From IMG/VR virus record IMGVR_UViG_3300035670_000033, positions 74,072-138,071 of that record: DNA of 64,000 nt; one strand, written 5' to 3'. Shown piece by piece: positions 1-64,000 of the stretch; position 1 is the first letter of the stretch; each line of letters begins with the position of its first letter. The stretch comes from a virus. The notes below the pieces were generated by a model. The model saw nothing but the letters and a program-made list of their open reading frames with translations. It had not been told where the DNA came from and ran no database searches. The translations under genes were made by a program, and so were the position numbers.

Positions 1-1
1 A

Positions 2-895
2 GTCGGCGTAGATGCTGTTGTTTGAGTTTGCTCGGTAACCCGGGATATCGCCCGATGCCCAGTTCTTTGCTCGCAAAAAGAGAACATCATCAGGGTCTCC
101 AATTGCGATCTGTGCTGAGCGTCGTGATGAACCAGAAACCACTACACGACCAATGATGTTGCAAATGTCAAGAACATCAATTGAGCGGAGTTTCTTTCCT
201 TCGCGTGCTTCCATGACTTTGCAAATGTCTGCGATTCCGTCAACTAGTGCACCGGGTCCGCTTGCTGTGCCACCAAATGTCTTGAGTGGTGCACCGAATT
301 CGCGAATAAGGATCGTTGAATAGGAAAAAGATTTGCCTGTATCAAAATACGATTTCAGAACACTGTGCAGGAGTCGTCGCCAACCCTGACGGGAGTCAGG
401 AACAATGATGTCTGCATCGTTTGAACGGTCATGCGTGATTTTCACATTAGGCAAAACTTTTGGCAGATCATGGATTTTTGCCCGCTCAACGGAGAACCCA
501 ACACCACCTCCAAGCATGAGGTGGTCAAATAGGAATTCAAAATCCTCTACTTTTTCTATGTTTACGAAATAGCAGTTATTCAGTGAAGCGGCATTGAACT
601 GTTTGATTAACGGTGTTCCAAGTTGCCATAGGGCGCGTCCAGAGAATGATCCACGCAGGTGAAAAACATGGTCAAATAGTTTTTCTGCTTGTTCTTTTGT
701 TAGTGGTGTTCCGATTTCAATTGCGCCATTAACGCATCGTTGTACTGTTTCTAGCCATGTTTCGTTTCGGTTCAATTCTTCAATCCGACGCGAGTATGTG
801 CGCAGGTAGACAACCTCCCCAAGACCGCTGAATCCCCAAGGTGGGGTTTGTGTTTTGTATTGGTCTACGAACTCTTGGGATAACAGCGAAGTCAT
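2..895 (-). CDS. nrdJ: Class II (adenosylcobalamin-dependent, monomeric RTPR-type) ribonucleotide reductase, N-terminal part; runs off the window start
   Basis: Hand translation (not in ORF track): MTSLLSQEF...PPWGFSGLGEVVYLRTYSR...ETWLETVQRCVNG...SGRALWQLG...SLNNCYF...LMLGGGVGFSV...VPDSRQGW...FGGTASGPGAL...DICNIIGRVVVSGSSRRSAQIAIG...RANSNNSI. SD-like GAGG upstream of ATG at 895. Confidence 0.92.
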   Translation of the reverse strand, partial: MTSLLSQEFVDQYKTQTPPWGFSGLGEVVYLRTYSRRIEELNRNETWLETVQRCVNGAIEIGTPLTKEQAEKLFDHVFHLRGSFSGRALWQLGTPLIKQFNAASLNNCYFVNIEKVEDFEFLFDHLMLGGGVGFSVERAKIHDLPKVLPNVKITHDRSNDADIIVPDSRQGWRRLLHSVLKSYFDTGKSFSYSTILIREFGAPLKTFGGTASGPGALVDGIADICKVMEAREGKKLRSIDVLDICNIIGRVVVSGSSRRSAQIAIGDPDDVLFLRAKNWASGDIPGYRANSNNSIYAD

Positions 896-937
896 TAAAT
901 CCTCTTTCGGCGCACTAGGCAATATGGGTGGAGAACA

Positions 938-966
938 ATAGTACAGCACCAAGGATTTTCAGTAAA
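938..966 (-). promoter_or_regulatory. Sigma70-type promoter for nrdJ
   Basis: Minus strand TTTACT-17 bp-TACTAT, about 40 nt upstream of the ATG. Confidence 0.55.
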
Positions 967-969
967 ACC

Positions 970-1263
970 CTAATTACGGGTAAGGTTATATTTTCTTGCC
1001 TCAGATAACGGTATCACTTGACCGACAGCGAATTTGCGAACTTTGGCAAAAACGCCAGCAGAAATTTCTTCATCAACGAAAAAATCTTCTTCTATTCGGA
1101 ATGTTTGCTTGTCATCAATTGATTTGAATATACCCAACCCAAACAGTCGTTCAGGAGGTTTGTGTCCTTCGGGCACACAGTTCCCGTTGGGGTCGCCACA
1201 GACTATGCAAGGCTCGGAAGTTGCTCGCAGAATTTCTATATCACCAAAAATATACTCAGGCAT
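970..1263 (-). CDS. Hypothetical protein with CxxC-x5-C motif
   Basis: ORF MPEYIFGD...PCIVCGDPNGNC; SD GGAGAGG upstream. Confidence 0.75.
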   Translation of the reverse strand: MPEYIFGDIEILRATSEPCIVCGDPNGNCVPEGHKPPERLFGLGIFKSIDDKQTFRIEEDFFVDEEISAGVFAKVRKFAVGQVIPLSEARKYNLTRN

Positions 1264-1291
1264 ATGCAATTATACCTCTCCCCATCAAAGG

Positions 1292-1318
1292 AAAAAGGAG
1301 CGCCTTTCGGCGCTCCTT
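1292..1318 (-). terminator. Rho-independent terminator
   Basis: Minus strand AAGGAGCGCC-GAAA-GGCGCTCCTTTTT: perfect stem, GNRA loop, U tract, downstream of the 1359..1601 gene. Confidence 0.85.
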
Positions 1319-1358
1319 CCCTTCTATGCGAGGGGGCATAGACTGATTGCCCCAAAAG

Positions 1359-1601
1359 TTAGTTTTTGGGTGCGAACTTGTTTTCCAACTTCATTGCCTT
1401 CATTTCTTCTGCAAACAGTTCATCAAACTCTTCGCTATATCGGGTTTGTAGAACAAAAGATGCACGACGCTTTGCTTCATTGCGACGCTTTGCTTCAACT
1501 TTGCGCAGTTCGGCGCGACGAGCGCGCTCCTCTGCGGGTAGTGGCTTGCGTCCACGGCTAACCCCAAGTTTCTTTTTCAGTTGCTGATATGTTGTAGCCA
1601 T
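1359..1601 (-). CDS. Small basic protein, possible DNA-binding (RGRKP AT-hook-like motif)
   Basis: 80 aa, K/R rich, SD AGGAG upstream, terminator downstream. Confidence 0.75.
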   Translation of the reverse strand: MATTYQQLKKKLGVSRGRKPLPAEERARRAELRKVEAKRRNEAKRRASFVLQTRYSEEFDELFAEEMKAMKLENKFAPKN

Positions 1602-1734
1602 ATTGGGCTCCTATTTCTGTCTAGTGGTTTATGTCTTCTTGAAAAGAGAGACTAACTAACATGTCGGAGAAAAACAACTTTTTATATAAAAAAACTTAAA
1701 TATTTATCCCCCGTATTCTCGGGGTTTTGGCAGG

Positions 1735-1763
1735 TTGCCGAACACCATACATGGGGCTACACT
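1735..1763 (+). promoter_or_regulatory. Sigma70-type promoter producing a probable leaderless mRNA
   Basis: TTGCCG-17 bp-TACACT, with the ATG at 1770 only 6 nt after the -10 and no SD. Confidence 0.65.
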
Positions 1764-1769
1764 TACGGT

Positions 1770-2297
1770 ATGAGTAATATACCTACAAATACTAAAGAAA
1801 GCGAACATATGGAAACATCACTAATAGCCATACCAACCGTCAGGAACCTACAAGAGGCACGAATCCAATGCCTTGAATATGACGCCGTGATCACCGCAGG
1901 ACCGTTCAAGGACGAAGTGCGTGACTTCAACCACCCCGTACATAAAGTGGTTGAATTCAGGGACACCATATTTGAAAGTAACGGCGGACCGACATTTGAC
2001 GATGTTGTTGAACTAGTTGAATTCGGCGCTGGCGTCCCAAAACTGTTGGTTCACTGTCATGCAGGAATTTCACGCTCTACGGCTACAGCATGGGGCGTTG
2101 CAATAGCAAACGGCTTTGATCCACTTGAAGCATTTTTGACTTTACAAAAAAATCATCCCATTGAAAAAAGTTTCTACCGTGGTGCCCGACGCACTTTTGC
2201 GCCAAACACACTGATGGTTAAACATTTGGATAAGTACTTCAATCTTGGTACAACCCTGTCAGAAATACGCGGCAACCATGTAGAAATGGGCTGGTAA
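1770..2297 (+). CDS. Cys-based protein tyrosine/dual-specificity phosphatase
   Basis: LLVHCHAGISRSTATA is the HCx5R(S/T) P-loop; preceding FRD acid loop. Confidence 0.88.
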   Translation: MSNIPTNTKESEHMETSLIAIPTVRNLQEARIQCLEYDAVITAGPFKDEVRDFNHPVHKVVEFRDTIFESNGGPTFDDVVELVEFGAGVPKLLVHCHAGISRSTATAWGVAIANGFDPLEAFLTLQKNHPIEKSFYRGARRTFAPNTLMVKHLDKYFNLGTTLSEIRGNHVEMGW

Positions 2298-2300
2298 TTC

Positions 2301-3248
2301 ATGAAAGTTTTTTGGAACGAAACATACACATGTATTCAGCATGATTTTGACACATCACGAAAGTCAAACAATATTGTCAATCTAATCACTTCGGATAATG
2401 AAATTGCCGAAAGGGTTCGTTTGCTTAAAGACATACCTGAAATCACAATTGTTGACCCTGAACAAATCACGGACATCTCTGTAACAGATCGTCTTATCAG
2501 TAAATGGCTTACCCCGAAATATGTTGAAGCATTAAAGACAAACAACAACCCACACCTAGCGCAAAGCCAAGGTTTCGGGTGGTGCAAAAATACCTACAAG
2601 TTTGCCCGCGCGCACACGCACGGGTTAGTGGCATCAGTGGACGAGATAAAGGCAGGATCCAGTAGAAGTGGGAGCCTTTCTTCAGGGCTACACCATGCCT
2701 CAAGAGGTAGCGGTGCAGGTTTCTGCACGATCAACGGAATCGCACTGTCAGCAATCTACGCATATCAGCAAGGGTTTGAACCTATCGTCCTTGATTTTGA
2801 TGCTCACTGTGGTGGTGGAACAATGGACTTTTTGAAAGAATTCAACAAGAACTTTCAAACATCAGTTAAACCCATCAGACACATTGACCTATCAACCAAC
2901 CATTTTGACGACTACGACATTGCCGAAAGCGAGACATGGGCATCCCTTCATGTTCTCTGCCGTGAAGAAAACTATTTAGATGAAATCCGTAACGCCATGA
3001 ATTTGGCTGAACCATTCATTACAGATAAGACATTGTTCATATACAACGCAGGCATTGACCCAATAGGATCTCATGGTATTGACGAAAGTGTTATAGCGGA
3101 ACGAGAGAAAATGGTTTCTAATTTCATTGGTTCAAGTAAGGCTATTTTTGCTTTGGCAGGCGGATATTCGGGCGGTAAAACAACACGAGATGATGTAGCA
3201 AAAACACATCTCCGAACTATTTATGGTTGGTCATGGCAGACGAAATAA
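2301..3248 (+). CDS. Zinc-dependent histone deacetylase superfamily protein
   Basis: SGLHHA, GFC, LDFDAHCGGG, YNAGIDP and LAGGY match HDAC motifs in the right order. Confidence 0.88.
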   Translation: MKVFWNETYTCIQHDFDTSRKSNNIVNLITSDNEIAERVRLLKDIPEITIVDPEQITDISVTDRLISKWLTPKYVEALKTNNNPHLAQSQGFGWCKNTYKFARAHTHGLVASVDEIKAGSSRSGSLSSGLHHASRGSGAGFCTINGIALSAIYAYQQGFEPIVLDFDAHCGGGTMDFLKEFNKNFQTSVKPIRHIDLSTNHFDDYDIAESETWASLHVLCREENYLDEIRNAMNLAEPFITDKTLFIYNAGIDPIGSHGIDESVIAEREKMVSNFIGSSKAIFALAGGYSGGKTTRDDVAKTHLRTIYGWSWQTK

Positions 3249-3499
3249 TTCACGGGCTTTACGCCACATATACGAACCTAAAATGCAGGTGCAACCTCTG
3301 CAAAAAGGCAGCGGCAGAGTACATGCGTGGGTACAGGAAAACTTCCGTCGGGAAGTCTCAGGCACGATTTCACCAAGTTGTTGCCAATAAGCGCTCACAG
3401 ATTGCCATCAAATGGATTAAAGATAACCATCCAGAACAATGGGATAAGATATGTTCACGAGCGCTAAAAATCGTTGAAAAACAAGAGAACGGAGAATGA
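3233..3499 (+). CDS. Small Zn-finger-like phage protein (HG...Y...CRCxxC)
   Basis: IIHGLYATYTNLKCRCNLCKKA, a motif common in actinophage proteins. Confidence 0.7.
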   Translation: MADEIIHGLYATYTNLKCRCNLCKKAAAEYMRGYRKTSVGKSQARFHQVVANKRSQIAIKWIKDNHPEQWDKICSRALKIVEKQENGE

Positions 3500-3500
3500 C

Positions 3501-3725
3501 ATGCCTTACGGTGGAGACAATATTGAAAGCCGATTTGAAGATTTTGTTGAAGAAACAAACCAAAAAATTAAAGAACTTGAAACAATGATTCGCTTGCTTC
3601 AGGATGAATTAAATACAGCAAAAAGGGAAACAGCAAAGGTCAATATCACCAATCAGGACATAAAAAATTCACTTGGTTCCACAATCAAAACCGTAAGCGA
3701 TATTGTCGGCAAAAGGTTTAAGTGA
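3501..3725 (+). CDS. Hypothetical coiled-coil protein
   Basis: SD GGAG; heptad-like IKELETMIRLLQDEL. Confidence 0.65.
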   Translation: MPYGGDNIESRFEDFVEETNQKIKELETMIRLLQDELNTAKRETAKVNITNQDIKNSLGSTIKTVSDIVGKRFK

Positions 3726-3765
3726 GTTGTGGTGCTTTCCACTCAAAATAAACTAACATATGTAA

Positions 3766-3924
3766 ATGCTTGAGAAAACGAATTTAGCGGAGCAAGAGTT
3801 CAATCATCTCGTTGACGACGAGTTGGAAAGATTGCGCCGAGAGTTGGAAAAGTTGAAAAAGCAAATTGAATATCTTCAAAGCGATTTGAGATACCTAGAA
3901 CTTCAAAACACAAAAAATCTTTAA
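3766..3924 (+). CDS. Small coiled-coil protein (52 aa)
   Basis: Hand translation MLEKTNLAEQEFNHLVDDELERLRRELEKLKKQIEYLQSDLRYLELQNTKNL. Confidence 0.55.
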   Translation: MLEKTNLAEQEFNHLVDDELERLRRELEKLKKQIEYLQSDLRYLELQNTKNL

Positions 3925-4074
3925 TTACTTTTTCTTATTTCTGATTTCGTCGTTTGGACTGAATCCCTCAAGCATGCCTTTCATGTAAGCATATTGCTCC
4001 TGTGGAGTCATATCCCAATAGGTTTTTTCAACCTTTTTAAACTTGCGAATCATTTTGTCTGTTAGTTTAGCCAT
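3925..4074 (-). CDS. Small hypothetical protein (49 aa) starting 1 nt after the 4076 gene
   Basis: Hand translation MAKLTDKMIRKFKKVEKTYWDMTPQEQYAYMKGMLEGFSPNDEIRNKKK. Confidence 0.6.
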   Translation of the reverse strand: MAKLTDKMIRKFKKVEKTYWDMTPQEQYAYMKGMLEGFSPNDEIRNKKK

Positions 4075-4075
4075 T

Positions 4076-4894
4076 TTAATTTCCCTCTTTTCTTCCTGTA
4101 ACAATTATACGGAACGACTTTAAAGAAGTCAACTGTTCTGATAAAGATTTTTCGTTTGCCTTGTAGGTTTTGCTTATCTGCGGAGGCTCAATTGAGTCAT
4201 ATATCTTGGCAAGGTCGGCGAATACGGAGACATCTATCGTTTCGGCTCCGTCCCCACCAGAGTCAATGGTTGTTCCAGTCCAGTCACCTGTAGCGAGTGC
4301 TATTTGAATTTGGTCTAGGTCTGCGACTGCTATCTGGTTTTCAGCCTTACCTCTTGCTGGCGCTTTAGCCATGTTTTCTGGTGTGTTGTCGTAGATATCA
4401 ACAACATCAAGATAGAAGTCTTCTCCGTCAAGCCATCCGCCAATTCCGACTTCTCGTGCGCCTTCCTTCGGATTCAGAAATACTTCCTTACCATGAAATG
4501 CAAGCCAAGCCATTGTCGTTTTGATTGCCGAATCTTTGGGTTCGCCATTCTCATCAAAAACATCGGATTTTTTAAGTTTTACACCGTGTTTATTTCTTCC
4601 GATTGATATTCCAGTTCTAACATCGTCTGCAACAAGTTTGTCTACAGTGAATCCACCGTCACGACCTTTTTCAAGGATTGCTTTGATTCTTTTCTTTCTC
4701 TCTGGATCTGCTTTAACAAAAGACATTGTACGCTTTTTTGTTGTTCTACGAACCATTTCGGCAGCCACTGGAAGAGGGACATTGTCTTCATCGCCGAGGG
4801 TAAACATTCCATCGCCATCTCCGTCTTTGGGCACTTTGTCGGAGGAGAAACCACCAATTGGTTGACCAAGTATTTTGTACAAAAGTTCGCTCAT
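4076..4894 (-). CDS. Head-region protein with N-terminal PIGG/DGDGDG module and unknown C-terminal domain
   Basis: KILGQPIGG...KDGDGDGMFTLGDEDNVPLP matches modules in the 7966 and 9369 genes; C-terminal GGFT...IGGWLD...YLDV...NQIAV. Confidence 0.8.
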   Translation of the reverse strand: MSELLYKILGQPIGGFSSDKVPKDGDGDGMFTLGDEDNVPLPVAAEMVRRTTKKRTMSFVKADPERKKRIKAILEKGRDGGFTVDKLVADDVRTGISIGRNKHGVKLKKSDVFDENGEPKDSAIKTTMAWLAFHGKEVFLNPKEGAREVGIGGWLDGEDFYLDVVDIYDNTPENMAKAPARGKAENQIAVADLDQIQIALATGDWTGTTIDSGGDGAETIDVSVFADLAKIYDSIEPPQISKTYKANEKSLSEQLTSLKSFRIIVTGRKEGN

Positions 4895-4897
4895 TGG

Positions 4898-5245
4898 TTA
4901 TTTTGCTTTTACGATTCCGTCGGGGATGACAGCAAATCGGCATTTTCCTTCAGGGTTAACAGGTAACGAGATGATCTTGCATGAAGAACCACCTTCGTAT
5001 AGAACACAATTGGAGCATTTTACGCCTATCTGCGCGACTTCGTTTTGTGAAGGATCGTCGTATCCCGCCCAAACTCCTGTGTAATCTTGATTAAATTTTC
5101 CATATTTTTGAGTAATTTGAATGAGGGAATCAGCCAGCGCTCGCTCTTCGGGGTGAAGGTTTGGCATTTTTGGTTTAGATATCGCAATCATTCTTACAGG
5201 GATTTGCGACATCAGCATTTCTATAATTGATTTTTCTTTTTCCAT
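4898..5245 (-). CDS. Cys-cluster protein, HiPIP-like spacing
   Basis: KCSNCVLYEGGSSCKIISLPVNPEGKCRF (Cx2C-x8-C-x12-C). Confidence 0.65.
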   Translation of the reverse strand: MEKEKSIIEMLMSQIPVRMIAISKPKMPNLHPEERALADSLIQITQKYGKFNQDYTGVWAGYDDPSQNEVAQIGVKCSNCVLYEGGSSCKIISLPVNPEGKCRFAVIPDGIVKAK

Positions 5246-5246
5246 G

Positions 5247-5654
5247 TTATTTTGTTTCCTTTTTGAACTCTGCCCAAGTTTTATCCCCAACGCCATAATA
5301 CTCTCTGGCGTTTCCTGACTGGATCATGTCAATATTTAGGCACGCTGTTTGAGGGTCTTCAATTTTGTCTGATGAGTAAATTCTTGCCAGAACACGACCA
5401 TATTTGTCGTTCTTGTCGGGAATCGTGTTAACGAAAACCCATTTGTGGTTAGTCATCCAATCTTCAACAAACTTTTTTGCTTTTAGACCTAACTCTTTTT
5501 CTTTAAGATCTTTTGTTCGTGATTCAGGTGTGTTGACTCCATATAAACGAACACGGATTTTGTGATGCACGCTGAAACCTAAATCAACCATCAGGTCTAC
5601 CGTGTCACCGTCAACTACTTTCAGGATTGTTGCACCATACCAAAATCTTTCCAC
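5247..5654 (-). CDS. Thermonuclease (staphylococcal nuclease-like)
   Basis: KVVDGDTV, RVRLYGVNTPE and DKYGRVLA are the SNase catalytic motifs; no signal peptide. Confidence 0.92.
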   Translation of the reverse strand: MERFWYGATILKVVDGDTVDLMVDLGFSVHHKIRVRLYGVNTPESRTKDLKEKELGLKAKKFVEDWMTNHKWVFVNTIPDKNDKYGRVLARIYSSDKIEDPQTACLNIDMIQSGNAREYYGVGDKTWAEFKKETK

Positions 5655-5656
5655 GG

Positions 5657-6418
5657 CTAATCCTTGTCCTTAGAGTTCTTATATCGTTCAAGCATTCGTT
5701 TGCCTTTAGCGGCTAATTCCCTAGCATCATCCGCATTCTGTGGAACTGGTTCACCCCAAGCCGCCGCTGAAAGAGCAAGCCGAGTTGGGCGACCCTTTTC
5801 ATCTTTCATAGGACCAGAAGGATTGGTGAAGAACCGTGTAAGAAATGATCCCTTACGACGCATCTTTTCTGGTGTGTCAGCAGGACCCTTGACACCCGGC
5901 TTCAAATTGGATCCATCTGTTCTGTTGAAATGCGCACGACCCGCTGCGGTTAAACCACCTTTAGGGTCTCTCAGTGGTTTGGCAGATTTCTCTTTGACGA
6001 TCGGACCACCAGCAACCCACGCACGGCAAGTCCTTTTTGATGCACATTTGAAATCAAATGCTTCGCAATATCCAAGTTCGCCAGCGCTATCAATTGCTTC
6101 CCACTCATCCTGACGATCCCCGCCAGTTACACCTTTATTGATGCAGTCTTTCATTGAGGGTGTTTGAATGAAAAGTGAACAGTTACCGCACAATTGTTTT
6201 TTAGCGGAAGCATTATCAACGTCCCACTCTTTTGCTAACTTCCCCCAATACTCTGTGTTTGGTTCAGAAGGGTTGAGCGGACCATACATTGCTGTCTTTA
6301 TCGCTTTTCCTCTGTTGGCAAGGTTTACGGCAATGTCCTGTGTGGCTTTAGGGCAAGATTCTTCTGCCTTGACACGGATAGAAATCGGTTGACCGTTGAT
6401 TAAATCGGTAAATTTCAT
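5657..6418 (-). CDS. Two-domain head-region protein: Cys-rich domain plus basic domain (DUF6321-like from memory)
   Basis: LCGNC...DC...GYCEAFDFKCASKRTCRAW, followed by DPKGGLTAAGRAHFNRTDGSNLKP...RRKGSFLTRF. Confidence 0.7.
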   Translation of the reverse strand: MKFTDLINGQPISIRVKAEESCPKATQDIAVNLANRGKAIKTAMYGPLNPSEPNTEYWGKLAKEWDVDNASAKKQLCGNCSLFIQTPSMKDCINKGVTGGDRQDEWEAIDSAGELGYCEAFDFKCASKRTCRAWVAGGPIVKEKSAKPLRDPKGGLTAAGRAHFNRTDGSNLKPGVKGPADTPEKMRRKGSFLTRFFTNPSGPMKDEKGRPTRLALSAAAWGEPVPQNADDARELAAKGKRMLERYKNSKDKD

Positions 6419-6443
6419 AGTTCCTTATTATCCCACAAAAAGC

Positions 6444-6483
6444 AAAAACCCCGCCCCAACCTTTCGGCTAGAGCGGGGTTTTT
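6444..6483 (-). terminator. Rho-independent terminator after the major capsid gene
   Basis: Minus strand CCCCGCTCTAGCC-GAAA-GGTTGGGGCGGGG-TTTTT; stem has three G-U pairs, which fixes the strand. Confidence 0.9.
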
Positions 6484-6499
6484 GTTAATTACTTAATGA

Positions 6500-7813
6500 T
6501 TAGGCTGATGGAGCCGCATCAAAACTTACCTTCACGAACGACTCTGGTCGCTTCACAGCGAGAGCGAGGCGTTGCTCGGCAAGGATCACAATTGCGTTAC
6601 GCACGAAGAAGTCTGCGTGCTGTTCGCTAATGCGGATGCTTGGTGATTCACGGTCGTAGATTTGTGCTCCCGTACCGAATGCACCGATAAGTGCTGTACC
6701 TTCAGCAATTGCAGGGGTGTCCACAACTGGGATCCTCCACAACTTCTGCTCGCCACCCATTGCAACAGAGACTGCTACGACATAAGCGCCGTTGCCGTCC
6801 TTGCTGAGTTCAATGTCTTCCCAATCGTTCGGGTTAAGAACGATACCCGATGGCTCGTAGTAAGCCAAGAAGGAAAGGGTTGCGGCACGACGGATTGCGT
6901 CAGCCTTGGTGTCGCTCATACCAGCAGTTGCTGAGTACACGCCATCCGACCAGTTGTAGGTCTGTACGCCTGAGGTATTCAAGATACCTGTCAGGTTTTC
7001 GCCAGTTCCCGAACCGTTAAGGATTTGTGCATCTTCCTGCAAGCGGAGACCGTACATCAACTCGTTGTCAATGATTGAGCGCAGTTGTGGCTCATCAGCA
7101 AGAACATTGCGGTGTGCGGCTTCCCAGTGAGCCAAGGTGCGAACAGGAGCCTGCTCACCAACGAAGGTGAAAGACGACTGTGGCTTGGCACCGAATGCGG
7201 AACCCGAACGCTCAGCAACTGCTGCTGCGTTGTTGGTGAATCCCGTCATGCGGAAGTATTCAATGATCGCAGCAGTTGTGGTGCGACTTGGGAACAAGTC
7301 ACGAACACGCTTGGTGCGCATTGGAGGGATGACGATTGCATCGCGTTGAATGGTTCCAAACGAGCCAGGTGTACCAGTTGGGAGTGCCGAGTACAAGTCC
7401 TTCTGACTGTACACTTCGCTACCCGACTTGTATGGTGCTGGCATGTTTGCTGAACCGCTAGCCAAAAGGGACTTGAACTCTGCTGAAGCAAGGAATGCTT
7501 CACCGATGCTCTTGCGACCCATTGACTGAACTACTTGCTGGATTTCCTGTGAAGCGTAAGCAGAAGCCTGTGCTACTGAATCCTGTGGCTCTGAAGCCCA
7601 CTTGTCAGCATCACGCATTGACTCAAGGCTCTCAACGAGCGACTTGATCTCGCGGATATCTGCCATGTTCTTGTCAAACGCGGTCTTTTGTTCTGCGGAT
7701 ACGACTACGGTGCCGTCTTCAATTTTGAAGTTGTCGGCGATTGTCTTGTTTTCTGCCATCTTGGCGCGCATTGCACCTTGAAGTTCAGTTAAACGGCTGT
7801 TGTCAAATGACAT
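6500..7813 (-). CDS. Major capsid protein, HK97 fold with N-terminal delta domain
   Basis: Coiled-coil N-terminus, then RVRDLF, AAVAERSG..KPQS, LAHW, DEPQLRSII, EDAQILNGSGTGENLTGIL, LWRIPVV, DFFVRNAIVILAEQRLALAVKRPESFVK; SD GGAG before ATG 7813. Confidence 0.96.
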   Translation of the reverse strand: MSFDNSRLTELQGAMRAKMAENKTIADNFKIEDGTVVVSAEQKTAFDKNMADIREIKSLVESLESMRDADKWASEPQDSVAQASAYASQEIQQVVQSMGRKSIGEAFLASAEFKSLLASGSANMPAPYKSGSEVYSQKDLYSALPTGTPGSFGTIQRDAIVIPPMRTKRVRDLFPSRTTTAAIIEYFRMTGFTNNAAAVAERSGSAFGAKPQSSFTFVGEQAPVRTLAHWEAAHRNVLADEPQLRSIIDNELMYGLRLQEDAQILNGSGTGENLTGILNTSGVQTYNWSDGVYSATAGMSDTKADAIRRAATLSFLAYYEPSGIVLNPNDWEDIELSKDGNGAYVVAVSVAMGGEQKLWRIPVVDTPAIAEGTALIGAFGTGAQIYDRESPSIRISEQHADFFVRNAIVILAEQRLALAVKRPESFVKVSFDAAPSA

Positions 7814-7914
7814 GTTTTTCACTCCTAGTGAATTGGATTTGGTTGGTGATTACTTATGTTTCTTTATTGCAGACTTCGGTAAGCACCTAGTCCAGTTACT
7901 ATTACTGTAATACG

Positions 7915-7950
7915 AGAATAACATCAAAGTAGTATTAGAAATGCAACCCC
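7915..7950 (-). promoter_or_regulatory. Candidate late promoter of the capsid gene
   Basis: GGGGTTGCATTT-15 bp-TGT-TATTCT; the same arrangement recurs at 41781..41816. Confidence 0.45.
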
Positions 7951-7965
7951 ATATTTAACACTTGG

Positions 7966-9372
7966 CTATTTTGAACGGTATCTTTTAACCGCCTGTGGAC
8001 AGCATCCGCCAGCGTATTTAATACCGTATTCCCCTTCATCAAAACCAGCCCATTTTTTGGCTGTTTTACGGTTTTTCCATGGGTGGTCAATAGGCAAAAG
8101 ATCATTATCTTCCGAATATTTTACATCTTTGGGTTTTTCCGAGTTCAGCAAAGACAGGAACTTTGAGACCCGCTTATTCGCTTCTTCCCGACCGCCGTCA
8201 GCAAAACCTCTAACGAACACAACCTTAAGGTCGCGAAGGTTGGTTTTGGCAGAAGTTTTTGCTTTAGCATTATTTTTGCGCACCATAACAGCGAGATTAT
8301 TGATGTCTGTGCTTGTCACGGTTGGAGGCTTTTTCTTTGGCTTGGGTACACCTTTGTAAAAAAATATTCCGTCGTCCAGTACATCTTTTTGCGATCTTTT
8401 AGCCCCACGCGCAAGCATCACATCTCTCACATTTAGTTCCTCTGGAGTAACTACGTAAGGAAGTTTCTCTGCGCGACCTACTTCGTTAATGTGTTGTTGT
8501 ACTTCCTTGGGTGAAAGTTTATATTTGCGCGATGCGCGAAGGTATGCGAATTTTTGAATTCTGCGCATTTTTTTGGCGTATTCCTTGTCATCTTTGCTGA
8601 GACCTGAAGTTTTTACGATCTCATCAATTGATGATTTCCAATAATTCTTGACATCTTTTGCCTTGTCGTAATCTATTCGTGTTACAGAACGAGGTGCATT
8701 CGCTTCACGAGATGGGCTCTTGGGTGCATTTTGCCTTCTTCTCCGAACCATTTCTGCTTGATGTTCAGCAAAACTAAGGCGCTGTTTCTTCGGCTTGTTT
8801 GCTTTTGGTTTTGGCACTTTTGCTACAGGAATATTATCTTCGCCATCTGCACCCGTAGCGAAACCATCTCCGTCTCCGTCTTCAAGAGCACCCATCCCAC
8901 CGATCGGTTTGAACATTCTTCTATAACCACTGATTGAACGACCAAGCGCTTTTTCGTCCATTTCTGACTTCTTCTTAAACCCTGAACCTTGGCGTCGCGG
9001 ATTATTTATCGGACTGTTATCCCCGCGGATACCTGTGACACGGTTGTAATCAGAAACATTTGTACAAGGAAGCCAAACAAGTTTTCCATCGCGTGCCGTG
9101 TAACGGCGAATACCTATACATCCAAGGTTGCGTGCACGAATACGGGCAGACTCGGGGTCACTGAAAGTATCAGGATCTGTGGAACGGCTAACAAAGTTAA
9201 CGAAACCCTTTTCTTCTACAGGTTTCTCTAAAGTCTGCTTTTTATTCATGCCTTTGATGTACTCAGCAGGATTTTGATTTTTCACTATTGTAAAGTAATA
9301 AAAATCAGCCTTCTCATCAGGCGACAAGGTTTGTACGAGAATGGCTAATTCTCTTGATTCGGTAGGTGTCAT
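7966..9372 (-). CDS. Multi-module head-region protein
   Basis: ARNLGCIG..WLPC module, PIGG/DGDGDG module, degenerate copy of the start of the 9369 ART-like domain (PYVVTPEEL..ARG), and C-terminal LKVVFVRG..RVSKFLSLL..DNDLLPIDHP domain. Confidence 0.8.
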   Translation of the reverse strand: MTPTESRELAILVQTLSPDEKADFYYFTIVKNQNPAEYIKGMNKKQTLEKPVEEKGFVNFVSRSTDPDTFSDPESARIRARNLGCIGIRRYTARDGKLVWLPCTNVSDYNRVTGIRGDNSPINNPRRQGSGFKKKSEMDEKALGRSISGYRRMFKPIGGMGALEDGDGDGFATGADGEDNIPVAKVPKPKANKPKKQRLSFAEHQAEMVRRRRQNAPKSPSREANAPRSVTRIDYDKAKDVKNYWKSSIDEIVKTSGLSKDDKEYAKKMRRIQKFAYLRASRKYKLSPKEVQQHINEVGRAEKLPYVVTPEELNVRDVMLARGAKRSQKDVLDDGIFFYKGVPKPKKKPPTVTSTDINNLAVMVRKNNAKAKTSAKTNLRDLKVVFVRGFADGGREEANKRVSKFLSLLNSEKPKDVKYSEDNDLLPIDHPWKNRKTAKKWAGFDEGEYGIKYAGGCCPQAVKRYRSK

Positions 9373-10607
9373 ATGGTTTCCACAAATCCTTCTTCAACGG
9401 CGAGCATTGACCTATCCCATACAACAAAAAAATTGTCTTTAGTTAGAGCAGCCCTATGACCCTTAGCCGCGAAGAGACGACCAATATCGTCGTCTCCACC
9501 GAACTCACTTTTTCTACCGCTGTATCTCGCCTCAATCATTTCATCAAATTCTGATCTCTCTGTAACGGTGTTCGGGGGAATTGCCACCCTCATCACCGTT
9601 CCTTGCATCGCATTATTAATATAGGCGTATTGTCTAGCGGTTCTAAGGTCATCCGTAAAATAGATTCCATTAGCCTGATGACCCATACCCGCCCAGTAGT
9701 CACCTTCCATAAACTGTTTTGCCAACTGTTCAGATGTTGACAATCTATTATCAGGGGTGCCAGGTAAATCGGCGTTAAAAACATCCTTAATGCCTCGGTA
9801 AGCAATCGTCCAACCCTCTTGTTCCAACTGTTTCATTTTTTCAGACGAGACAACTTTTGGCTTGCCCGTAAAACCCTGTTTTTCCGCAATTATTTCAAGT
9901 TGGACATCTCCATATTGCTTTCCAGCAAGTTTGTATTCATTCGTTCGCTTTTTTATTTCTTTGTCGCCCTCTGATCTAACTTCAATAAAACCCCTATAGT
10001 TTCCAAAGTAAACTTTCAAATCGTCCGTAATGTCCTTGGCTCGCTTAAGTATTTTTTTAGTAGGGGCAGGAATATTGTCTTCTCCGTCAGGACCAGTAGT
10101 GAACCCGTCGCTATCGCCGTCAAACTCTGCTACACCACCAATAGGGCGACCTAAAGACTTGCCAGAAAACGAGCCAGTTACAAGCCCACCACCCGGCAAG
10201 GTTGCGATGCCAGTAATAGGTTTCTCGTCAAGGTTCTCCCAACCCCGTTTAGGTGCCTTGTGGTTGCAAACCGCATAATACTTTTTCCCTGCAAGCAGAA
10301 CAGTTCGTACACCACCACAACCACGAGCCTTAGAAATAGCAACAGCATCAGCACGATTCTCATAATATGCATCAGACTTTGTTTCTAAACGCTTGGTGCG
10401 TTGAACCATTTTCGGCAAAGGTTTTTTATTATTTGAAGCACGAACTTTTAAATACTCTTCTTTACCCTTTTTGATTCCCTCATATTCTTCGTGTGAGGCG
10501 CAAGGCATCCAACCAGCATCGGTCTCATGGGCTCCCTGACATCCAAGCATGCGGGCAACACGAAGCGCCTGATCCCTAGTGGTTTTATTCTTTTCGTCTT
10601 CAGACAT
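9369..10607 (-). CDS. Multi-module protein with C-terminal ADP-ribosyltransferase-like domain
   Basis: Two GCxG..(P/V)CxxH modules, PIGG/DGDSDG module, then AYRG...GHQANGIYFTDDLRTARQYA...VMRVAI resembling ART-fold domains on phage MuF proteins. Confidence 0.65.
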   Translation of the reverse strand: MSEDEKNKTTRDQALRVARMLGCQGAHETDAGWMPCASHEEYEGIKKGKEEYLKVRASNNKKPLPKMVQRTKRLETKSDAYYENRADAVAISKARGCGGVRTVLLAGKKYYAVCNHKAPKRGWENLDEKPITGIATLPGGGLVTGSFSGKSLGRPIGGVAEFDGDSDGFTTGPDGEDNIPAPTKKILKRAKDITDDLKVYFGNYRGFIEVRSEGDKEIKKRTNEYKLAGKQYGDVQLEIIAEKQGFTGKPKVVSSEKMKQLEQEGWTIAYRGIKDVFNADLPGTPDNRLSTSEQLAKQFMEGDYWAGMGHQANGIYFTDDLRTARQYAYINNAMQGTVMRVAIPPNTVTERSEFDEMIEARYSGRKSEFGGDDDIGRLFAAKGHRAALTKDNFFVVWDRSMLAVEEGFVETI

Positions 10608-10870
10608 TATTGTTTTTCTTTTTTAGATACTTTTTCAACCTCTGAAGCATATTCCATAGACATCGCGTACTGATCAAATAGTTCATCTATTTTGTCTGCA
10701 TTCTCTTTGTTCATCAGATACGAGACCATTGACTCAAGGTCACCATCTTTGCCATTTTCATTTGCATACCCGTAGGCAATGGCAATAATTTTAGAACGTG
10801 TCTCAGGGTTCTTTACTGTCGTTAGCAGTTGATTTTTGATTGAGTTTTTTTGTTCTGTTGTAAGTTTCAT
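10607..10870 (-). CDS. Small helical protein coupled to paralog A (candidate immunity/chaperone)
   Basis: 87 aa; TAATG stop-start overlap with the upstream gene. Confidence 0.7.
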   Translation of the reverse strand: MKLTTEQKNSIKNQLLTTVKNPETRSKIIAIAYGYANENGKDGDLESMVSYLMNKENADKIDELFDQYAMSMEYASEVEKVSKKEKQ

Positions 10871-13800
10871 TACGCCAACCTCGGTGGTTCCACCCGTATT
10901 CTAGGGCGAGCAATTTTTGGTTTCTTAGGGAGTTTCTGACCAATTTTTTGTTCAGCAAAAGATAGCGTTCCACCACCAAATCCAAGATTTGCTTTAAACC
11001 ATTGTTTCACATATTCCATTTTTTCCCTGTCGCCAGTAGGATCATCCAAAGCAAAGATTATGTCTTGATGCTGATACTGCTTACCACCTCGCGCCTGTGC
11101 GAGAATTGATTTAATTCTCGCATATTCTGCGTCATTGTTTATCAATCCGCCAGCACCAAAATCCTCATAAAATTTGAGAGGTGACTGAAGCACCTGTAGG
11201 TCTCTGTCTGCCAAGCCATAGTTTCTTTTGAATCCAACACGAGCCCAAACATATTGTCCATCATCGGCTGCGTTCACCATCGCCTTTGTGACACCTATTT
11301 GCTTCAGGTAAAGAAACGCGTGCTGGTTATAAATTGTTTGAATATCAGCGCCTCTATCTATTTTGCTTGTCACAAACATTGAATTTTGGCTTACCGTACC
11401 CTGCGATACGCTTACACTCCGAGACGATTTAGCGATTGCTGCTCTTATAACTTCACCGTTTGCGTTGATCTCGTCAAACGTAACCGAAATCTGAAACCCA
11501 TTTTGAGGAGACACTGTTGCGGTAGCACGGTAAAGTTTCCCGTTCTTGCCTTCAATTCTTTGGTGGGAATAAGCCTGTTTCAAGTACTCTGCCTTTTGCG
11601 GAGCAGTGAGTCTTCCCCATTTTACGGGTGTCATGTCTTCATATGGTGCACCACCGTTTGGGTGCCGTTGCTTAAGATACTTAGCAAGTTTCCCTTGACG
11701 ACGTTCAATCGCCTCGTTCACCTGATCATTGATCTTCTTCGCTACATCTTCTGGAAGCGGTCTAGGAATATTTGTTGCATCTGGATTGAAAACAAAACCT
11801 TGTTTCCTTCTTTCTGATGCTTTCCGTATTTCTGGTCCTAATGCTTCTATCAACTGAAGATGACCTTCATATTTGCCAATATCAGACTGTAATTGAGCAA
11901 TTTTTTTCATTGTCTCAACACGGTTGAATTCTTTTGCTTCTGGAGTATTTCCAATAGGTGAACGCATAAGTCTGAATTCTGCGCTTAGTTGTGTTTCTAA
12001 TTCGGTAAGTTTGGTTCGCACACCCGCGACACCACCTTGTGGTCTTACGTATCCGATATATTTTCTTTTTGCCTCGGTGACTAAAGCCGATACATCGGCA
12101 TCGGGGTTTGCTCGGAGCAAATCAGCAACTCTTGAAAGTTCTTTTTGAAAGTTCCGCACCGCTAGTTGGCGACCTTCATTTTGGTTGAACAATGCTTGAT
12201 CGGCTAGTAATCCAAGTTGTCCCAAAAGTTTTGGATCTTGCATTTGAAGCAATACTTCTTCAATCAGATCTTCATTTTCTTTTTTGAATTTGGCTGCTTC
12301 CATCTTTGGTGGAACATGCTTCAGTTCGTCTGGAACATCTCGGATATCGCGTGGCGATGGGGTGTCAACACTATTAGCGATCGGAGCGTCAACTGGAGGT
12401 TCTCCAGTACGGTTGGCGTCATAGATTTCCTGCCATGCGTCCCTGTAGTCTTTAATATATGTTTTAATGCGGGCAATATTTATTTCCTCGTCTTGCCTTC
12501 GTTCAATGAAGTCATTGTCAGAAAGTTCACCTCTAGCAATCGCTTGCTCTATACGCGCTATCCTTGCATCCGCTGCAACTATTTTTTGTGCGGCTTCAAC
12601 CAATTTCTGTCCGCGTCCAGCGCCAATGGGTGGGAAGTTGGCGGGGTCATTGATGATCATTATCCTGTCATTTGGCATGACATCATTTAAAACATAACCT
12701 TCAAAGTCTCTATCGTTAAGAACTTCATTCAGGTTAACCCTTTGTCCTGCACCACGCGCTCTATCCGCTCTGGCTTGGCGCATTCTTTCCGAGTTGGCAG
12801 CGTTGTCACTGTTGCCGGGTTGTGGGCGAGCGGGAGATGCCTCTGGTTTTGGTTTTCTGCGTTTAGGTCCTGCTACGGCACGACGCTCTTCCGATTCGGC
12901 ATCAAGTAGTGCACCAATATCGTTCCTGTCGGGGTTTGCCCTAGGGCGACGAGGTTTAACTACTTTTGGCTCAACAACTGAGCGTGGAGGCTGAAGACGC
13001 CTTACCTCTTCTTCCAACTTAACTATTTTTTCTCGTTGACGCCTGATTGCTTGTGGCGCCGCACTATTCTGTCGCATCATCTGCAACATGTCTCGTGCTT
13101 CGTTAAGATCACGCTCTGCTACTGCGAGCGGATCGGTCTCATTTGCTCGGCGTGTTGGTGCTTTAGGTTTCTTTGTTGCTTCAACTACGGCACGACGGCG
13201 ACGGCGAGCAGGCGCTTCACCAGTTCTTGGTGCACCCGGCTGTTCAATTTCGCGTTGCATTCTTCTTTGTTCTGATTCACGAAGATTTCCTTCACCTCGT
13301 GGTCTTGCAGGTTGACGTCTGCGAGCAGGGCGTGCAGGAGCATTGCGTCGTCTTAGTTCCGCCATTACTCGTTTGTAATCGTCGCTGTCTCTTCCGCCAG
13401 TAGCGTTCTCTAATTCGTCGCGCATTTCCTCTAAAACCTCTAGAGGTTCTGCGGCGAGAAGATTTGCTTCGTCACGGGCAGGGCGAGCGGGTGCTTGTCG
13501 TCTGCGTTGCGGACGAGGTGCAGGTGTTAACTCTCTAGGTGCTTCAGGTGTGTCAACCGACGGTGGTCGTGCAACAACAGTTCGCCTACGAGCGCCACGA
13601 GGACTAGGGGCATTCCCGCCATCCAGTCGCTCAGCAATACCACGTAAACCTTGCTCAAGACGACCAGCACCACCGCCTTGGGGGTTAAGTCTTGCAAGTA
13701 TTCGGCGTTCACGACGAGCAATACGACGACCACGGCGAGCATCATCAACATTTTCCAACCGTTGACCAATATCTGATATTTGATTAGCGATGCGTCGTGC

Positions 13801-14016
13801 GACCCCCCAACCGCAAGACCGACCAAAACGATCTGTTATCTGTCCACCATACCGTGTCCCCGTTGGACAGCGCCAGCCTCCACGACGGTTAGTGCCGGGG
13901 ATAGAAAGACTCGGATCCCACATGGCGCGAACAGCCTTGACTTCATAAGCAATAGTTGACGTGTTCCGTTCGCTAAGAAAAGATTTTGCCTTAAAGTCGG
14001 CGATATTCTGAAGCAT
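10870..14016 (-). CDS. Paralog A: shared RCPxG module, Arg/Pro linker, C-terminal GNAT-like domain
   Basis: VRAMWDPSLSIPGTNRRGGWRCPTGTRYGGQITDRFGRSCGWGVARRIANQI; C-terminal MFVTSKIDRGADIQ...KAMVNAADDGQYVWARVGF. Confidence 0.75.
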   Translation of the reverse strand: MLQNIADFKAKSFLSERNTSTIAYEVKAVRAMWDPSLSIPGTNRRGGWRCPTGTRYGGQITDRFGRSCGWGVARRIANQISDIGQRLENVDDARRGRRIARRERRILARLNPQGGGAGRLEQGLRGIAERLDGGNAPSPRGARRRTVVARPPSVDTPEAPRELTPAPRPQRRRQAPARPARDEANLLAAEPLEVLEEMRDELENATGGRDSDDYKRVMAELRRRNAPARPARRRQPARPRGEGNLRESEQRRMQREIEQPGAPRTGEAPARRRRRAVVEATKKPKAPTRRANETDPLAVAERDLNEARDMLQMMRQNSAAPQAIRRQREKIVKLEEEVRRLQPPRSVVEPKVVKPRRPRANPDRNDIGALLDAESEERRAVAGPKRRKPKPEASPARPQPGNSDNAANSERMRQARADRARGAGQRVNLNEVLNDRDFEGYVLNDVMPNDRIMIINDPANFPPIGAGRGQKLVEAAQKIVAADARIARIEQAIARGELSDNDFIERRQDEEINIARIKTYIKDYRDAWQEIYDANRTGEPPVDAPIANSVDTPSPRDIRDVPDELKHVPPKMEAAKFKKENEDLIEEVLLQMQDPKLLGQLGLLADQALFNQNEGRQLAVRNFQKELSRVADLLRANPDADVSALVTEAKRKYIGYVRPQGGVAGVRTKLTELETQLSAEFRLMRSPIGNTPEAKEFNRVETMKKIAQLQSDIGKYEGHLQLIEALGPEIRKASERRKQGFVFNPDATNIPRPLPEDVAKKINDQVNEAIERRQGKLAKYLKQRHPNGGAPYEDMTPVKWGRLTAPQKAEYLKQAYSHQRIEGKNGKLYRATATVSPQNGFQISVTFDEINANGEVIRAAIAKSSRSVSVSQGTVSQNSMFVTSKIDRGADIQTIYNQHAFLYLKQIGVTKAMVNAADDGQYVWARVGFKRNYGLADRDLQVLQSPLKFYEDFGAGGLINNDAEYARIKSILAQARGGKQYQHQDIIFALDDPTGDREKMEYVKQWFKANLGFGGGTLSFAEQKIGQKLPKKPKIARPRIRVEPPRLA

Positions 14017-14019
14017 GGT

Positions 14020-14337
14020 TTAAGCCTTAAAACTTTTTTTATTTGGAAGAGACTTAATTTGATTTTTATACATTTCTTCAGTTACTTGCCCATCAGAACT
14101 GTATTGTGCGGACATTGAATTAAGACGGTAAAGAATATATTCCATTCCGCTTCCCTCCAAAGGGATCTCGTTTCGTGCCGACGATTCTGAAAGAATTTCA
14201 ATAAGTTGATCAACAAGTTCTTTATCGGAAGCGTGTATTTCTACAAGTCCATCAATATTTTTTCCAGCGCAAGACCCATTTACCTTGTTTGTAAATGGAT
14301 CCATGAATTGACCTATAAAAAACTCTCTCATGATCAC
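14020..14337 (-). CDS. Small protein coupled to paralog B (candidate immunity)
   Basis: 105 aa; ATGA overlap with the paralog B stop codon. Confidence 0.7.
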   Translation of the reverse strand: MIMREFFIGQFMDPFTNKVNGSCAGKNIDGLVEIHASDKELVDQLIEILSESSARNEIPLEGSGMEYILYRLNSMSAQYSSDGQVTEEMYKNQIKSLPNKKSFKA

Positions 14338-17213
14338 CTTTGGTTACTTGGAATTATGTTGACTATCTCATTTTCGGCGTTGCGAAGGTTTGCAAGACTT
14401 CGTACCATGCCATCATAAAGTGCTCCTGCTCGGGCTTTATTTGAGTCAGTCTTACTTACTTTTTGCAATGCGTCTGTTATGAATTGTTCACGACCGACAG
14501 CAAGTGTTTTTTCTGTTTGCACAACAACCTGTCTGTACACTTCTTGAATTCGCGCATAAGTTTCACGCCTTTGCGCGGCTGACATAGCGGGTAGTGCGGT
14601 GCGCATAGTGGCAAGAATGTCCGTGTCCATACGAAAACCCCGTTGGTAACGATCAAATAGTCCTCCGTGATCCCTTCCAGCCCAACCCAAGTCCATCGGA
14701 ACGACATGCGCTAATTTCTTGCCGTCTGGTAATTCCACTACACGACCCATACCGTTGCCTCCGTGGCGGTCGCTAACACCAAGAATATAGTTGGCTAGAA
14801 CATTAGACAATCTTTCAGGAAGACCTTTATCTGGAAGGGCATTCAGGGCTCCTTTGTTGAAATCGTAGCCACCAGCAGCACCGCCGATTACTGCTCCTTC
14901 AGGCACGTCGTTGTGTGCCAGAGGGATCATGATGTAGGGGGTTCCTTTTCGGACTGTTCCAAGAGGCTTTCGTACATCTGCTTCAAGTTTACCGTCTTGA
15001 ATTGCTCCGTCTTCCAAGATCCCTACAGCAGCCAAGTAGTTCCATCCAATGAGTTCGCCGACATTGTCGGCAGGTTTTGCAGCCTTGAAAACCCATCCCT
15101 GATTAGTTGGATTTCCATTTTCATCACGCAAAAAGTAAATTTTAGTTACACCTACAGCGCCACCGTTGGGTTGTACTTTTTTGAAACGCTTATTCGTGTC
15201 TCGTGGATCTGATGAAGCGTTTGCTTCTATGGCAATGTGCATGAATTTTGCTGGAACCTTTTGTATGTCTCCACCATTTTTTATATGGTCAATCGCTTTT
15301 TGTTCCGTGTTAATTGTTCGGTCTTCTTCTGAAACAAATTTTCCAATTGGAGAATTCCGTCTATCTATCTTTAATTTGCCATGCGCATTTTTGCTTCTAG
15401 CAAATTTTCGGAAAGGAGATTTTTTTTGCTGTTTTGCTTGTTGCGCTTGCGGTGATGGTGGTGTCCTTGGCGTTGGTGGTTCAGGTGGTTCGCTATTTCC
15501 GTTGCTTAGATCCAAAAACTGTTGACTAAAATCGCGTAAGTAACGATTCAGTGACGCTTGACCCTGTGGACCTCGGTACTCTTGTTCTAGCGCGTCACCA
15601 TCAACGATATTTCTGGCTAGGAAACCACGAAATTTTCCGCTTTCTTGTGGGAGTAATTCAATTTCCCAGTTTCCTTTTTTCCATCTAGTTGAACCATCAG
15701 GTTGGTTAATAGCGTCCCAACCTTCTCCACCAAAATCGGGCATTCTTACATTTGCCCGTGCCGGTGCGCCTCCGTCCCCAGGTGTGACAAAACCGCGACC
15801 ATCTGGTGAGCGTCGCGGTTGGCGTGCAGGGCGTGCAGGGCGTGCAGGTGCTGGCTCGGGAATATCATTCGCTTGTGGTTTGCGTGATGCGCTACGACCA
15901 GCACCCTGTGCTGTTGCTTGCCGACGGCGACGACGGCTATTTTGTGGGCGACGATTACGAGGCGCTGGTGGTTCAAAATCTATTGGTGCTGAACGACCGT
16001 GTGCATCTTTCCAAGCATCGCGAAGATTATTTTTGTTGATCTCGTACCATTCACGGCGAGTCAACATTCCTGCGTTCCCGCCACCTTCGCGAATTTCTCG
16101 TACTCGTTTAGCGTATTCACCATATTTTCGTAATACATACGGTTTGAAATCTTCTGTTTCACCAGCGTCGGAAGCATCTCTTGCGGTGAGAACATCAACA
16201 TTTGCTGGTTGTGGTGCAACGCGCGGGCGTGCCTGTGGTCGTGCCTGTGGGCGTCGTTGTCCTGCTGGTGCTGGTCGGCGTGCAGGACGAGGTGTTGGTG
16301 CGGGTGTAGGCGCTGTTTCTGGTATTGCGTCACGACGACGGTTTCTCGGCACTCGTGCTGGTGCCTCAACTTCAGGTGTTTCGTCGTTGCGTCGTCCACC
16401 TCTATTGACTCTTCGGTTAATAGCACCCGCTAAACCTTCATTGTTTACCCTGTCCAACAAATTCCCTCGCCGTGGGGACTCACCTCCCTCAAGGCGATCA
16501 GCGATATTCCGCAGACCGCCTTCAACCCGACCAGTTTCCGCAACTCCGCCAAGCCTTCTCATCATTCGTGCGTTACGGCGATCAAGACGACGCTTCCGTT
16601 TGTCATCATCTCGTTGTTCTAAGCGTTCGCCAATGTCAGCAATTTGGTTTGCAATTCGTCGCGCAACTCCCCATCCGCACGAACGACCAAAACGATCTGT
16701 TATCTGTCCGCCGTATCTTGTGCCTACAGGGCATCGGAAACCGCCACGGCGGTTAGTGCCGGGGATGGAGAGGCTTGGATCCCAAACTGCACGAACACCT
16801 TTGATTTCAAAATGCGCTGACGAACGAGTTTGGTCAGAAATAAAAGAAGATGCTTTAAAAGTCAAAACATTTTTGAACTCTTCGTTAGAAAACTCAGAAA
16901 GCAAAACTTCAGAAATAGATAAAACTGGCAGGTTTTTGAATTCCATCGGCTCACTTTGAATATGTGCAAGTGAAGCAACTTTTTTCTGAACTGCTGTTCC
17001 TGATGGGCTCGGACCTTCAATTATTTTGGATGCATCCATTGACTGAACTAGTTCAGGCTTAGTGATTGGGGTGTCGGCGTATTCTTCGCGGAGTATCCCA
17101 ACAAGTTCCTTTGCATCTTCCGTCATCGGTTTGAATGTGGATCCCTTGGGGGTCGTTGAAACAACCATAAATGGTGTGTTGTCACGGTTCTTGATAATGA
17201 AAACTAGGTTCAT
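14334..17213 (-). CDS. Paralog B: shared RCPxG module, Arg/Pro linker, HipA/PI3-PI4-kinase-like domain
   Basis: Same N-terminal module after a ~115 aa extension; C-terminal GGAVG, WVFK, GELIG, ILGVSDRHGGN, VPMDLG. Confidence 0.8.
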   Translation of the reverse strand: MNLVFIIKNRDNTPFMVVSTTPKGSTFKPMTEDAKELVGILREEYADTPITKPELVQSMDASKIIEGPSPSGTAVQKKVASLAHIQSEPMEFKNLPVLSISEVLLSEFSNEEFKNVLTFKASSFISDQTRSSAHFEIKGVRAVWDPSLSIPGTNRRGGFRCPVGTRYGGQITDRFGRSCGWGVARRIANQIADIGERLEQRDDDKRKRRLDRRNARMMRRLGGVAETGRVEGGLRNIADRLEGGESPRRGNLLDRVNNEGLAGAINRRVNRGGRRNDETPEVEAPARVPRNRRRDAIPETAPTPAPTPRPARRPAPAGQRRPQARPQARPRVAPQPANVDVLTARDASDAGETEDFKPYVLRKYGEYAKRVREIREGGGNAGMLTRREWYEINKNNLRDAWKDAHGRSAPIDFEPPAPRNRRPQNSRRRRRQATAQGAGRSASRKPQANDIPEPAPARPARPARQPRRSPDGRGFVTPGDGGAPARANVRMPDFGGEGWDAINQPDGSTRWKKGNWEIELLPQESGKFRGFLARNIVDGDALEQEYRGPQGQASLNRYLRDFSQQFLDLSNGNSEPPEPPTPRTPPSPQAQQAKQQKKSPFRKFARSKNAHGKLKIDRRNSPIGKFVSEEDRTINTEQKAIDHIKNGGDIQKVPAKFMHIAIEANASSDPRDTNKRFKKVQPNGGAVGVTKIYFLRDENGNPTNQGWVFKAAKPADNVGELIGWNYLAAVGILEDGAIQDGKLEADVRKPLGTVRKGTPYIMIPLAHNDVPEGAVIGGAAGGYDFNKGALNALPDKGLPERLSNVLANYILGVSDRHGGNGMGRVVELPDGKKLAHVVPMDLGWAGRDHGGLFDRYQRGFRMDTDILATMRTALPAMSAAQRRETYARIQEVYRQVVVQTEKTLAVGREQFITDALQKVSKTDSNKARAGALYDGMVRSLANLRNAENEIVNIIPSNQR

Positions 17214-17337
17214 TGTTTACTTTCCACATTTGTGAAGGCATTGAGCAAGCCCTGTAAGTCTTGCGTCGCAATATCGCTACTGTAAAATGGTATCACTAAC
17301 GGCAGATATCAAAATTATGACACTGTAAACATATTAT

Positions 17338-17631
17338 TTATTTGTCTAATTTTTTGTGCCCTAATTGAATAAGAAAATTATCAATTTTCTCTTTGCTTGA
17401 ACCCTCGTATTTTAATATTTCTGCATTGAGGTAAGAGTACCCATGCAACATGTTTTCAAGAGTCGCCATCTTGGGGGAATTCTTCTTCATAGTTAGGAAA
17501 TGCTCATTATCTCGTTTGTCGTTATCGCGATTTTTTGAGTAATAAGTGATAATCCCCTTATCGTCTTCCACCAAAACAATTGGGGAAGCCTGAACCAGTG
17601 GATCCTTAGAGGTGATGATTGCCGCTCTCAT
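17338..17631 (-). CDS. Small protein directly after paralog C (candidate immunity)
   Basis: 97 aa; starts 5 nt after the paralog C stop. Confidence 0.7.
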   Translation of the reverse strand: MRAAIITSKDPLVQASPIVLVEDDKGIITYYSKNRDNDKRDNEHFLTMKKNSPKMATLENMLHGYSYLNAEILKYEGSSKEKIDNFLIQLGHKKLDK

Positions 17632-17636
17632 GATAT

Positions 17637-20501
17637 TTACAATCCTAATAGCAAGTCGGCGATCCTTGATGGATCAACATCGGTCAAATATTTCATTTTC
17701 TTTTGTGGTCTTTCGCCAATTCTGACAACAGCCTGATCTCCAGCCCTTGGATTCGGTGTTCCATCTCCGCCTGTTTTTAGAACATCATTAACCATATTCA
17801 AATATGGGTTTTTTCTTTCGGCTTCGCGAATAGATTTCTGCACATCGGCAACCGCGGCTATTACCTCACGCCTACTCAGTCTCCCCTGTCTAACCTGTTC
17901 GCGAAGAGTTGAAAGCATGTCGTTTCGTCCACCACCGTAACTATCTCGTAGCCACCCTACAAAACCAGCGTCGTCGCCATCAAATGCTTCAAATGCTCTA
18001 CCTCCCCAGTTGACATCAAAACCAAGAGATGGGTCAATTGGAACAAATCGGAGTTTCCCGTTCGCGTCTGGCGCAACAAAAAAGTTACCACCGTGACGAT
18101 CTCTATTAACAATTACAAAGTCCATTAATGTCGCACGAACACGATCAGACGGCTTTATGTCGCCCATATTCGCAACGTCTCTTCCCAATCGCAGTCTTCC
18201 TTCAACATAGTTTCCTGCGTGTTCGTAAACTATTGCGCGACCACCGCTATGTGGTACACCATTCCCGCCTTTTTGTTTGCCGTCTAGTCGCAAACCACCA
18301 ACGGGCATGCCGAAACGACCTGCGAGATTATTGCCGACCATTTCGTGAATATCTTCGTTTTCCGCCTGTGCACCAGCCTGATATTTAAGGAAATACTGTT
18401 TCCCTGTTACGGAATCCGTAAACATGTGCATGTTGTCAGGGATCATTCCGTTAACTCCACCACCAGCATCCTGTTTGCTGAATCTATTCGTCGCACCATG
18501 TAACGCTTCTCCCAAGAATTCGTCTGGTACGTCGGCTAAATCTCCACCTTGTTCTAGGTGAGCGATTGCTTGTCCCTTGGTGTCAATTCCTTTATTTCCC
18601 ACAGGAACGCTTTTCACGTCAGGGAGACCATCTTCTCCTTTGGAATTTAGTTTCTCTGGTGCGTGATCTTGCTTCGCTGAAGGTGGAGAAACATCCCAAC
18701 CTCCTTCGGGCTCTGGTATTTCCGCTGGTCTATCAGGTGGGCGGACTGGAGGTTGTACTCGTGGGGCATTAGGGGCTTCAACATTGTTGTTGGCAACAAC
18801 AGGAGGTCTTTGCCTGAAGGCAATATCCGCCTCAATTTCAACAGCCCTTAATTCAGCAGCGGCAACATTCTCTTTAATTTTTTCTTTTTGCGCCCATGAT
18901 CGCAATAAATTCTCTCGGGCTTCATCTCTTTCTCTTTGATTTCCGTTTTTCTTAGAACGCCAGTCGTCGTATGCTTTATCAAAACCAGTTTGTGCCTGTT
19001 TCAAAAGGTCTTGATATTCATTTTTTTTGCCTAAAACTTGTTCCCTTGACAGGTTGCGCAAATTGTTGTAGGCGTTTGGCTTGTATCTTGCAACTTCATC
19101 TTTGACTATTTTGACCAAATCTTTATCTCCCGGCTGGTCAAACTCTGCATCTGGGTTTATGTCTCTTGCAGGAATCGGTGGTGGACCTGCTGGTCGTGCG
19201 GGTGCTTTTGGTGCGGGCGCTGGCGGTGCAGGCTGTGGCGCTCCTGCCTGTTGTGCAAATATTTGTTGGTTAACAAAATTGCCACGAGCATTACGCTTAT
19301 TGTTGTCACCGTAATAGCGACCGAACCTTCTTTCTAGTTCGGCTCTCTCTTCACCTTCAGGGAAATCTGGTTTACGCCAATACGCATCTTCGGGTAGCCC
19401 GCGAAGATCACCGAAACGGTTACGAACATTGCGAATAGAAGCAGCGTCTGGAACGCTTCCACCCAACTCGTCTGCTGTTGGATTCCATGCGGGTGGATCA
19501 GGAATTGGTGTTGATGGTTTCTGTTGTTCTGGCGGTTTTGGTGCAGGTTTTCTGCGTGGCACCTTCGTCGGTTCGGGTTTAGCACTGTCAACAAAATCTG
19601 CTTCAGGCTTTCTTCTTGCTGTTCGTTTCGCGCCCTGTTGTGCTGCGGCTCGTCGTCGGCGTCGTGGAGCATTCGGTCTTGGTGGTTCACCTGTACGCGG
19701 TGCGCCGGGTTCAACTAATTCTCGTTCCATTCTTCGTGCTTCAGATTCGCGAAGGTTCCCTTGTCGGCGAGGTGCTTTTTTACCTCTACGATTCAGTTCC
19801 GCGTTAACTTTGTCTAGACGTTGCCGTGCGGTAGATCTTTGAACACTGACAGGGAGCATACCGATTCTTCCGTCATCACGAGGTTTGTCCACTGCGTCTC
19901 GCAGAATGTCAACTGCTCGTTGTGCGTCTTGATACTGTTTTTCTAGATCTTCATCACTCATAGTGCGAAGGTTCTCTACATATGGATCTTTGTCATCTCG
20001 TCTCGGAAGTGCGGGAATATCGCGAGTTGGCATTACTGGACGGGCTGGAGGTTGCGCAGGGATTCTTGGGCGTGCTGTTGGTCGTGCCTGTTGCGGAGCC
20101 TGTCCACCCTCAAGTGCTTCTGCAATATTTCTTGCACCACGCTCAAGAAAACCTGGCTTGTTCTGACGAGCCAACATTCGTTGTACACGAGCATTGCGTC
20201 TTGCCAAACGGTCGTTTCGTTTGCGGTCATCAATGTTTTCTAAACGCTCACCGATATCTGCGATTTGGTTTGCAATACGACGTGCAACACCCCATCCGCA
20301 TGAGCGACCAAATCTGTCGGTTATCTGTCCACCGTAACGGGTGCCAACCGGGCATCGCCATCCTCCGCGACGATTCGTTCCGGGGATAGAAAGACTCGGA
20401 TCCCAAATCGCTCTAACGCCTTTTACTTCATAACTGAAAGTACTGGATGTTTGTTCAGAGAGGAAAGTAAGAGCCTTAAAATTTACTTCGTTTTTGAGCA
20501 T
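17637..20501 (-). CDS. Paralog C: shared RCPxG module, Arg/Pro linker, HipA/PI3-PI4-kinase-like domain
   Basis: Same N-terminal module; C-terminal GGGVNG, YFLKY, HEMVG, DFVIVNRDRHGGNF, VPIDPSLG. Confidence 0.82.
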   Translation of the reverse strand: MLKNEVNFKALTFLSEQTSSTFSYEVKGVRAIWDPSLSIPGTNRRGGWRCPVGTRYGGQITDRFGRSCGWGVARRIANQIADIGERLENIDDRKRNDRLARRNARVQRMLARQNKPGFLERGARNIAEALEGGQAPQQARPTARPRIPAQPPARPVMPTRDIPALPRRDDKDPYVENLRTMSDEDLEKQYQDAQRAVDILRDAVDKPRDDGRIGMLPVSVQRSTARQRLDKVNAELNRRGKKAPRRQGNLRESEARRMERELVEPGAPRTGEPPRPNAPRRRRRAAAQQGAKRTARRKPEADFVDSAKPEPTKVPRRKPAPKPPEQQKPSTPIPDPPAWNPTADELGGSVPDAASIRNVRNRFGDLRGLPEDAYWRKPDFPEGEERAELERRFGRYYGDNNKRNARGNFVNQQIFAQQAGAPQPAPPAPAPKAPARPAGPPPIPARDINPDAEFDQPGDKDLVKIVKDEVARYKPNAYNNLRNLSREQVLGKKNEYQDLLKQAQTGFDKAYDDWRSKKNGNQRERDEARENLLRSWAQKEKIKENVAAAELRAVEIEADIAFRQRPPVVANNNVEAPNAPRVQPPVRPPDRPAEIPEPEGGWDVSPPSAKQDHAPEKLNSKGEDGLPDVKSVPVGNKGIDTKGQAIAHLEQGGDLADVPDEFLGEALHGATNRFSKQDAGGGVNGMIPDNMHMFTDSVTGKQYFLKYQAGAQAENEDIHEMVGNNLAGRFGMPVGGLRLDGKQKGGNGVPHSGGRAIVYEHAGNYVEGRLRLGRDVANMGDIKPSDRVRATLMDFVIVNRDRHGGNFFVAPDANGKLRFVPIDPSLGFDVNWGGRAFEAFDGDDAGFVGWLRDSYGGGRNDMLSTLREQVRQGRLSRREVIAAVADVQKSIREAERKNPYLNMVNDVLKTGGDGTPNPRAGDQAVVRIGERPQKKMKYLTDVDPSRIADLLLGL

Positions 20502-22217
20502 TTACGATTTCTTTCGCTCTTTCGCGAGGTCGGGTTTGATGAATGTTTCGTAAAGCCAGCGCGGAGCCTTTCGCTTGACACCATCAGTACCAGTGTATTC
20601 AACAAGTTGAAGTGCATCTGGAATCTCACCACTGTCAACATTGAATTTGAATGCGCCTTCTGACGCGTTAGCAAAATCTTCAATATTTTTTATGATGTTG
20701 TCTTTGTTGCTTGACTCGGCAAGAGAGTTAATCATTCGCGGAAACTTTCGCTTCTCACCGATAGTGAAAGGACGTGATCGTTCAATACTGATGCTCACAC
20801 CGTTGGGCGCAACGAAAGCAATTTTACTCATTGAAGGACCACCCAATAGCGCTAGGTCATCAGCACCTATGTCAGATGGAAGTTGAACTGCGCGAACCAT
20901 TGCACCGTCAACCATGTCAGGGTTCTCACTGAAGGAACGCAAAACCGATGATGGAACTACAGGGCGAAGAACCACTCCATCTCTGCGGATCATTCGTCCT
21001 TCGCCTCGTGGAGCACCCTTCAAAAGACTCACCGCATCCGACACAGACTTGCCGAACCTATCTTTTTGGAAAGCACCTGTTCTTGGTATTTGCGCCATGC
21101 GTTGAATCTGTATGGTGCGCGTATTGCTTGGATTTCCTTCTAATACTTCAGAAAGGTTTTCTGCTCGTGCTTGTGGAAGTCGTGTGGTTGCCCCTCGTAC
21201 CGCGCGAGCGGCTAGTGCGAGTGGTCCTGGTATTTCAAACAGTTGCGCACCACAGGTTGAAAAACGGTTGTCCGTGAATCGTCCACCATATTCAAAACCA
21301 GCAGGGCATCGTGCTTGACGCTTGCGATTGGGCTTTAGTCTACTTAACGCTCCACCGCCCCCACCGGGTACGAGTGCACCATAAACTCGTGAACGGATAG
21401 GTGATGTAAGTGGTGAAATGTTCCCCGGCGTTAGTGCAGAACCAACGGCTTGTGCCGCTCTGCCTGCCGTGCTTCCAGAACCTATAAGTCCTGCTTTCGT
21501 TTCCATGTCCTCTGCATCGTCTTTGCCGACACGGTATCCACCACCACGTTTTTTATATTCACGAACAAGCCAAGCATTAGCGTAAGCAGATGGGTATACA
21601 TTGAATTTCTTTTTTGCTTCTGCTTTGACCCGTGCATAAAGTTCAGGGTCTGTGGGGATATTTTCGCTCTTGAATTCTTCTCCATCGGACTTAAATGTGG
21701 AGACATTGATCGGCTTGTTTTCTTCCCGATCTCCTGTTGTTTCTGCTCGTCGTTTTCTGCGTACCGCTGAATCAATTTCTTCCGCAGACATTTTCATGGC
21801 GGTAGATTTCTTTACACACTTAGGGTATTTACCTGAATCTGCGTCCCCGCGACCGCAAGGTTCAAAACCGCCACCTTTTTTAGGGCGTGAAATGTCAACC
21901 CATTCTTCTTCAAACCATTTGCCCAAACCACCACGCTTGGTTTCATCACCGACGAATGTTTCTGCACCGAGCCTTGAGGAGCGAGACTTCAGGTAAAGTT
22001 TTGCTTTGAAGTTTAGAAGAGTTCTGCTTCCGTCAAGTGGAGTTTTACGAACATCTGATCCTTTAGTAAAAAGGAATTTTGTTTTCGCATTATCAGGATT
22101 AAAATAAAGTTCCTCACCCGAGACAATATTTGTGCGTTTCATGGCAGTTTTCATGCGCATGGACATACGGAGTTTCCTTGCGAAATACTCAAAGTCTTGG
22201 TTGAGGTAGTTGCTCAT
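20502..22217 (-). CDS. Multi-module head-region protein with divergent RCPxG module
   Basis: GGLGKWFEEEWVD..PCGR..YPKC domain, LYARVKAEAKKKF.VYPSAYA..LVREYKKRGGGY domain (DUF5872-like from memory), RCPAGFEYGGRFTDNRFSTCG. Confidence 0.75.
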   Translation of the reverse strand: MSNYLNQDFEYFARKLRMSMRMKTAMKRTNIVSGEELYFNPDNAKTKFLFTKGSDVRKTPLDGSRTLLNFKAKLYLKSRSSRLGAETFVGDETKRGGLGKWFEEEWVDISRPKKGGGFEPCGRGDADSGKYPKCVKKSTAMKMSAEEIDSAVRRKRRAETTGDREENKPINVSTFKSDGEEFKSENIPTDPELYARVKAEAKKKFNVYPSAYANAWLVREYKKRGGGYRVGKDDAEDMETKAGLIGSGSTAGRAAQAVGSALTPGNISPLTSPIRSRVYGALVPGGGGGALSRLKPNRKRQARCPAGFEYGGRFTDNRFSTCGAQLFEIPGPLALAARAVRGATTRLPQARAENLSEVLEGNPSNTRTIQIQRMAQIPRTGAFQKDRFGKSVSDAVSLLKGAPRGEGRMIRRDGVVLRPVVPSSVLRSFSENPDMVDGAMVRAVQLPSDIGADDLALLGGPSMSKIAFVAPNGVSISIERSRPFTIGEKRKFPRMINSLAESSNKDNIIKNIEDFANASEGAFKFNVDSGEIPDALQLVEYTGTDGVKRKAPRWLYETFIKPDLAKERKKS

Positions 22218-22345
22218 TTTGTCAGTTCTTTAGGTGCTAATTGATCTGGCAGGGATTTTCCCATTGCATACTGGGCACCAACCCGCTATCTAAAGAATAT
22301 CAGGTTGATGCCTTCTTGAATATTTGCGTACTTAGACAGTGGCTT

Positions 22346-22546
22346 TCAGCCGTCTTGTTTTACTGGCTCCCAATATCCTCGGGAAAGAACCGAGTCAATC
22401 ATGACTTCCGTTTGGACGCCGTTCCCCATTTGTATGAAACCCATTCTCCTAGACACACCTTCCACAGGGCTGTCATGGGTGTAAAAAAGTTTATCGTTAC
22501 CCCTGTTGGCTATGTGCTGATTGTTGACTAAGTGCTGATTTTTCAT
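22346..22546 (-). CDS. Small protein coupled to the DUF3626-like gene (candidate immunity)
   Basis: 66 aa ending VMIDSVLSRGYWEPV; ATGA overlap. Confidence 0.6.
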   Translation of the reverse strand: MKNQHLVNNQHIANRGNDKLFYTHDSPVEGVSRRMGFIQMGNGVQTEVMIDSVLSRGYWEPVKQDG

Positions 22547-24219
22547 ACAGGCGATTCTTCCTCTACTAATTCTTGTTCTGTCTTCACCACATCCATAATT
22601 GTCCCCGACTGCACATCAAACTTTTGATTTTTCCTTACAGGTGCGACACGAATGCCTGCTTTTTCAAGTTTTTCTCTGATGGTTTCAAAGTCTTTTTCGG
22701 TGACACTGTTACCAAACGGATCGTTGTCGTCAACGGCGATAACGGCAAATTCAACGTCTCCTGTGGATACGCCTCCGTGCAATTGTGCTTCCGCATACTC
22801 AATTTTGTATGGACTCCAAACCGCATCTGCGCTTGGTGTGCCAATAGGTGCTGGTTTGTAGGTAGGTCTTCCGAGACTGTCTCCACCTGTATATGTTGAG
22901 CGCGACTCAATGTCTTTTTTCATCATCAACTGAATGGCACCATAAGTTCTGACTTCGGTCAACGAATCACGGTCAACCTTCCCGTTCTGTGTGAGATATC
23001 CGTAAATAGGACGCTTTGACGGCTCAACACTTGGGTGGTACCCCAACTGAACAGCCTCTGATTGTGCGCGTTGACCAAAATCCAAAGTACCCATAGATGT
23101 ACCTGTTTCAAACTGCGATTTGAAACGACCAGATTCAAGTATCTTGTCCAAAACATCGGGTTGTACTGCAATTGTCACGCGCGAGTTTTCTATGGTTTCT
23201 TTCGCTGTTTGCAAACGACGCTCTTCACTAAAGTTTTCATCAAAGGCGGTGACGTTTCCGGCTCTAGTTTGCGCCTGCCATCTTTTGTGTCTGAGTAAAT
23301 CAACTTGTGCTTCAACAATTATTTTTGTTTCATCTGAATTGAAACCTAGATTTCCGTATTCAGTTGTTGCTATTTTCGCGTAGGCGTCCATCAGATCTGT
23401 TACTTCGCTGTCTGTTGTATTTGGATCTTGAATTAACGGCAAAGAACGATCATATTTATCTTGTACTGAACTTGGGAAAGTCCCAACTAGAAGCATCTTC
23501 AATGGTCTTCCAGTTTCCTTTGCTTCGGCGATGTCATCTGTTGGGGTGCGAACATCATCAAGTTCTTTTTCTTTTTCTTTTTTATCTTTACGCCTTTTCA
23601 GGCTTGCTAGCACAAAGTTTCTTGCGTCAACCGCAGCATCTTTTTTGAGTTTTGACGCAACCGCTTCCAACTGTTCTTTTTTCTTGTCAGATATTTTGCC
23701 TCGTTTATGTAGCGAATCAGAAGCAAAATCCAATAGTTGCCCCCCACCAACCCTTAATAGCATCGCGCTCATGAGTGTGGAATCAGTAAGAGAACCTGAA
23801 CCGTCTACATGCATATAATCTAATGTTTGTAAAGCCAAGAGCGCTGTTGCTTTTGCGCCATTCCTTATATTTTCGTTTTTTAGGATGCCTCTAGCACCAT
23901 CAATGAGTTTCCCAGCCATAGAAGCCGCCCCGCGGGCTGCTGATTCAGCAGAAGGTGTAAGACAGTTTGACATTTGCATGTCGGTAAATTGGTTCGCATT
24001 TGGAGTTCCGGGCGGGCATCGTAGTTTGCCTGATGAGTCAACAATAACACCAGCGGCTCGCGCTGCTCTTACTCCAACAGAACCTAGTTCGGGTTTATCT
24101 TTGATCGTCGGACCAAGAAAACCTTTGAATAAAAGAATGTTATCTTGGACAACTTTCACCGACTGAAAATAGTCGGCTACTCTCTCGTTTGCGTCAAATG
24201 CGCGAGACGATTTGCTCAT
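22543..24219 (-). CDS. Paralog D: divergent RCPxG module plus C-terminal DUF3626-like domain
   Basis: LRCPPGTPNANQFTDMQMSNC; C-terminal GRFKSQFETGTS, RPIYGYL, YG...RSTYTGGDSL, YAEAQLHGGV; SD GGAGGAG before ATG 24219. Confidence 0.72.
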   Translation of the reverse strand: MSKSSRAFDANERVADYFQSVKVVQDNILLFKGFLGPTIKDKPELGSVGVRAARAAGVIVDSSGKLRCPPGTPNANQFTDMQMSNCLTPSAESAARGAASMAGKLIDGARGILKNENIRNGAKATALLALQTLDYMHVDGSGSLTDSTLMSAMLLRVGGGQLLDFASDSLHKRGKISDKKKEQLEAVASKLKKDAAVDARNFVLASLKRRKDKKEKEKELDDVRTPTDDIAEAKETGRPLKMLLVGTFPSSVQDKYDRSLPLIQDPNTTDSEVTDLMDAYAKIATTEYGNLGFNSDETKIIVEAQVDLLRHKRWQAQTRAGNVTAFDENFSEERRLQTAKETIENSRVTIAVQPDVLDKILESGRFKSQFETGTSMGTLDFGQRAQSEAVQLGYHPSVEPSKRPIYGYLTQNGKVDRDSLTEVRTYGAIQLMMKKDIESRSTYTGGDSLGRPTYKPAPIGTPSADAVWSPYKIEYAEAQLHGGVSTGDVEFAVIAVDDNDPFGNSVTEKDFETIREKLEKAGIRVAPVRKNQKFDVQSGTIMDVVKTEQELVEEESPV

Positions 24220-24231
24220 CGTCTCCTCCAA

Positions 24232-24498
24232 CTATTCTTTGCTGGTTTCTGTCGCTTTTGTAAGTGTGGAAAGTGGAACAACATCATCATCCTCTACTGC
24301 TTTTTTAGGAGCCTTCTTCGTTTCCACTTTTTGCTCTACGACAACTTCTTGCTCAACAGTTTCTTCTTTTACTTCAACTTCAATAACCGCAGGAGTATCT
24401 ACCACAACAACATCTGGTGTTGGCTGTATTTCTTCCTTGGTATCAAAGGTTAAGCCAGAAGTACTGACTGAATCATTGATTTGGTTTTTCTTTTTCAC
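24232..24498 (-). CDS. Small low-complexity (V/E/K) protein
   Basis: 88 aa ORF overlapping the upstream stop. Confidence 0.6.
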   Translation of the reverse strand: MKKKNQINDSVSTSGLTFDTKEEIQPTPDVVVVDTPAVIEVEVKEETVEQEVVVEQKVETKKAPKKAVEDDDVVPLSTLTKATETSKE

Positions 24499-25976
24499 TT
24501 ATCCAAACCTGTTTCAATTTCAAGCATTTCAAGTTCCATCAAACTGCTCAAGAACTCTTTTGCTTCATCATCAAGAAGGGTCTTCTCTTCTGACCACTCA
24601 GCAGGAATCATGTCCTCTTTGTCAAGTTCCATTGCACGCTTTTTGATGTGTGCCATTGCCTTGCTCTTGTCTTTTGCGCGACCATAAGCCATGATTGCGT
24701 TCTTGAGGTCTTCCTCGTCCTTGATTGGGTAAGAACCGTCAGCCATAGCCATTCCGCCCTTAGCCATTTCCATGCGCTCATCTTCGTCGTACATTGCCTT
24801 CAAAGCAATGTCGGCTACTTCTTCGTCAATGTCGGCTGCTTCTTCAGGATCGTATTCATCAAAGCCAAGGATTTCTCCGTCTACTCCGACATAAACATCG
24901 TAAGACTTTCCATCCAAACCTTCAATTTCAACTGCGTATGCGTCGTAACCGTCAAACATGTCTGCATCAACGGAAACAACATCGCCTTCAATTGACTTTG
25001 TTGCGATTGCTGAAGCCTCACTGAAAGAAATTACTTTCTGACCCGGAACGGTTACTACTTCACCGATCAGATCTTCGTTAAGAAGATGCCAACCCATGCA
25101 CTCACCGCTTGTTCCGTCAAAGTAAGCCTCAACAGGTTTTCCATCTTTGCGTTGAACATCTACAACGAAGATGTCTACTTCGTCTGCATAGCCTGAGTCA
25201 AGAACTTTTCCTGCGAACATACTCTCAGCCATACCTTCAACTTCAAGAAGGCTTGGCATTGTGTCTTGTTGTTCACATCCACCTGGACATGAAGCGCAGA
25301 TTTCCGAACCACCTGAATAAACGCGACGCTCAATAGCGCAAACAAAAGCAAGATCGTCATAGTCAGCAGACTTGACACCCATTGTCTCCATGCGCTTTGC
25401 GCGTGCCTTCTTGCGCTGTTCCATCATCTTTTCAATCTCGCCATACATCTTTTCTTCTTCATCGTCAAGATCTTCAGGCATGTCTTCTTCGTCGTCTTCC
25501 TCTTCCATTTCCACGACTTCAGCAGGCTTCTTTTTCTTTTTGGTTGAAGAGGTTGACATTTCGTCTTCCATCATCGCAAGATCTTCTTCCAACTTTGCGC
25601 CCTTCTCTTCCGAAGCGGTAACCCATTCCGATTTCTCCACTGGTGTTGCTGCCTCAGGCGCGGCATCTGCTGGAACTTCTTCTTCTGTTTGTGTTACAGC
25701 CTTCGCTCCACACTTGCCACAAACTTTTGCGCCGGGCTTGTAGCCACAGTCTTTTAGTTCTAAACCTTTTGCACACTCAATTCCGCCGTCTGCTAAAAGT
25801 TTTACTGTCGGTGTTTCGCTAGCCATGTTCGTGGACTCCTTGTAGTGCATCGTTTTAGCGATACACCTTGATGGATTAGAGCAAACAGAGCATGGCGTCA
25901 GACGCTTTTCGCCTGACATCAAACACTGATACTTTGCTGTTTTTTGTGGTAAACCTGTTATTGAAGTATAACTCAT
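24495..25976 (-). CDS. Cys-rich, acidic protein with two PepSY-like domains and an actinophage head-protein C-terminal domain
   Basis: Several CxxC clusters; ISFSEASAIATKSIEGDVVSVD...YAVEI..DGKSYDVYVGVDGEILG; AMADGSYPIKDEEDLKNAIMAYGRAKD...HIKKRA...IPAEW. Confidence 0.7.
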   Translation of the reverse strand: MSYTSITGLPQKTAKYQCLMSGEKRLTPCSVCSNPSRCIAKTMHYKESTNMASETPTVKLLADGGIECAKGLELKDCGYKPGAKVCGKCGAKAVTQTEEEVPADAAPEAATPVEKSEWVTASEEKGAKLEEDLAMMEDEMSTSSTKKKKKPAEVVEMEEEDDEEDMPEDLDDEEEKMYGEIEKMMEQRKKARAKRMETMGVKSADYDDLAFVCAIERRVYSGGSEICASCPGGCEQQDTMPSLLEVEGMAESMFAGKVLDSGYADEVDIFVVDVQRKDGKPVEAYFDGTSGECMGWHLLNEDLIGEVVTVPGQKVISFSEASAIATKSIEGDVVSVDADMFDGYDAYAVEIEGLDGKSYDVYVGVDGEILGFDEYDPEEAADIDEEVADIALKAMYDEDERMEMAKGGMAMADGSYPIKDEEDLKNAIMAYGRAKDKSKAMAHIKKRAMELDKEDMIPAEWSEEKTLLDDEAKEFLSSLMELEMLEIETGLDK

Positions 25977-26030
25977 AATAGTGTTTTGTTTCTGCTACAA
26001 ATGGAACCAATACAAAAACCGTATGATTAT

Positions 26031-28130
26031 TTACATTGAGTCCATAATGTTGAGAAGCGCATCAAAGGCATCATCTTCAACATCACCGATTTCAACTTGT
26101 ACACCCTCTTCCGTGACTTCTGATTTCATCTGATAATAATCCAAAATCGGATCAAGAAGTTCTTTCACTTCATACAGGGAGTGCTCCGACGAGGAGATGA
26201 GAAGCATTTCTTTTTCATCACCCAACAGTGATTTTGCTTCAATATCCGAAGAAACGCCACCAGCATTAAGAACTTCTTTTAGAAGATTGAAAGCGTTTTG
26301 CAGTTTTGTCATATTGCGAGAATTAATGACTCGTCCTGCCTTCACCTCAATGTCTTCGTCGGCATCTTTGCCCATAAGTTCCGAAATAGCCGCCATAAGC
26401 ATGCCCATCATTTGCTTTGGGTCTTTGCCCCCGCCGCCACAACCACAGTCGTCATCGTCTCCGTCTCGGGAGTATGGCATCTCTACAACGCCACCATTAT
26501 CATCGTCGCCTTCCATGACCCAATTGTCTTTATCAGCCATGTAGTTGATGAAATCTGGTTCAGCGTTCATGAATTCCTTAAGAGCCTCATACGCTTTTTC
26601 GTTGCCCTCGTCTTCGTTCTCAAACTCAACATCTTCCATTTTCATGGTTTCTTCTGTTTCATCTGATTCAGCCAAACGACTAGCCATAGCCTCCATCATT
26701 TCATAACCCTTTTCCTCAGAGTCAAGGAAGTCAAATATTGACTTGATTTCTTCTTCAGTCATGGATTCAATAGACTTTCCGGGTTTGAGCACTCCGCCGA
26801 GACGGTTATTAAACTCACTGTCATCCCAATTTCGTTTGCGTAGTTTTCCACGACAATTCTTCATGCCCGGATGATGGCATCCTTCGTTCGGCCAGAGACC
26901 CGTTGTTTCGTGATGCAACCAAGCACAGATATTGCTCAACGGGTAAAGTTCTGGATGATTTGCAAGGATTACTCGGCATCGGCGGAATCCGCCCGGCTTG
27001 CGCATGATTGGGCGCCAGTAGCGAAGTAGTTTTTCAAGGTTCCCACGACGCGGACCGTATCCACGGGTTCGTGCGGTAACAATTTCCTGAGGGATTATTC
27101 CGCCAAGTGGGTCAGCCTTTTCAGGTGACTTTGGCTTAACACCAGCAGGTACTTGTGGGTCTTCATCCATGCGGTAGCGGTCTTCATAACGGCGTTCACC
27201 ATCAGACCCGCTAGGCGTATCGCCGTCTGCGTTGATATAGACGGTTTGTGGCTTAACCCTTGTTGGTTCGCCGAACATGAACTGTCCATCTTCAAAATGG
27301 TAGGAGACACGCATAGTGGTAATTCCACCCTGTTCGCCTCTGTGGTCAAAGATGACGCTGTTCGCATCTGATTCCCTTAACCGTACTGCTCCACCAAACT
27401 TCTTCGCTAAAGCAAGCGGAAGGTTCTCTTTGCGTCCCTTTGCTGGCATTGGAGCATCAACCGCATCATCATCTTCTTCTTCACGAGGCTTCTGCCTGTT
27501 CATGCTGTTAGCGAGAATACGCATAAGCAAAGAACGACCTTGTTCTGTTAACTTGCCATCACCATCGCGCATTTGACCTTTGATTTCAGAATCATCTGTT
27601 TGATTTTCAACCGACTTTATTGAAATCGTGCCAGTCAGTTGGTTTGCGCCATGAAGCACAGGGCTTGCTTCATAGAGTTCAACTTTTTTCAAAACATTTG
27701 CTTGACGCTGTGGGTCAAAGTCCGCATCTAGAGTCTTGTAGCCAATTGACCATTCTTGTTCTTCGCCAAAGAAAGCAACATCAGCGAAAGCCTGTCGTCC
27801 TCGTTCGGACTTCAGGTTGAACTGAACTTTCGCGTACAGACCGCCGATACCAGCGGCGCGCATTTTGATAGGAAGTCGTGGGTCAGAAGGTGGAACTTCA
27901 TACATTTCAAGGACTTTGCCGATTGGCTCATTCCAGTTGTGTCCCCATACAACACGGGGTTTGCGCCTTTTCAGGCTTTCCGTGAACGCGCCGGGGACGA
28001 TGATGTCGCCTACAGAGTCCTTGTTGCCAATTCCCGCGACGAAACATTCAACAACGCCGAGTGCCTCGTCAATATTGAATTGACCCTGAAGGGCTTTATA
28101 TTGCTGTGTTTCTGATAATGCTGTTGGCAT
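26031..28130 (-). CDS. Prohead (capsid maturation) protease, HK97 family, with long C-terminal extension
   Basis: GIGNKDSVGDIIVPGAF, VVWGHNWNEPIG, EWSIGY, LKKVELYEASPVLHGANQLT; SD GGAG before ATG 28130. Confidence 0.93.
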   Translation of the reverse strand: MPTALSETQQYKALQGQFNIDEALGVVECFVAGIGNKDSVGDIIVPGAFTESLKRRKPRVVWGHNWNEPIGKVLEMYEVPPSDPRLPIKMRAAGIGGLYAKVQFNLKSERGRQAFADVAFFGEEQEWSIGYKTLDADFDPQRQANVLKKVELYEASPVLHGANQLTGTISIKSVENQTDDSEIKGQMRDGDGKLTEQGRSLLMRILANSMNRQKPREEEDDDAVDAPMPAKGRKENLPLALAKKFGGAVRLRESDANSVIFDHRGEQGGITTMRVSYHFEDGQFMFGEPTRVKPQTVYINADGDTPSGSDGERRYEDRYRMDEDPQVPAGVKPKSPEKADPLGGIIPQEIVTARTRGYGPRRGNLEKLLRYWRPIMRKPGGFRRCRVILANHPELYPLSNICAWLHHETTGLWPNEGCHHPGMKNCRGKLRKRNWDDSEFNNRLGGVLKPGKSIESMTEEEIKSIFDFLDSEEKGYEMMEAMASRLAESDETEETMKMEDVEFENEDEGNEKAYEALKEFMNAEPDFINYMADKDNWVMEGDDDNGGVVEMPYSRDGDDDDCGCGGGGKDPKQMMGMLMAAISELMGKDADEDIEVKAGRVINSRNMTKLQNAFNLLKEVLNAGGVSSDIEAKSLLGDEKEMLLISSSEHSLYEVKELLDPILDYYQMKSEVTEEGVQVEIGDVEDDAFDALLNIMDSM

Positions 28131-28222
28131 GACGCTCCATATATGTTGGTTTATAAACAATAAACCATTTGAAGCGTCAAAAAAGGAACACTTTCAGTAT
28201 AACTAGGTTATTTTACTGAAAA

Positions 28223-30433
28223 CTACTCTTTGTCAAACCCGAAACGAAGACGACAACGACAATTAAATGTAAGCGCAGGTGGCGCTATCGGATCACCCGG
28301 AAATCGCAACATCATTCCGTCAACAACAAAACCATCACCAAATTTAACGGTTTTGCCTTCAAGGAACTTGTGAGCGTTGCGAACACGGGAATCTTTTCTA
28401 GTCAGCCAAGTCTTAGTGAAACCACCCTGACTGTCTTTACCCGCTAAATAAACACCGCCGTTGTACGAAGCCTGAGCCTCATGTTCAGCAATGTCCCTTT
28501 TCCTCTTGGAAATAAGTTTCAAAAATATCGCTATCAAAGCCAACCTCAAAAGAGTGGATCGTTCCTCTTGGTCTGCTTCCATCATGGCAACAGCGATCGC
28601 CGCGGCTATCTCTTCTGCTGTCCCCGTGTTGGCTTGTTGCATCCGCTCTATTTGCTGTTGCGCAAGTTTTTCAACTTCCTGTGGTTCAAGCGCGACTTGC
28701 TCACTGGTTCGCGACGCCACATATTCCTTGGCGTCAACATAAATCGCGGAGATAATTGGCTCCAGGTCATCTTCTAATTGCTTGTTCCAAATCTCGGGAT
28801 CAAAAACCATGTCAACAGTAAGCGCTCCGCTAGCCAGTGCTTTCACGCCACGCTTACCAAACGCTTTTTCCATGACCACTCGTTGCTGTCTTTCAAATAG
28901 TCGCTCTAAAGCGCGATCAAGTATTTCCGTCCACCTGTCAGTATCTGTGTCGGCTTTGGTTTCAATTTCCTCAACGAACTTAAGTTGCATCTCATGTTGA
29001 ATTTTTTCAAACTCTGAGAGTTGTTGATCAGGCGTGAGAGCCGCTGTTTCTGTTGGTGCTTCCGCTGGCATATCTGGCGCTGGCACTGGTGCAGGTGGAG
29101 CGGGTGGCGGTATAGCCATTGCACCATCTTGAGGTGGAAGACCGCCGGGTACTGCATTCGGATCAACACCAGCCATATCAACAGGCTGTTGTTCTTCAGG
29201 TTTGAACGGCTTCTCCGTGTTCGCGATAGGCGTGAGGTTCGGGTTAGAGAGAAGCGAATCCGCAAGTTCTGATTCAACTTTTTTTCTTCCTGTTGCCGTA
29301 CGGTACTCGTTCAACGAAATGAGACCCTGTTGAAATTCGTCCATTACATATCGTTCGCGTTCTTGTTTAGCAAGAATCAAAATAGGAATGTCGTCGGTAT
29401 CAAAGTCAACATAATATTTATCGTCAAGTTCATCAAGCGCACGAGCAATCGTGTGCAGGTGAGGAGCCATTGTCTCCATCCAAAAAACACGCAGTTCTTC
29501 TGACGCATTTGAGAAAGTTCTTCCAGCGGCGTTACCGATTACTGACTCTGGCACTCCGAACGCGGCAAAGATTTCGTTCTTCTGTATTTCTCTCATTTGC
29601 GAGTAGGCGGCATCTCGCGGTGATGCGGAGGTGTCTACATAGTCAACTCCTGCTTCAGATGCAATAACTGTTGTAGAACCAGTCTTGGAAAGGTTGCCCC
29701 TGAAACGGTTTTTCAATTCTTGTTTATCGTCGTCTTCCATGTCGCCACGAACAACTAGCAAACCGCCGGGTCGTCCATCGTTCAACAAGTAGTTCCTGTT
29801 ATACAGTTTTGACAGAGTTTCTAATTCAATTGCTATACCAGCAGATTCCATTGGTGTCATGGAAAGGTATGGATCTAATGGGTGGGGTCGGCGAATCCAA
29901 CAAACATCTTCTGGCTTAAGAACAAACTTTGTTCCGTTGCGCATATCAACTTCAAAACCTGCAACAAATCTTTTAGGGTCAGGGATCGGTGCAGTGAATT
30001 GAGGCGGAAGAAGTTGCAGAGCAATAATTTTCCCGTCTCGCGAGCGAACCTTCTCAATGAATACGCCTCTTGTGCTCATCAAAAGTTGAGCGGAAATTCT
30101 GTAGCGGAAAGCGAATGAGTTTTCACCTTCATTGGACTTGGAGTTAAAAATCTCTAGTAGTGACTCGTTGCTCTTTGTTTTTTCTCCACGCTGATCATTG
30201 CCTTTTCGCAAGATGACAGGAAGTCGCGCTTGGTTTCCTGCGATTGCATCTATGCATCGGAAAACCCATGTAACTTTTTGCATGCCGTCGCGATATGCGC
30301 GTTCAATGTCCCAACCGTCTTTGTACGGTTTGCCTTGGCGTGAAACATCAAATGCAACTGGTGCGCCGGGGTTTGACATTGCCTTTTCAGCAAAGTTCCT
30401 GAGATCCTTATTGTTATTGCTGTTCCAAGCCAT
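28223..30433 (-). CDS. HK97-family portal protein fused to a C-terminal MuF (SPP1 gp7-like) domain
   Basis: WVFRCIDAIA..ARLP, GLSPM-like LSMTPMESA, FGVPESVIG, LISLNEYR; C-terminal KTWLTRKDSRVRNAH...FPGDP..PPALTFNCRCRL. Confidence 0.93.
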   Translation of the reverse strand: MAWNSNNNKDLRNFAEKAMSNPGAPVAFDVSRQGKPYKDGWDIERAYRDGMQKVTWVFRCIDAIAGNQARLPVILRKGNDQRGEKTKSNESLLEIFNSKSNEGENSFAFRYRISAQLLMSTRGVFIEKVRSRDGKIIALQLLPPQFTAPIPDPKRFVAGFEVDMRNGTKFVLKPEDVCWIRRPHPLDPYLSMTPMESAGIAIELETLSKLYNRNYLLNDGRPGGLLVVRGDMEDDDKQELKNRFRGNLSKTGSTTVIASEAGVDYVDTSASPRDAAYSQMREIQKNEIFAAFGVPESVIGNAAGRTFSNASEELRVFWMETMAPHLHTIARALDELDDKYYVDFDTDDIPILILAKQERERYVMDEFQQGLISLNEYRTATGRKKVESELADSLLSNPNLTPIANTEKPFKPEEQQPVDMAGVDPNAVPGGLPPQDGAMAIPPPAPPAPVPAPDMPAEAPTETAALTPDQQLSEFEKIQHEMQLKFVEEIETKADTDTDRWTEILDRALERLFERQQRVVMEKAFGKRGVKALASGALTVDMVFDPEIWNKQLEDDLEPIISAIYVDAKEYVASRTSEQVALEPQEVEKLAQQQIERMQQANTGTAEEIAAAIAVAMMEADQEERSTLLRLALIAIFLKLISKRKRDIAEHEAQASYNGGVYLAGKDSQGGFTKTWLTRKDSRVRNAHKFLEGKTVKFGDGFVVDGMMLRFPGDPIAPPALTFNCRCRLRFGFDKE

Positions 30434-30609
30434 TATTCAGATCCCAACAGATACCCATAGATTCCGCAAGCAACTCCACCAGTGATAAATCCCGCAGGGA
30501 GAAATATGAGACCAGTACCTAAAGAAACACCTACGACGAATAGAAACATCAGACAGTTTGCTAGGTTGCGGCGTGTAGCGAATAACTTTAGTTTGCGATA
30601 AATATCCAT
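30433..30609 (-). CDS. Small two-TM membrane protein upstream of portal
   Basis: Hand translation MDIYRKLKLFATRRNLANCLMFLFVVGVSLGTGLIFLPAGFITGGVACGIYGYLLGSE; TAATG overlap with portal. Confidence 0.7.
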   Translation of the reverse strand: MDIYRKLKLFATRRNLANCLMFLFVVGVSLGTGLIFLPAGFITGGVACGIYGYLLGSE

Positions 30610-30683
30610 TTAGACCGTCACCTTAGCAAATGAAAGACCTATTTAATACTACATTATGTATCTATCCACATTTACGAGGACAC

Positions 30684-31991
30684 ATGACCGCTGACTGGAA
30701 TAAAGTTTACGAGTATCTACAACCGAAGGAACCTTTGTATTGTCCTGAAGGGGCATCGTTAACTCAGAAAGTATTTTTGCGGAGTTATTCACTTGAAGGT
30801 CTTTTTGGTGGAGCGGCTGGTGGGGGCAAAAGCAGCGCCTTGCTTATGGCGGCTTTGCAATATGTGGATGTCCCAAATTACTCTGCAATTCTCTTTCGTC
30901 GTACTTACGCCGACTTGGCTTTGCCGGGTGCTTTGATGGATCGTTTCCGAAATTGGGTTATGTCCTATGAGGATGTTCATTGGAACGCGAATAGTTATGT
31001 GGCTACTTTCCCTTCTGGTGCTCGTGTTTCATTCGGTTATCTGAATAATACGAACGATTATCTGCGATATAAGGGTTCGGAGTTTCAGTTCATAGGTATG
31101 GATGAGGTCACCGAAATTCGCGAAAGTGACTACAGGTATATGTTCTCCCGTTTGCGTCGTCCTGCTTCTGGTCCGCTTTCCAAGGTTCCACTGCGGATGC
31201 GTTCGGCTTCAAACCCTGCCCCTAATTGGGTTCGCCAACGCTTTATTGTGGAAGGCAAAAATGAACAGAGATTTTTTGTACCCTCATTTTTAACTGATAA
31301 CCCAGGAATTGACGCCGAGTCCTACCGTCAAGCATTGTCCGTTCTTGACCCTGTTGAGCGAAAAAGGCTTGAGTTTGGCGACTGGTGGGCTACAACTCTT
31401 GGAACATTGTTTGACAGAACTGATTTCCCCATTATTGACGGTTCAGATGTCCCCGAAATCACTAGTAGCGCCCGCGCCGTACGATATTGGGACTTGGCGG
31501 CTACCGAGCCCCATTCAGGGAATACTGACCCTGACTGGACGGTGGGTACTCTCATGTTGTTTGACCAAGGAATTGCTTATGTTATGGATGTCCGCAAAAT
31601 TAGGGCTAAATCAGACAAGGTGGAGTCCTTCATCTCTCAAACAGCCCAAGAAGACGGCAAAGCGGTGGCAATCAGAATGGAGCAGGAACCCGGATCTTCA
31701 GGAAAAGCCCTAATTGATCAATATGCACGGTATGTCGTTCCGGGCTGGGACTTGCAGGGCATCAGGTCGTCGGGGGATAAAGAAACGAGGGCGAGACCGT
31801 TCGCCGCGGCTGTAGCAAACGGAAATGTTCGCTTGGTGCGAGGCAAGTGGATAACTGATTGGCTTGACGAAATTTCTTCGTTTCCTGAGGCTTGCAACCA
31901 TGATGACCAAGTTGACTCTGCGGTTGGAGCATTTACTTTTTTAACTGGATTGGGGTTGCCACAGAGGAAAAGAGCCACTATCATCGTGTGA
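30684..31991 (+). CDS. terL: Terminase large subunit
   Basis: Walker A GGAAGGGKS, Walker B FIGMDEVTE, ASNP, nuclease RYWDLAAT, HDDQVDS; SD GAGG before ATG 30684. Confidence 0.95.
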   Translation: MTADWNKVYEYLQPKEPLYCPEGASLTQKVFLRSYSLEGLFGGAAGGGKSSALLMAALQYVDVPNYSAILFRRTYADLALPGALMDRFRNWVMSYEDVHWNANSYVATFPSGARVSFGYLNNTNDYLRYKGSEFQFIGMDEVTEIRESDYRYMFSRLRRPASGPLSKVPLRMRSASNPAPNWVRQRFIVEGKNEQRFFVPSFLTDNPGIDAESYRQALSVLDPVERKRLEFGDWWATTLGTLFDRTDFPIIDGSDVPEITSSARAVRYWDLAATEPHSGNTDPDWTVGTLMLFDQGIAYVMDVRKIRAKSDKVESFISQTAQEDGKAVAIRMEQEPGSSGKALIDQYARYVVPGWDLQGIRSSGDKETRARPFAAAVANGNVRLVRGKWITDWLDEISSFPEACNHDDQVDSAVGAFTFLTGLGLPQRKRATIIV

Positions 31992-32030
31992 GATAAACCT
32001 ATACCACTATTGCCCGAAAGGAATAGAAAT

Positions 32031-32282
32031 ATGAAAAAGACCCTAAAACCACCAACAAAAACACAGTTACGAACTGCCACCAATCAAAGCAAGACAGTTA
32101 TTTCTGAGTGGGTTAGGAACTCTCGCACGACACTTGAACTCAGTCAAGAAGGTTTGGCTGAAATCGCAGGCGTTGATCGCAAGACAATTAACCGAATTGA
32201 AAACGGACACTTCTCGCCAAGCATTGATACTTTGGTAAGAATTTCTGTATCTCTCAACTCAAAAATCCCTGCACTCGTATGA
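32031..32282 (+). CDS. XRE/Cro-type helix-turn-helix regulator
   Basis: LSQEGLAEIAGVDRKTINRIENGHFSPSIDTL. Confidence 0.92.
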   Translation: MKKTLKPPTKTQLRTATNQSKTVISEWVRNSRTTLELSQEGLAEIAGVDRKTINRIENGHFSPSIDTLVRISVSLNSKIPALV

Positions 32283-32785
32283 GCAATTGGGATAATGAAA
32301 ATCTAGCACCATTTGTTGAGATCCGAAAAGCCCTTATGGCTATCGGTGACAAGGCTTTGGACAACCTAGATCAGGATGATGAACAACTTTGGTTTGACAC
32401 ACTCGTCTTGCTTCACTCTGTCAAGAGCGATATTGCGAATATTTTCACGCAGTACTCAAATTTGATTGCTACCAAACTTGAAAAAGATGAGGCAACAGCA
32501 TCAAATGGTCAAAAGATTGAGAAAAAATCAGCGTTTGACCGCAAGGGTTGGAAGCATGAAGACCTCGCTTCAGAGGTTCTGCGCAGACTAAATGACCTGT
32601 CTGTTGACATGGACACAGGCGAAGTTGTGATGTCTTCTAGCGAGATTGCGATGAAACTTCTTGACTATGTACAACCATCGTATTGGCGCATAAAAGAATT
32701 GTCCAAACTTGGAATCAACGCAGATCAATACTGTGAAGTCGGAGAACTAAAAACAAGCATTATCGTACGAAAGGAACAATCATGA
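32279..32785 (+). CDS. Hypothetical protein
   Basis: 168 aa ORF in an overlapping chain of genes. Confidence 0.75.
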   Translation: MSNWDNENLAPFVEIRKALMAIGDKALDNLDQDDEQLWFDTLVLLHSVKSDIANIFTQYSNLIATKLEKDEATASNGQKIEKKSAFDRKGWKHEDLASEVLRRLNDLSVDMDTGEVVMSSSEIAMKLLDYVQPSYWRIKELSKLGINADQYCEVGELKTSIIVRKEQS

Positions 32786-33477
32786 GTAACATTTATTCAC
32801 AGTTAACGGAATACTTTCCACCAGAGATGGAGAAGCGTCTCAACAAGGGTGGCGCGAACTTGGTGTACATCCCAATCAGCGAAGTGATCAACCGAATGAA
32901 CAAGGTTCTCGGTGTAGAAAATTGGTCATTCACTGTGAAGAACTGGCAACAACTTGGAACTTCCATCGTTGCACATGTTTCTGTTGTAGCCACGATTGAT
33001 GGCAATGTGGTCACTCGTGAAGGTGTGGGTGGGCAGAAAATCAAGATGTCCAAAAACGGTGATCCTGTTGACATTGGCGACGAGGTTAAGGGTGCGGTTT
33101 CTGATGCCCTGAAAAAGGCTGTACAGACTCTCGGCATCGGTCTTTACCTTGCTCGCTCTGAAGAAGCAATTGAAATAGAGCACGCAATTGATGCCACCGC
33201 TATTACACCATTGGCACCTGTGGTTTCACCAAAGTACACACAGTTCAAGTCGTTGCTTGAGTCAAAAGAAGAGAATAAAGCAAAGATTAAGACTTTTTGG
33301 TCTAACTATGGTGGCGGTCGTCCAGTACCAAAGCCTTCAGAGTTCACTGAAGAAGAACTTGATGCGCTCATCACCGAATTGATTTCGTATCAGTTTGAGG
33401 GGTCTGTGGTCGTAGAGGCAACAGCGCCTAAAAAGACTAAATCTCCCGAGATGCCACCTCGCAGAGATATTGACTGA
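32782..33477 (+). CDS. Rad52/22-family single-strand annealing protein (Sak-like)
   Basis: LVYIPISEVINRMNKVLGVENWSF...TREGVG...KGAVSDALKKAVQTLGIGLYL. Confidence 0.88.
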   Translation: MSNIYSQLTEYFPPEMEKRLNKGGANLVYIPISEVINRMNKVLGVENWSFTVKNWQQLGTSIVAHVSVVATIDGNVVTREGVGGQKIKMSKNGDPVDIGDEVKGAVSDALKKAVQTLGIGLYLARSEEAIEIEHAIDATAITPLAPVVSPKYTQFKSLLESKEENKAKIKTFWSNYGGGRPVPKPSEFTEEELDALITELISYQFEGSVVVEATAPKKTKSPEMPPRRDID

Positions 33478-34243
33478 TGTGCTCAACGCCCCTGAATATC
33501 TTTCGCCGAGTTCTATAGCCACATTTCATCAGTGCCCGTTCAAGTACAAACTTTCTCGGATTGATGGACTAAAAGAACCGCCAACAGAACACACACTGTT
33601 GGGCAACTATGTCCATTCCATTTTGGAAGAGTTCTATCGTCTTGAAGCATCTGAACGAACAGTTTTGGGTGCTAGGACATTATTTCGTGCCATTTGGGAT
33701 GATTACGCAGAAGCGGTGATAGGCATATACCGAGGCGACAAGGTTCATGTTGATCAATTTAGGCTCAGGGCTCGCTACTGCGTAGAGAACTTGTTGAAAA
33801 TGGAACCATCTGATGCAATTGAGTTTGATGGCATTGAAACCGAATTGAATCATGCTGTTCTTGGCGTTCAAATCAAAGGATTCATTGACCGTTGGGCTAT
33901 CAAAGATGGGAAATTAAACATCGGCGATTACAAAACAGGAAAAGTCCCACAATTACGGTTTCGCGATGACAAGTTTGATCAACTTTTAATTTATGCGATT
34001 ATCTTGTCTGAACTTGAAGACAAAGAGATCGGCACATTGGAGTTGCTCTACATTAAAGACGGAGTTAGGCTTACCAAAGAACCGACAGAAGAAGATGTAA
34101 ATAGAATTAAGTCAATGTTAGTAGAAACAAGAAATTCCATAGATGAACGATGCCAGACTGGTGTTTTTGAAACAAAAGTTGGGGTGTTGTGCGGATGGTG
34201 CCATTTTAAACCTATATGTCCTGCATGGAGCAAAAACAAATGA
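33470..34243 (+). CDS. PD-(D/E)XK (RecB/Cas4-like) exonuclease
   Basis: LSPSSI..FHQCP, GNYVHSILE, GFIDR..IGDYKTG, QLLIYA, CGWCHFKPICP. Confidence 0.9.
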   Translation: MTDVLNAPEYLSPSSIATFHQCPFKYKLSRIDGLKEPPTEHTLLGNYVHSILEEFYRLEASERTVLGARTLFRAIWDDYAEAVIGIYRGDKVHVDQFRLRARYCVENLLKMEPSDAIEFDGIETELNHAVLGVQIKGFIDRWAIKDGKLNIGDYKTGKVPQLRFRDDKFDQLLIYAIILSELEDKEIGTLELLYIKDGVRLTKEPTEEDVNRIKSMLVETRNSIDERCQTGVFETKVGVLCGWCHFKPICPAWSKNK

Positions 34244-34749
34244 ACGATGAAGCATTCTCGCGACTTGTCGCCGAAGAAGTTAAAAACAAAGCATCTGATG
34301 CGCAGAAGAAGTACTTGGCGCTACCCGAAAATTTGGAAAGATGGAAACGGGCGTTGCAATATCTTGCCTCAAACTTGGAAGAGCAGATTGTTGAAATTGA
34401 CCGTCAAGAAAAAACTCGTTTAACTCAATACGAGGGATTGGGCGCAGAGGGAGATCTTTTGATCGCGGAGGCTTCCGCTAATTCTGCTATTCGTAGATCA
34501 AAGATTGATCGCTTCAGGTTCTTCGTTACGGCAAAACTTGATGAAGTTACAAGAATTTCTGCATCGTCTTCTGATGAGAATTTATCCGATGATTTTTATC
34601 GCAGGGCTATCAAAAAGTGGTGGTCTTTGATGGAAGATTTTGAGATGGAACCAACACGAATTGACTATGCGCTTCACGCATCTTTGGATGGCAAATGGGA
34701 ATTTGATGATTTGAGCCTAGAAAATAATTTTGACGACTTTGAAGACTAG
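34240..34749 (+). CDS. Hypothetical helical protein
   Basis: 169 aa ORF, ATGA overlap. Confidence 0.7.
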   Translation: MNDEAFSRLVAEEVKNKASDAQKKYLALPENLERWKRALQYLASNLEEQIVEIDRQEKTRLTQYEGLGAEGDLLIAEASANSAIRRSKIDRFRFFVTAKLDEVTRISASSSDENLSDDFYRRAIKKWWSLMEDFEMEPTRIDYALHASLDGKWEFDDLSLENNFDDFED

Positions 34750-34760
34750 GAGATAATCCT

Positions 34761-35894
34761 TTGACTCGTCAACGACTGTTCCTAGACACTTCTTGTGTTG
34801 ATGCCGCTCGCGAGCGGTTGCGCCATGTTTATGACACTTTTGACACTGTCTGCTATCAATTCTCTGGAGGCAAAGACAGTACTGCGATCATTTATTTGGC
34901 AAAAGAAATACATGAAGAACGAAACCTAGGAAAAGTAAAGGTTATTTTTCGTGACGAAGAAATGGTCAGTCCGTCTGTTGTTAGTTTTGTTGAAAAAGTT
35001 CGCCAATACGATTGGGTTGATATGGAATGGTATTGCCTTCCATCAGGTCAAGAGATTTGGGTTTTGGGTAGACGAGAGTATGTTTTGCTGTGGTCGCCTC
35101 AACGAAAAGCAGAAGGTCGTTTAGTTAGAGAAATGCCTGAATGGGCTATTAGGGCTGAACACTTTGGTTTAGATCCATCTAAGCCTTGCCCGAATCTTGT
35201 TGACTATTACACGATGCAAGGCAAAAAGGGTAGGACTGCTTTTGTTATGGGTGTCAGAGCGAACGAGTCAATGGTTAGGTATCGCTCATGCGTACAAAAA
35301 TTGCATGAAAACTATATTGTTTCCCCGTTCTTGTTGCAAAAATCAATCCCATTAAAATTTGCGAAAGTCATTTACGATTGGACAACCGAAGATGTTCTCA
35401 AATTCATTATTGATGAACATAAAGCGGAGTACTGCGAATATTATGATTTGGCTGAACTAACAGGTAGCAATAGCCGTGTTGGTATCCCGTTGCATTCTGT
35501 TGCCATTCGCAGGATCGGTGATGTTGTCGCTACCGAACCCGAGTTCTACGATCAACTTGTTCGCTGTTTCCCTCAAATAGATGCACAACGCAGATATTGG
35601 GCTGATTTTGATATTGAATCTTTGATTTCCAATTATGCAGTCAACGGGTGGGATGGTGTTTCGGACTGTATTGATGACCATATGCTCACACCGGGGATGC
35701 GTTTAGATGCGCTGAAATTTGCTTCTGCTTTTCGTAAAAAACGAGTAGTTGACCCATATGGTTTTCCACTTGAGTATCTGATAAGAACTTTGCTTCTTAA
35801 CGAATTCCATCAGTCAACACCAACGCCTGTCGGTCCTAAAACAAGGGCTCACACTATGAGGTTGAAGGCGATTGAAGCGGGGGACGATTACTAG
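34761..35894 (+). CDS. PAPS-reductase-family (PP-loop) protein, YbdN/IbrA-like
   Basis: QFSGGKDS, VIFRDEE, MGVRANESMVR, IYDWTTEDV, SRVGIPLH; TTG start. Confidence 0.85.
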   Translation: MTRQRLFLDTSCVDAARERLRHVYDTFDTVCYQFSGGKDSTAIIYLAKEIHEERNLGKVKVIFRDEEMVSPSVVSFVEKVRQYDWVDMEWYCLPSGQEIWVLGRREYVLLWSPQRKAEGRLVREMPEWAIRAEHFGLDPSKPCPNLVDYYTMQGKKGRTAFVMGVRANESMVRYRSCVQKLHENYIVSPFLLQKSIPLKFAKVIYDWTTEDVLKFIIDEHKAEYCEYYDLAELTGSNSRVGIPLHSVAIRRIGDVVATEPEFYDQLVRCFPQIDAQRRYWADFDIESLISNYAVNGWDGVSDCIDDHMLTPGMRLDALKFASAFRKKRVVDPYGFPLEYLIRTLLLNEFHQSTPTPVGPKTRAHTMRLKAIEAGDDY

Positions 35895-36398
35895 ATGGCT
35901 TTCAATTATGTTGAGTCGTTTCATATTGGTGGATTTTGGTCTAAGGAAGTTGCAAAAGTTTTGAATGGGCGTGGAGTGAGGTGTGTTGCTCCTGATGTCA
36001 AGATCGCTAAAAATAATCATGAGCGTGATGAAATGACGAAGTTTGAGAAAGACATTATTTTTGATTGGACAGATAAATGTCTTGAAGTCAAATCTTCAAC
36101 ACGAGAGTTTACTGATGATGTTTTTCAATATCCTTTTGAATCTTTATTTGTTGACACTGTTTCGGGATATGACGCCAAGGTTGACAAACCTCTTGCTTAT
36201 GTTTTGATTTCGCAGAAAACCCGTGGGATTGTTTGTATTTCACCTAAAACTTATGACAAGTGGAGAAAGGTGAACACCTTTGACCATAAGAGGGAAATCA
36301 TGGAATGGTTTTATAGTGCCCCTAAAGGTGTTCTGCAACCTTTTGATTCTTTGGTTAATCATCTCATTAAAATTCAGAACGAAAGCGATGGCTGGTAA
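35895..36398 (+). CDS. Putative PD-(D/E)XK-type nuclease
   Basis: KDIIF...CLEVKSS (D...ExK). Confidence 0.5.
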   Translation: MAFNYVESFHIGGFWSKEVAKVLNGRGVRCVAPDVKIAKNNHERDEMTKFEKDIIFDWTDKCLEVKSSTREFTDDVFQYPFESLFVDTVSGYDAKVDKPLAYVLISQKTRGIVCISPKTYDKWRKVNTFDHKREIMEWFYSAPKGVLQPFDSLVNHLIKIQNESDGW

Positions 36399-36946
36399 TG
36401 GAAATATCTTTTGTAGACAACAAGCAACTCAAGATCCCTTCGTGGGGGGTGACTAGTATTTTGCGACCCGAGAAGATGCTCCTTAAGGCTTCAATGGTTG
36501 ATTATGGGTGGATACAGCCAATAGTTGTCAAGTCTTCTGACAACATGATCATTGACGGCTATCAAAGGTATTTGATATCCATTGACGACGACAAGTTTCT
36601 CAAAAAGCACGGGAGTTTGGTCCCTGTCATTTACAAAAACGTAGATGAAGTTGAAGCGATGGTTTTACATATTCGTTTGAACCGTGCGCGTGGTGTTGTG
36701 AATTCGTATGCGCTCAGCCGTGCTGTTAAAAGGTTGGTTTCATCAGGGAAATATGAAGAAGATGATTTATCTAATTTGTTTCTGATGCATGATGATGAAA
36801 TTGATTTGCTTATGTCGGATGGGCTTTTGAAGAAGAAGAACTGGCAAAAATACGAGTATTCTCGCGCATGGGTGCCGATTGAGGTTGCAAAACCAGTCGC
36901 AGAGGAAACTGTGACCATTGAGCGTCCACCGAATAGAGATCGCTAA
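36398..36946 (+). CDS. ParB/Srx-like N-terminal domain protein, YbdM/IbrB-like
   Basis: SMVDYGWIQPIVV...IIDGYQRY...IRLNRARG. Confidence 0.85.
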   Translation: MEISFVDNKQLKIPSWGVTSILRPEKMLLKASMVDYGWIQPIVVKSSDNMIIDGYQRYLISIDDDKFLKKHGSLVPVIYKNVDEVEAMVLHIRLNRARGVVNSYALSRAVKRLVSSGKYEEDDLSNLFLMHDDEIDLLMSDGLLKKKNWQKYEYSRAWVPIEVAKPVAEETVTIERPPNRDR

Positions 36947-36967
36947 ATATTGCCGATACTCCATATG

Positions 36968-36976
36968 TGGTAAAAT
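36968..36976 (+). promoter_or_regulatory. Extended -10 promoter element
   Basis: TG-G-TAAAAT, 28 nt upstream of ATG 37005. Confidence 0.4.
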
Positions 36977-37004
36977 CCGAGTAGCCCTTTTTAGGAGAAT
37001 ACTC

Positions 37005-37412
37005 ATGCCACGACCAAGAATGACGGAAGATGTTGAGTTCCGCACAGATGTAGACACTGCTGGCGATGTTGTTCGCCGCGCTCGTTTTGTTCGTCGTCGT
37101 CGTCGTGTGGGTGGTCGTAATGTGCCCGGAAATGCTCGGTATTACCGTCGCCGTCAGGCAGAACTCAACGCGGCGAGGCGTCAACGCCGTGGCGCTGTAG
37201 CAGGTGCTCGTAACGCCGCTCGTCGTGGTCGTGCCGCTGAAAGAACAGCGCGAGGCGCAGGTCGTGCAGGTCGTAACGCTGGCAATTCACGCACCGTAAC
37301 CCCTCGGGCGACTCAGGGGGCAACTCGTCGTGGCGGAATCAGGGGAGCGTTGGCTCGGGTAGCAAGAGCAGCCGCCAACAGGCTTGAGAGACGCCGTAAT
37401 AGTCGTCGCTAA
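37005..37412 (+). CDS. Arginine-rich, protamine-like protein
   Basis: 135 aa, about 40 Arg, no Lys; strong SD AGGAG. Confidence 0.75.
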   Translation: MPRPRMTEDVEFRTDVDTAGDVVRRARFVRRRRRVGGRNVPGNARYYRRRQAELNAARRQRRGAVAGARNAARRGRAAERTARGAGRAGRNAGNSRTVTPRATQGATRRGGIRGALARVARAAANRLERRRNSRR

Positions 37413-37428
37413 TAATCGGAGGTAACCG

Positions 37429-38304
37429 ATGGCTTTGGTGACGGTTTCTGAACTGAAGACTTACATGGATATTAGTTTTTCTAATAGACAAGAAGACGCT
37501 GCTCAATTTGTGATTGATGGTCTTCAAAGCGAGTTGGAAACATATTTGCGACGACCAATTGAAGTTGATTCTTTCGTGGAAACACATGTTCTTGAATCTG
37601 ATCATGTTGGCTTGCCTATGAGTTCAAGTCTTTTCAATGACGTTTATAACGCAACAGATATTGATCCTGTTGGAATAGTTACATTCGGTACCCCGCCTCC
37701 AACGATCTATTTGCTTAACTCTCCCGTCATATCTGTGCAGAGCGTCACTATAAAAAATCTCTCTCAGGCACAACAGGTTTTGGGTGAGGCACTGAAAAGG
37801 ACCGCAACTGTAACAGGGGCAACTGTTACTTCAACAACTGTTACTTATACTGCCTCAAACCATGGTTTCACGATCGGTCAAAATGTTTCTGTAACAGGAA
37901 TGAGTAATTCTCAAATTAATTTGGCATCAAAAATTATTTCCGCTGTAACTTCATCAACTTTTGTGGTTGAACAAACTGGTTTGACTACAGGAACTTTTAC
38001 TCAAACGGGTACAGCGGACGCAACAGGGTATGACTATACGGTTCGTAAATATGGAATTGATTTTTATCGTGGGTATGCAAATGACAATGTCACCGTCACC
38101 TATACTGCTGGTCTCGCTGGAGATGGAATACCAATGTTTAAACTCATGATTCTTCGCGCCGCTGCTCGTGAAGTTCAAAACATGCATGACGATGTTGTGG
38201 GTATCAAGGATCTTGGTGCTCGTGAAGTAGCCCTTCAGGAAACAGGGTTTTTGGAGAAAGAATTGATGGCTGTGAAACGGTGGCGCAGAAACAGGATTGG
38301 GTAG
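37429..38304 (+). CDS. Head-to-tail adaptor with an inserted beta domain
   Basis: LVTVSELKTYM...ELETYLRRPI, VTVTYTAG, ILRAAAR; insert at about 37800-38030. Confidence 0.8.
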   Translation: MALVTVSELKTYMDISFSNRQEDAAQFVIDGLQSELETYLRRPIEVDSFVETHVLESDHVGLPMSSSLFNDVYNATDIDPVGIVTFGTPPPTIYLLNSPVISVQSVTIKNLSQAQQVLGEALKRTATVTGATVTSTTVTYTASNHGFTIGQNVSVTGMSNSQINLASKIISAVTSSTFVVEQTGLTTGTFTQTGTADATGYDYTVRKYGIDFYRGYANDNVTVTYTAGLAGDGIPMFKLMILRAAAREVQNMHDDVVGIKDLGAREVALQETGFLEKELMAVKRWRRNRIG

Positions 38305-38307
38305 ATA

Positions 38308-38772
38308 ATGGCAAGTGACCTGAAAATAAAAATAAAGGTTGATGCCCGCGCCGCCATAGCGAGAATGAAAGCGATGGAGCGACGCTCAATGGATTTTCGT
38401 CCTGTTTTCAAATGGGCTAAACGAGAGTTGCAAAGAGCGAACGCAGCGAACTTTACTGCGAATGGTTTACCTGTTGGTGGATGGTCTCCGTTGAAGCCTC
38501 GTTACGCGGCTTGGAAGGCAACAAGATTCCCCGGTGCACCGACTTTGGTTATGTCTGGAAAACTATTTCGTGAATTACGCTCTCTTGATGGTCCTGCGAA
38601 TAGTGTCGGTTTGAAGAAGGCTACTTTTGGTACTGATGTTGAGTACGCAAAGTTTCATCAATATGGAACCACGAATATGGCGAAACGGCAGATAGTTTAT
38701 GAGCCAACTGGTTTTGCTGAGAGGCTCGCAATAATTGCTGCCGACTATGTCACTGACGGGCGGGTGCGCTAA
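38308..38772 (+). CDS. Virion morphogenesis / tail completion protein (Mu gpG-like)
   Basis: GWSPLKPRY...LVMSGKL...FGTDVEYAKFHQYGTTNMAKRQI. Confidence 0.85.
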   Translation: MASDLKIKIKVDARAAIARMKAMERRSMDFRPVFKWAKRELQRANAANFTANGLPVGGWSPLKPRYAAWKATRFPGAPTLVMSGKLFRELRSLDGPANSVGLKKATFGTDVEYAKFHQYGTTNMAKRQIVYEPTGFAERLAIIAADYVTDGRVR

Positions 38773-39384
38773 ATGTCTACCCCTGTAACAGATTTGATGC
38801 ATGGCGCACAGTGGGCTAAGTATTATGTCAACAATTATTTGATTAGTGATTTGCCGAACAGAATGAACCGTTACCGTTCAGGTTGGAACCTTGACTCAAA
38901 CGAACTTCCAACACCCGAGTTCTTCTTAACCTATGAGCCAATCGCGCTTGACCACTGGCCGACAATTATCACCGTATGTTTATCCACTTCGCCTTTTGAG
39001 CGAATGATGCAGGGTCTTCAAGGCGATCCCATCTATCGTGTCACCTACAGTATGCGCACATACATTTGGACGAAAACCGAAGGTTCCGAAGAAGTGACAC
39101 TGATGCGAGATAGGTTGACAACTGTTGTCAGGTCGGCGTTGATGGATAAGCCCTGTCTGACACGGTATGACAGCACCCTTGACACCGAAGTAATGGTTGA
39201 GGAATCATCTATTCGTGAAGAGTTTTCTGATTTAACTCTCATAAAAGGTGACCGCGTATTAGCGGGAGCATATTTAGGCTATGATTTAATATTGAACGAA
39301 GTCATTTATAGAGATCAAATTGCGGCTATAACTGGCTACAACATTGAAAACTACAACATGCGCAACACAGGAGCAACGTACTAA
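38773..39384 (+). CDS. Probable tail terminator
   Basis: Position between neck and sheath genes; alternating beta pattern. Confidence 0.55.
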   Translation: MSTPVTDLMHGAQWAKYYVNNYLISDLPNRMNRYRSGWNLDSNELPTPEFFLTYEPIALDHWPTIITVCLSTSPFERMMQGLQGDPIYRVTYSMRTYIWTKTEGSEEVTLMRDRLTTVVRSALMDKPCLTRYDSTLDTEVMVEESSIREEFSDLTLIKGDRVLAGAYLGYDLILNEVIYRDQIAAITGYNIENYNMRNTGATY

Positions 39385-39749
39385 TGGAGCCAAATTACGG
39401 CAAAACGGGTTCTAAGGGCACTATTCGTGTCTGGAATACAACCAATGGCTACCTTGACGTATCTGAGGAAGGACACCTCCTTCAAGGACAAACCGCTGCA
39501 TGGGTGGAAGAAACTTCAGAAATAGTTTCCCTGATTGAACAAGGACTATTAGAAGTGCTTGAAGGTCAAGTAAGCGTAAGCACACAAACCTCTTCCGCTG
39601 AAATGCCAAAAAAAAAGAAGTCATCCCCATTAGCAGGGGAAACATCCAGCAATTCGGAAACAGACGATCAAGTTGCTGTGGACGACGATAAAAAAGATGA
39701 AAAAGAATCAACCCAATCAAATAATGATGTTTCTGTTGAGACAGTTTAA
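39384..39749 (+). CDS. Small protein upstream of the sheath gene
   Basis: 121 aa with acidic, low-complexity tail. Confidence 0.65.
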   Translation: MEPNYGKTGSKGTIRVWNTTNGYLDVSEEGHLLQGQTAAWVEETSEIVSLIEQGLLEVLEGQVSVSTQTSSAEMPKKKKSSPLAGETSSNSETDDQVAVDDDKKDEKESTQSNNDVSVETV

Positions 39750-39802
39750 GTAATGTATACTCGTTTTACGGAAATTTCTTCAACTCAAATGGATGGTGCT
39801 AG

Positions 39803-41275
39803 ATGGCCGGAGTAACAATTACAACAGCAGTTCGCACGGGCGCTGTCAATGTGGGAACCGCACCCGCAGCGAAATTTTTCCTTTTGGGAACAGCCGAGCG
39901 CGGAAAAGGTTCCGTAGCGGTCGCTGTAACTTCGCTTGAAGATTTTGAAGACAAATTCGGAGTACATGTAAGCGGTTCGTACTCGTGGTACTCAATGAAG
40001 ACCTTCTTTGAAGAAGGTGGTGTTGAGGCTTACTTTGTTAAAGTTGACGCCGACGCTGGCGTTGCGGCAACGAAAGCACTAACAAGCGCAACCTCCGCAG
40101 GACCTGGTGTAACTTTTACAGCAGTAAGTAAAGGCGCTTGGGGTAACACGGCAACATTTGTGGTAACCAACAACACAACCACTTTTGACCTGACGATCTC
40201 GTATGACACTAGCGGAGCAACCATTTTTTCTGGCACGGGCTACACCTCGCTTACCGAATTGGTTGAAGCAGCGAATGCAGATACGACACTGGCGAACTAC
40301 TACACCTGCGCCCTGACATCTGGTGCAGATGCTTCACACCTTTTGGCGACATCTGCTTCTTCTTCAGCAACTAACGGCGCGGACGGAACAGTGGCGAAAT
40401 CAGATTTCATTAGCGCGATTTCTTTGTTCACCGAAGATCTCGGTTCAGGGGCAGTTGCGGCACCGGGTGTCGCTACAGGCTCTTCTGATGCGGCTTTGTA
40501 TGATGCTCTTCGCACGCATGCCGTTTCATATAACCGTATTGCGCTTTGTGGTTTCGCTTCATCTGCGACACTTGCTCAGGCACGCTCCGCTTCAACGGGA
40601 TACACGGGAACGACTTCACACGAATATATGGCTTTCTACCATCCATGGGTGCAAATCCCTAATGGTTCAGTAACCGTTGACATACCAGCAGAAGCATATG
40701 TAGCCGCTGTCCGTTCACGCACACACAACGCAGTTGGTGCTTGGAAGGCTTACGCAGGTGTTGCTTCTGAAGCAAAATTCGTAACAGGTATCACATTACC
40801 TGTAAGCAGAAGCGATGCGGATCTAATGGATGCATCGTATGTCAACCCATTGCGTATCATCAACGGTCGTGTCCGCATCTATGGTGCTCGTTCACACTCA
40901 TCGGTTGTTGCTCAATGGCGTTTCATTACTGCCCGCGACACAATCAACTACATCAATGTTGAGGCAAACAACCGTCTAGAGGATCTCGTGTTCTCAACCA
41001 TTGACGGACGAAGCACCCTTTACGCAAACATCATCAACGCAATTCAATCCGTTGTTGAACCGATTCGCATTAACGGTGGCTTCTACGAAGGCTTCGCCGC
41101 TGATGGTCGCCGTATTGACTACGGTTACACAATCAAGTGTGATGCTTCTTTGAACCCGCTGTCACAACTTGAAGCAGGAACAGTTAAGGCAAGACTTGGT
41201 GTTCGCGTCTCAAGTATCGGCGACAAAATTGAAGTTGATCTCATCAAGTCAAATCTAACAACTGCTTTGGCATAA
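39803..41275 (+). CDS. Contractile tail sheath protein
   Basis: YHPWV, PAEAYVAA..GAWKAYAG, VNPLRIINGRVRIYGARS..WRFITAR. Confidence 0.92.
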   Translation: MAGVTITTAVRTGAVNVGTAPAAKFFLLGTAERGKGSVAVAVTSLEDFEDKFGVHVSGSYSWYSMKTFFEEGGVEAYFVKVDADAGVAATKALTSATSAGPGVTFTAVSKGAWGNTATFVVTNNTTTFDLTISYDTSGATIFSGTGYTSLTELVEAANADTTLANYYTCALTSGADASHLLATSASSSATNGADGTVAKSDFISAISLFTEDLGSGAVAAPGVATGSSDAALYDALRTHAVSYNRIALCGFASSATLAQARSASTGYTGTTSHEYMAFYHPWVQIPNGSVTVDIPAEAYVAAVRSRTHNAVGAWKAYAGVASEAKFVTGITLPVSRSDADLMDASYVNPLRIINGRVRIYGARSHSSVVAQWRFITARDTINYINVEANNRLEDLVFSTIDGRSTLYANIINAIQSVVEPIRINGGFYEGFAADGRRIDYGYTIKCDASLNPLSQLEAGTVKARLGVRVSSIGDKIEVDLIKSNLTTALA

Positions 41276-41286
41276 CGGAGGAATAA

Positions 41287-41766
41287 ATGGCTCGTCCACA
41301 ACTGTTCAAGAATCTTGCTACACAACGCCAAATTGTTGGTAAGATCACGCCATCGCAAGGCACCGTTGGTCTCCCAACATTCCCTGACTATTTCACACAG
41401 ATCTCTGGTGGAGAAATCACGGCATCGGTTGAGAAGGTGTATCACGGTGGAGACTTGTTCTCAGAAACTCTTTGTGCCCCAATGGAAATTGGCGACATCA
41501 CCGTAACGGGATATGTGTCAACTGATAGTGCGTTTATGCAGAAGATTCAGGCTTTGCGTCCAGTTGTTGGTCGTGTCCGTTACGACATTGATGTTCATGT
41601 TTTTGACTGTGATATTGCTGTTCCTGGTGCTGACCGTCAGTACACCAACGCTCTTCTTGTTGGTTTGACCGAACCAGACGGTGATGCCACCTCGGGAACT
41701 CCAGCGACTTTCACGCTGACATTCAGTGTCGCTACCGTTTCTGTGGGTAACACGCCACAAGCATAA
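41287..41766 (+). CDS. Tail tube protein
   Basis: Follows sheath; FTQISGGE, IGDITVTG, TFTLTFSV. Confidence 0.8.
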   Translation: MARPQLFKNLATQRQIVGKITPSQGTVGLPTFPDYFTQISGGEITASVEKVYHGGDLFSETLCAPMEIGDITVTGYVSTDSAFMQKIQALRPVVGRVRYDIDVHVFDCDIAVPGADRQYTNALLVGLTEPDGDATSGTPATFTLTFSVATVSVGNTPQA

Positions 41767-41780
41767 TCACCCTTTTATTC

Positions 41781-41816
41781 GGGGTTGCATTTTGGTGGTT
41801 GAAGCCGTGTTAGTGT
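41781..41816 (+). promoter_or_regulatory. Candidate late promoter, leaderless, for the tail chaperone gene
   Basis: GGGGTTGCATTT-15 bp-TGT-TAGTGT, ATG 7 nt downstream. Confidence 0.45.
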
Positions 41817-41823
41817 TGCGTCC

Positions 41824-42372
41824 ATGACCAACATTCAATTCAATTCAGAAGATAGTACGAGTTTCACTACTTCGGCAGTGCCAATGTCTCGTCGTGTGGA
41901 TAGTACGACTGCGGAACCAGACAATGTTTTGGACAGTTTGAAGAAAGTTATTCAAGACAAGGTTCGCCGCGGTGATGTCTATATTCCAATCCCAGAGCGA
42001 CCCGGTGTCATGATTCGTGTATCACCAAACATCTCCCAAGCGCAACTTAAGAGTTGGCGTCGTAACGCTGGCGAGGAGCGCAAGGGCGGAATGGACACAT
42101 TGAAGTTCTCAACTAATCTCATCGCCGCGACAACTACAGGCATTTTGCTTAACGAAGTTGTTGCTACTGATGACAATGGTGTTGAAGTAACTTTTGCTTC
42201 GCCTGAGATCATGGCTATGACTAACACTTCGCGACCACACCCTGACTGCGTTTTGGCTTTCTTCGGTTTGGAACCTCATGTTGAAGCAGCGGCTGTAGCG
42301 ATCATTGAGGCTGCTGGTTATGGAGACAATGTGGACGCATTGGACCCTACGAAGAGGTCTTCCGAGAGTTAA
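41824..42372 (+). CDS. Tail assembly chaperone
   Basis: Between tube and tape measure; ends ...ALDPTKRSSES. Confidence 0.8.
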   Translation: MTNIQFNSEDSTSFTTSAVPMSRRVDSTTAEPDNVLDSLKKVIQDKVRRGDVYIPIPERPGVMIRVSPNISQAQLKSWRRNAGEERKGGMDTLKFSTNLIAATTTGILLNEVVATDDNGVEVTFASPEIMAMTNTSRPHPDCVLAFFGLEPHVEAAAVAIIEAAGYGDNVDALDPTKRSSES

Positions 42373-42545
42373 CGGACGATTTCCGCGTAATTTTAGCGGC
42401 GAGGCTTGGAGACCTCTTCAAAACCGATCCAATACAACTCTTGAACAGCACTACAGAAGAATGGATTATTCGTCTTGCTTGTGCTAAAGTTATACAGACG
42501 GATAGAGAAAAACAGGAAGCAGAACAACGAAGAAATTCTCGTTGA
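42345..42545 (+). CDS. Tail assembly chaperone extension in the -1 frame (probable frameshift product)
   Basis: -1 frame open from 42309 to TGA 42545 with no ATG: PYEEVFRELTDDFRVILAARLGDLFKTDPIQLL...RRNSR. Confidence 0.65.
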   Translation, partial: PYEEVFRELTDDFRVILAARLGDLFKTDPIQLLNSTTEEWIIRLACAKVIQTDREKQEAEQRRNSR

Positions 42546-42592
42546 TTTGCTGGAGCGCTCATATTCATAACCCTTAAAACGGAGATGGATGT

Positions 42593-45500
42593 ATGCCAGC
42601 CGAGCGCGTAGTAATTGATATTGAGGTCAATTCTGATATCGCGACGATTGAGGCTACCCGTCAAGCCCTTGATCGTTTAACGAACGCACAACGCAGATAT
42701 AACCGTGAGCGAGACCGAGAACCCCGTGGTGGGGGTGGCGGTGGCTCAGGTAGTGGGGGCGGTGGCTCTGGTGGTGGTTCTGGTGGCGGTGGCGGACGAG
42801 GAGGACGAGGTGGCGGAGGTCGTCGCGGCAACGGACGCTATGACGGATTCGGTGGACAAGTTTTTGACTTCCGTGGGGACGCAGGAAAAGCAATCGCTAG
42901 TTACGGAAAACTTCTTGGGTTGGTTAACAAACTTTCAATGATTTCTCTTCCGCTTATGGCGGGCGCATTGGGTTTGATAAGTCTCGCTTTTAAGGCTGGG
43001 ACATATTTTGTGAAAATGTATCAGGCGGCGATGTCTACGCTTGCCTCAAGTGTTGGTATCGCGTTTGTTGCATTGACAACGTTCTTGGCTGCGCAAAGAG
43101 AGTTTTCTGCTGTGCAGAACTCGCCAGCCTATTATCAGGGCGCGGTAAACACTACCGATAGGTTTGTTGCCGCTGGGCAGGCTCTTTCAATGTTCACAGA
43201 CAACACCCAACTTGCTGTAGTTGGGGCGAAAGGTTTGCAGGCTTCTTTCACAACGCTGAGCAAAGTAAAACCAGTTACTGGTGAAACTGTTGCCGCTTAC
43301 ACATCGTTGATGGATGTTGTTGCTGGTAGTGGTGGAGACTTGGAGAAGGGTTCACAGAAACTTGCCGACTTCTTGGCGGCTGTGCAAAAGAAGGGTAGTC
43401 TTGCTGGTGGTGCTCAAGCCGCCAAAGAGTTGGGTCCTGATTTTGAAAAGATAGTCAAAGAAGCATCTGCTCTCGGTATTAAAACTAGTGAAGAGTTTTT
43501 GAAAGCAGCGGCTGAAGGAAAACTTGGTGAAACTTTTGCCACCAAATACGCTGGAACATTAGACGCCTTAAACAATACTGTAATGGGTCGTTTCAAGCAG
43601 GCTATTACCGCAATCAAGGGGCAACTAACCGATCTCGGTGGACAGTACCTCGGTGAAACTGGTGGGGCGATTTCTCGTCTTCAGGGGATTATTTCTAAGG
43701 TCATTTCTCGTCTGAATTATGTGCTTCAGGATTTTGATGTAAGCGGGAAAATGGGTGGTTTTCTTGATGCTGTAGATAAGGGTGCAGACAAGTTAATTGT
43801 TTTGATGACCAAGTATCTCAATACAACACCTACTCTTTTTCAGTTTTTTGCAAACAGTTTTAACACGATCGGCAATGCGTTTGACGCTATGCAGGATTGG
43901 ATGAGACAATTCCAAGCCGCTGGCGAACTTATCAATGAATACTTTTTTAAACCTCTGTTTTCTTCGTTGGGTACGAGTTTCACAACGAGCATGTCAAGTC
44001 TTGCTGACACCATTGAAAGAAACAAGGGAAGTATTGAATCTTTTGCAAATCAAATTGCGAACACCCTTATTGCTATCGGCAAGTATGGCGATGTTGTTCG
44101 TCAACTATTCGTGGGGGCGATGCCTGTATTGCAACTCCTTTTGAAAGTTGTTGAATTATTTTTCAAAGGGTTAGCAGGTTTCGGCAAGGCTGCTTTGAGT
44201 ATCGCCAACGCCTTAAAGTCTATTGGTCTAGGCAAATTAGGCGGTGTAGTCAATGTCGTTGCCTTGTACGCATTGTTCACTATTGCTAAAAGATTTTTTA
44301 CTGTTCTTGGAACAATGTTTGGGAAAAGAATGCCAAATATGAACATTCAGGCTGGTGTGGTAAATGTTAATGGAGGAATCGGTGCAGGTGGTTTGACCCC
44401 CAACCAGATGTCGGGTAGGGGCTACATGTCAGCGAGACAAAGAATGATGTCTATGGGCAGACAAATAAGGGGTGGTGGTTTAGTGAGAGGAGGCAGGGCG
44501 GCATTGGCTGGTGTTTCAAAATTTGCCGCTCCTCTTGCGATCGCTGGTGGTTCATATTTGGCAGGAAGCGCAATCGCTGGACGATTCAATGACGACTCCG
44601 TAAAATCTAAAGGAACTTCTGCGCTTGCGAGCGCGGCGGTCGGCGCTGCTATTGGTGGCGCTATTGGTGGTCCTGTTGGTGCTGGTATCGGTGCGGCTAT
44701 AGGTGGTTTAACTGGATATCTCAAGGCAGGAAAACAACGAAAAGAAACACGCAAAGCCGCAGAGGGTCTTTTAGACAATTTCTCAGCAAGCATTGACGAG
44801 GCTATCGCTGGCGGAAACGTTGACGACCTGTTAGCAGCCCGAGATCAACTCATTGCTGATAGAGCAAAACTAATAAACACCAACGCCGATCCAGCGTATG
44901 CCGCTAAGGCTGTTGCAAAATATGATGCTGAGTTTGAAAAGTTGAACTCGCATATAGATAATTACACAAACAATGTTGGTATTTCTGATAAATATTTTGG
45001 TATCGGCGCTGAATCTTTGAACAAACTCGCACTCGCTGCGGGTATTGACCTTAAAGACCGAATGATGAATTTCCGTGAAGTTCTTGACCTTGTTGGTAAA
45101 ACCGCTGAGGAAAAAGCAAGACTGATAAAAGTTGCTTGGGCGAACATAGGTTCTTTTGCTGTTAGTGAGGCAATGAGTTACTTTGATAAGAAGGCTCAAG
45201 CCAAGGAGCAAGGGAAGCAACTTAACGCTACTCAAGCGAGAATTTTGACTGGTGATGTTTCTACTGCGACAAGCGATCAATATCTTAAGCAGATGTTGGA
45301 TTACAACGTTTCCAAGTTTGGTGATGTTGGTGGTTTAACTAACGCTTTTGTTACTTTAGAAAAGCAGTTGACCACTGGTAGTTTGAAGGATATTAGTGAT
45401 ACTCAAAAAGAGTATTTGCGCAGTGAATTAGTTAATGCTGGTGCTACACCTGAGGCATTGTTGAAGAACATTGACGCAACCGAACTGGCAACCCTTGTCA

Positions 45501-45931
45501 GTGGTAATGGTGGCTTGTCGGCTTTCACTAAGTCCGACGGAACAATAGACTCAGCAAGATTAATGAGTATGATTACGAGTAAGGTTTCCACTGATCCAAC
45601 ATTCCTTGCGAACTTTATTGAAGCACAGCAATCAGCAGATGCTTCGGTTGCCGCTTATCAGACGAACGCGCTTTTAACAACTGGTTCCGTACCAGCATCA
45701 ATGATTGGCGCTGGTGGGTCAATGTCTCCAGCGGAAAGAAATGCTAGGGGCATACCTAGCGTTTATACCCCACCAGCAGCAAATGCTATGTCCCCGTCAT
45801 ATGTAAACACTACGATCAACGCTTCTGTTTTGGATCGTGGAACTATTCAACAAATTGAAGCGGCTATCGCTAAGGCTCTTCGTGAACAAAAAGAGCGCGG
45901 TGCACAAGCACCAGTCGCACCGAGATCGTAG
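42593..45931 (+). CDS. Tape measure protein
   Basis: 1112 aa, Ala/Gly-rich helical protein after the chaperones, with hydrophobic stretches. Confidence 0.9.
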   Translation: MPAERVVIDIEVNSDIATIEATRQALDRLTNAQRRYNRERDREPRGGGGGGSGSGGGGSGGGSGGGGGRGGRGGGGRRGNGRYDGFGGQVFDFRGDAGKAIASYGKLLGLVNKLSMISLPLMAGALGLISLAFKAGTYFVKMYQAAMSTLASSVGIAFVALTTFLAAQREFSAVQNSPAYYQGAVNTTDRFVAAGQALSMFTDNTQLAVVGAKGLQASFTTLSKVKPVTGETVAAYTSLMDVVAGSGGDLEKGSQKLADFLAAVQKKGSLAGGAQAAKELGPDFEKIVKEASALGIKTSEEFLKAAAEGKLGETFATKYAGTLDALNNTVMGRFKQAITAIKGQLTDLGGQYLGETGGAISRLQGIISKVISRLNYVLQDFDVSGKMGGFLDAVDKGADKLIVLMTKYLNTTPTLFQFFANSFNTIGNAFDAMQDWMRQFQAAGELINEYFFKPLFSSLGTSFTTSMSSLADTIERNKGSIESFANQIANTLIAIGKYGDVVRQLFVGAMPVLQLLLKVVELFFKGLAGFGKAALSIANALKSIGLGKLGGVVNVVALYALFTIAKRFFTVLGTMFGKRMPNMNIQAGVVNVNGGIGAGGLTPNQMSGRGYMSARQRMMSMGRQIRGGGLVRGGRAALAGVSKFAAPLAIAGGSYLAGSAIAGRFNDDSVKSKGTSALASAAVGAAIGGAIGGPVGAGIGAAIGGLTGYLKAGKQRKETRKAAEGLLDNFSASIDEAIAGGNVDDLLAARDQLIADRAKLINTNADPAYAAKAVAKYDAEFEKLNSHIDNYTNNVGISDKYFGIGAESLNKLALAAGIDLKDRMMNFREVLDLVGKTAEEKARLIKVAWANIGSFAVSEAMSYFDKKAQAKEQGKQLNATQARILTGDVSTATSDQYLKQMLDYNVSKFGDVGGLTNAFVTLEKQLTTGSLKDISDTQKEYLRSELVNAGATPEALLKNIDATELATLVSGNGGLSAFTKSDGTIDSARLMSMITSKVSTDPTFLANFIEAQQSADASVAAYQTNALLTTGSVPASMIGAGGSMSPAERNARGIPSVYTPPAANAMSPSYVNTTINASVLDRGTIQQIEAAIAKALREQKERGAQAPVAPRS

Positions 45932-45937
45932 GCGGTT

Positions 45938-46744
45938 ATGGCTAATACAGTTACTGTTTGGGTGAGATTAAAGGATCCAACACCAGAGGCTGACCGACTT
46001 CAGTCGGCTACACCGGGTGCTTCTCCGCTTATTCTTCGTATGCGTTCTTCTGATTCTACGACTGAGGAAGATTTTGTTTTTCCTTACAGTCCTAGGGAAA
46101 TAAATATCGGTAAACTTTCTGACGAAATGGTTCAGATAGCACGACCGGGTACAACTCCGATTGTTGCGTTTAAGTCACACAATCTTATGACCCTTGATTT
46201 TACGGCACTTATTGCACATCCGGGTGATGGTCTTATTCAGAGTGTTGATTCAGAAATTTTTGCTTTGCGGAGAATGGCTTCAAGTAGCGATAAAGTTTTT
46301 CAGTTGCTTAATTACGATATTTTTACACGAACACCTTATGTTTATCGGAATATGAGTGAAGAGAGAATGAGTGGATTGTTTTTCTCAATCACCGAGATGA
46401 GCATTGATGTGACGCGTAGGAATAAAGAAAATTCAATAACTAGCGCAAATGTGAAGATCAGTTTGGTAGAAAATAGGAACCCTAATATCAATATTGCTCT
46501 GATCCCTCCTTTGAAATTTACTCGCGGTAATCCTTCATGCAAGGATCCTGCGTATGCAAAAAAGTTTCCGAGAAGGTGTAAAACAACAAAAACTTCAAAA
46601 ACGACCAACTCTGCCACCAACGAAGCAGACACTTCTGCTGGTCAAACACAAAACAAATTTAAGGGCAAATTGGGTCAACTGTGTTTGCAGGCTGATGGAA
46701 CAGAAAAGTTTATTCAACCGGGTCAACCTGGGTATTGCGGATAA
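45938..46744 (+). CDS. Tail tube initiator / baseplate-associated protein
   Basis: FVFPYSPREI...IARPGTTPIV; position after tape measure. Confidence 0.6.
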   Translation: MANTVTVWVRLKDPTPEADRLQSATPGASPLILRMRSSDSTTEEDFVFPYSPREINIGKLSDEMVQIARPGTTPIVAFKSHNLMTLDFTALIAHPGDGLIQSVDSEIFALRRMASSSDKVFQLLNYDIFTRTPYVYRNMSEERMSGLFFSITEMSIDVTRRNKENSITSANVKISLVENRNPNINIALIPPLKFTRGNPSCKDPAYAKKFPRRCKTTKTSKTTNSATNEADTSAGQTQNKFKGKLGQLCLQADGTEKFIQPGQPGYCG

Positions 46745-47766
46745 TGATTACAGATTCTACGATAAAAATAATCGGGCACTCTCAGGTTGAGGCGGTTCGC
46801 CTCATAGCCCAAAGCGTCACCAATATCACCGTCAGTTATACGGTTGATGGGGCATCGCAGGTGACAGTGGAACTAGTAGACGAAGATCTAGCCATGTGGA
46901 ACAACAACTATTTTGCTGTAAGCAATATTGTTTTATTTAATGATGGGACGGTCACGGAAAGGTACATGATCGCAAGTCATGAAATTTCCAACGGTGAAGG
47001 TAGGCATTTTAATATCAAATTAGAGTTACGGACAGAGGCAATACAGAAAATGAAGTTGGATAAAAAGCCTCAAGCGTTCAGATCTACAACTGGATACGAG
47101 TTTGCCCGAAAGGTAGCCAAAAAGTTTGGTTTAGAGTTTTTGGGTCAGGAACCCAAGGGTGTTAAAACAACAACCATCAAGGTAAAAACTGACAAAAATC
47201 AAGAGTCCGTGTACGACGTTTTGGTTCGTTCTGCAAAAGATATCCAATATCTTTGTTTCGTGATGTATGCGATACCCGAGGGTAAAACGGTGGCGGTTCC
47301 AACATTGTTCTATGGTTCGCCGAACTGGTTGCTTGGTCGTTGGGGGATAGAAAAAACACCTGCATACACATTCACCACGACAGACGGTAAAAAAGAGGTT
47401 CGCCCGCTCTACTACATTCCCCTCAAATACCCTAATGATGACAAAATGAACTTTTTCCTGACAGAAGTTCCTGAACTTCGCAGGTCAATGGACAGCCCTA
47501 AAGAGTCCGAGGGTTCCGCAAACATATGGGTTGGGGACAAGTACGAGCAGAATGTCGGAAGCGCCTACAATATAAGGGCAGGGATGACTGTCGTTATATA
47601 CGGCATCAAAGGGTTTGACCAAACAGCATATTTGATCACTTCGGTTCAATATTTGTACGGTCAGCCTGAACCCGTAAAGATCAGTTTTGCTACTTTGGAA
47701 AAAATTTCGCCAGAGGACAAAAAGAAGATTGATCAAAAAGTTTCAGAAACTATAGTGATTGGATAA
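46744..47766 (+). CDS. Baseplate hub protein (gpD/gp27-like)
   Basis: VSYTVDGASQVTVELVD...IRAGMTVVIYGI...YLITSV. Confidence 0.7.
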   Translation: MITDSTIKIIGHSQVEAVRLIAQSVTNITVSYTVDGASQVTVELVDEDLAMWNNNYFAVSNIVLFNDGTVTERYMIASHEISNGEGRHFNIKLELRTEAIQKMKLDKKPQAFRSTTGYEFARKVAKKFGLEFLGQEPKGVKTTTIKVKTDKNQESVYDVLVRSAKDIQYLCFVMYAIPEGKTVAVPTLFYGSPNWLLGRWGIEKTPAYTFTTTDGKKEVRPLYYIPLKYPNDDKMNFFLTEVPELRRSMDSPKESEGSANIWVGDKYEQNVGSAYNIRAGMTVVIYGIKGFDQTAYLITSVQYLYGQPEPVKISFATLEKISPEDKKKIDQKVSETIVIG

Positions 47767-47775
47767 GGCGGAATT

Positions 47776-48189
47776 ATGTCAATAATAGGTGGAGATGCAA
47801 TAGATCAGATGAGCCGCCCTGACTCGGCTGCGCCAACATTTGCTGAGTTTTCTTCCATTCATCTTGGGGTTTTGACAGCCAAGAATGATGCTACGAGAAC
47901 TGGTTTCGTGAAAATTACTGCACTGAACACCAACGCTCAACTCGGTCCATACAAGTTCATGGCACCTTTCACTTTCCCTGTCAGCACTGCTGTTGAGCAG
48001 ACTTTGAACACCACAACAGCAGTCGTTTCGGGAACATCTGTTGTTACTAGTGCTTCGCTTTCCGAAACCACAACAAACATTTCTGGTTCCTACAGCGCAA
48101 CATTGTCCTTGCCCGCTGTTGGTGCTCGTGTCCTTGTTGTACTATTAAACAATTCCCTTGACGAGGGCGTGATTGTTGGGTCTTTATGA
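47776..48189 (+). CDS. Baseplate spike/gpV-like protein
   Basis: LPAVGARVLVVLLNNSLDEGVIVGSL OB-fold-like signature. Confidence 0.6.
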   Translation: MSIIGGDAIDQMSRPDSAAPTFAEFSSIHLGVLTAKNDATRTGFVKITALNTNAQLGPYKFMAPFTFPVSTAVEQTLNTTTAVVSGTSVVTSASLSETTTNISGSYSATLSLPAVGARVLVVLLNNSLDEGVIVGSL

Positions 48190-48488
48190 ACACGATTAGA
48201 TTACCGATGAAATTCAAACATGAATCATTTGAGATGGAGACGATAGTTGACCAATCGGATGAGTATTATGCGACGCTCATAGGTTTCGCTGTTCAAATTG
48301 AGCCGGGTTCTTTGCCTATTTCAACTTTTTACGGAACAAAGGATCCAACTTTTGACAGTAAACAAACAAGACAGGTTGGCGTTCAGGTGGGAAACTTAAT
48401 ACCAGAAATACGAATAACTGGTGTTGATGTTATACCAGACAATAACGGTCAAACAAATCTAACAATCAAATTTGAACGGACATCGTAA
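48186..48488 (+). CDS. Baseplate wedge gp25-like protein
   Basis: IRLPMKF...EPGSLPISTFYGTKDPTF...IPEIRI. Confidence 0.7.
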   Translation: MNTIRLPMKFKHESFEMETIVDQSDEYYATLIGFAVQIEPGSLPISTFYGTKDPTFDSKQTRQVGVQVGNLIPEIRITGVDVIPDNNGQTNLTIKFERTS

Positions 48489-48490
48489 TC

Positions 48491-49900
48491 ATGGCTTCAC
48501 CAAACTTTTTGAATTATGTAAATTTAACCGTAAACGATAAAGATATTACGGATATCTATGATGATGCGGTTGAATACGCACAGACAGCGATGCCCGAATT
48601 CGCTCCTCGTGTCGGTACGGTTGAAAATGCTTTACTTGAGGCTGTTTCTCATACGACTGGCAGTTTGATCGCGACCATTAACCGTCTTCCCGACGGTTTG
48701 ATGGAGGGTTTGCTGAATTTGATGGGCTTTTCTCGCATTGAGGCAACAGCAGCAACTGGAACTGTTGAAATTGAATTATCAGTCAATACTGGAGCGACCA
48801 TCGTTGCAGGAACGGTTTTCTCGTACGATGTTTACGATGGTTCTGGTGTTCTAACACAATATCTTTACGAAACAATTAACGACATCACCATAGAGTCGGG
48901 AAGTACTACAGGTTCCGTTTCAGTTATTGCTTCCGACCCATCTCTATACCCTGACACACCTACACCGTCAGAATTAACTGTTGTTTCTAGCACCCCTTTC
49001 ATCCTTTCCGCAACACTTACCTCTCTGGCGAGTGTTGGAACTGATACGGAAACGGATACGGAATATTTTGATCGTGCTGTCACGTTTCTTGGTTCATTGA
49101 GTAGTTCAATCACTACCGCCGCACAGTTAACAAACTATATTGCAGTAAATTATCCGACCATTAGCAGGTTCAAGGTTTATGACCTAACACAAGCAAAAGA
49201 AAATGACATTGTTAATGCTGTCCTCACTTCAAATGTGGTCACTTTGACAACGAGATATGCCCACGATTTTTCGGTTGGTGATGTAGTTGACGTCGCAGAT
49301 ATGGCTACCGCCACTTACAACGGAACATACACGATAACAGCAACACCAACCGCAACGACATTCAGTTATGCACGAACCAATGCTAATATTGCTACAGCAG
49401 TAACCACCGTCGGAAGTGTTGTTCTCGGGAACGGGATGCTATTTGCTACAGCAGATGTCGGTGGCGCGGTAACTATTTCTATGTGTGACTCAACTGGAGC
49501 GTCATTGTCAACCGCCCAAAAATTGATTGTTGAACAAGATATTGAATCCCGTGTTGTCGCTGGTCTTATAGTTCACCTTCACGACATGAACACGTTTGAT
49601 GTAACCGTTAACGCAAGTATTGTCGTTGAACCAAACTACTCAACTTCAGACGTCGGAGCATCCGTATCGGAAGCGATAGAAAATTACCTTTCCGTAAATG
49701 GATGGGATTTCTCAGAGTCAGTAAACCGCCTATATTTGACTACAATTGCATCAAAAATTGCTGGTGTTAAATATGTTAGTTCAATGACCGCGGCTGTTGT
49801 TGGTTCTCCATCTTTTGCGTCAGATAACTCGGGTGATGTTTCAATACTTGAAAAAGGTGCCATACCGATTGGTGAATGTACGACTGTAGCGACTGCCTGA
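48491..49900 (+). CDS. Baseplate J-like protein with an inserted beta domain
   Basis: PEFAPRVGTVENALLEA, GTDTETDTEYFDR, IAGVKYV. Confidence 0.85.
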   Translation: MASPNFLNYVNLTVNDKDITDIYDDAVEYAQTAMPEFAPRVGTVENALLEAVSHTTGSLIATINRLPDGLMEGLLNLMGFSRIEATAATGTVEIELSVNTGATIVAGTVFSYDVYDGSGVLTQYLYETINDITIESGSTTGSVSVIASDPSLYPDTPTPSELTVVSSTPFILSATLTSLASVGTDTETDTEYFDRAVTFLGSLSSSITTAAQLTNYIAVNYPTISRFKVYDLTQAKENDIVNAVLTSNVVTLTTRYAHDFSVGDVVDVADMATATYNGTYTITATPTATTFSYARTNANIATAVTTVGSVVLGNGMLFATADVGGAVTISMCDSTGASLSTAQKLIVEQDIESRVVAGLIVHLHDMNTFDVTVNASIVVEPNYSTSDVGASVSEAIENYLSVNGWDFSESVNRLYLTTIASKIAGVKYVSSMTAAVVGSPSFASDNSGDVSILEKGAIPIGECTTVATA

Positions 49901-49902
49901 TT

Positions 49903-51180
49903 ATGGGGATAATATTCAACTACATTGATGAAACAGAGAGAACGTTTCTTGAATCATCAACTTTTATTTCTTCAATAACAGATTTATGGACTTCCGACGG
50001 AACCCTATCTGTAGACGCAGTTAACTATCAAGACTCAAATTATGGGTCTTTGAAACTGTCTCCTACAGCATTGGAGAATTTTGTTTATTACAACAATCAC
50101 GCTTTGACATCGGATACGCCTTCACAGTTTTCTATAACACTTTCTCAGGATGCTGGAGATTTCGTTGAAAGTTTCATGTGGGTAAAGCCAACAAAAAACT
50201 GCACAATTTACCTAAAAACCGTTTTGTCTGAAGTTGAATTTGACGAAAATAGTTCAACTTTCTCTTTCATTGACCCATTCAATCAGGTTATTGGAAATGA
50301 GGGTTCGTTTGTTGTCGCGCTTGGTGGAGCAGATGAACCTAGATGGCAATTACTCCGATCTGTTCCTGTACAGGTTCCAGAAAATGGACGATGGTCAATA
50401 CAGTTACAGTTTCGTGTTGTTTTCTCAACCTTAACTGATGCGTATCTAAATATTTCTAGACCTACGGCTCATCAATCTAAAAGAATTTTCTCTAATACAT
50501 TCTTAAGTCAGTCTTTTGAATATATACCAGAAATTTTTCTTGAATCAGACTTGGCTGACTTCACGACAAATGAGCCAACATACCCTCTTGCTCGTTTTTT
50601 TGATGTTATGACCTCTTCTTCTGATGATATTTACGATCAAGTTGTTTCTTTTGAATATCTTGATAGAAGTGAGGGTGGTGACCCCACCAATTTGGCAACC
50701 CTGAGTCGTTTCATTGATCCACGAGTGTGCGACAGTTCGTACCTTTCTTGGATTGCACAGTTCAGAGGGCGACCAATATTGGTGACTTACCAACCTTCAA
50801 CCGAAGGTGTTGGATGGGAGATTTTCACTTTGAACTCAAGCCTTCTAGACGGTGATGACGTTCTCGGAAGTGGTGCAACAAACTTGGGAGGTCTCCCCGC
50901 TGGAATTGATGCTTTTGCTCGTTGGCAGGTAGAGACAGGATATTACGGACATAACGCTGGAACCCTTCAGTCCATGGTCAGTGCAATACAAAGAAACTTA
51001 ACTGGAGACAAAGTTGTCGGATACTCCATAAGCCCTAATCAAATAGATTTCACGACAAGTCAAGCAGAAACATTCGGCACGCTACCCGAAGGCGTGGGTA
51101 CATCAAATGAGGTTATTTTGTCGTTAATTGAACCAGCAAGACCTTTGGGAATGATTGTCACTCACACATTGACTGCGTGA
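49903..51180 (+). CDS. Baseplate wedge / tail protein I-like
   Basis: YIPEIF..D..YPLARF...CDSSYLSWIAQFRG...EPARPLG. Confidence 0.7.
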   Translation: MGIIFNYIDETERTFLESSTFISSITDLWTSDGTLSVDAVNYQDSNYGSLKLSPTALENFVYYNNHALTSDTPSQFSITLSQDAGDFVESFMWVKPTKNCTIYLKTVLSEVEFDENSSTFSFIDPFNQVIGNEGSFVVALGGADEPRWQLLRSVPVQVPENGRWSIQLQFRVVFSTLTDAYLNISRPTAHQSKRIFSNTFLSQSFEYIPEIFLESDLADFTTNEPTYPLARFFDVMTSSSDDIYDQVVSFEYLDRSEGGDPTNLATLSRFIDPRVCDSSYLSWIAQFRGRPILVTYQPSTEGVGWEIFTLNSSLLDGDDVLGSGATNLGGLPAGIDAFARWQVETGYYGHNAGTLQSMVSAIQRNLTGDKVVGYSISPNQIDFTTSQAETFGTLPEGVGTSNEVILSLIEPARPLGMIVTHTLTA

Positions 51181-51217
51181 TGTAGAATATGTAGGTAACT
51201 TCAAAATTGGAGGATCC

Positions 51218-51478
51218 ATGGAAGAGGAAAATTCCCAAAGTTCTGTGGATAAAGAAATTGAGGAACTCCTTCGGGGGGCTTTGCCTCAGGGTCTTGTAAC
51301 CAATTTTGTTCTTATCGCAGAAGTAGTTTCCGACTCTCAACAGGAGTTGGTTCTATCCATTTCCGATTCTATGACCCCATGGCTTGCCCAAGGGATGCTT
51401 GACACGGCGATGGACATGCTTCGCGCAGGCGAATACCAATTCCCTATAACGGAGGAAAACAATGGACAAGAATATTAA
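51218..51478 (+). CDS. Small hypothetical protein
   Basis: 86 aa; SD GGAGG. Confidence 0.7.
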   Translation: MEEENSQSSVDKEIEELLRGALPQGLVTNFVLIAEVVSDSQQELVLSISDSMTPWLAQGMLDTAMDMLRAGEYQFPITEENNGQEY

Positions 51479-51704
51479 AGCAAACGTAAGTGATCAGGCT
51501 GTCAAGGGTGCCCTTTTAGGTGGTCTTGGATATTTGGCAAATAAGTGGGGTGTTTCGGCTGAAGTCGTGGCTTTGGTTATGCCTGTAGCCCTTACCGCCC
51601 TTGCTTGGGTTTCAACCAAGATTGGTGACAAGAACACTACGGCTATTTTCACTGCTGTTACAGCGATTGTTGACGCTCAAGCGAAAAGCAAGAAAAAGGC
51701 TTAA
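51462..51704 (+). CDS. Small membrane protein, possible holin
   Basis: Hydrophobic helices and basic C-terminus (KSKKKA). Confidence 0.45.
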   Translation: MDKNIKANVSDQAVKGALLGGLGYLANKWGVSAEVVALVMPVALTALAWVSTKIGDKNTTAIFTAVTAIVDAQAKSKKKA

Positions 51705-51783
51705 CGCTTCAAATCGTCAAGATACAAGTGTTGTATTCTTGATGGGTGACAGCAGTTTGTGCTGCGTTACGGATTGAGGGCTG

Positions 51784-52134
51784 ATGCTTGCAGGAAAATA
51801 CAACATGGTATGTGATCAGGGGTCAACCTTTACGCGTACCATTGAGATCAAAGAAGCAGACGGAACAGTTTTCCCTTTAGCGGGCTACACCGCACGCATG
51901 GAAGTACGGCGAACTGTTGACGCCTCTTCCGCTCTTATAGGTTTATCTACCGCTAATGGGCGTATAGTGATAAACGCTTCTCTTGGGGCTTTAACAATAA
52001 CCCTCACACCTGACCTCACCGCATCCCTTACACAGAGCGGTGTTTACGACCTAGAGATCGTTCACACCGCCACGGGGGCTGTCCATAAGGTGATTAGAGG
52101 AGAGTTCAAACTTGAAAAAGAGGTATCACGATGA
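51784..52134 (+). CDS. Ig-like tail-fibre-associated protein
   Basis: YNMVCDQGSTF...GYTARMEVR...GVYDLEI. Confidence 0.7.
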   Translation: MLAGKYNMVCDQGSTFTRTIEIKEADGTVFPLAGYTARMEVRRTVDASSALIGLSTANGRIVINASLGALTITLTPDLTASLTQSGVYDLEIVHTATGAVHKVIRGEFKLEKEVSR

Positions 52135-52328
52135 GTGATCTTTCCACACAGTTGACGATGGGTAACGCAAATTTCAATGTAGTCATAGAGGATCAACGCA
52201 ACATTGTTGAAATCGGCAACGAAGAACCAAACATCATTCAGGTTGTTTTACCCGGCGTAGCCGCAAGTTCACGAACAAATGTTTCCTATGGTGAGGGTGT
52301 CCCTTGGGAGATAGAGGTGGAAATCTAA
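52131..52328 (+). CDS. Small virion-associated protein
   Basis: 65 aa in the coupled fibre operon. Confidence 0.55.
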   Translation: MSDLSTQLTMGNANFNVVIEDQRNIVEIGNEEPNIIQVVLPGVAASSRTNVSYGEGVPWEIEVEI

Positions 52329-52329
52329 T

Positions 52330-52677
52330 ATGCCCGCACAGCCTTCTGATTACGGCAATATTGGAGATATCTATATTGACGTACTCACTGGCGATTTTTA
52401 TGGTCCTAAAACTTCTGATGGGTGGCCAGATACACCGTTTTTTACGGCTTTAACCTCCACAACGGTTGACGCAGCGGTTCTTAACGATCGGCTCATTTTC
52501 ACACAGGCATCCCCGTCTGCTACATGGAACATCACCCATGAATTGGGTGGGAGACCCTCTGTAACCATCGTTGATAGCGCAGGTACGGTCGTTTACGGAG
52601 AAGTTGTGTATAATAGCAACACAAGTATTACAGCATTTTTTTCAGCACCTTTTTCTGGTTTCGCATATTTGACCTAA
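52330..52677 (+). CDS. Tail fibre-associated protein
   Basis: GNIGDIYIDVLTGDFYGPK; TWNITHELGGRPSVTIVD. Confidence 0.7.
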   Translation: MPAQPSDYGNIGDIYIDVLTGDFYGPKTSDGWPDTPFFTALTSTTVDAAVLNDRLIFTQASPSATWNITHELGGRPSVTIVDSAGTVVYGEVVYNSNTSITAFFSAPFSGFAYLT

Positions 52678-52689
52678 GGATTTAAAACA

Positions 52690-54015
52690 ATGGCACAAAA
52701 ATTTCTGACAAATATTGACCTTAATCAGAATCAGGTTATTAACGCCTCTTTTGAGGTTTTGGCAACCAACCCATCCACAAATCTTTTTGATGGTCGGATG
52801 TTTTTTGATAGCGCTGAAGGTGTTATCAAAATTTATGATGCTACTGCGACTGCATGGCGAAAAGTTGTTGCAGGTTACGATGGTGTAACTGCGGGTGTTA
52901 TTTCTGGTGGCACACATTCTGTTGCTTTAACAATCACCGAAGATAACGGTCAGATCACTGTCACCCCAAACCTTGCTGACGGAACCAATGCTGGTCTTCT
53001 TAGCGCTTCAGATTTTACGAAACTTGCTGACTCTACAGCAGACGCAACCGCGAACAAACTGGTCATTCGTGATGGTGCGGGTAACGCAAAGGTTGCCACC
53101 CCAACAGATTCGGCTCATATTGCCACCAAGGGATATGTTGACGCCGCTCGTCAAGGTCTTGATGTTAAACAATCCGTAAGAGTTGCAACAACTGCACCAA
53201 TTAACCTTGCTTCCGACCTTGAGGCTGGCGACACAGTAGACGGTGTAACACTTGTTGCTGGCGACCGTGTTCTCGTAAAGAACCAAAGCACCGCAACAGA
53301 GAACGGCATTTATGTTGCTGTTGCTTCGGGTGCGGCTTCTCGTTCATCTGACGCAAACGGAACAGCCGACACTGGCGAACTCAAGCCAGGAACTTTCACC
53401 TTCGTTGAAGAAGGTACAGTTAACTCGGATAAGGGCTTTGTTGTTTCCACCAACGGCACTATCACGATCGGTGCTACGAATATTGAGTGGACACAGTTCT
53501 CTGGTGCTGGTTCGTTTGAGGCTGGCGACGGACTCAGCCAATCAGGAAACACCATCAATGTTAACGTTGTATCTGATCGGACTGCGATCACTGGTGATGC
53601 GGTAGACATTGCTTCAACCTATGTTGGTCAAGCAAGCATCACGACCCTTGGCACGATCACAACGGGTGTTTGGAACGGCACAGACATTGCTGTTGCAGAC
53701 GGTGGTACTGGCGCTTCAGATGCCGCTTCGGCACGAACAAACCTTGGTATCAAAACTACGGCAGGTGCTGTAACAACGAGTACCTCAACTCTTGCTCGTG
53801 TAGCAAGTCAAGGTTGTTCGGCTTCCGCTGCTGGAACCTCCACGACGACAGTTACCCACAACTTCAACACACTTGACGTCAGTGTGCAAATTGTTGAAGT
53901 TGCTGGCGGTGCAACGGTGTATGGTGATGTCGTGCGAGCAAATGCTGATACTGTAACTGTCACCCTGCTCGGTACAATCGCAGCAAATGATTACAGAATC
54001 GTAGTAACAGGCTAA
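52690..54015 (+). CDS. Tail fibre protein
   Basis: ATKGYVD..GLDVKQSVRVATT, GDRVLVKNQST..NGIY, DGGTGASDAASARTNLG. Confidence 0.8.
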   Translation: MAQKFLTNIDLNQNQVINASFEVLATNPSTNLFDGRMFFDSAEGVIKIYDATATAWRKVVAGYDGVTAGVISGGTHSVALTITEDNGQITVTPNLADGTNAGLLSASDFTKLADSTADATANKLVIRDGAGNAKVATPTDSAHIATKGYVDAARQGLDVKQSVRVATTAPINLASDLEAGDTVDGVTLVAGDRVLVKNQSTATENGIYVAVASGAASRSSDANGTADTGELKPGTFTFVEEGTVNSDKGFVVSTNGTITIGATNIEWTQFSGAGSFEAGDGLSQSGNTINVNVVSDRTAITGDAVDIASTYVGQASITTLGTITTGVWNGTDIAVADGGTGASDAASARTNLGIKTTAGAVTTSTSTLARVASQGCSASAAGTSTTTVTHNFNTLDVSVQIVEVAGGATVYGDVVRANADTVTVTLLGTIAANDYRIVVTG

Positions 54016-54074
54016 AACACATAGTTAACCTTGAGGGGTTAGCGAACTACATGCAATAGCGATTGAGGTCGCAA

Positions 54075-57000
54075 GTGGCACAAAAATTTATTACCCCTAT
54101 AACTATTAAGCAGTTGGCGTCTGCTGGTTCAGATGCGCTCACCGTTTTTCTTGACGGCGAAGTTTATGGTCGTGTAAAACTTGAAGCAGGCGGTCGCATT
54201 TCTTGGAGCGATGGCACTGGAACATATGACACGAATCTTTATCGTGATGGTGCGAACACCCTTGCTACCGATGATGTTCTTAAGGCTATTGCTGGTGTGG
54301 TCACATTGGCGGTTGCTGGTACGCCGAGTGTTGCATTGCCGAATGGTGCTTTGGCTGTTGACACTACAAACAACATTTTTTATTTTAGATCTAACGACAC
54401 ATGGAATCAGGTTACGGGTGGTGGTGGCGGTGCATCGCTAACTGTTTCAGATACTGCACCAGCATCACCTTCTGCTGGTGATCTGTGGTTCAATTCGTCT
54501 AATGCGCGAACCTATGTTTATTATGATTCATCATGGGTTGAAATAGGTGGCTCTGGTGGTGTGGCAACCCTTGACGATGTTGGTGATGTCACTATCACCT
54601 CTGCCTCAAATGGTCAGTTTCTTAAATGGAACGGAACGGCTTGGGTTAACGAAGCCATTGACCTTGGAACAGACACTACAGGAAATTATGTTTCAGGGGT
54701 TTCATCTGGTACAGGTATCTCTGTTAGCCATACACCGTCTGAGGGTTCAACAGCAACTGTTTCTCTTGACGCAACGCTAGATAATCTTTCTAATGTTACT
54801 GTTCCGTCCCCTGCAACTAATGATGTTCTTCAATGGAATGGAACAGCATGGGTGAATGTGGCGGCTTCCACGGTAGGAGCAACCACACTTGACGGTCTTT
54901 CAGATGTTGTTGTCACGGCACCAGAAGAATTCCAAACACTTGAATACGACGGAACAAATTGGGTCAATACCTATTCGTCAGTGGTTAGTTATGTACGTAA
55001 TGCAGAAGCAACAACATTGACAACAGGAACGGTTGTTTACTTGTTTGGCGCAACAGGTGACCATGCCACAGTAAAGCGAGCAGACAATGATTCCGATACA
55101 ACATCATCTAAAACCGTTGGTGTTGTTGGTGCCAACATTCTTGCTTCAGAAAACGGACCCGTAGTAACTCGTGGCTATGTAGACGGCATTGATTTAAGTG
55201 TCGGATACGCATCGGGCGATATTCTTTGGTTAGGTGAAGACGGCGGGTTTACCAAAACTAAACCATCTGCACCAGAACATCTTGTATTCGTGGGTGTTGT
55301 CGTTCGTGCAACTGAAAACGGAATTATTTATGTTGCAACACAAAACGGTTATGAATTAGATGAACTACACAATGTCAGCACCCCATCTCCAATATCGGGT
55401 GATTTTCTAAAATACAACGGAACGTTATGGGTTAATGACCAAATTGATCTAGGAACAGATACCACTGGAAACTATGTTCAGTCGCTTGTTGCAGGAACTG
55501 GTATTACGCTCACGAACGACAGCGCCTCCGAAGGCGGAACACCAACCATTGCTGTCACAGCGAACACCTATCAGCCTTTAGATGCTGAACTAACAGCAAT
55601 AGCAGGGTTGACTAGCGCCGCAGACAAACTTCCATATTTCACAGGTTCAGGAACAGCGTCAACAACAGATATTACTGGCGCCGCAAGAAGCATCCTTGAC
55701 GACACAACGACAGGAGACATTCGTACGACGCTCGGTGTTGGAACAGGAGACTCACCAACATTCGCTGGCGCAACATTAGACGGCGTGCAGGTGGGTGTCA
55801 CAGCAGCCAACGAAATTGATACAGCGTCAGGGAACCTCACAATTGACTCTGCTGGCGGAACAGTAACAGTTGATGACAACCTCACCGTAACAGGAAACCT
55901 TACAGTCTCGGGGACAACAACATCAATCAACACAGAAACATTAACTGTTGACGACAACATTATTATCCTCAACAACAATGTCACTAGTGCACCAACAGAA
56001 AATGCTGGTATTGAGGTTGAACGAGGTTCTTCCACAAACGTTCAATTACGCTGGAACGAAACTGATGACAAATGGCAGTTCACCAACGACGGAACAACAT
56101 ACACAGACCTTGGTGCAGGTGGAGCAACAATATCCAACACCGCCCCATCATCACCTACCGCTGGTCAACTTTGGTTCAACTCGGCAACACTAGAAACATA
56201 TGTTTACTATGACAGCCATTGGCTACAAGCAAGTGGCGAACCAGACCTAGTAGAAGATTTAACAGACCTTTCTGATGTTCTGTTCACGAACCCTGTAAAC
56301 GGTCAATTCTTAAAATTTGATGGAACTCGTTGGGTTAACGGCACCATTCCAACCATCAACACTTTGGACGATATCGGTGATGTTTCTGTAGCATCACCAT
56401 CAAACGGACAGTTCCTAAAATGGAACGGCACCGCTTGGGTGTCTGATTCAATTCCAACAATTAACGCACTTGATGATATTGGCAATGTTACCGCACCATC
56501 ACCATCATCTGGACAGTTTCTAAAATGGAATGGTACAGCGTGGGTTCCGGACACAATTATTGGTGGCGCAACTATTTCCGATTCTGCACCAGCGTCACCT
56601 TCGGCTGGTCAACTGTGGTTTGATTCTACGGTAGGTAAAACTTTTGTTTACTACGACTCTCATTGGATTGAGGTTGGTGGTGTTGGTACAGGCGCACGAA
56701 TGGTGTCTAGTTCTTCAGCGCCTGCTTCACCGCTTGAGGGAAGCATGTGGTTTGATACAGACACGGCACAAACATTTGTTTACTATGACTCGTCGTGGGT
56801 TGAAATCGGTGCATCAGGTGTAACAGCCAGCGTTCAGGATTCAGCCCCAGCAGCCCCTGTATCAGGACAAATTTGGTTTAACTCTTTGACGGGTGGCACA
56901 TTTGTTTATTACGGAACAAACTGGATTGAAGTTGGCGCATCACCGTTTAGCGCTCTAGTTAACACCATCAACGCTAAAGGCGATCTGCTTGTAGGTACCG

Positions 57001-57143
57001 CAGATAATACGATAGGTGGTTTAACGGCTGGTTCTGATGGTCAGGTTCTTACTGTAGATTCTTCTACAGCAACTGGTCTTAAATGGGATACACCAGTTTC
57101 AACAGGTAAGGCTATAGCAATGTCAATAGTGTTCAGTGGCTAA
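54075..57143 (+). CDS. Long repeat-rich tail fibre protein
   Basis: Seven LxDxxDVxxxxPxxGQxLxxxGTxWV repeats and five SAPxSPxxGxxWFxxxxxxTxVYYDxxWIEVG repeats; GTG start (MAQKF, as in 52690). Confidence 0.85.
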   Translation: MAQKFITPITIKQLASAGSDALTVFLDGEVYGRVKLEAGGRISWSDGTGTYDTNLYRDGANTLATDDVLKAIAGVVTLAVAGTPSVALPNGALAVDTTNNIFYFRSNDTWNQVTGGGGGASLTVSDTAPASPSAGDLWFNSSNARTYVYYDSSWVEIGGSGGVATLDDVGDVTITSASNGQFLKWNGTAWVNEAIDLGTDTTGNYVSGVSSGTGISVSHTPSEGSTATVSLDATLDNLSNVTVPSPATNDVLQWNGTAWVNVAASTVGATTLDGLSDVVVTAPEEFQTLEYDGTNWVNTYSSVVSYVRNAEATTLTTGTVVYLFGATGDHATVKRADNDSDTTSSKTVGVVGANILASENGPVVTRGYVDGIDLSVGYASGDILWLGEDGGFTKTKPSAPEHLVFVGVVVRATENGIIYVATQNGYELDELHNVSTPSPISGDFLKYNGTLWVNDQIDLGTDTTGNYVQSLVAGTGITLTNDSASEGGTPTIAVTANTYQPLDAELTAIAGLTSAADKLPYFTGSGTASTTDITGAARSILDDTTTGDIRTTLGVGTGDSPTFAGATLDGVQVGVTAANEIDTASGNLTIDSAGGTVTVDDNLTVTGNLTVSGTTTSINTETLTVDDNIIILNNNVTSAPTENAGIEVERGSSTNVQLRWNETDDKWQFTNDGTTYTDLGAGGATISNTAPSSPTAGQLWFNSATLETYVYYDSHWLQASGEPDLVEDLTDLSDVLFTNPVNGQFLKFDGTRWVNGTIPTINTLDDIGDVSVASPSNGQFLKWNGTAWVSDSIPTINALDDIGNVTAPSPSSGQFLKWNGTAWVPDTIIGGATISDSAPASPSAGQLWFDSTVGKTFVYYDSHWIEVGGVGTGARMVSSSSAPASPLEGSMWFDTDTAQTFVYYDSSWVEIGASGVTASVQDSAPAAPVSGQIWFNSLTGGTFVYYGTNWIEVGASPFSALVNTINAKGDLLVGTADNTIGGLTAGSDGQVLTVDSSTATGLKWDTPVSTGKAIAMSIVFSG

Positions 57144-57152
57144 GGAGATTTT

Positions 57153-57830
57153 ATGTCAGCACCAAATATCGTCAACGTAACAACAATCAGAGGTAAAACA
57201 GCGGTTCTTGCTGTCACGACTACTGCTACACCTATTGTGAAAAACGAGGGCAGTAGTGCAGGAACTACGGTTGTTGTTACTGCTAACGGTTCAAGCAACT
57301 ATGTGGTTGGCGGAGCGTCTAACGCAACTATTCCTGTTGTTCGTGGCGCAACTTACACAATTCAAGTGAGTGCTGTTGGTCATCCTTTTTGGATTCAAAC
57401 AGTCTCGGGAGCATATAGTTCAGGAGACATTTACAGCACTGGTGTAACAAATAATGGCACCGAACTCGGGTACATCACTTTTCAAGTTCCTGCTGATGCC
57501 CCAAACACTCTTTACTATGTTTGCCAAAACCATTCGGCTATGGCTGGTTCAATCACTGTTACAGGTACAGCAAGCAACTCAGGTAAAGTTTTTAAAGTTA
57601 ATGCTCTTTATGTTGCAAACGTTGACGGCACGAACGCCGCAGATATATCTGTTGCTTTATTCCGTTCGGGTGTTGCTTATGAACTTGCCCACACTGTTTC
57701 GGTTCCAGCAGATGCAACACTTGATGTAATCAGTAAATCTATTTATCTTGAAGAAGGAGACGACCTTCGTTTAACTGCTTCTGCCAACTCTGACCTTGAA
57801 GCAGTATGTAGTTATGAGGAGATTAGTTAA
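57153..57830 (+). CDS. Virion protein with an inserted cupredoxin-like domain
   Basis: GHPFW...LYYVCQNHSAMAGSITV (H77, C124, H127, M130). Confidence 0.65.
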   Translation: MSAPNIVNVTTIRGKTAVLAVTTTATPIVKNEGSSAGTTVVVTANGSSNYVVGGASNATIPVVRGATYTIQVSAVGHPFWIQTVSGAYSSGDIYSTGVTNNGTELGYITFQVPADAPNTLYYVCQNHSAMAGSITVTGTASNSGKVFKVNALYVANVDGTNAADISVALFRSGVAYELAHTVSVPADATLDVISKSIYLEEGDDLRLTASANSDLEAVCSYEEIS

Positions 57831-58786
57831 TGGCTGGGCTGGGAGGAAGACTTGGTCCGAAGGTCACTGAAGCAAAAGGAATGCTAAGTCTGACCGTTTT
57901 ACAGCAAGGCAATTTGGCTCCAGGCGCACCCATCCTAGAATATCTGGTCATTGCAGGAGGGGGCGGTGGCGGTGGTTCCACGTCGGGTGGTGGTGGTGCT
58001 GGAGGTTATCGCTCTTCGGTTGGGACGGAGAGTTCAGGAGGTGGTTCACCAGCAGAAAGTGTATTTACTACAACTATTGGAACTACCTATACCGTAACAG
58101 TCGGCGCGGGTGGGTCTGGAAGTCGCAACTCAGATTTAGGTTCTCCAAATAACACAAATGGTACCAACTCTGTTTTTCATACAATCACTTCACTTGGTGG
58201 TGGTTACGGTGCATCTGGTTCACCATCTGCTTCCCGTGTAGCGAGTGCTGGCGGTTCGGGCGGGGGTGGTGGTTCTTATGCAGGGAACAACATTAACCCA
58301 ATGAGCAACGGTGCTGGAACAACTGGTCAGGGTTTTGCTGGCGGAACAAGTGTTGCAATCGGGGGTGGGAATTATGGTGGCGCTGGCGGTGGTGGTGCTG
58401 GAGGCGTAGGTGGCTCAAACAATGGTTCTGTTGGTGGAGTCGGCGGAGTAGGTCTGGCGTCTTCCATCACTGGTTCTGCTGTCTTCCGTGCTGGCGGGGG
58501 TGGCAATGGTGGCAATCTTGGAGGAAATAACGGAGGCAACGGAGGGGGCGGTGCTGGCGCTAACACTACTGACGGTACTGCTGGAACGGTAAACACTGGT
58601 GGCGGAGGCGGTGGAAGTGGAATTTACCAAGGAGGGTTTGGTGGCGCTGGTGGCTCTGGAGTTGTAATCCTTCGCTACCCAGACACATTGCCGTTAGCAG
58701 CGTCTACTACTGGTTCACCAACAATAACAAACCCAACTGGCTACAGGGTTTATACTTTTACTGCGTCAGGAAGCATAACTTTCTAA
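57830..58786 (+). CDS. Glycine-rich domain protein
   Basis: EYLVIAGGGGGG..GGGGAGGY..GGSGVVILRY. Confidence 0.8.
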   Translation: MAGLGGRLGPKVTEAKGMLSLTVLQQGNLAPGAPILEYLVIAGGGGGGGSTSGGGGAGGYRSSVGTESSGGGSPAESVFTTTIGTTYTVTVGAGGSGSRNSDLGSPNNTNGTNSVFHTITSLGGGYGASGSPSASRVASAGGSGGGGGSYAGNNINPMSNGAGTTGQGFAGGTSVAIGGGNYGGAGGGGAGGVGGSNNGSVGGVGGVGLASSITGSAVFRAGGGGNGGNLGGNNGGNGGGGAGANTTDGTAGTVNTGGGGGGSGIYQGGFGGAGGSGVVILRYPDTLPLAASTTGSPTITNPTGYRVYTFTASGSITF

Positions 58787-58850
58787 CACACCACAAAAAT
58801 GACAACAAAAAACAATGTAAAATAGAAACACACACAACAGGAGCACAAAA

Positions 58851-59219
58851 ATGGCACATTTTGCAGAACTAGGCGAAGACAACATCGTATTACGAGTAAT
58901 CGTAGTATCTAACGATGACTGTTTAGACGCAGAAGGCAACGAATCAGAGGCTGTAGGCGCTGAATTCTGTCGCAACCTGCTCGGCGGAACATGGAAGCAA
59001 ACCTCATACAACGGCAACATGCGTGCTCGTTATGCAGGAATCGGCTACACCTACAACTCTGCCCTAGACGCATACATCGCCCCAAAACCTTACCCATCAT
59101 GGGCACTCAATGAAGAAACCACCGAATGGGAAGCACCAGTTGCCCGTCCAGAAGGTGAAGGAATGTACACATGGGATGAAGATGGGCAGGCGTGGGTAGA
59201 AGTAGTTTCCCCCGCCTAA
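58851..59219 (+). CDS. Conserved small protein of fibre regions
   Basis: MAHFAEL...WKQTSYN..R.RYAGIGYTY...FIAPKPYPSW-like motif; SD AGGAG. Confidence 0.75.
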   Translation: MAHFAELGEDNIVLRVIVVSNDDCLDAEGNESEAVGAEFCRNLLGGTWKQTSYNGNMRARYAGIGYTYNSALDAYIAPKPYPSWALNEETTEWEAPVARPEGEGMYTWDEDGQAWVEVVSPA

Positions 59220-59222
59220 TCA

Positions 59223-60419
59223 ATGTCCCTCACCTTTCCTGCCTCTCCAAGCGTTGGTGACACCTATACGGTAGGTGCACGTACTTGGGTATGGTCGGGA
59301 ACGATTTGGGAAATTACAGGCACTGTTGCCGCGGCTGGTTCTATCGGCACAACCGAACTTGCTTCTAGCGCTGTTACAGCAGCAAAAATCGCTGACAGTA
59401 CAATCACTTCAACCAAACTTGCCTCTACTGTTCCAGTAGTAACAGTGTGTACTTCTAGTACAAAACCGAGTTCTCCTTTTGTGGGGCAAACTATTTTTGA
59501 AACAGATACGAATTTGATGAAAGTTTATGTTTCGCCTAGTTGGAGCAACGGAACACTTCATCAAACAGGTTTTACGATTGAGTATCTGGTTGTTGCTGGA
59601 GGCGGGGGAGGGGGTTCACGTGGCGGTGGCGGCGGTGCTGGCGGTTATCGTACAAATGTCGCTGGTGCAACTTCTGGTGGAGGTGCTTCTGCTGAGACAT
59701 CATTTTTTCTTTCACTAGGTACACATACGGTGACAGTCGGTGCTGGTGGCGTTGGTGGACCAAACGATGGTGCCGCCCTTTCAGTTAATGATGGCACGAA
59801 CGGTTCTAACTCTGTTTTCAGCACAATAACTTCTTCTGGTGGTGGCGGCGGTGGAGGATTTACGCGCGCTGGTAAGGCTGGTGGTAGCGGTGGTGGTATA
59901 GGTCGTGACGGAGGAACCACTGTTGAAAATGCTGGAGCGGCAACCGCCTCACAGGGTTACAGGGGCGGTCTCGCTGGTGGGGTTTCATGCGCGGGTGGTG
60001 GCGGTGGTGGTGGAGCAAGCGCAGTTGGCGGAAACGGCACGGGCGGTAGTGAAACTGGCGGACCTGGTGGTGCAGGACTTGCTTCATCTATCACTGGAAC
60101 AAGTTTAAATTACGCAGGTGGCGGTGGTGGCGGTGCAGGCTGTGCGCCTTACACAACATACACAGACCCTACGGGTGTAGGCGGTAAGGGAGGAAACCCA
60201 GCGGTTGCCGCTACCGCAGGCACAACAAATCGTGGAGGTGGAGGTGGAGGTGGAGGTGATGCCAATTTCGCTGGTGGTGCTGGTGGTTCGGGTGTTATTA
60301 TTGTTCGCTACCTAACTGCTGACGCTTCAGGTTTCACCGTTACTGGTGGTACAGCAACAACCTCCGGATCGTACACTATTCGCACATTTACCTCTTCAGG
60401 AAGTTTGGTTATCGCATAA
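59223..60419 (+). CDS. Glycine-rich domain protein with fibre-like N-terminus
   Basis: MSLTFPASPSVGDTY...EYLVVAGGGGGG...GGSGVIIVRY. Confidence 0.8.
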   Translation: MSLTFPASPSVGDTYTVGARTWVWSGTIWEITGTVAAAGSIGTTELASSAVTAAKIADSTITSTKLASTVPVVTVCTSSTKPSSPFVGQTIFETDTNLMKVYVSPSWSNGTLHQTGFTIEYLVVAGGGGGGSRGGGGGAGGYRTNVAGATSGGGASAETSFFLSLGTHTVTVGAGGVGGPNDGAALSVNDGTNGSNSVFSTITSSGGGGGGGFTRAGKAGGSGGGIGRDGGTTVENAGAATASQGYRGGLAGGVSCAGGGGGGGASAVGGNGTGGSETGGPGGAGLASSITGTSLNYAGGGGGGAGCAPYTTYTDPTGVGGKGGNPAVAATAGTTNRGGGGGGGGDANFAGGAGGSGVIIVRYLTADASGFTVTGGTATTSGSYTIRTFTSSGSLVIA

Positions 60420-60447
60420 TGCCTATCAACTTCCCCGACTCACCAGC
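60399..60447 (+). repeat. Gene-junction direct repeat, copy 1 (46/49 identical to 61892..61940)
   Basis: GGAAGTTTGGTTATCGCATAATGCCTATCAACTTCCCCGACTCACCAGC. Confidence 0.9.
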
Positions 60448-61912
60448 CGAAAACGACTCCTTCACATCAGGAGGAAAGAAATGGATATTCAACGGCACCG
60501 TTTGGACGCTCGTTACTGCTAACTCTTATACGATTCCTACAGGTGAAGTAACAGCGGCAAAAATTGCGGCTAACGCTGTCACCGAAGCAAAAATTAACGA
60601 TGGCGCAGTAACTCAATCCAAACTTGCTTCAGGTCTTTCAGGCATTACGGTCACTACTACAGCGAACCGTTCGGCGGTTATCCCTTCACCTTTTAACGGT
60701 CAATTCATTTTTCTCACGGATACAAGCCAATTACAACGGTGGGATGGTAGTCAGTGGGTTGTTGCTATTACCACAGTGCCGACAGGTGCACCTGCATCTG
60801 TAACGGTCTCAGGGTCACCTACAACTAGCACGGTTACACTTGCATTCAGCGCTGGTGGCGATGGCGGTTCAACAATCACTAACTATCAATATGCACTATC
60901 CACTGACGGTGGTGCAACATACGGTTCCTATACAGCACTTGACCCCGCAGATGCTTCAAGCCCAATCACAATCACGGGTCTTGCATCACTTACGACCTAT
61001 CACGTAAAACTTAAAGCAGTAAACGCTTTGGGTACTGGTTCTTCAGAATCTTCGGCTGTTTCTTTTACCACAGGAAACATGAATATTGAATATCTTGTTA
61101 TTGGAGGAGGCGGTTCAGGGGGCATACAAGTAGGCGGCGGCGGTGGTGCAGGCGGATACAGAACGAACGTGAGTGGAGCAACTTCTGGTAGAAACTCTGC
61201 CGCCGAGGAAGCGATGAGTATTGGTTACGGAACATACACGGTAACTATCGGTGCTGGTGGTGTAGGTGGTTACAATCTCGGCAGTGCTGGGTCTAGTCCT
61301 AGTGGTAATAATCGTGGTGTAAAAGGAAACGATTCTGTATTTAGCACAATCACTTCATTGGGTGGCGGTGGTGGTTCTGGTTATTCAAATTTAACAGCCA
61401 CTAACGGTGGTTCGGGCGGTGGTGCAGACGGCGGCGGGGTGAGCAACTTTGGTGCCGGTACAGCCAATCAAGGTTTTGCAGGTGGTTCGGGAGTATCCAC
61501 CAACTGGGCTGGTGGTGGCGGCGGTGGCGCAGGAGCAGTGGGTGGGAACGCTGGAGCCAACGTTGGTGGCGTTGGTGGAGCAGGTCTATCTTCTTCCATA
61601 ACAGGGTCAGCAGTAACTAGGGCTGGCGGAGGAGCAGGGTGCCAAACCAGTGGCGCTGGCTCGGCAGGCGGCGCAGGCGGCGGTGGTGCAGGTGGTTCGG
61701 ATAGCGTGAACGCAGGCAACGGAACAGCGAACACTGGCGGTGGCGGTGGCGGTACACGAGATACTGGAACAAATGGCTCTGGTGGTTCAGGAGTCGTAAT
61801 TGTCCGTTATCTAACGGGGTCTACAGCCACTATTACAGGTGGCATCATGACAACATCCGGTTCATACACTATTCACACATTCTTAGCATCGGGAAGTTTG
61901 GTTATCGCATAA
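60419..61912 (+). CDS. Glycine-rich domain protein with a fibronectin type III domain
   Basis: VPTGAP..VTLAFSAGGDGGSTITNYQY...ITGLASLTTYHVKLKAVNALGTG; EYLVIGGGG..GGSGVVIVRY. Confidence 0.82.
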   Translation: MPINFPDSPAENDSFTSGGKKWIFNGTVWTLVTANSYTIPTGEVTAAKIAANAVTEAKINDGAVTQSKLASGLSGITVTTTANRSAVIPSPFNGQFIFLTDTSQLQRWDGSQWVVAITTVPTGAPASVTVSGSPTTSTVTLAFSAGGDGGSTITNYQYALSTDGGATYGSYTALDPADASSPITITGLASLTTYHVKLKAVNALGTGSSESSAVSFTTGNMNIEYLVIGGGGSGGIQVGGGGGAGGYRTNVSGATSGRNSAAEEAMSIGYGTYTVTIGAGGVGGYNLGSAGSSPSGNNRGVKGNDSVFSTITSLGGGGGSGYSNLTATNGGSGGGADGGGVSNFGAGTANQGFAGGSGVSTNWAGGGGGGAGAVGGNAGANVGGVGGAGLSSSITGSAVTRAGGGAGCQTSGAGSAGGAGGGGAGGSDSVNAGNGTANTGGGGGGTRDTGTNGSGGSGVVIVRYLTGSTATITGGIMTTSGSYTIHTFLASGSLVIA

Positions 61913-61940
61913 TGGCTATCAACTTTCCTGACTCACCAGC
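61892..61940 (+). repeat. Gene-junction direct repeat, copy 2
   Basis: GGAAGTTTGGTTATCGCATAATGGCTATCAACTTTCCTGACTCACCAGC. Confidence 0.9.
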
Positions 61941-64000
61941 AAACAACGACTACTTTGAAACCAACGGCAAAGCATGGATCTTCAACGGCACATCATGGGA
62001 CATCGTACAAACACCAGCAAACCTAAGCATCGCAGACAACTCCATAGCCCTTGGAACAAAAACAACTGGCAACTATGTCGCAACAATAACTGGTGGCACA
62101 GGTGTAGCATCAACAGCCGCAACATCTGGTGAAGCCACAACACACACCCTGTCCATAGGTCAGGCTGTAGGAACAGCCGACAACGTAACTTTCGCTGGTG
62201 TGACCGCTAACTCCATAAAAGTGGGTGTCACAGACGCCAACGAAATTGACACCACATCTGGTGGGCTAACCATTGACTCTGCCAGCGGAACTGTCACCGT
62301 TGATGACAACCTAATTGTGACAGGTAATTTAACTGTTTCCGGTACAACAACATCAATAAACACAGAAACCTTAACCGTTGACGACAACATTGTTGTTTTA
62401 AATAATAATGTTACTGGTGAACCTTCAGAGAACGCGGGTATTGAAGTTGAACGCGGATCTTCAACAAATGTTTTAATCAGATGGAACGAAACATCAGACA
62501 AATGGGAATTCACCAACGACGGTTCCACATACAACGAACTTGGTAGCGGTGGTGGGATAACGGTATCTGATTCTGCTCCTGTGTCCCCTACAACTGGTGC
62601 TTTGTGGTTTGAATCGGATACGGCACAAACGTTTATTTATTATGATTCGCAGTGGATTGAAATTGGTGCTTCGGCTATGGGTGCAACAGTTTCTACGACT
62701 GCACCTAATTCGCCTATCGCTGGACAAATTTGGTTTAACTCTGATAGTGGTGGAACATATGTTTATTATGGTTCTTCTTGGATTGAGGTTGGCGCGGCGC
62801 CTGCGAATGTTGTTTTGCAAAATATTGACGCTAAGGGCGATTTGCTTGTAGGTACCGCAGATAATGCGTTAGATAATTTGACTGCTGGTGCCAATAACAC
62901 GATTTTGATGGCTGATTCTTCTACGGCTACTGGTTTGAAGTGGGCTGTTTCTCCTGAGACTGATATTGTTACCACTAAGGGTGATTTGTTGGTGGCGACA
63001 GCGGCTGACACGTTGGCTCGTCAGGGTGTCGGAACCAATGGTCAGGTGCTTGTTGCTGATAGTGGTGTGACGAATGGTGTTGCGTGGGTTGACCCGCTCT
63101 CTAACCGTAATGTGGTTATCAATGGTGCTATGCAGGTACATCAGCGTGGAACAAGTACGGCAGGAATTACTTCTGGCGCACCTTTACTTGCAACCGCAGA
63201 CCGCTGGGGGATGGTTTTTACCACCGCCGCCGAAGGCACATGGACAAATAGTTTAGAAAACGATGCACCCTCTGGAAGCGGATTGAGGAAATCATATAAA
63301 GTTCTTTGCACGACAGCAAAAGCATCTTTGTCGGCTGGTGATGCATTGAGTGTGAGGCACGCTATTGAAGGACAAAATGTTCAACAGTTTCTAAAAGGCA
63401 CTGCATCAGCAAAACCGTTTGCTTTATCTTTTTGGGTGAAGTCAAACCTTACTGGAACATACACTGTTCGCATTGCAGATGCGGACAACAGTCGCACTGT
63501 TGCTGCTGCTTATACGGTTTCTGCTTCGGGGGTGTGGGAAAAGAAAACAATTATTTTTCCTGCCGACACCACGGGTGTTTTTGATAATGACAACGCTGCA
63601 AGTTTAGTACTTGTTTTCCGTTTGCTTGCTGGAACCGACTTTACTTCTGGAACGTTGCAAACTACATGGGGTGCAACATTAAACTCAACCACTAGTGCTG
63701 GTCAGATAAACCTTGCTGCTGCAACCAGCAATTATTGGCAGATTACGGGTGTGCAGTTAGAGGCTGGTGCTGTTGCAACACCATTTGAGTTTGAAGACTA
63801 CGGAACCACACTCGCCAAATGTCAGCGGTACTACTGGCGTGTAAATGGTGTCCAAGGTTCATATACGGGTTTGTTAATTGGCTCCGCTACTGGTACAACA
63901 TCACCAGCAGGGAGAAGGTTGATGATGAAAAACCCTGTAGAAATGAGAACTGCACCTGCATTAAACTTCAGTGGGTCTAATGTGCAGTACGGAAACGGTG
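61912..64000 (+). CDS. Tail fibre protein, runs off the window end
   Basis: Hand translation MAINFPDSPANND...; shares the VDDNLxVTGNLTVSGTTTSINTETLTVDDNI..NAGIEVERGSSTNV block and the repeats of the 54075 gene, then NVVINGAMQVHQRG...ADRW domain. Confidence 0.85.
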   Translation, partial: MAINFPDSPANNDYFETNGKAWIFNGTSWDIVQTPANLSIADNSIALGTKTTGNYVATITGGTGVASTAATSGEATTHTLSIGQAVGTADNVTFAGVTANSIKVGVTDANEIDTTSGGLTIDSASGTVTVDDNLIVTGNLTVSGTTTSINTETLTVDDNIVVLNNNVTGEPSENAGIEVERGSSTNVLIRWNETSDKWEFTNDGSTYNELGSGGGITVSDSAPVSPTTGALWFESDTAQTFIYYDSQWIEIGASAMGATVSTTAPNSPIAGQIWFNSDSGGTYVYYGSSWIEVGAAPANVVLQNIDAKGDLLVGTADNALDNLTAGANNTILMADSSTATGLKWAVSPETDIVTTKGDLLVATAADTLARQGVGTNGQVLVADSGVTNGVAWVDPLSNRNVVINGAMQVHQRGTSTAGITSGAPLLATADRWGMVFTTAAEGTWTNSLENDAPSGSGLRKSYKVLCTTAKASLSAGDALSVRHAIEGQNVQQFLKGTASAKPFALSFWVKSNLTGTYTVRIADADNSRTVAAAYTVSASGVWEKKTIIFPADTTGVFDNDNAASLVLVFRLLAGTDFTSGTLQTTWGATLNSTTSAGQINLAAATSNYWQITGVQLEAGAVATPFEFEDYGTTLAKCQRYYWRVNGVQGSYTGLLIGSATGTTSPAGRRLMMKNPVEMRTAPALNFSGSNVQYGNG

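Follow-up and report, generated by a model that had tools for sequence, protein, structure and literature searches.

The head module of an uncultured 138-kb phage of actinobacteria, known only from metagenomes (an IMG/VR record), raises the question of whether an HK97-type prohead protease may process a whole set of head and cargo proteins at one short lysine-containing motif. The window that we analyzed is a 64,000-nucleotide stretch of this record, in which the minus strand carries, in order, the portal, protease, cargo, and capsid genes (Table 1). The S78 protease gene lies between the portal and major capsid genes, as expected for an HK97-type prohead protease, but about 18 kb of other genes separates it from the capsid gene, unlike in HK97. 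The original prediction held that a recurring x-K↓[A/S/G] motif (the arrow marks the candidate cut) delimits modules throughout the head region; all 27 strings that it listed are present in minus-strand head proteins, at 4076-30433.

Table 1. Head-module proteins and their candidate lysine sites, in positions of the window; protease sites are in ORF numbering.
Feature	Position	Strand	Basis or remark
Portal fused to MuF-like domain	28223..30433	-	PF04860, PF04233, phrog_2468
Portal K17	30383-30385	-	
Portal K493	28955-28957	-	portal-MuF joint
Protease polyprotein, 699 aa from likely start	26031..28160	-	PF04586, phrog_80
Protease K22	28095-28097	-	
Protease K182	27615-27617	-	
Protease K194		-	
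Protease K348	27117-27119	-	
Protease K607	26340-26342	-	C-terminal part
Protease K643	26232-26234	-	C-terminal part
Protease K666		-	C-terminal part
493-aa protein	24495..25976	-	conserved K202, K393
493-aa K202	25371-25373	-	K202-S conserved
493-aa K393	24798-24800	-	
562-aa protein, diverged leader and N-domain copy	22543..24231	-	alignment
562-aa K36-G	24124-24126	-	leader copy, diverged
571-aa multimodule protein	20502..22217	-	leader copy, module joint
571-aa K71	22005-22007	-	leader copy; K71-A in all relatives
571-aa K241	21495-21497	-	joint D-M-E-T-K↓A-G-L-I-G-S
954-aa cargo paralog	17637..20501	-	leader alignment, K/R profile
954-aa K9	20475-20477	-	leader, F-K↓A
954-aa K27	20421-20423	-	leader, Y-E-V-K↓G
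959-aa cargo paralog	14334..17213	-	leader alignment
959-aa K120	16854-16856	-	leader
959-aa K138	16800-16802	-	leader
1048-aa cargo paralog	10870..14016	-	leader alignment, K/R profile
1048-aa K9	13990-13992	-	leader
1048-aa K27	13936-13938	-	leader
468-aa multimodule protein	7966..9372	-	module joint K55
468-aa K55	9208-9210	-	V-E-E-K↓G-F-V-N-F-V-S-R-S-T-D-P-D
Major capsid protein with N-terminal delta (scaffold) domain	6500..7822	-	phrog_10, PF05065
Capsid K60		-	conserved
Capsid K104	7511-7513	-	conserved, K↓S-I/L-G
Capsid K117	7472-7474	-	conserved, E-F-K↓S
Capsid K141	7400-7402	-	K↓D, predicted maturation cut
253-aa protein carrying DUF6321	5657..6418	-	PF19846 at residues 150-221
253-aa K17	6368-6370	-	
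253-aa K144	5987-5989	-	K↓S-A-K-P before DUF6321 module

The protease is a genuine S78 enzyme of the HK97 type. In the 699-aa form, residues 27-176 match PF04586 at 44.6 bits against a cutoff of 21, phrog_80 matches at an E value of 2.8e-29, and HK97 gp4 is recovered by tblastn at 2e-6, with 25% identity. H64 and S128 are invariant in 20 relatives and align with His65 and Ser114 of HK97 gp4, the catalytic residues of that enzyme; in the pairwise alignment, G-H-N falls on N-H-K and W-S-I-G falls on M-S-V-G. From its likely true start, the ATG at 28130, the protein runs from an N-terminal Peptidase_S78 domain through a hypervariable insert region, a Cys/His-rich invariant domain, and an acidic region to a small C-terminal domain. 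Pfam and PHROGs searches of the head proteins found no second protease domain, S78 being the sole peptidase family found.

As originally written, x-K↓[A/S/G] is too loose a motif and is not overrepresented. With 135 K-[ASG] dipeptides in the head proteins, the listed strings are a selection of about one in five, and [FILVEY]-x-K-[ASG], for which enrichment in the head was anticipated, occurs 46 times compared with 44.5 ± 6.7 in within-protein shuffles (z = 0.2). K-[ASG] makes up 0.212 of all lysines in head proteins, 0.213 in tail proteins, and 0.177 in the rest, and the per-residue excess of the motif in the head arises only because head genes are lysine rich. The original prediction had named equal frequency inside and outside the head as evidence against itself, and by that measure the loose motif fails. 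Two narrower motifs, both defined post hoc, are more frequent in the head than expected: [FY]-K-[ASG] occurs 16 times against 8.2 (z = 2.8), and Phi-[EQDNTS]-[FYVITAE]-K-[ASG] occurs 15 times against 4.6, a count that 0 of 400 shuffles reached. Outside the head, the narrower motifs are not enriched (5 versus 5.0 expected in the tail and 5 versus 10.5 in the rest). The P1' residue is not always small, being D at capsid K141, V at K241 of the 571-aa protein, and R at the second leader site in distant relatives, and E also occurs; therefore, the motif as stated is not the whole rule.

Conservation separates these sites from other lysines. Each Lys was scored against its flank of ±8 residues in alignments with IMG/VR relatives, and head lysines that precede A, S, or G exceeded their flanks by 0.100 (n = 123) compared with -0.013 for other lysines (n = 427; P = 1.3e-5). 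The excess held in a permutation stratified by protein (P < 5e-5) and after removal of the three giant paralogs (P = 2e-5); there was none in 18 nonhead proteins (P = 0.53), and none in head proteins when R, E, D, Q, N, T, L, V, or F took the place of Lys before A/S/G. Listed sites averaged 0.372 (n = 25) and unlisted K-[ASG] 0.037 (n = 99; P = 1.4e-8), 20 of the 25 testable listed sites being clear conserved islands. Lys is retained at listed sites in 458 of 470 aligned cells, with Arg in only 3, and about twenty sites consisting of Lys plus a small residue are kept at the starts and joints of head proteins. EEFK↓S, VKEK↓S, and MDEK↓A found no support on the whole-protein score; VKEK↓S is counted separately as a module edge despite that weak score. 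At the level of sequence, such conservation is evidence that the lysines have a function rather than that they are cut.

In the major capsid protein, with its likely start at the ATG at 7813, the placement of YSQK↓D at the HK97 delta-domain cut was borne out. The mature HK97 chain in the PDB has 282 aa and therefore starts at Ser104, and in an extrapolated alignment this Ser maps one residue past the predicted K↓D cut, K141↓D142 lying within one residue of K103↓S104. K141 and D142 are both invariant between variable flanks, and K117 and K141, which flank an indel-rich stretch, show 100% conservation across 35 thinned relatives. Diverse S78-type phages keep a Lys at the delta boundary; it is present in phages of Gordonia, Brevibacterium, Mycobacterium, Arthrobacter, Moraxella, Pantoea, and Microbacterium and is absent in D3 and a Vibrio phage, the proteases of which are annotated as ClpP type. 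The cross-link residues of HK97 (Lys169, Asn356, and Glu363) also have counterparts here, K210, N406, and E413, all of them invariant.

One N-terminal leader, N-x-Phi-x-F/Y-K↓A/G, is common to the 954-, 959-, 1048-, 571-, and 562-aa proteins and their relatives, and it is conserved across about 40 residues, beyond the surroundings of the lysines. Its sites cannot be counted as independent occurrences of the motif, the five being homologous copies of one leader. The leader alignment comprises 36 distinct relatives. K9 and K27 of the 954-aa protein each have a conservation of 1.00, with P1' being A in 25 and S in 1 at the former and G in 14 and R in 10 at the latter. The leader of the 959-aa protein is internal, behind a 111-aa N-terminal extension. 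For the 562-aa protein, all 23 thinned relatives have the K-G pair, whereas P2 may be F, Y, T, V, or S. After the leader, the 954-aa protein continues with an Arg-rich, Lys-poor region and an enzyme-like C-terminal half. The reported preference for Arg over Lys in the paralog linkers was confirmed; in the 1048-aa protein, for example, residues 51-250 contain 43 Arg and 1 Lys. This is compatible with a Lys-specific protease, and other explanations exist, such as DNA binding. K710 of the 959-aa protein (W-V-F-K↓A) is conserved but lies in a kinase-like region, and a catalytic role is likelier for it than cleavage. None of the three giant Arg-rich paralogs has K-[ASG]-type sites at its internal domain boundaries, and therefore, these paralogs look like leader-trimmed single proteins, not polyproteins. 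The proposal that the protease processes a set of cargo polyproteins stands in part: the S78 identity, the capsid-site match, and the conserved Lys islands at swap joints speak for it, and the unsegmented giant paralogs speak against it.

Within the protease polyprotein, K12, K172, K338, K597, and K633 (Met-11 numbering) are invariant in 20 sequences. In ORF numbering, K182 is the end of the S78 domain, with the hypervariable insert directly after it; at K182 and K607, a variable stretch upstream adjoins a conserved downstream module; K643 has a conservation of 0.96 within a flank of 0.21; and K666 is part of a helix predicted with confidence. For the protease polyprotein and the capsid protein, AlphaFold gave models with mean pLDDT values of 49 and 54, respectively, too poor for judging site exposure. 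In Gordonia phage GMA6, the N-terminal Y-K↓A of the protease is 7 residues from the start; in DalanDe, it is internal, at residue 1127 of the 1633-aa gp27 polyprotein. In the portal protein, PF04860 covers residues 56-380, PF04233 covers 640-729, and phrog_2468 begins at 498; K493-A, at the joint, is kept in 15/15 thinned relatives, variable upstream and followed by a conserved A-D-x-D-T-D-R-W.

Module exchange is seen at several of the sites: upstream modules are swapped at K55 of the 468-aa protein and K241 of the 571-aa protein, and DUF6321 occurs in the protease polyprotein or in a separate gene. The G-F-V-N-F-V-S-R module of the 468-aa protein has Lys at P1 in 22/22 distinct upstream contexts, which represent at least 6 unrelated upstream modules, and K55 is the second strongest conservation step in a blind scan. 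Homology of the 571-aa protein with distant relatives begins directly after K241, P1' being A or V, and 21 BLAST alignments (HSPs) of this protein break at about residue 237. The DUF6321 module, when it sits within the protease polyprotein of relatives, lies directly behind I-S-I-K↓, and K-[ASG] is found 3-10 residues upstream of it in 27/32 distinct contexts. At K393 of the 493-aa protein, relatives have A or R as P1', and GMA6 and DalanDe have the module behind this site fused to their protease polyprotein. The claim that the motif marks module boundaries stood for K55 (468 aa), K241 (571 aa), K144 (253 aa), portal K493, and protease K182 and K607. In a blind survey, K-[ASG] lay near 13/35 homology break points, compared with 25% expected (not significant), and at none within the giant paralogs, and Lys was the first conserved residue at only 3/24 conservation steps in the blind scan.

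We suggest that the conserved sites are probably cleavage signals of a Lys-specific HK97-type prohead protease. The S78 serine protease, the first domain of the polyprotein, would cut after Lys in a short exposed motif with a hydrophobic P4, a polar P3 (often Glu), F/Y/V/I/T/A at P2, and usually A/S/G, sometimes D/V/R, at P1'. Cutting at K141↓D142 would free the delta scaffold domain as in HK97, with further cuts at K104 and K117 inside delta; the protease polyprotein would cut itself to release a 12-residue N-terminal peptide and at the domain end K182 and several C-terminal joints; and the portal protein would lose a 17-residue N-terminal peptide and be cut at the portal-MuF joint, K493. The shared leader may act like the T4 capsid-targeting sequence for the five proteins that bear it, the genes of which lie between those of the protease and the capsid protein, and the smaller multimodule proteins (468, 571, 253, and 493 aa) may be cut at joints between swappable modules. 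We infer from context that cutting takes place at these sites, that the S78 enzyme performs it, and that its products enter the capsid and are ejected. A wider reading, which is tentative, is that an HK97-type protease with a strict Lys rule has become a polyprotein processor: modules behind a Phi-E-x-K joint or the leader would be loaded into the capsid and released separately, the joint would be a plug-and-play address for freely swapped injected cargo in freshwater actinophages, and the portal MuF and protease-appended domains would be released likewise.

Conservation alone does not separate binding from cutting, and the lysine motifs might instead be docking or addressing signals into the procapsid, for example through contacts with the protease, the delta domain, or the portal, and remain uncut or be cut only in the capsid protein. 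Conservation of the leader over some 40 residues rather than at the lysines alone would fit this, as would the P1 DarB targeting signal, which functions without a known cleavage consensus (PMC9024508). An address has no need, however, to recur at swapped-module joints, the portal-MuF joint, and the end of the protease domain, near-absolute Lys over Arg is easier to reconcile with the S1 pocket of a protease than with a generic basic contact, and the capsid site matches a proven HK97 cut; we regard docking as unlikely. A different enzyme might do the cutting, either a trypsin-like protease of the host or another protease of the phage that is active before assembly or after ejection, since S78 is tied to the predicted cuts by context only and autoproteolysis via embedded metallopeptidase domains was proposed by Iyer et al. 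(PMC5512222). This is improbable, given that the domain searches found no second protease in the head proteins, that the conservation effect is limited to head-module proteins, and that the capsid site is the counterpart of a cut made by the homologous HK97 enzyme.

The listed sites could also be chance dipeptides in conserved spots, Lys being common, A/S/G making up 23% of residues, the loose motif occurring at its expected frequency with 135 dipeptides to pick from, three listed sites not being conserved, and the blind boundary tests not being significant. Against this, the sites were chosen without homologs yet are far more conserved than unlisted ones, the excess is seen for Lys alone and in head proteins alone, and the junction counts are 22/22 and 27/32; selection is largely refuted for the core sites and is even less probable than a foreign enzyme as an account of the set. 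Least probable is that the lysines serve other chemistry, such as HK97-type isopeptide cross-links or modification by phage kinase-, acetyltransferase-, or ADP-ribosyltransferase-like domains. The capsid protein does retain the cross-link equivalents, and some conserved lysines, such as K710, look catalytic, but lysines of these kinds lie within folded domains, not at variable joints or in N-terminal peptides, and the small residue after Lys would be left unexplained.

The resemblance to HK97 gp4/gp5 extends from the protease and its aligned His and Ser to a capsid protein that is 37% identical, bears an N-terminal delta domain, and has its predicted cut after Lys at nearly the HK97 position, and the upstream K↓S-L/I-G and F-K elements are common to other HK97-type capsid proteins. 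The HK97 protease is known to cut the capsid protein and itself, whereas here about ten further head-module proteins have candidate sites and the protease heads a 699-aa polyprotein; the HK97 P3-P2 pair, F-N, does not fit the motif of this phage. Processing of many head and ejection proteins at one motif is established for T4 and SPN3US (PMC9026906, PMC10052503), and in T4, internal cargo is ejected into the host (PMC9026906, PMC9024508). T4 gp21, IPI-III, and Alt offer a parallel in a shared N-terminal leader of about 10 residues ending in a protease site and in the cutting of many head proteins at one motif. However, gp21 is from a different protease family and recognizes L/I-x-E, with the cut after Glu, in contrast to S78 with Lys at P1; Glu before A/S/G shows no conservation excess in our head proteins. 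Unlike in T4, a second conserved Lys site and a conserved N-domain come after the leader here. For phiKZ/SPN3US (gp175/gp245), 14 cuts at one motif were measured in nine head proteins, including the portal, ejection proteins, and the protease propeptide, with long propeptides cut several times (PMC10052503), but that motif ends in Glu, the protease is T4-like, and module-joint cuts releasing separate enzymes are not described there. Polyvalent proteins and MuF-fused effectors (Iyer et al. 2017, PMC5512222) are likewise large, mosaic, multidomain products of virion genes with portal/MuF fusions and rapid module exchange; processing by an embedded metallopeptidase (MPTase) is proposed for them, whereas none was found here by Pfam or PHROGs and the joints carry the Lys motif. 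The Dar system of phage P1 also combines an HK97-like protease with a capsid protein that loses its N-terminal scaffold domain by cutting and with large cargo loaded by an N-terminal signal, but the Dar proteins were found to have neither a leader nor a cleavage consensus in common, in contrast to the single leader on five proteins here.

If the sites are cut, many-substrate, one-motif head processing, measured so far only for T4-like and phiKZ-like proteases cutting after Glu, would extend to the much commoner HK97-type protease. Cutting would also mean that the mature virion proteins and injected cargo of freshwater actinophages, which are abundant and uncultured, could be predicted by a sequence rule, and it would account for the movement of modules among protease polyprotein, portal, and cargo genes. 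Ordinary tryptic proteomics does not reveal cuts after Lys, so such processing may have escaped notice in cultured actinophages; the same sites are present in two cultured relatives, Gordonia phages GMA6 and DalanDe.

The lysines before Ala, Ser, or Gly that the original prediction had read as prohead protease sites throughout the minus-strand head module (4076-30433) stand out as islands of conservation. From hundreds of IMG/VR relatives, 210 loci were fetched; homologs were gathered for each head protein, thinned at 90% identity, and aligned, and the island value of each Lys was taken as its own conservation minus the mean of the flanking 8 positions on either side. In head proteins, this value was 0.100 for Lys before A/S/G (n = 123) versus -0.013 for other Lys (n = 427; Mann-Whitney p = 1.3e-5); a protein-stratified permutation reached the observed difference in 0 of 20,000 trials, and the effect held without the three giant Arg-rich paralogs (p = 2e-5). 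No island effect was found in 18 non-head proteins, among them terminase, Erf, exonuclease, and ParB (-0.039 versus -0.026; p = 0.53), or when R, E, D, Q, N, T, L, V, or F was substituted for Lys in the test. All 27 strings that had been listed occur in head-module proteins, where they are a selection from 135 K-[ASG] dipeptides, and the listed sites scored 0.372 (n = 25) versus 0.037 for unlisted K-[ASG] (n = 99; p = 1.4e-8). Because the list was drawn up without homologs, this contrast is an independent validation of the choice. Of the 470 aligned cells at the listed sites, 458 retain Lys and only 3 have Arg, and 20 of the 25 sites open to the test are clear islands. The whole-protein island score gave no support to E-E-F-K↓S, V-K-E-K↓S, or M-D-E-K↓A (arrow, candidate cut), although the analysis of DUF6321 junctions places V-K-E-K↓S at a module edge; L-E-T-K↓S of the 412-aa protein, which has close relatives only, lay outside the judged sites. 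Invariant Lys also occurs in kinase-like C-terminal halves (K710, W-V-F-K-A-A, in the 959-aa paralog and K706, Y-F-L-K, in the paralog at 17637-20501); their role is probably catalytic, and they are best left out of the tally of cut sites.

Frequency gave a more divided answer. The proposed enrichment of the loose motif [FILVEY]-x-K-[ASG] failed, with 46 occurrences against 44.5 +/- 6.7 expected from within-protein shuffles. Its density per 1000 aa is higher in head genes (5.4 versus 3.0 to 3.4 elsewhere) because their Lys content is higher (7.5% versus 3.9 to 5.4%), and the share of Lys found in K-[ASG] is equal for head and tail. Narrower motifs, all defined post hoc, were enriched in the head alone: [FY]-K-[ASG] (16 versus 8.2 expected), Phi-E-[VIATLE]-K (Phi, hydrophobic; 13 versus 5.1), and Phi-[EQDNTS]-[FYVITAE]-K-[ASG] (head, 15 versus 4.6; tail, 5 versus 5.0; rest, 5 versus 10.5).

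The window comes from a single IMG/VR record of 138,071 bp, of which it is the second half; the record is a metagenomic virus genome with a CheckV completeness of 97%. Two WhiB-family genes in the other half (G000:C1:66421-66615 and 30857-31048, outside the window) make an actinobacterial host probable. The large terminase heads the divergent plus-strand block, in which a tail sheath is also encoded, and the phage is therefore a myovirus; phages isolated on 'Ca. Nanopelagicales' are 39 kb long and are not the present phage. A tblastn search of 50,697 phage records with the 954-aa paralog gave no match, and relatives came from IMG/VR alone. As judged from alignments with relatives, the protease, the capsid protein, and the 562-aa protein probably start downstream of the codons given in the mechanical ORF list; residue numbers below follow the ORFs unless stated otherwise.

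Features of the head module, with coordinates in the window
Feature	Coordinates	Strand	Place in module	Details
Portal fused to MuF-like domain	28223-30433	minus	First	PF04860 + PF04233
Protease polyprotein, 709-aa ORF	26031-28160	minus	After portal	N-terminal Peptidase_S78 (HK97 gp4-type) protease; start Met-11 (28130)
493-, 88-, 562-, and 571-aa proteins		minus	After protease	No named function; 562-aa start Met-5 (about 24219)
Arg-rich paralogs of 954, 959, and 1048 aa	17637-20501 (954 aa), 14334-17213 (959 aa)	minus	After 571-aa protein	No named function; each with a small neighbor
97-aa ORF	17338-17631
105-aa ORF	14020-14337
412- and 468-aa proteins		minus	After paralogs	No named function
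Capsid protein	6500-7822	minus	After 412- and 468-aa proteins	HK97 fold, N-terminal delta domain; start Met-4 (7813)
DUF6321 gene	5657-6418
Four smaller genes		minus	Last, after capsid
Proteins with P-I-G-G tag	4076-4894, 7966-9372, 9369-10607	minus

We consider it moderately probable that cleavage by the S78 protease follows Lys within a short motif and extends to many head substrates. The enzyme would cut at the delta boundary of the capsid protein, within its own polyprotein, at the portal-MuF joint, in the leader of the cargo proteins, and where modules meet in the smaller multi-module proteins. The alignments support the sites well as a conserved signal; as a cleavage code they are unproven, and the same conservation could belong to lysine motifs that act as addressing signals and stay uncut, a reading that we regard as unlikely. 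Cutting by some other protease is highly improbable. That the sites are a product of chance selection is slightly less probable again, the failure of the loose motif being set against the contrast between listed and unlisted sites. Lowest of all we place some other lysine chemistry, such as capsid cross-linking.

It is established that T4, SPN3US, and phiKZ each process numerous head and ejection proteins at a single motif. In T4 the cut follows Glu in L/I-x-E; in SPN3US, 14 sites are spread over nine proteins, among them the portal and the protease. Mosaic virion-associated polyvalent proteins and MuF fusions were described by Iyer et al. New here would be an HK97-type enzyme that applies a Lys rule to many substrates, joints carried along by the modules when these are swapped, and, in a lineage of actinophages, one leader common to five cargo proteins.

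K141 and D142 of the capsid protein show no variation across 35 thinned relatives; on one side of them is an indel-rich stretch and on the other the conserved N-arm. K117 (E-F-K) is likewise invariant, and K104 (K↓S-I/L-G) is mostly retained. Residues 100 to 106 of HK97 gp5 read T-F-N-K↓S-L-G, and the mature HK97 chain in the PDB, having 282 residues, must start at Ser104. A profile alignment places mature HK97 residue 16 opposite capsid residue 155 (Met-4 numbering), so that Ser104 extrapolates to one residue past the predicted K141↓D142 cut. The boundary Lys is retained in capsids of Gordonia, Brevibacterium, Mycobacterium, Arthrobacter, Moraxella, Pantoea, and Microbacterium phages, often together with the upstream K↓S-L-G and E-F-K. 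Phage D3 and a Vibrio phage have P-R-S-A-I-T at the boundary, with no Lys, and proteases annotated as ClpP-type, which made D3 unsuitable as a comparison. Lys169, Asn356, and Glu363, the cross-link residues of HK97, have counterparts here (K210, N406, and E413 in Met-4 numbering) that are all invariant, and chain-mail cross-linking of the capsid is therefore likely.

Within the protease polyprotein, the S78 domain closes at K182, which lines up with A-A-M-K↓S of HK97 gp4 and is followed by a hypervariable insert region; K607 (D-E-D-I-E-V-K↓A-G-R) and K643 (conservation, 0.96 versus 0.21 for the flank) punctuate the C-terminal part. AlphaFold models were too poor for domain edges or exposure (mean pLDDT, 48.8 for the polyprotein and 54.2 for the capsid protein). 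Similar sites occur in cultured relatives: in Gordonia phage GMA6, N-Y-K↓A is found at residue 7 of the protease protein, V-S-V-K↓S where the protease domain ends, and E-Q-K↓D in the capsid protein. Gene 27 of Gordonia phage DalanDe (locus L225, 7425-12326), annotated as a 'capsid maturation protease,' encodes 1633 aa, with a 1120-residue charged extension in front of an S78 domain at 1125-1295, Q-Y-K↓A at residue 1127 directly ahead of the protease domain, and a C-terminal module common to the 493-aa protein of the window. At about residues 329 to 453 of the polyprotein lies a nearly invariant Cys/His-rich domain, with the runs R-R-G-N-L-E, G-G-F-R-R-C, and C-A-W-L-H-H-E-T-T-G-L-W-P-N-E-G-C-H-H-P-G-M-K-N-C; neither Pfam nor PHROG gives a match for this domain, which may be metal binding.

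The motif had been said to mark module boundaries throughout the head region, and the evidence at the joints supports this in the portal, the protease, and the smaller multi-module proteins; in the giant paralogs the motif is confined to the leader. Lys precedes the G-F-V-N-F-V-S-R-S-T-D-P-D module of the 468-aa protein in all 22 distinct upstream contexts, which comprise at least six unrelated upstream modules, the usual form being Phi-E/D-x-K. DUF6321, here a separate gene preceded by K↓S-A-K-P, lies in many relatives (loci such as L114 and L123) within the protease polyprotein, directly behind the protease domain and I-S-I-K↓, and modules thus move between genes of the head block; K-[ASG] occurs 3 to 10 residues upstream of it in 27 of 32 distinct contexts. 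Portal K493-A sits between a variable stretch and the conserved start of the MuF-like part, and homology of distant relatives to the 571-aa protein starts directly past K241. A blind scan for conservation steps found Lys as the first conserved residue in only 3 of 24, and of 35 break points in BLAST homology surveyed blind, 13 had K-[ASG] nearby (25% expected), none of them inside the giant paralogs; both tests are underpowered, and neither supports a motif at every module boundary. Shine-Dalgarno-like remnants at the joints (Glu-Glu-Lys codons) were set aside as an explanation on protein-level grounds, being a misfit with both the conservation of Lys plus a small residue and the capsid site. 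Three head proteins share a second tag, P-I-G-G followed after 5 to 12 residues by D-G-D-G/S-D-G-F/M-x-T/L-G-x-D-G/E-E-D-N-I/V-P; its copy at residue 22 of 4076-4894 is the third strongest step in the blind scan, and the tag has no attached Lys joint.

A leader, N-x-Phi-x-F/Y-K↓A followed 18 residues on by Y/F-E-V/I-K, is common to the 954-, 959-, and 1048-aa paralogs, with recognizably homologous copies in the 571- and 562-aa proteins, so that by homology the five occurrences are one element and not five. The arrangement resembles that of T4, where gp21 removes a 10-residue capsid-targeting sequence. In distant relatives Arg follows the second leader Lys, and in two sequences Arg replaces the first. 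The preference for Arg over Lys in the paralogs was borne out by their N-terminal halves (43 Arg versus 1 Lys in residues 51 to 250 of the 1048-aa protein and 43 versus 2 in residues 151 to 350 of the 959-aa protein), the two being balanced in the C-terminal halves; this excess fits avoidance of a Lys-directed protease and Arg-rich DNA binding equally well. The first leader Lys is residue 9 in two paralogs, and the 959-aa paralog carries a 111-residue extension (residues 1 to 111) ahead of the leader. The other two paralogs are preceded by separate small ORFs of 97 and 105 aa, the latter ending in K-S-F-K-A.

Follow-up and report, generated by a model that had tools for sequence, protein, structure and literature searches.

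The genome of an uncultured freshwater lake phage (about 138 kb, host group Actinobacteria) carries five large genes (P0001 to P0005), all on the minus strand between the head protease and capsid genes, in the window, which here means the whole 64-kb stretch of DNA that was analysed. Three of the proteins have a common N-terminal module kept by purifying selection, three end in tips of recognizable fold and a fourth in a tip of a known family; the catalytic residues of the kinase tips are conserved, the gene order recurs in related viruses, and tips are exchanged between phages together with small downstream genes whose families co-vary with them. The reading that we somewhat favour is that these genes form a head-operon array of paralogous three-part cargo proteins with exchangeable tip-inhibitor cassettes, packaged and injected by a probably lytic freshwater actinophage, and the array is probably a new way to load changeable enzymes into a virion.

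Each cargo protein would consist of a conserved N-terminal module or core, a basic, disordered Arg/Pro-rich linker and a C-terminal protein-modifying enzyme, with the module or core docking the protein on an invariant head component so that the prohead takes up the cargo. Four of the five array genes are followed by a translationally coupled small gene, which would encode an active-site inhibitor that silences the enzyme inside the producing cell. The enzyme would then enter the next host alongside the DNA and modify host proteins for takeover or counter-defence. Packaging, trimming by the protease and injection are suggested by gene position and analogy, and host proteins are the putative targets of the tip enzymes.

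The head block and the N-terminal module

The array and its surroundings comprise the following features, with coordinates in the window.
28223-30433, minus strand: portal protein with a C-terminal MuF domain (Pfam Phage_portal E 1e-48, Phage_Mu_F E 2.5e-7).
26031-28160, minus strand: S78 (HK97-type) prohead protease with a long acidic C-terminal extension (Pfam Peptidase_S78 E 2e-11; phrog_80).
24495-25976, minus strand: g493, an acidic, Cys-rich conserved head-block protein found in nearly all related loci that span the position.
22543-24231, minus strand: P0005, with an N-terminal RCPPGTPNANQFTD..C core (about aa 70) followed by a DUF3626 (SopF-family) tip (Pfam DUF3626 E 6e-10).
22346-22546, minus strand: s66, a 66-aa ORF with a 4-nt overlap at the P0005 stop codon, which may encode a partner of the DUF3626 tip and lies within a stretch replaced relative to L007, the closest relative.
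20502-22217, minus strand: P0004, with a DUF5872 N-terminal part (Pfam E 4e-14; phrog_23735), a Gly-rich spacer, an RCPAG..FTD..C core (about aa 302) and an unknown C-terminal domain.
17637-20501, minus strand: P0003, with the module at aa 1-95 (nt 20217-20501), an Arg/Pro-rich linker and a PI3K/HipA-like kinase tip at aa ~641-954 (nt 17640-18581).
17338-17631, minus strand: s97, cognate small partner of the P0003 kinase tip, from a conserved family that co-varies with tip cluster 0.
14334-17213, minus strand: P0002, with a PI3K/HipA-like kinase tip at aa 615-959 (nt 14337-15371; AF2 model, Foldseek), preceded by a 105-aa N-terminal extension (aa 1-85 folded), the module (aa ~106-221), and disordered linkers with two small domains.
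14020-14337, minus strand: s105, a small partner overlapping the P0002 stop codon by 4 nt.
10870-14016, minus strand: P0001, with the module at aa 1-95 (nt 13732-14016), an Arg-rich linker, a long helical region and a GNAT-fold tip at aa ~807-1032 (nt 10921-11598).
10607-10870, minus strand: s87, a small partner that shares 1 nt with the P0001 stop and 1 nt with the g412 start.
7966-10607, minus strand: g412 (DUF3721 N-terminus) and g468, conserved genes of the array-to-capsid interval.
6500-7822, minus strand: HK97-fold major capsid protein (Pfam Phage_capsid E 5e-46).

Across related loci the block keeps the order portal-MuF, S78 protease, g493, P5, P4, one to three module genes, g412/g468 and capsid, and homologues of the portal, protease, g493 or capsid lie within 10 kb in 46 of the 49 related viral loci in IMG/VR. 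A preliminary description of this DNA had placed the five large genes at these positions, had linked them with head genes, and had proposed that MuF is fused to the portal while a different module serves as the constant part; all three points hold, MuF being located by Pfam at aa 640-729 of the portal protein and P0001 to P0005 having no MuF match in Pfam at E<=0.1. No family match above cut-off was found for g493 in Pfam or PHROGs. A common N-terminal motif, different from the array module, is present in g412 and g468; YRG and STS motifs picked out by eye in its C-terminal half had made g412 a candidate R-S-E ADP-ribosyltransferase, which searches of Pfam, PHROGs and PDB sequences did not support. 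The capsid protein is 46-56% identical to those of Gordonia and Brevibacterium phages and has a region of ~160 aa preceding its Pfam domain. An HDAC-type deacetylase and a weak phosphatase-like gene are encoded near the array.

The ~95-aa module of P0001, P0002 and P0003 (74-81% amino acid identity) contains a 48-aa core, from WDPSLS to RIANQI, in which no more than three positions vary among the three copies. Both the three-gene module and the diverged cores of P0004 and P0005 had been noticed earlier and are confirmed here: a tblastn search of the phage's own genome with the P0003 module gave E 8e-53 and 1e-50 at 80-81% identity, and P0004 and P0005, which retain only the RCPxG..(G)xFTD..C core and no full module, gave modest pairwise BLASTP values of E 4e-6 and 4e-3. 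A fifth weak match (window 1085-1186, plus strand, E 0.006) falls in a TTG-started low-complexity ORF with a non-coding look and was rejected as chance. At about 69-70% nucleotide identity, the modules are old paralogues under purifying selection rather than products of recent duplication or gene conversion, because dN is ~0.2 and dS is saturated. Homologues of the module number 449 (269 representatives at 50% clustering, 750-4528 aa), with the module at or near the N-terminus in every one of the 269, and none of the 121 P5-family sequences examined lacks the P5 core. The module has no Pfam match at E<=0.1, no PHROG, no PDB match, no tblastn match among 50,697 phage records and no feature match in the ESM Atlas, where structural neighbours are only of sub-0.5 TM; its fold is predicted with moderate confidence (pLDDT 50-75 in the AF2 model of P0002). 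We infer that it ties the protein to the head component for prohead loading; that it acts as a loading tag is guesswork, given the moderate fold confidence and the lack of a detectable relative of known function.

Cleavage sites at FK/A and E[VI]K/[AG], marked in the preliminary description, find no support beyond a weak likeness of EVK[GA]VRA to the EVKAGRV of the protease C-terminus. The protease motif, [ED][VI]K-AGRV[IL]N.RN at about aa 605, is shared by about 18 of the 25 distinct homologues of the protease. About 9000 head-block residues contain the pattern [EQ][VIL]K[AGS] nine times, where our own estimate would predict roughly 3-4, and the protease C-terminal site is the only one conserved; the idea was judged unconvincing.

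The linkers contain 14-20% Arg and 11-17% Pro with a net charge of +10 to +27, and the module and linkers are strongly basic (pI 10.3-11.9). Across homologues the linkers measure anywhere from a few hundred to about 4000 aa, and a scan of the seven longest (1826-4528 aa) found no Pfam domain in the linkers and no further or new domains. Such composition, variable length and lack of Pfam domains would suit structural, internal head or scaffold-like proteins, with basic linkers that neutralize packaged DNA or set its pressure and tips that are secondary or inactive, and the array occupies the usual location of a scaffold gene. However, the N-terminal region of the capsid protein or the acidic tail of the protease could act as scaffold, and we consider a structural role decidedly unlikely in view of the tips described below.

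The enzyme tips

The tips of P0002 and P0003 match PI3K catalytic domains (E 5e-4) and H. pylori CtkA (TM 0.40-0.42 by target) in Foldseek, and both have the kinase hallmarks of a Lys, a helix-C Glu, a DRHxxN catalytic loop and a metal-binding Asp. In P0002-type tips K710, R816 and H817 are invariant and E720, D815, N820 and D841 are conserved in at least 90%; in P0003-type tips K706, E716/E720, D801, R802, H803, N806 and D823 are invariant. That catalytic residues are invariant or nearly so despite deep divergence argues against a structural protein with idle tips. The kinase tips in the window score 14 bits against a cut-off of 27 for Pfam PF00454, which is precomputed on several orthologues and on many P5-family tips; single-sequence PDB searches with the kinase tips gave nothing useful.

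The P0001 tip is modelled by AF2 with a pLDDT of 90. All of its top 50 matches in VIA-align are GNAT-type acyltransferase domains (Z 7.5-9.2, rmsd 2.4-4.8 Å over 103-145 residues), the toxins TacT, AtaT and GmvT are among the GNATs that align with it, and Foldseek gives a GNAT match with E about 0.01 and probability 1.0. No Pfam GNAT match was found, and a single-sequence PDB search was not useful. The position of the acetyl-CoA loop reads IDRGADIQ, which by eye is non-canonical with respect to Q/RxxGxG/A, so the tip may be inactive.

The DUF3626 match of P0005 (39 bits against a cut-off of 27) covers only profile positions 18-117 of 301 (PF12294). SopF, an ADP-ribosyltransferase, is a member of the DUF3626 family (PMC6682159, PMC10333799); SopF entries in the PDB were missed by single-sequence and profile searches with DUF3626 tips. 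The N-terminal region of P5 is 67-90% identical among relatives bearing DUF3626, PI3/4-kinase or unknown tips, and Pfam gave no new domains in the unknown ones. P0004 has no small gene 3' of it, and its distant orthologues bear a kinase tip.

The preliminary description had named C-termini that were GNAT-like, HipA/PI3-4K-like (twice) and DUF3626-like, and these assignments agree with the fold matches, the kinase catalytic residues and the above-threshold Pfam match. Its claim of variable tips stands insofar as different C-termini follow a conserved N-terminus, an identical P3 module being found with kinase subfamilies that are unlinked at 35% identity, but hypervariability is not borne out: among 305 distinct module proteins only two tip superfamilies occur, kinase and GNAT-like (tips were reclustered at 35% identity over at least 150 aa, a first single-linkage clustering having lumped all kinases). 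Most of the tip diversity comes from kinase subfamilies that have diverged, from the P5 family with its five or more tip types, and from P4, which in distant relatives has a kinase tip. This narrow repertoire fits conserved accessory enzymes as well as "toxins".

Small partner genes and cassette exchange

The small downstream genes to which the preliminary description had drawn attention are real conserved families, s66 being without a family match. Each tip subfamily has its own small-gene family, mapping one to one or one to two: the GNAT cluster has family S0 behind it in 20 of 21 cases, and tip cluster 2 has family S2 behind it in 10 of 10; closely related loci are among those counted, and the cases are not independent of one another. 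By profile comparison the families are mostly unrelated, and a single partner family was rejected, as hhalign links only S3 with S9 (95%) and S6 with S10 (88%) and gives the rest a probability of about 22% or less. The small partners have no HTH and belong to no known antitoxin family.

The predicted complex of s97 with the P0003 tip has an ipSAE of 0.84 against 0.00 for the best control (of 80 solved complexes 58 attain this ipSAE mark, of 110 mismatched pairs 2); at least 85% of the contacts recur between runs, partner pLDDT is at least 86, and the interface is predicted in the active-site cleft, at K706, D801, H803-N806 and D823. The model supports, rather than shows, binding of s97 to the P0003 kinase cleft, and we read the small protein as a putative cognate inhibitor of the tip enzyme. 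A dedicated active-site inhibitor, if the prediction is right, makes little sense if the enzyme acts where it is made, as it would if the array encoded late cytoplasmic enzymes that are not packaged and serve superinfection exclusion or late host physiology in the producing cell, with the module used for oligomerization, nucleic-acid binding or localization. The basic module and linkers could bind DNA or RNA, and the nearby deacetylase and phosphatase-like genes fit an intracellular write-erase circuit; against this, the position between portal, protease and capsid is invariant in the 46 loci and the array kinase fold is also found fused to an HK97-type portal. We regard such cytoplasmic enzymes as unlikely.

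Comparison with L007, which is 86-96% identical at the nucleotide level in the segments in common, reveals no detectable nucleotide similarity over 22239-23578, 17301-18732 and 14017-15842, and each of these stretches comprises one tip and the DNA after it, here a small gene. The homology of P0005 to L007 ends at 23579, within the gene. Compared with L017, the P0002 tip and s105 are 94.7% identical, whereas the flanks are merely 75-81% identical. The unit that recombination swaps between phages is a cassette of tip plus small gene; the breakpoints lie in the linker and immediately upstream of the following gene. Horizontal swapping of this kind is typical of conflict genes, not of scaffolds.

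Lifestyle and relation to known systems

The phage genome, which is 97% complete, holds two WhiB genes and no tyrosine integrase (Phage_integrase), and all 49 homologous loci examined are viral contigs; the phage is probably lytic rather than temperate. Among 185,579 bacterial and archaeal genomes the module has a single weak match, on a 3.8-kb MAG contig. A constant N-terminus, a variable tip and a cognate small gene, together with GNAT and HipA-like kinase domains of known toxin types, would also be expected of a classical polymorphic toxin-immunity system released by a prophage for bacterial competition, as proposed for MuF toxins, but the missing integrase, the near absence of the module from cellular genomes, the viral head-gene setting of all 49 loci and the lack of a MuF domain in the array proteins make this very improbable.

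The MuF polymorphic toxins of temperate phages (Jamet et al. 2017, PMC5576092) resemble the array in their head-gene context, conserved N-terminus presumed to direct them to the capsid, variable C-terminal domain and tip-specific small downstream gene. They differ in that the RCPxG module, unrelated to MuF, takes the place of the constant part here, with MuF itself on the portal, that the phage is apparently lytic and the family essentially absent from cellular genomes, and that up to five tandem paralogues bear a narrow, kinase-dominated set of tips. Polyvalent proteins, which are large, encoded beside portal-terminase genes, predicted to be packaged and injected, and equipped with kinase, GNAT and ART effectors (Iyer et al. 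2017, PMC5512222), are likewise encoded next to virion genes, and cassette-like recombination is raised for them as well (PMC5512222). Whereas each has at least two effector domains, the AF2 models of the array proteins have one enzyme domain each, valency being spread over genes; the array kinases are of the PI3K/HipA-like type and keep the whole C-terminal helical part, in contrast to the truncated Ser/Thr kinases of polyvalent proteins, and array tips have cognate small partners. The pairing of an enzyme with a small, here predicted, neutralizing partner is also seen in HipA-HipB and GNAT (TacT/AtaT) toxin-antitoxin pairs. Unlike these toxins and CtkA, the enzymes here are C-terminal domains of ~1000-aa head-operon proteins rather than stand-alone proteins, and the partners lack the HTH or known antitoxin family of such pairs.

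Internal proteins of T4 are loaded by way of an N-terminal tag that the prohead protease removes; this capsid-targeting tag is about 10 aa long and binds the scaffold core of the T4-type head. By comparison, the candidate tag here is a conserved domain of ~95 aa in an HK97-type system with an S78 protease. We know of no inhibitor partner for T4 Alt. Alt itself resembles the proposed cargo in being a host-modifying enzyme, an ADP-ribosyltransferase, that is expressed late, packaged in the head and co-injected with the DNA (PMC5512222).

More tentatively than for the array as a whole, we suggest that the RCPxG module may be a new capsid-loading, perhaps ejection, domain of HK97-type heads and the basis of a programmable cargo system in abundant lytic freshwater actinophages, in which any tip behind the module would be packaged and injected and the inhibitor would stay in the producer. 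If packaging occurs, a large clade of uncultured lake phages of ~100-145 kb delivers kinases, acetyltransferase-like and SopF-like enzymes into Actinobacteria at infection. The module, strongly conserved, would then join the very few known loading tags (the T4 capsid-targeting sequence, MuF) and could serve to bring foreign cargo into capsids of the HK97 type; the cassette logic of polymorphic toxins, with tip and cognate inhibitor swapped by recombination, would extend to lytic phages as a virion-borne analogue of toxin-immunity directed at host takeover or counter-defence; and small predicted active-site inhibitors, directed at PI3K/HipA-like kinases and a GNAT-like domain, would become available in five or more families unrelated in sequence. 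Virion proteomics of freshwater viral fractions is thereby given a concrete hypothesis. Other actinophages suggest a link to the virion by analogy: in Gordonia phage Hanem the genes between portal and capsid include those for a VIP2-like ART and an RNA ligase, and the array kinase fold also occurs in actinophage proteins of very large size, among them one with an annotation as ADP-ribosyltransferase.

Genomic setting of the array

The window makes up the right-hand 64 kb of an IMG/VR virus record that is 138 kb long and has an estimated completeness of 97%. Because its capsid protein shares 46–56% identity with Gordonia and Brevibacterium phage capsid proteins, two WhiB genes are present in the phage genome, and a search for a tyrosine integrase in this 97%-complete genome found none, the phage is probably lytic and its host probably belongs to the Actinobacteria. 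The five large proteins (P0001 to P0005) and the small genes that follow four of them (s66, s97, s105, s87) are encoded in the minus-strand order portal-MuF, S78 protease, g493, g88, P0005, s66, P0004, P0003, s97, P0002, s105, P0001, s87, g412, g468, capsid. The surrounding genes include:

30630–31991, divergent from the head-gene block, large terminase
28223–30433, minus, portal fused to MuF
26031–28160, minus, S78 prohead protease with a long acidic tail
9369–10607, minus, g412
7966–9372, minus, g468
6500–7822, minus, HK97-fold major capsid protein
5657–6418, minus, DUF6321 protein (E 3e-31)
5247–5654, minus, staphylococcal-nuclease homologue (E 5e-13)
4076–4894, minus, g272

The order portal, protease, g493, P5, P4 (the families of P0005 and P0004), one to three module genes, g412/g468, capsid is conserved across 49 IMG/VR loci. 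The linkage to head genes proposed in the preliminary description is borne out, since head genes are found within the fetched flanks of the module genes in 46 of these loci and the other three are short contigs. The nuclease homologue and the DUF6321 protein lie directly downstream of the capsid gene, and DUF6321-like sequence is fused to the protease in several relatives. A motif of about 30 residues, G(R/Q)PIGG...DGDGDG..TG.DGEDN.P, recurs in g412, g468 and g272, genes on either side of the capsid gene that otherwise differ from one another, and may act as a further head-association tag; g412 and g468 also have Cys-containing DUF3721-like repeats in common. The C-terminal half of g412 (9369–10007, minus) was considered as an R-S-E ADP-ribosyltransferase on the basis of YRG/STS motifs seen by eye, and was rejected when sequence searches of Pfam, PHROGs and the PDB gave no support.

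The N-terminal module and the linkers

P0001, P0002 and P0003 share a module of about 95 residues, the strongest part of which is WDPSLSIPGTNRRGG-RCPxGTRYGGQITDRFGRSCGWGVARRIANQI. A set of 5.8 billion proteins contains 449 homologues, and the 269 representatives left by clustering at 50% are 750–4528 aa long, with the module always at or near the N-terminus. The module has no match in Pfam, PHROG or isolate phages, and no description of it or of the array was found in the literature searched. The sole match among 185,579 cellular genomes is weak (48% identity to the module core over 31 aa) and lies on a 3.8-kb contig (JBIKZP010000309.1) of a lake MAG labelled Rhodoferax sp., which is probably a mis-binned viral fragment.

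Within the phage's own genome, the P0003 module matches the other two copies with 80–81% identity (E 8e-53 and 1e-50). The three copies are only about 69–70% identical as DNA, with dN about 0.2 and dS saturated; therefore, they are old paralogues held alike by selection on the protein, not products of recent duplication or gene conversion. In P0004 and P0005 only the core, RCPxG..FTD..C, is retained (E 4e-6 and 4e-3); the P5 version of it is present in 121 of 121 P5-family sequences examined. In the AF2 model of P0002, the module is folded with only moderate confidence (pLDDT 50–75). The N-terminal extension of P0002 (aa 1–105; 16899–17213, minus) is a confidently folded small domain (pLDDT about 95) that elsewhere is a stand-alone ORF of about 97 aa or is fused to a g412 homologue; its profile similarity to the small-gene family S3 is weak (probability 22%). 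The linkers between module and C-terminal domain are disordered and strongly basic (14–20% Arg, 11–17% Pro), and a role for proteins with such linkers as structural, DNA-neutralising internal proteins is considered quite unlikely.

The acidic C-terminal extension of the protease carries, at about aa 600–615, a motif [ED][VI]K-AGRV[IL]N.RN that is shared by about 18 of the 25 distinct homologues compared, even some at only 46–56% identity. It weakly resembles EVK[GA]VRA[IVM]W of the module, and the two could be a shared element for capsid binding or cleavage.

Enzyme-like tips, small partner genes and cassette exchange

The C-terminal domain (tip) of P0002 (aa 615–959) has pLDDT above 90 in the full-length AF2 model, and is matched in structure by the catalytic domains of PI3K (E 5e-4) and by CtkA, a HipA-like H. 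pylori kinase. Among diverged homologues of this kinase, the ATP-binding Lys never varies, nor do Arg and His of the DRHxxN loop; at least 90% of the sequences keep the helix-C Glu, the loop residues Asp and Asn, and the Asp that binds metal. An alignment of P0003-type kinases shows no variation at the equivalent positions. In the model of P0001 aa 430–1048 (pLDDT 90), a GNAT fold comes after a long stretch of helices, and all of the 50 best VIA-align rows for this fold are GNAT-type acyltransferase domains (Z 7.5–9.2); the acetyl-CoA loop is non-canonical by eye, so the tip may be inactive. The P0005 tip matches DUF3626 above the Pfam cut-off. The Salmonella effector SopF, an ADP-ribosyltransferase (PMC10333799), belongs to DUF3626 (PMC6682159); single-sequence and profile searches of the PDB found no direct link from the P0005 tip to SopF.

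The small genes downstream of the tips belong to families specific to each tip subfamily.

Small-gene families (S0–S10) following each tip cluster; closely related loci are included in the counts, which do not represent independent events
Cluster 0 (kinase): S1 (s97) or S4
Cluster 1 (GNAT): S0 (s87), 20 of 21 cases
Cluster 2 (kinase): S2 (s105), 10 of 10 cases
Cluster 3 (kinase): S6 or S10
Cluster 4 (kinase): S3 or S9

By profile comparison these families are mutually unrelated, except S3 with S9 and S6 with S10. The small genes are translationally coupled to the large genes, the junctions being overlaps of 1–4 nt or a gap of 5 nt. Complex prediction for the P0003 kinase (aa 625–954) with s97 gave an ipSAE of 0.84 (best control, 0.00), a mark that 58 of 80 solved complexes attained, against 2 of 110 mismatched pairs; contacts agreed by at least 85% between runs, and the partner pLDDT was at least 86. 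The predicted interface is the active-site cleft (K706, D801, H803–N806, D823). The model supports binding of s97 to the kinase, and we read s97 as a putative cognate inhibitor.

Compared with the closest relative (L007), with which shared segments are 86–96% identical in nucleotides, three segments of the window have no detectable similarity:

22239–23578, P0005 tip and s66
17301–18732, P0003 tip and s97
14017–15842, end of the P0002 linker, tip and s105

Breakpoints fall within the linker and immediately ahead of the next gene. In another locus (L017), the P0002 tip and s105 are 94.7% identical to those of the window and the flanks only 75–81%. Exchange of cassettes consisting of tip plus small gene among these phages is real, and the combination of N-terminal type (extended or not) and tip type has likewise been reshuffled by recombination. 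The widest choice is in the P5 family, where N-termini at 67–90% identity are joined to a DUF3626 tip, a PI3/4-kinase tip or one of at least three unknown tips. The description of a polymorphic effector array holds only in part, for cassette exchange and for the multiple P5 tips, and less well for the module proteins: the last 300 residues of 305 distinct module proteins belong to only two superfamilies, kinase and GNAT-like, which goes part of the way towards the invariant C-termini that would have counted against it. The kinase tips form several subfamilies that are unlinked at 35% identity over at least 150 aa.

Possible function as cargo

As the preliminary description proposed, the enzymes would be packaged in the head, trimmed by the protease and injected. 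Late expression from the head operon, with a putative inhibitor dedicated to each enzyme, fits cargo intended for the next host and not enzymes for the producer cell; the alternative that they are cytoplasmic late enzymes is considered unlikely. T4 Alt and MuF fusions are analogies for the cargo reading (PMC5512222, PMC5576092). A further one is this kinase fold itself, which occurs as a fusion to an HK97-type portal and within actinophage proteins of very large size. In its logic the array is like MuF polymorphic toxins, but its proteins lack the MuF domain that defines those toxins, and the phage appears to lack their temperate context; that the proteins are classical inter-bacterial toxins is highly improbable. 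There is a resemblance to polyvalent proteins as well, although here each polypeptide has a single enzyme.

In Gordonia phage Hanem (OP867024.1, 12049–17044), a cultured relative by capsid similarity, the interval from portal to protease and capsid encodes an RNA ligase, a VIP2-like ADP-ribosyltransferase toxin and a hypothetical protein of 971 aa, and suggests a wider habit of placing enzymes between portal and capsid genes; its ligase and ADP-ribosyltransferase are another analogy for the cargo reading. Two adjoining plus-strand genes of the window might be the 'eraser' counterparts of the kinase and GNAT tips:

1770–2297, plus, dual-specificity-phosphatase-like gene (weak, E 1e-3, below cut-off)
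2301–3248, plus, histone-deacetylase-family gene (Pfam Hist_deacetyl, E 2e-18)
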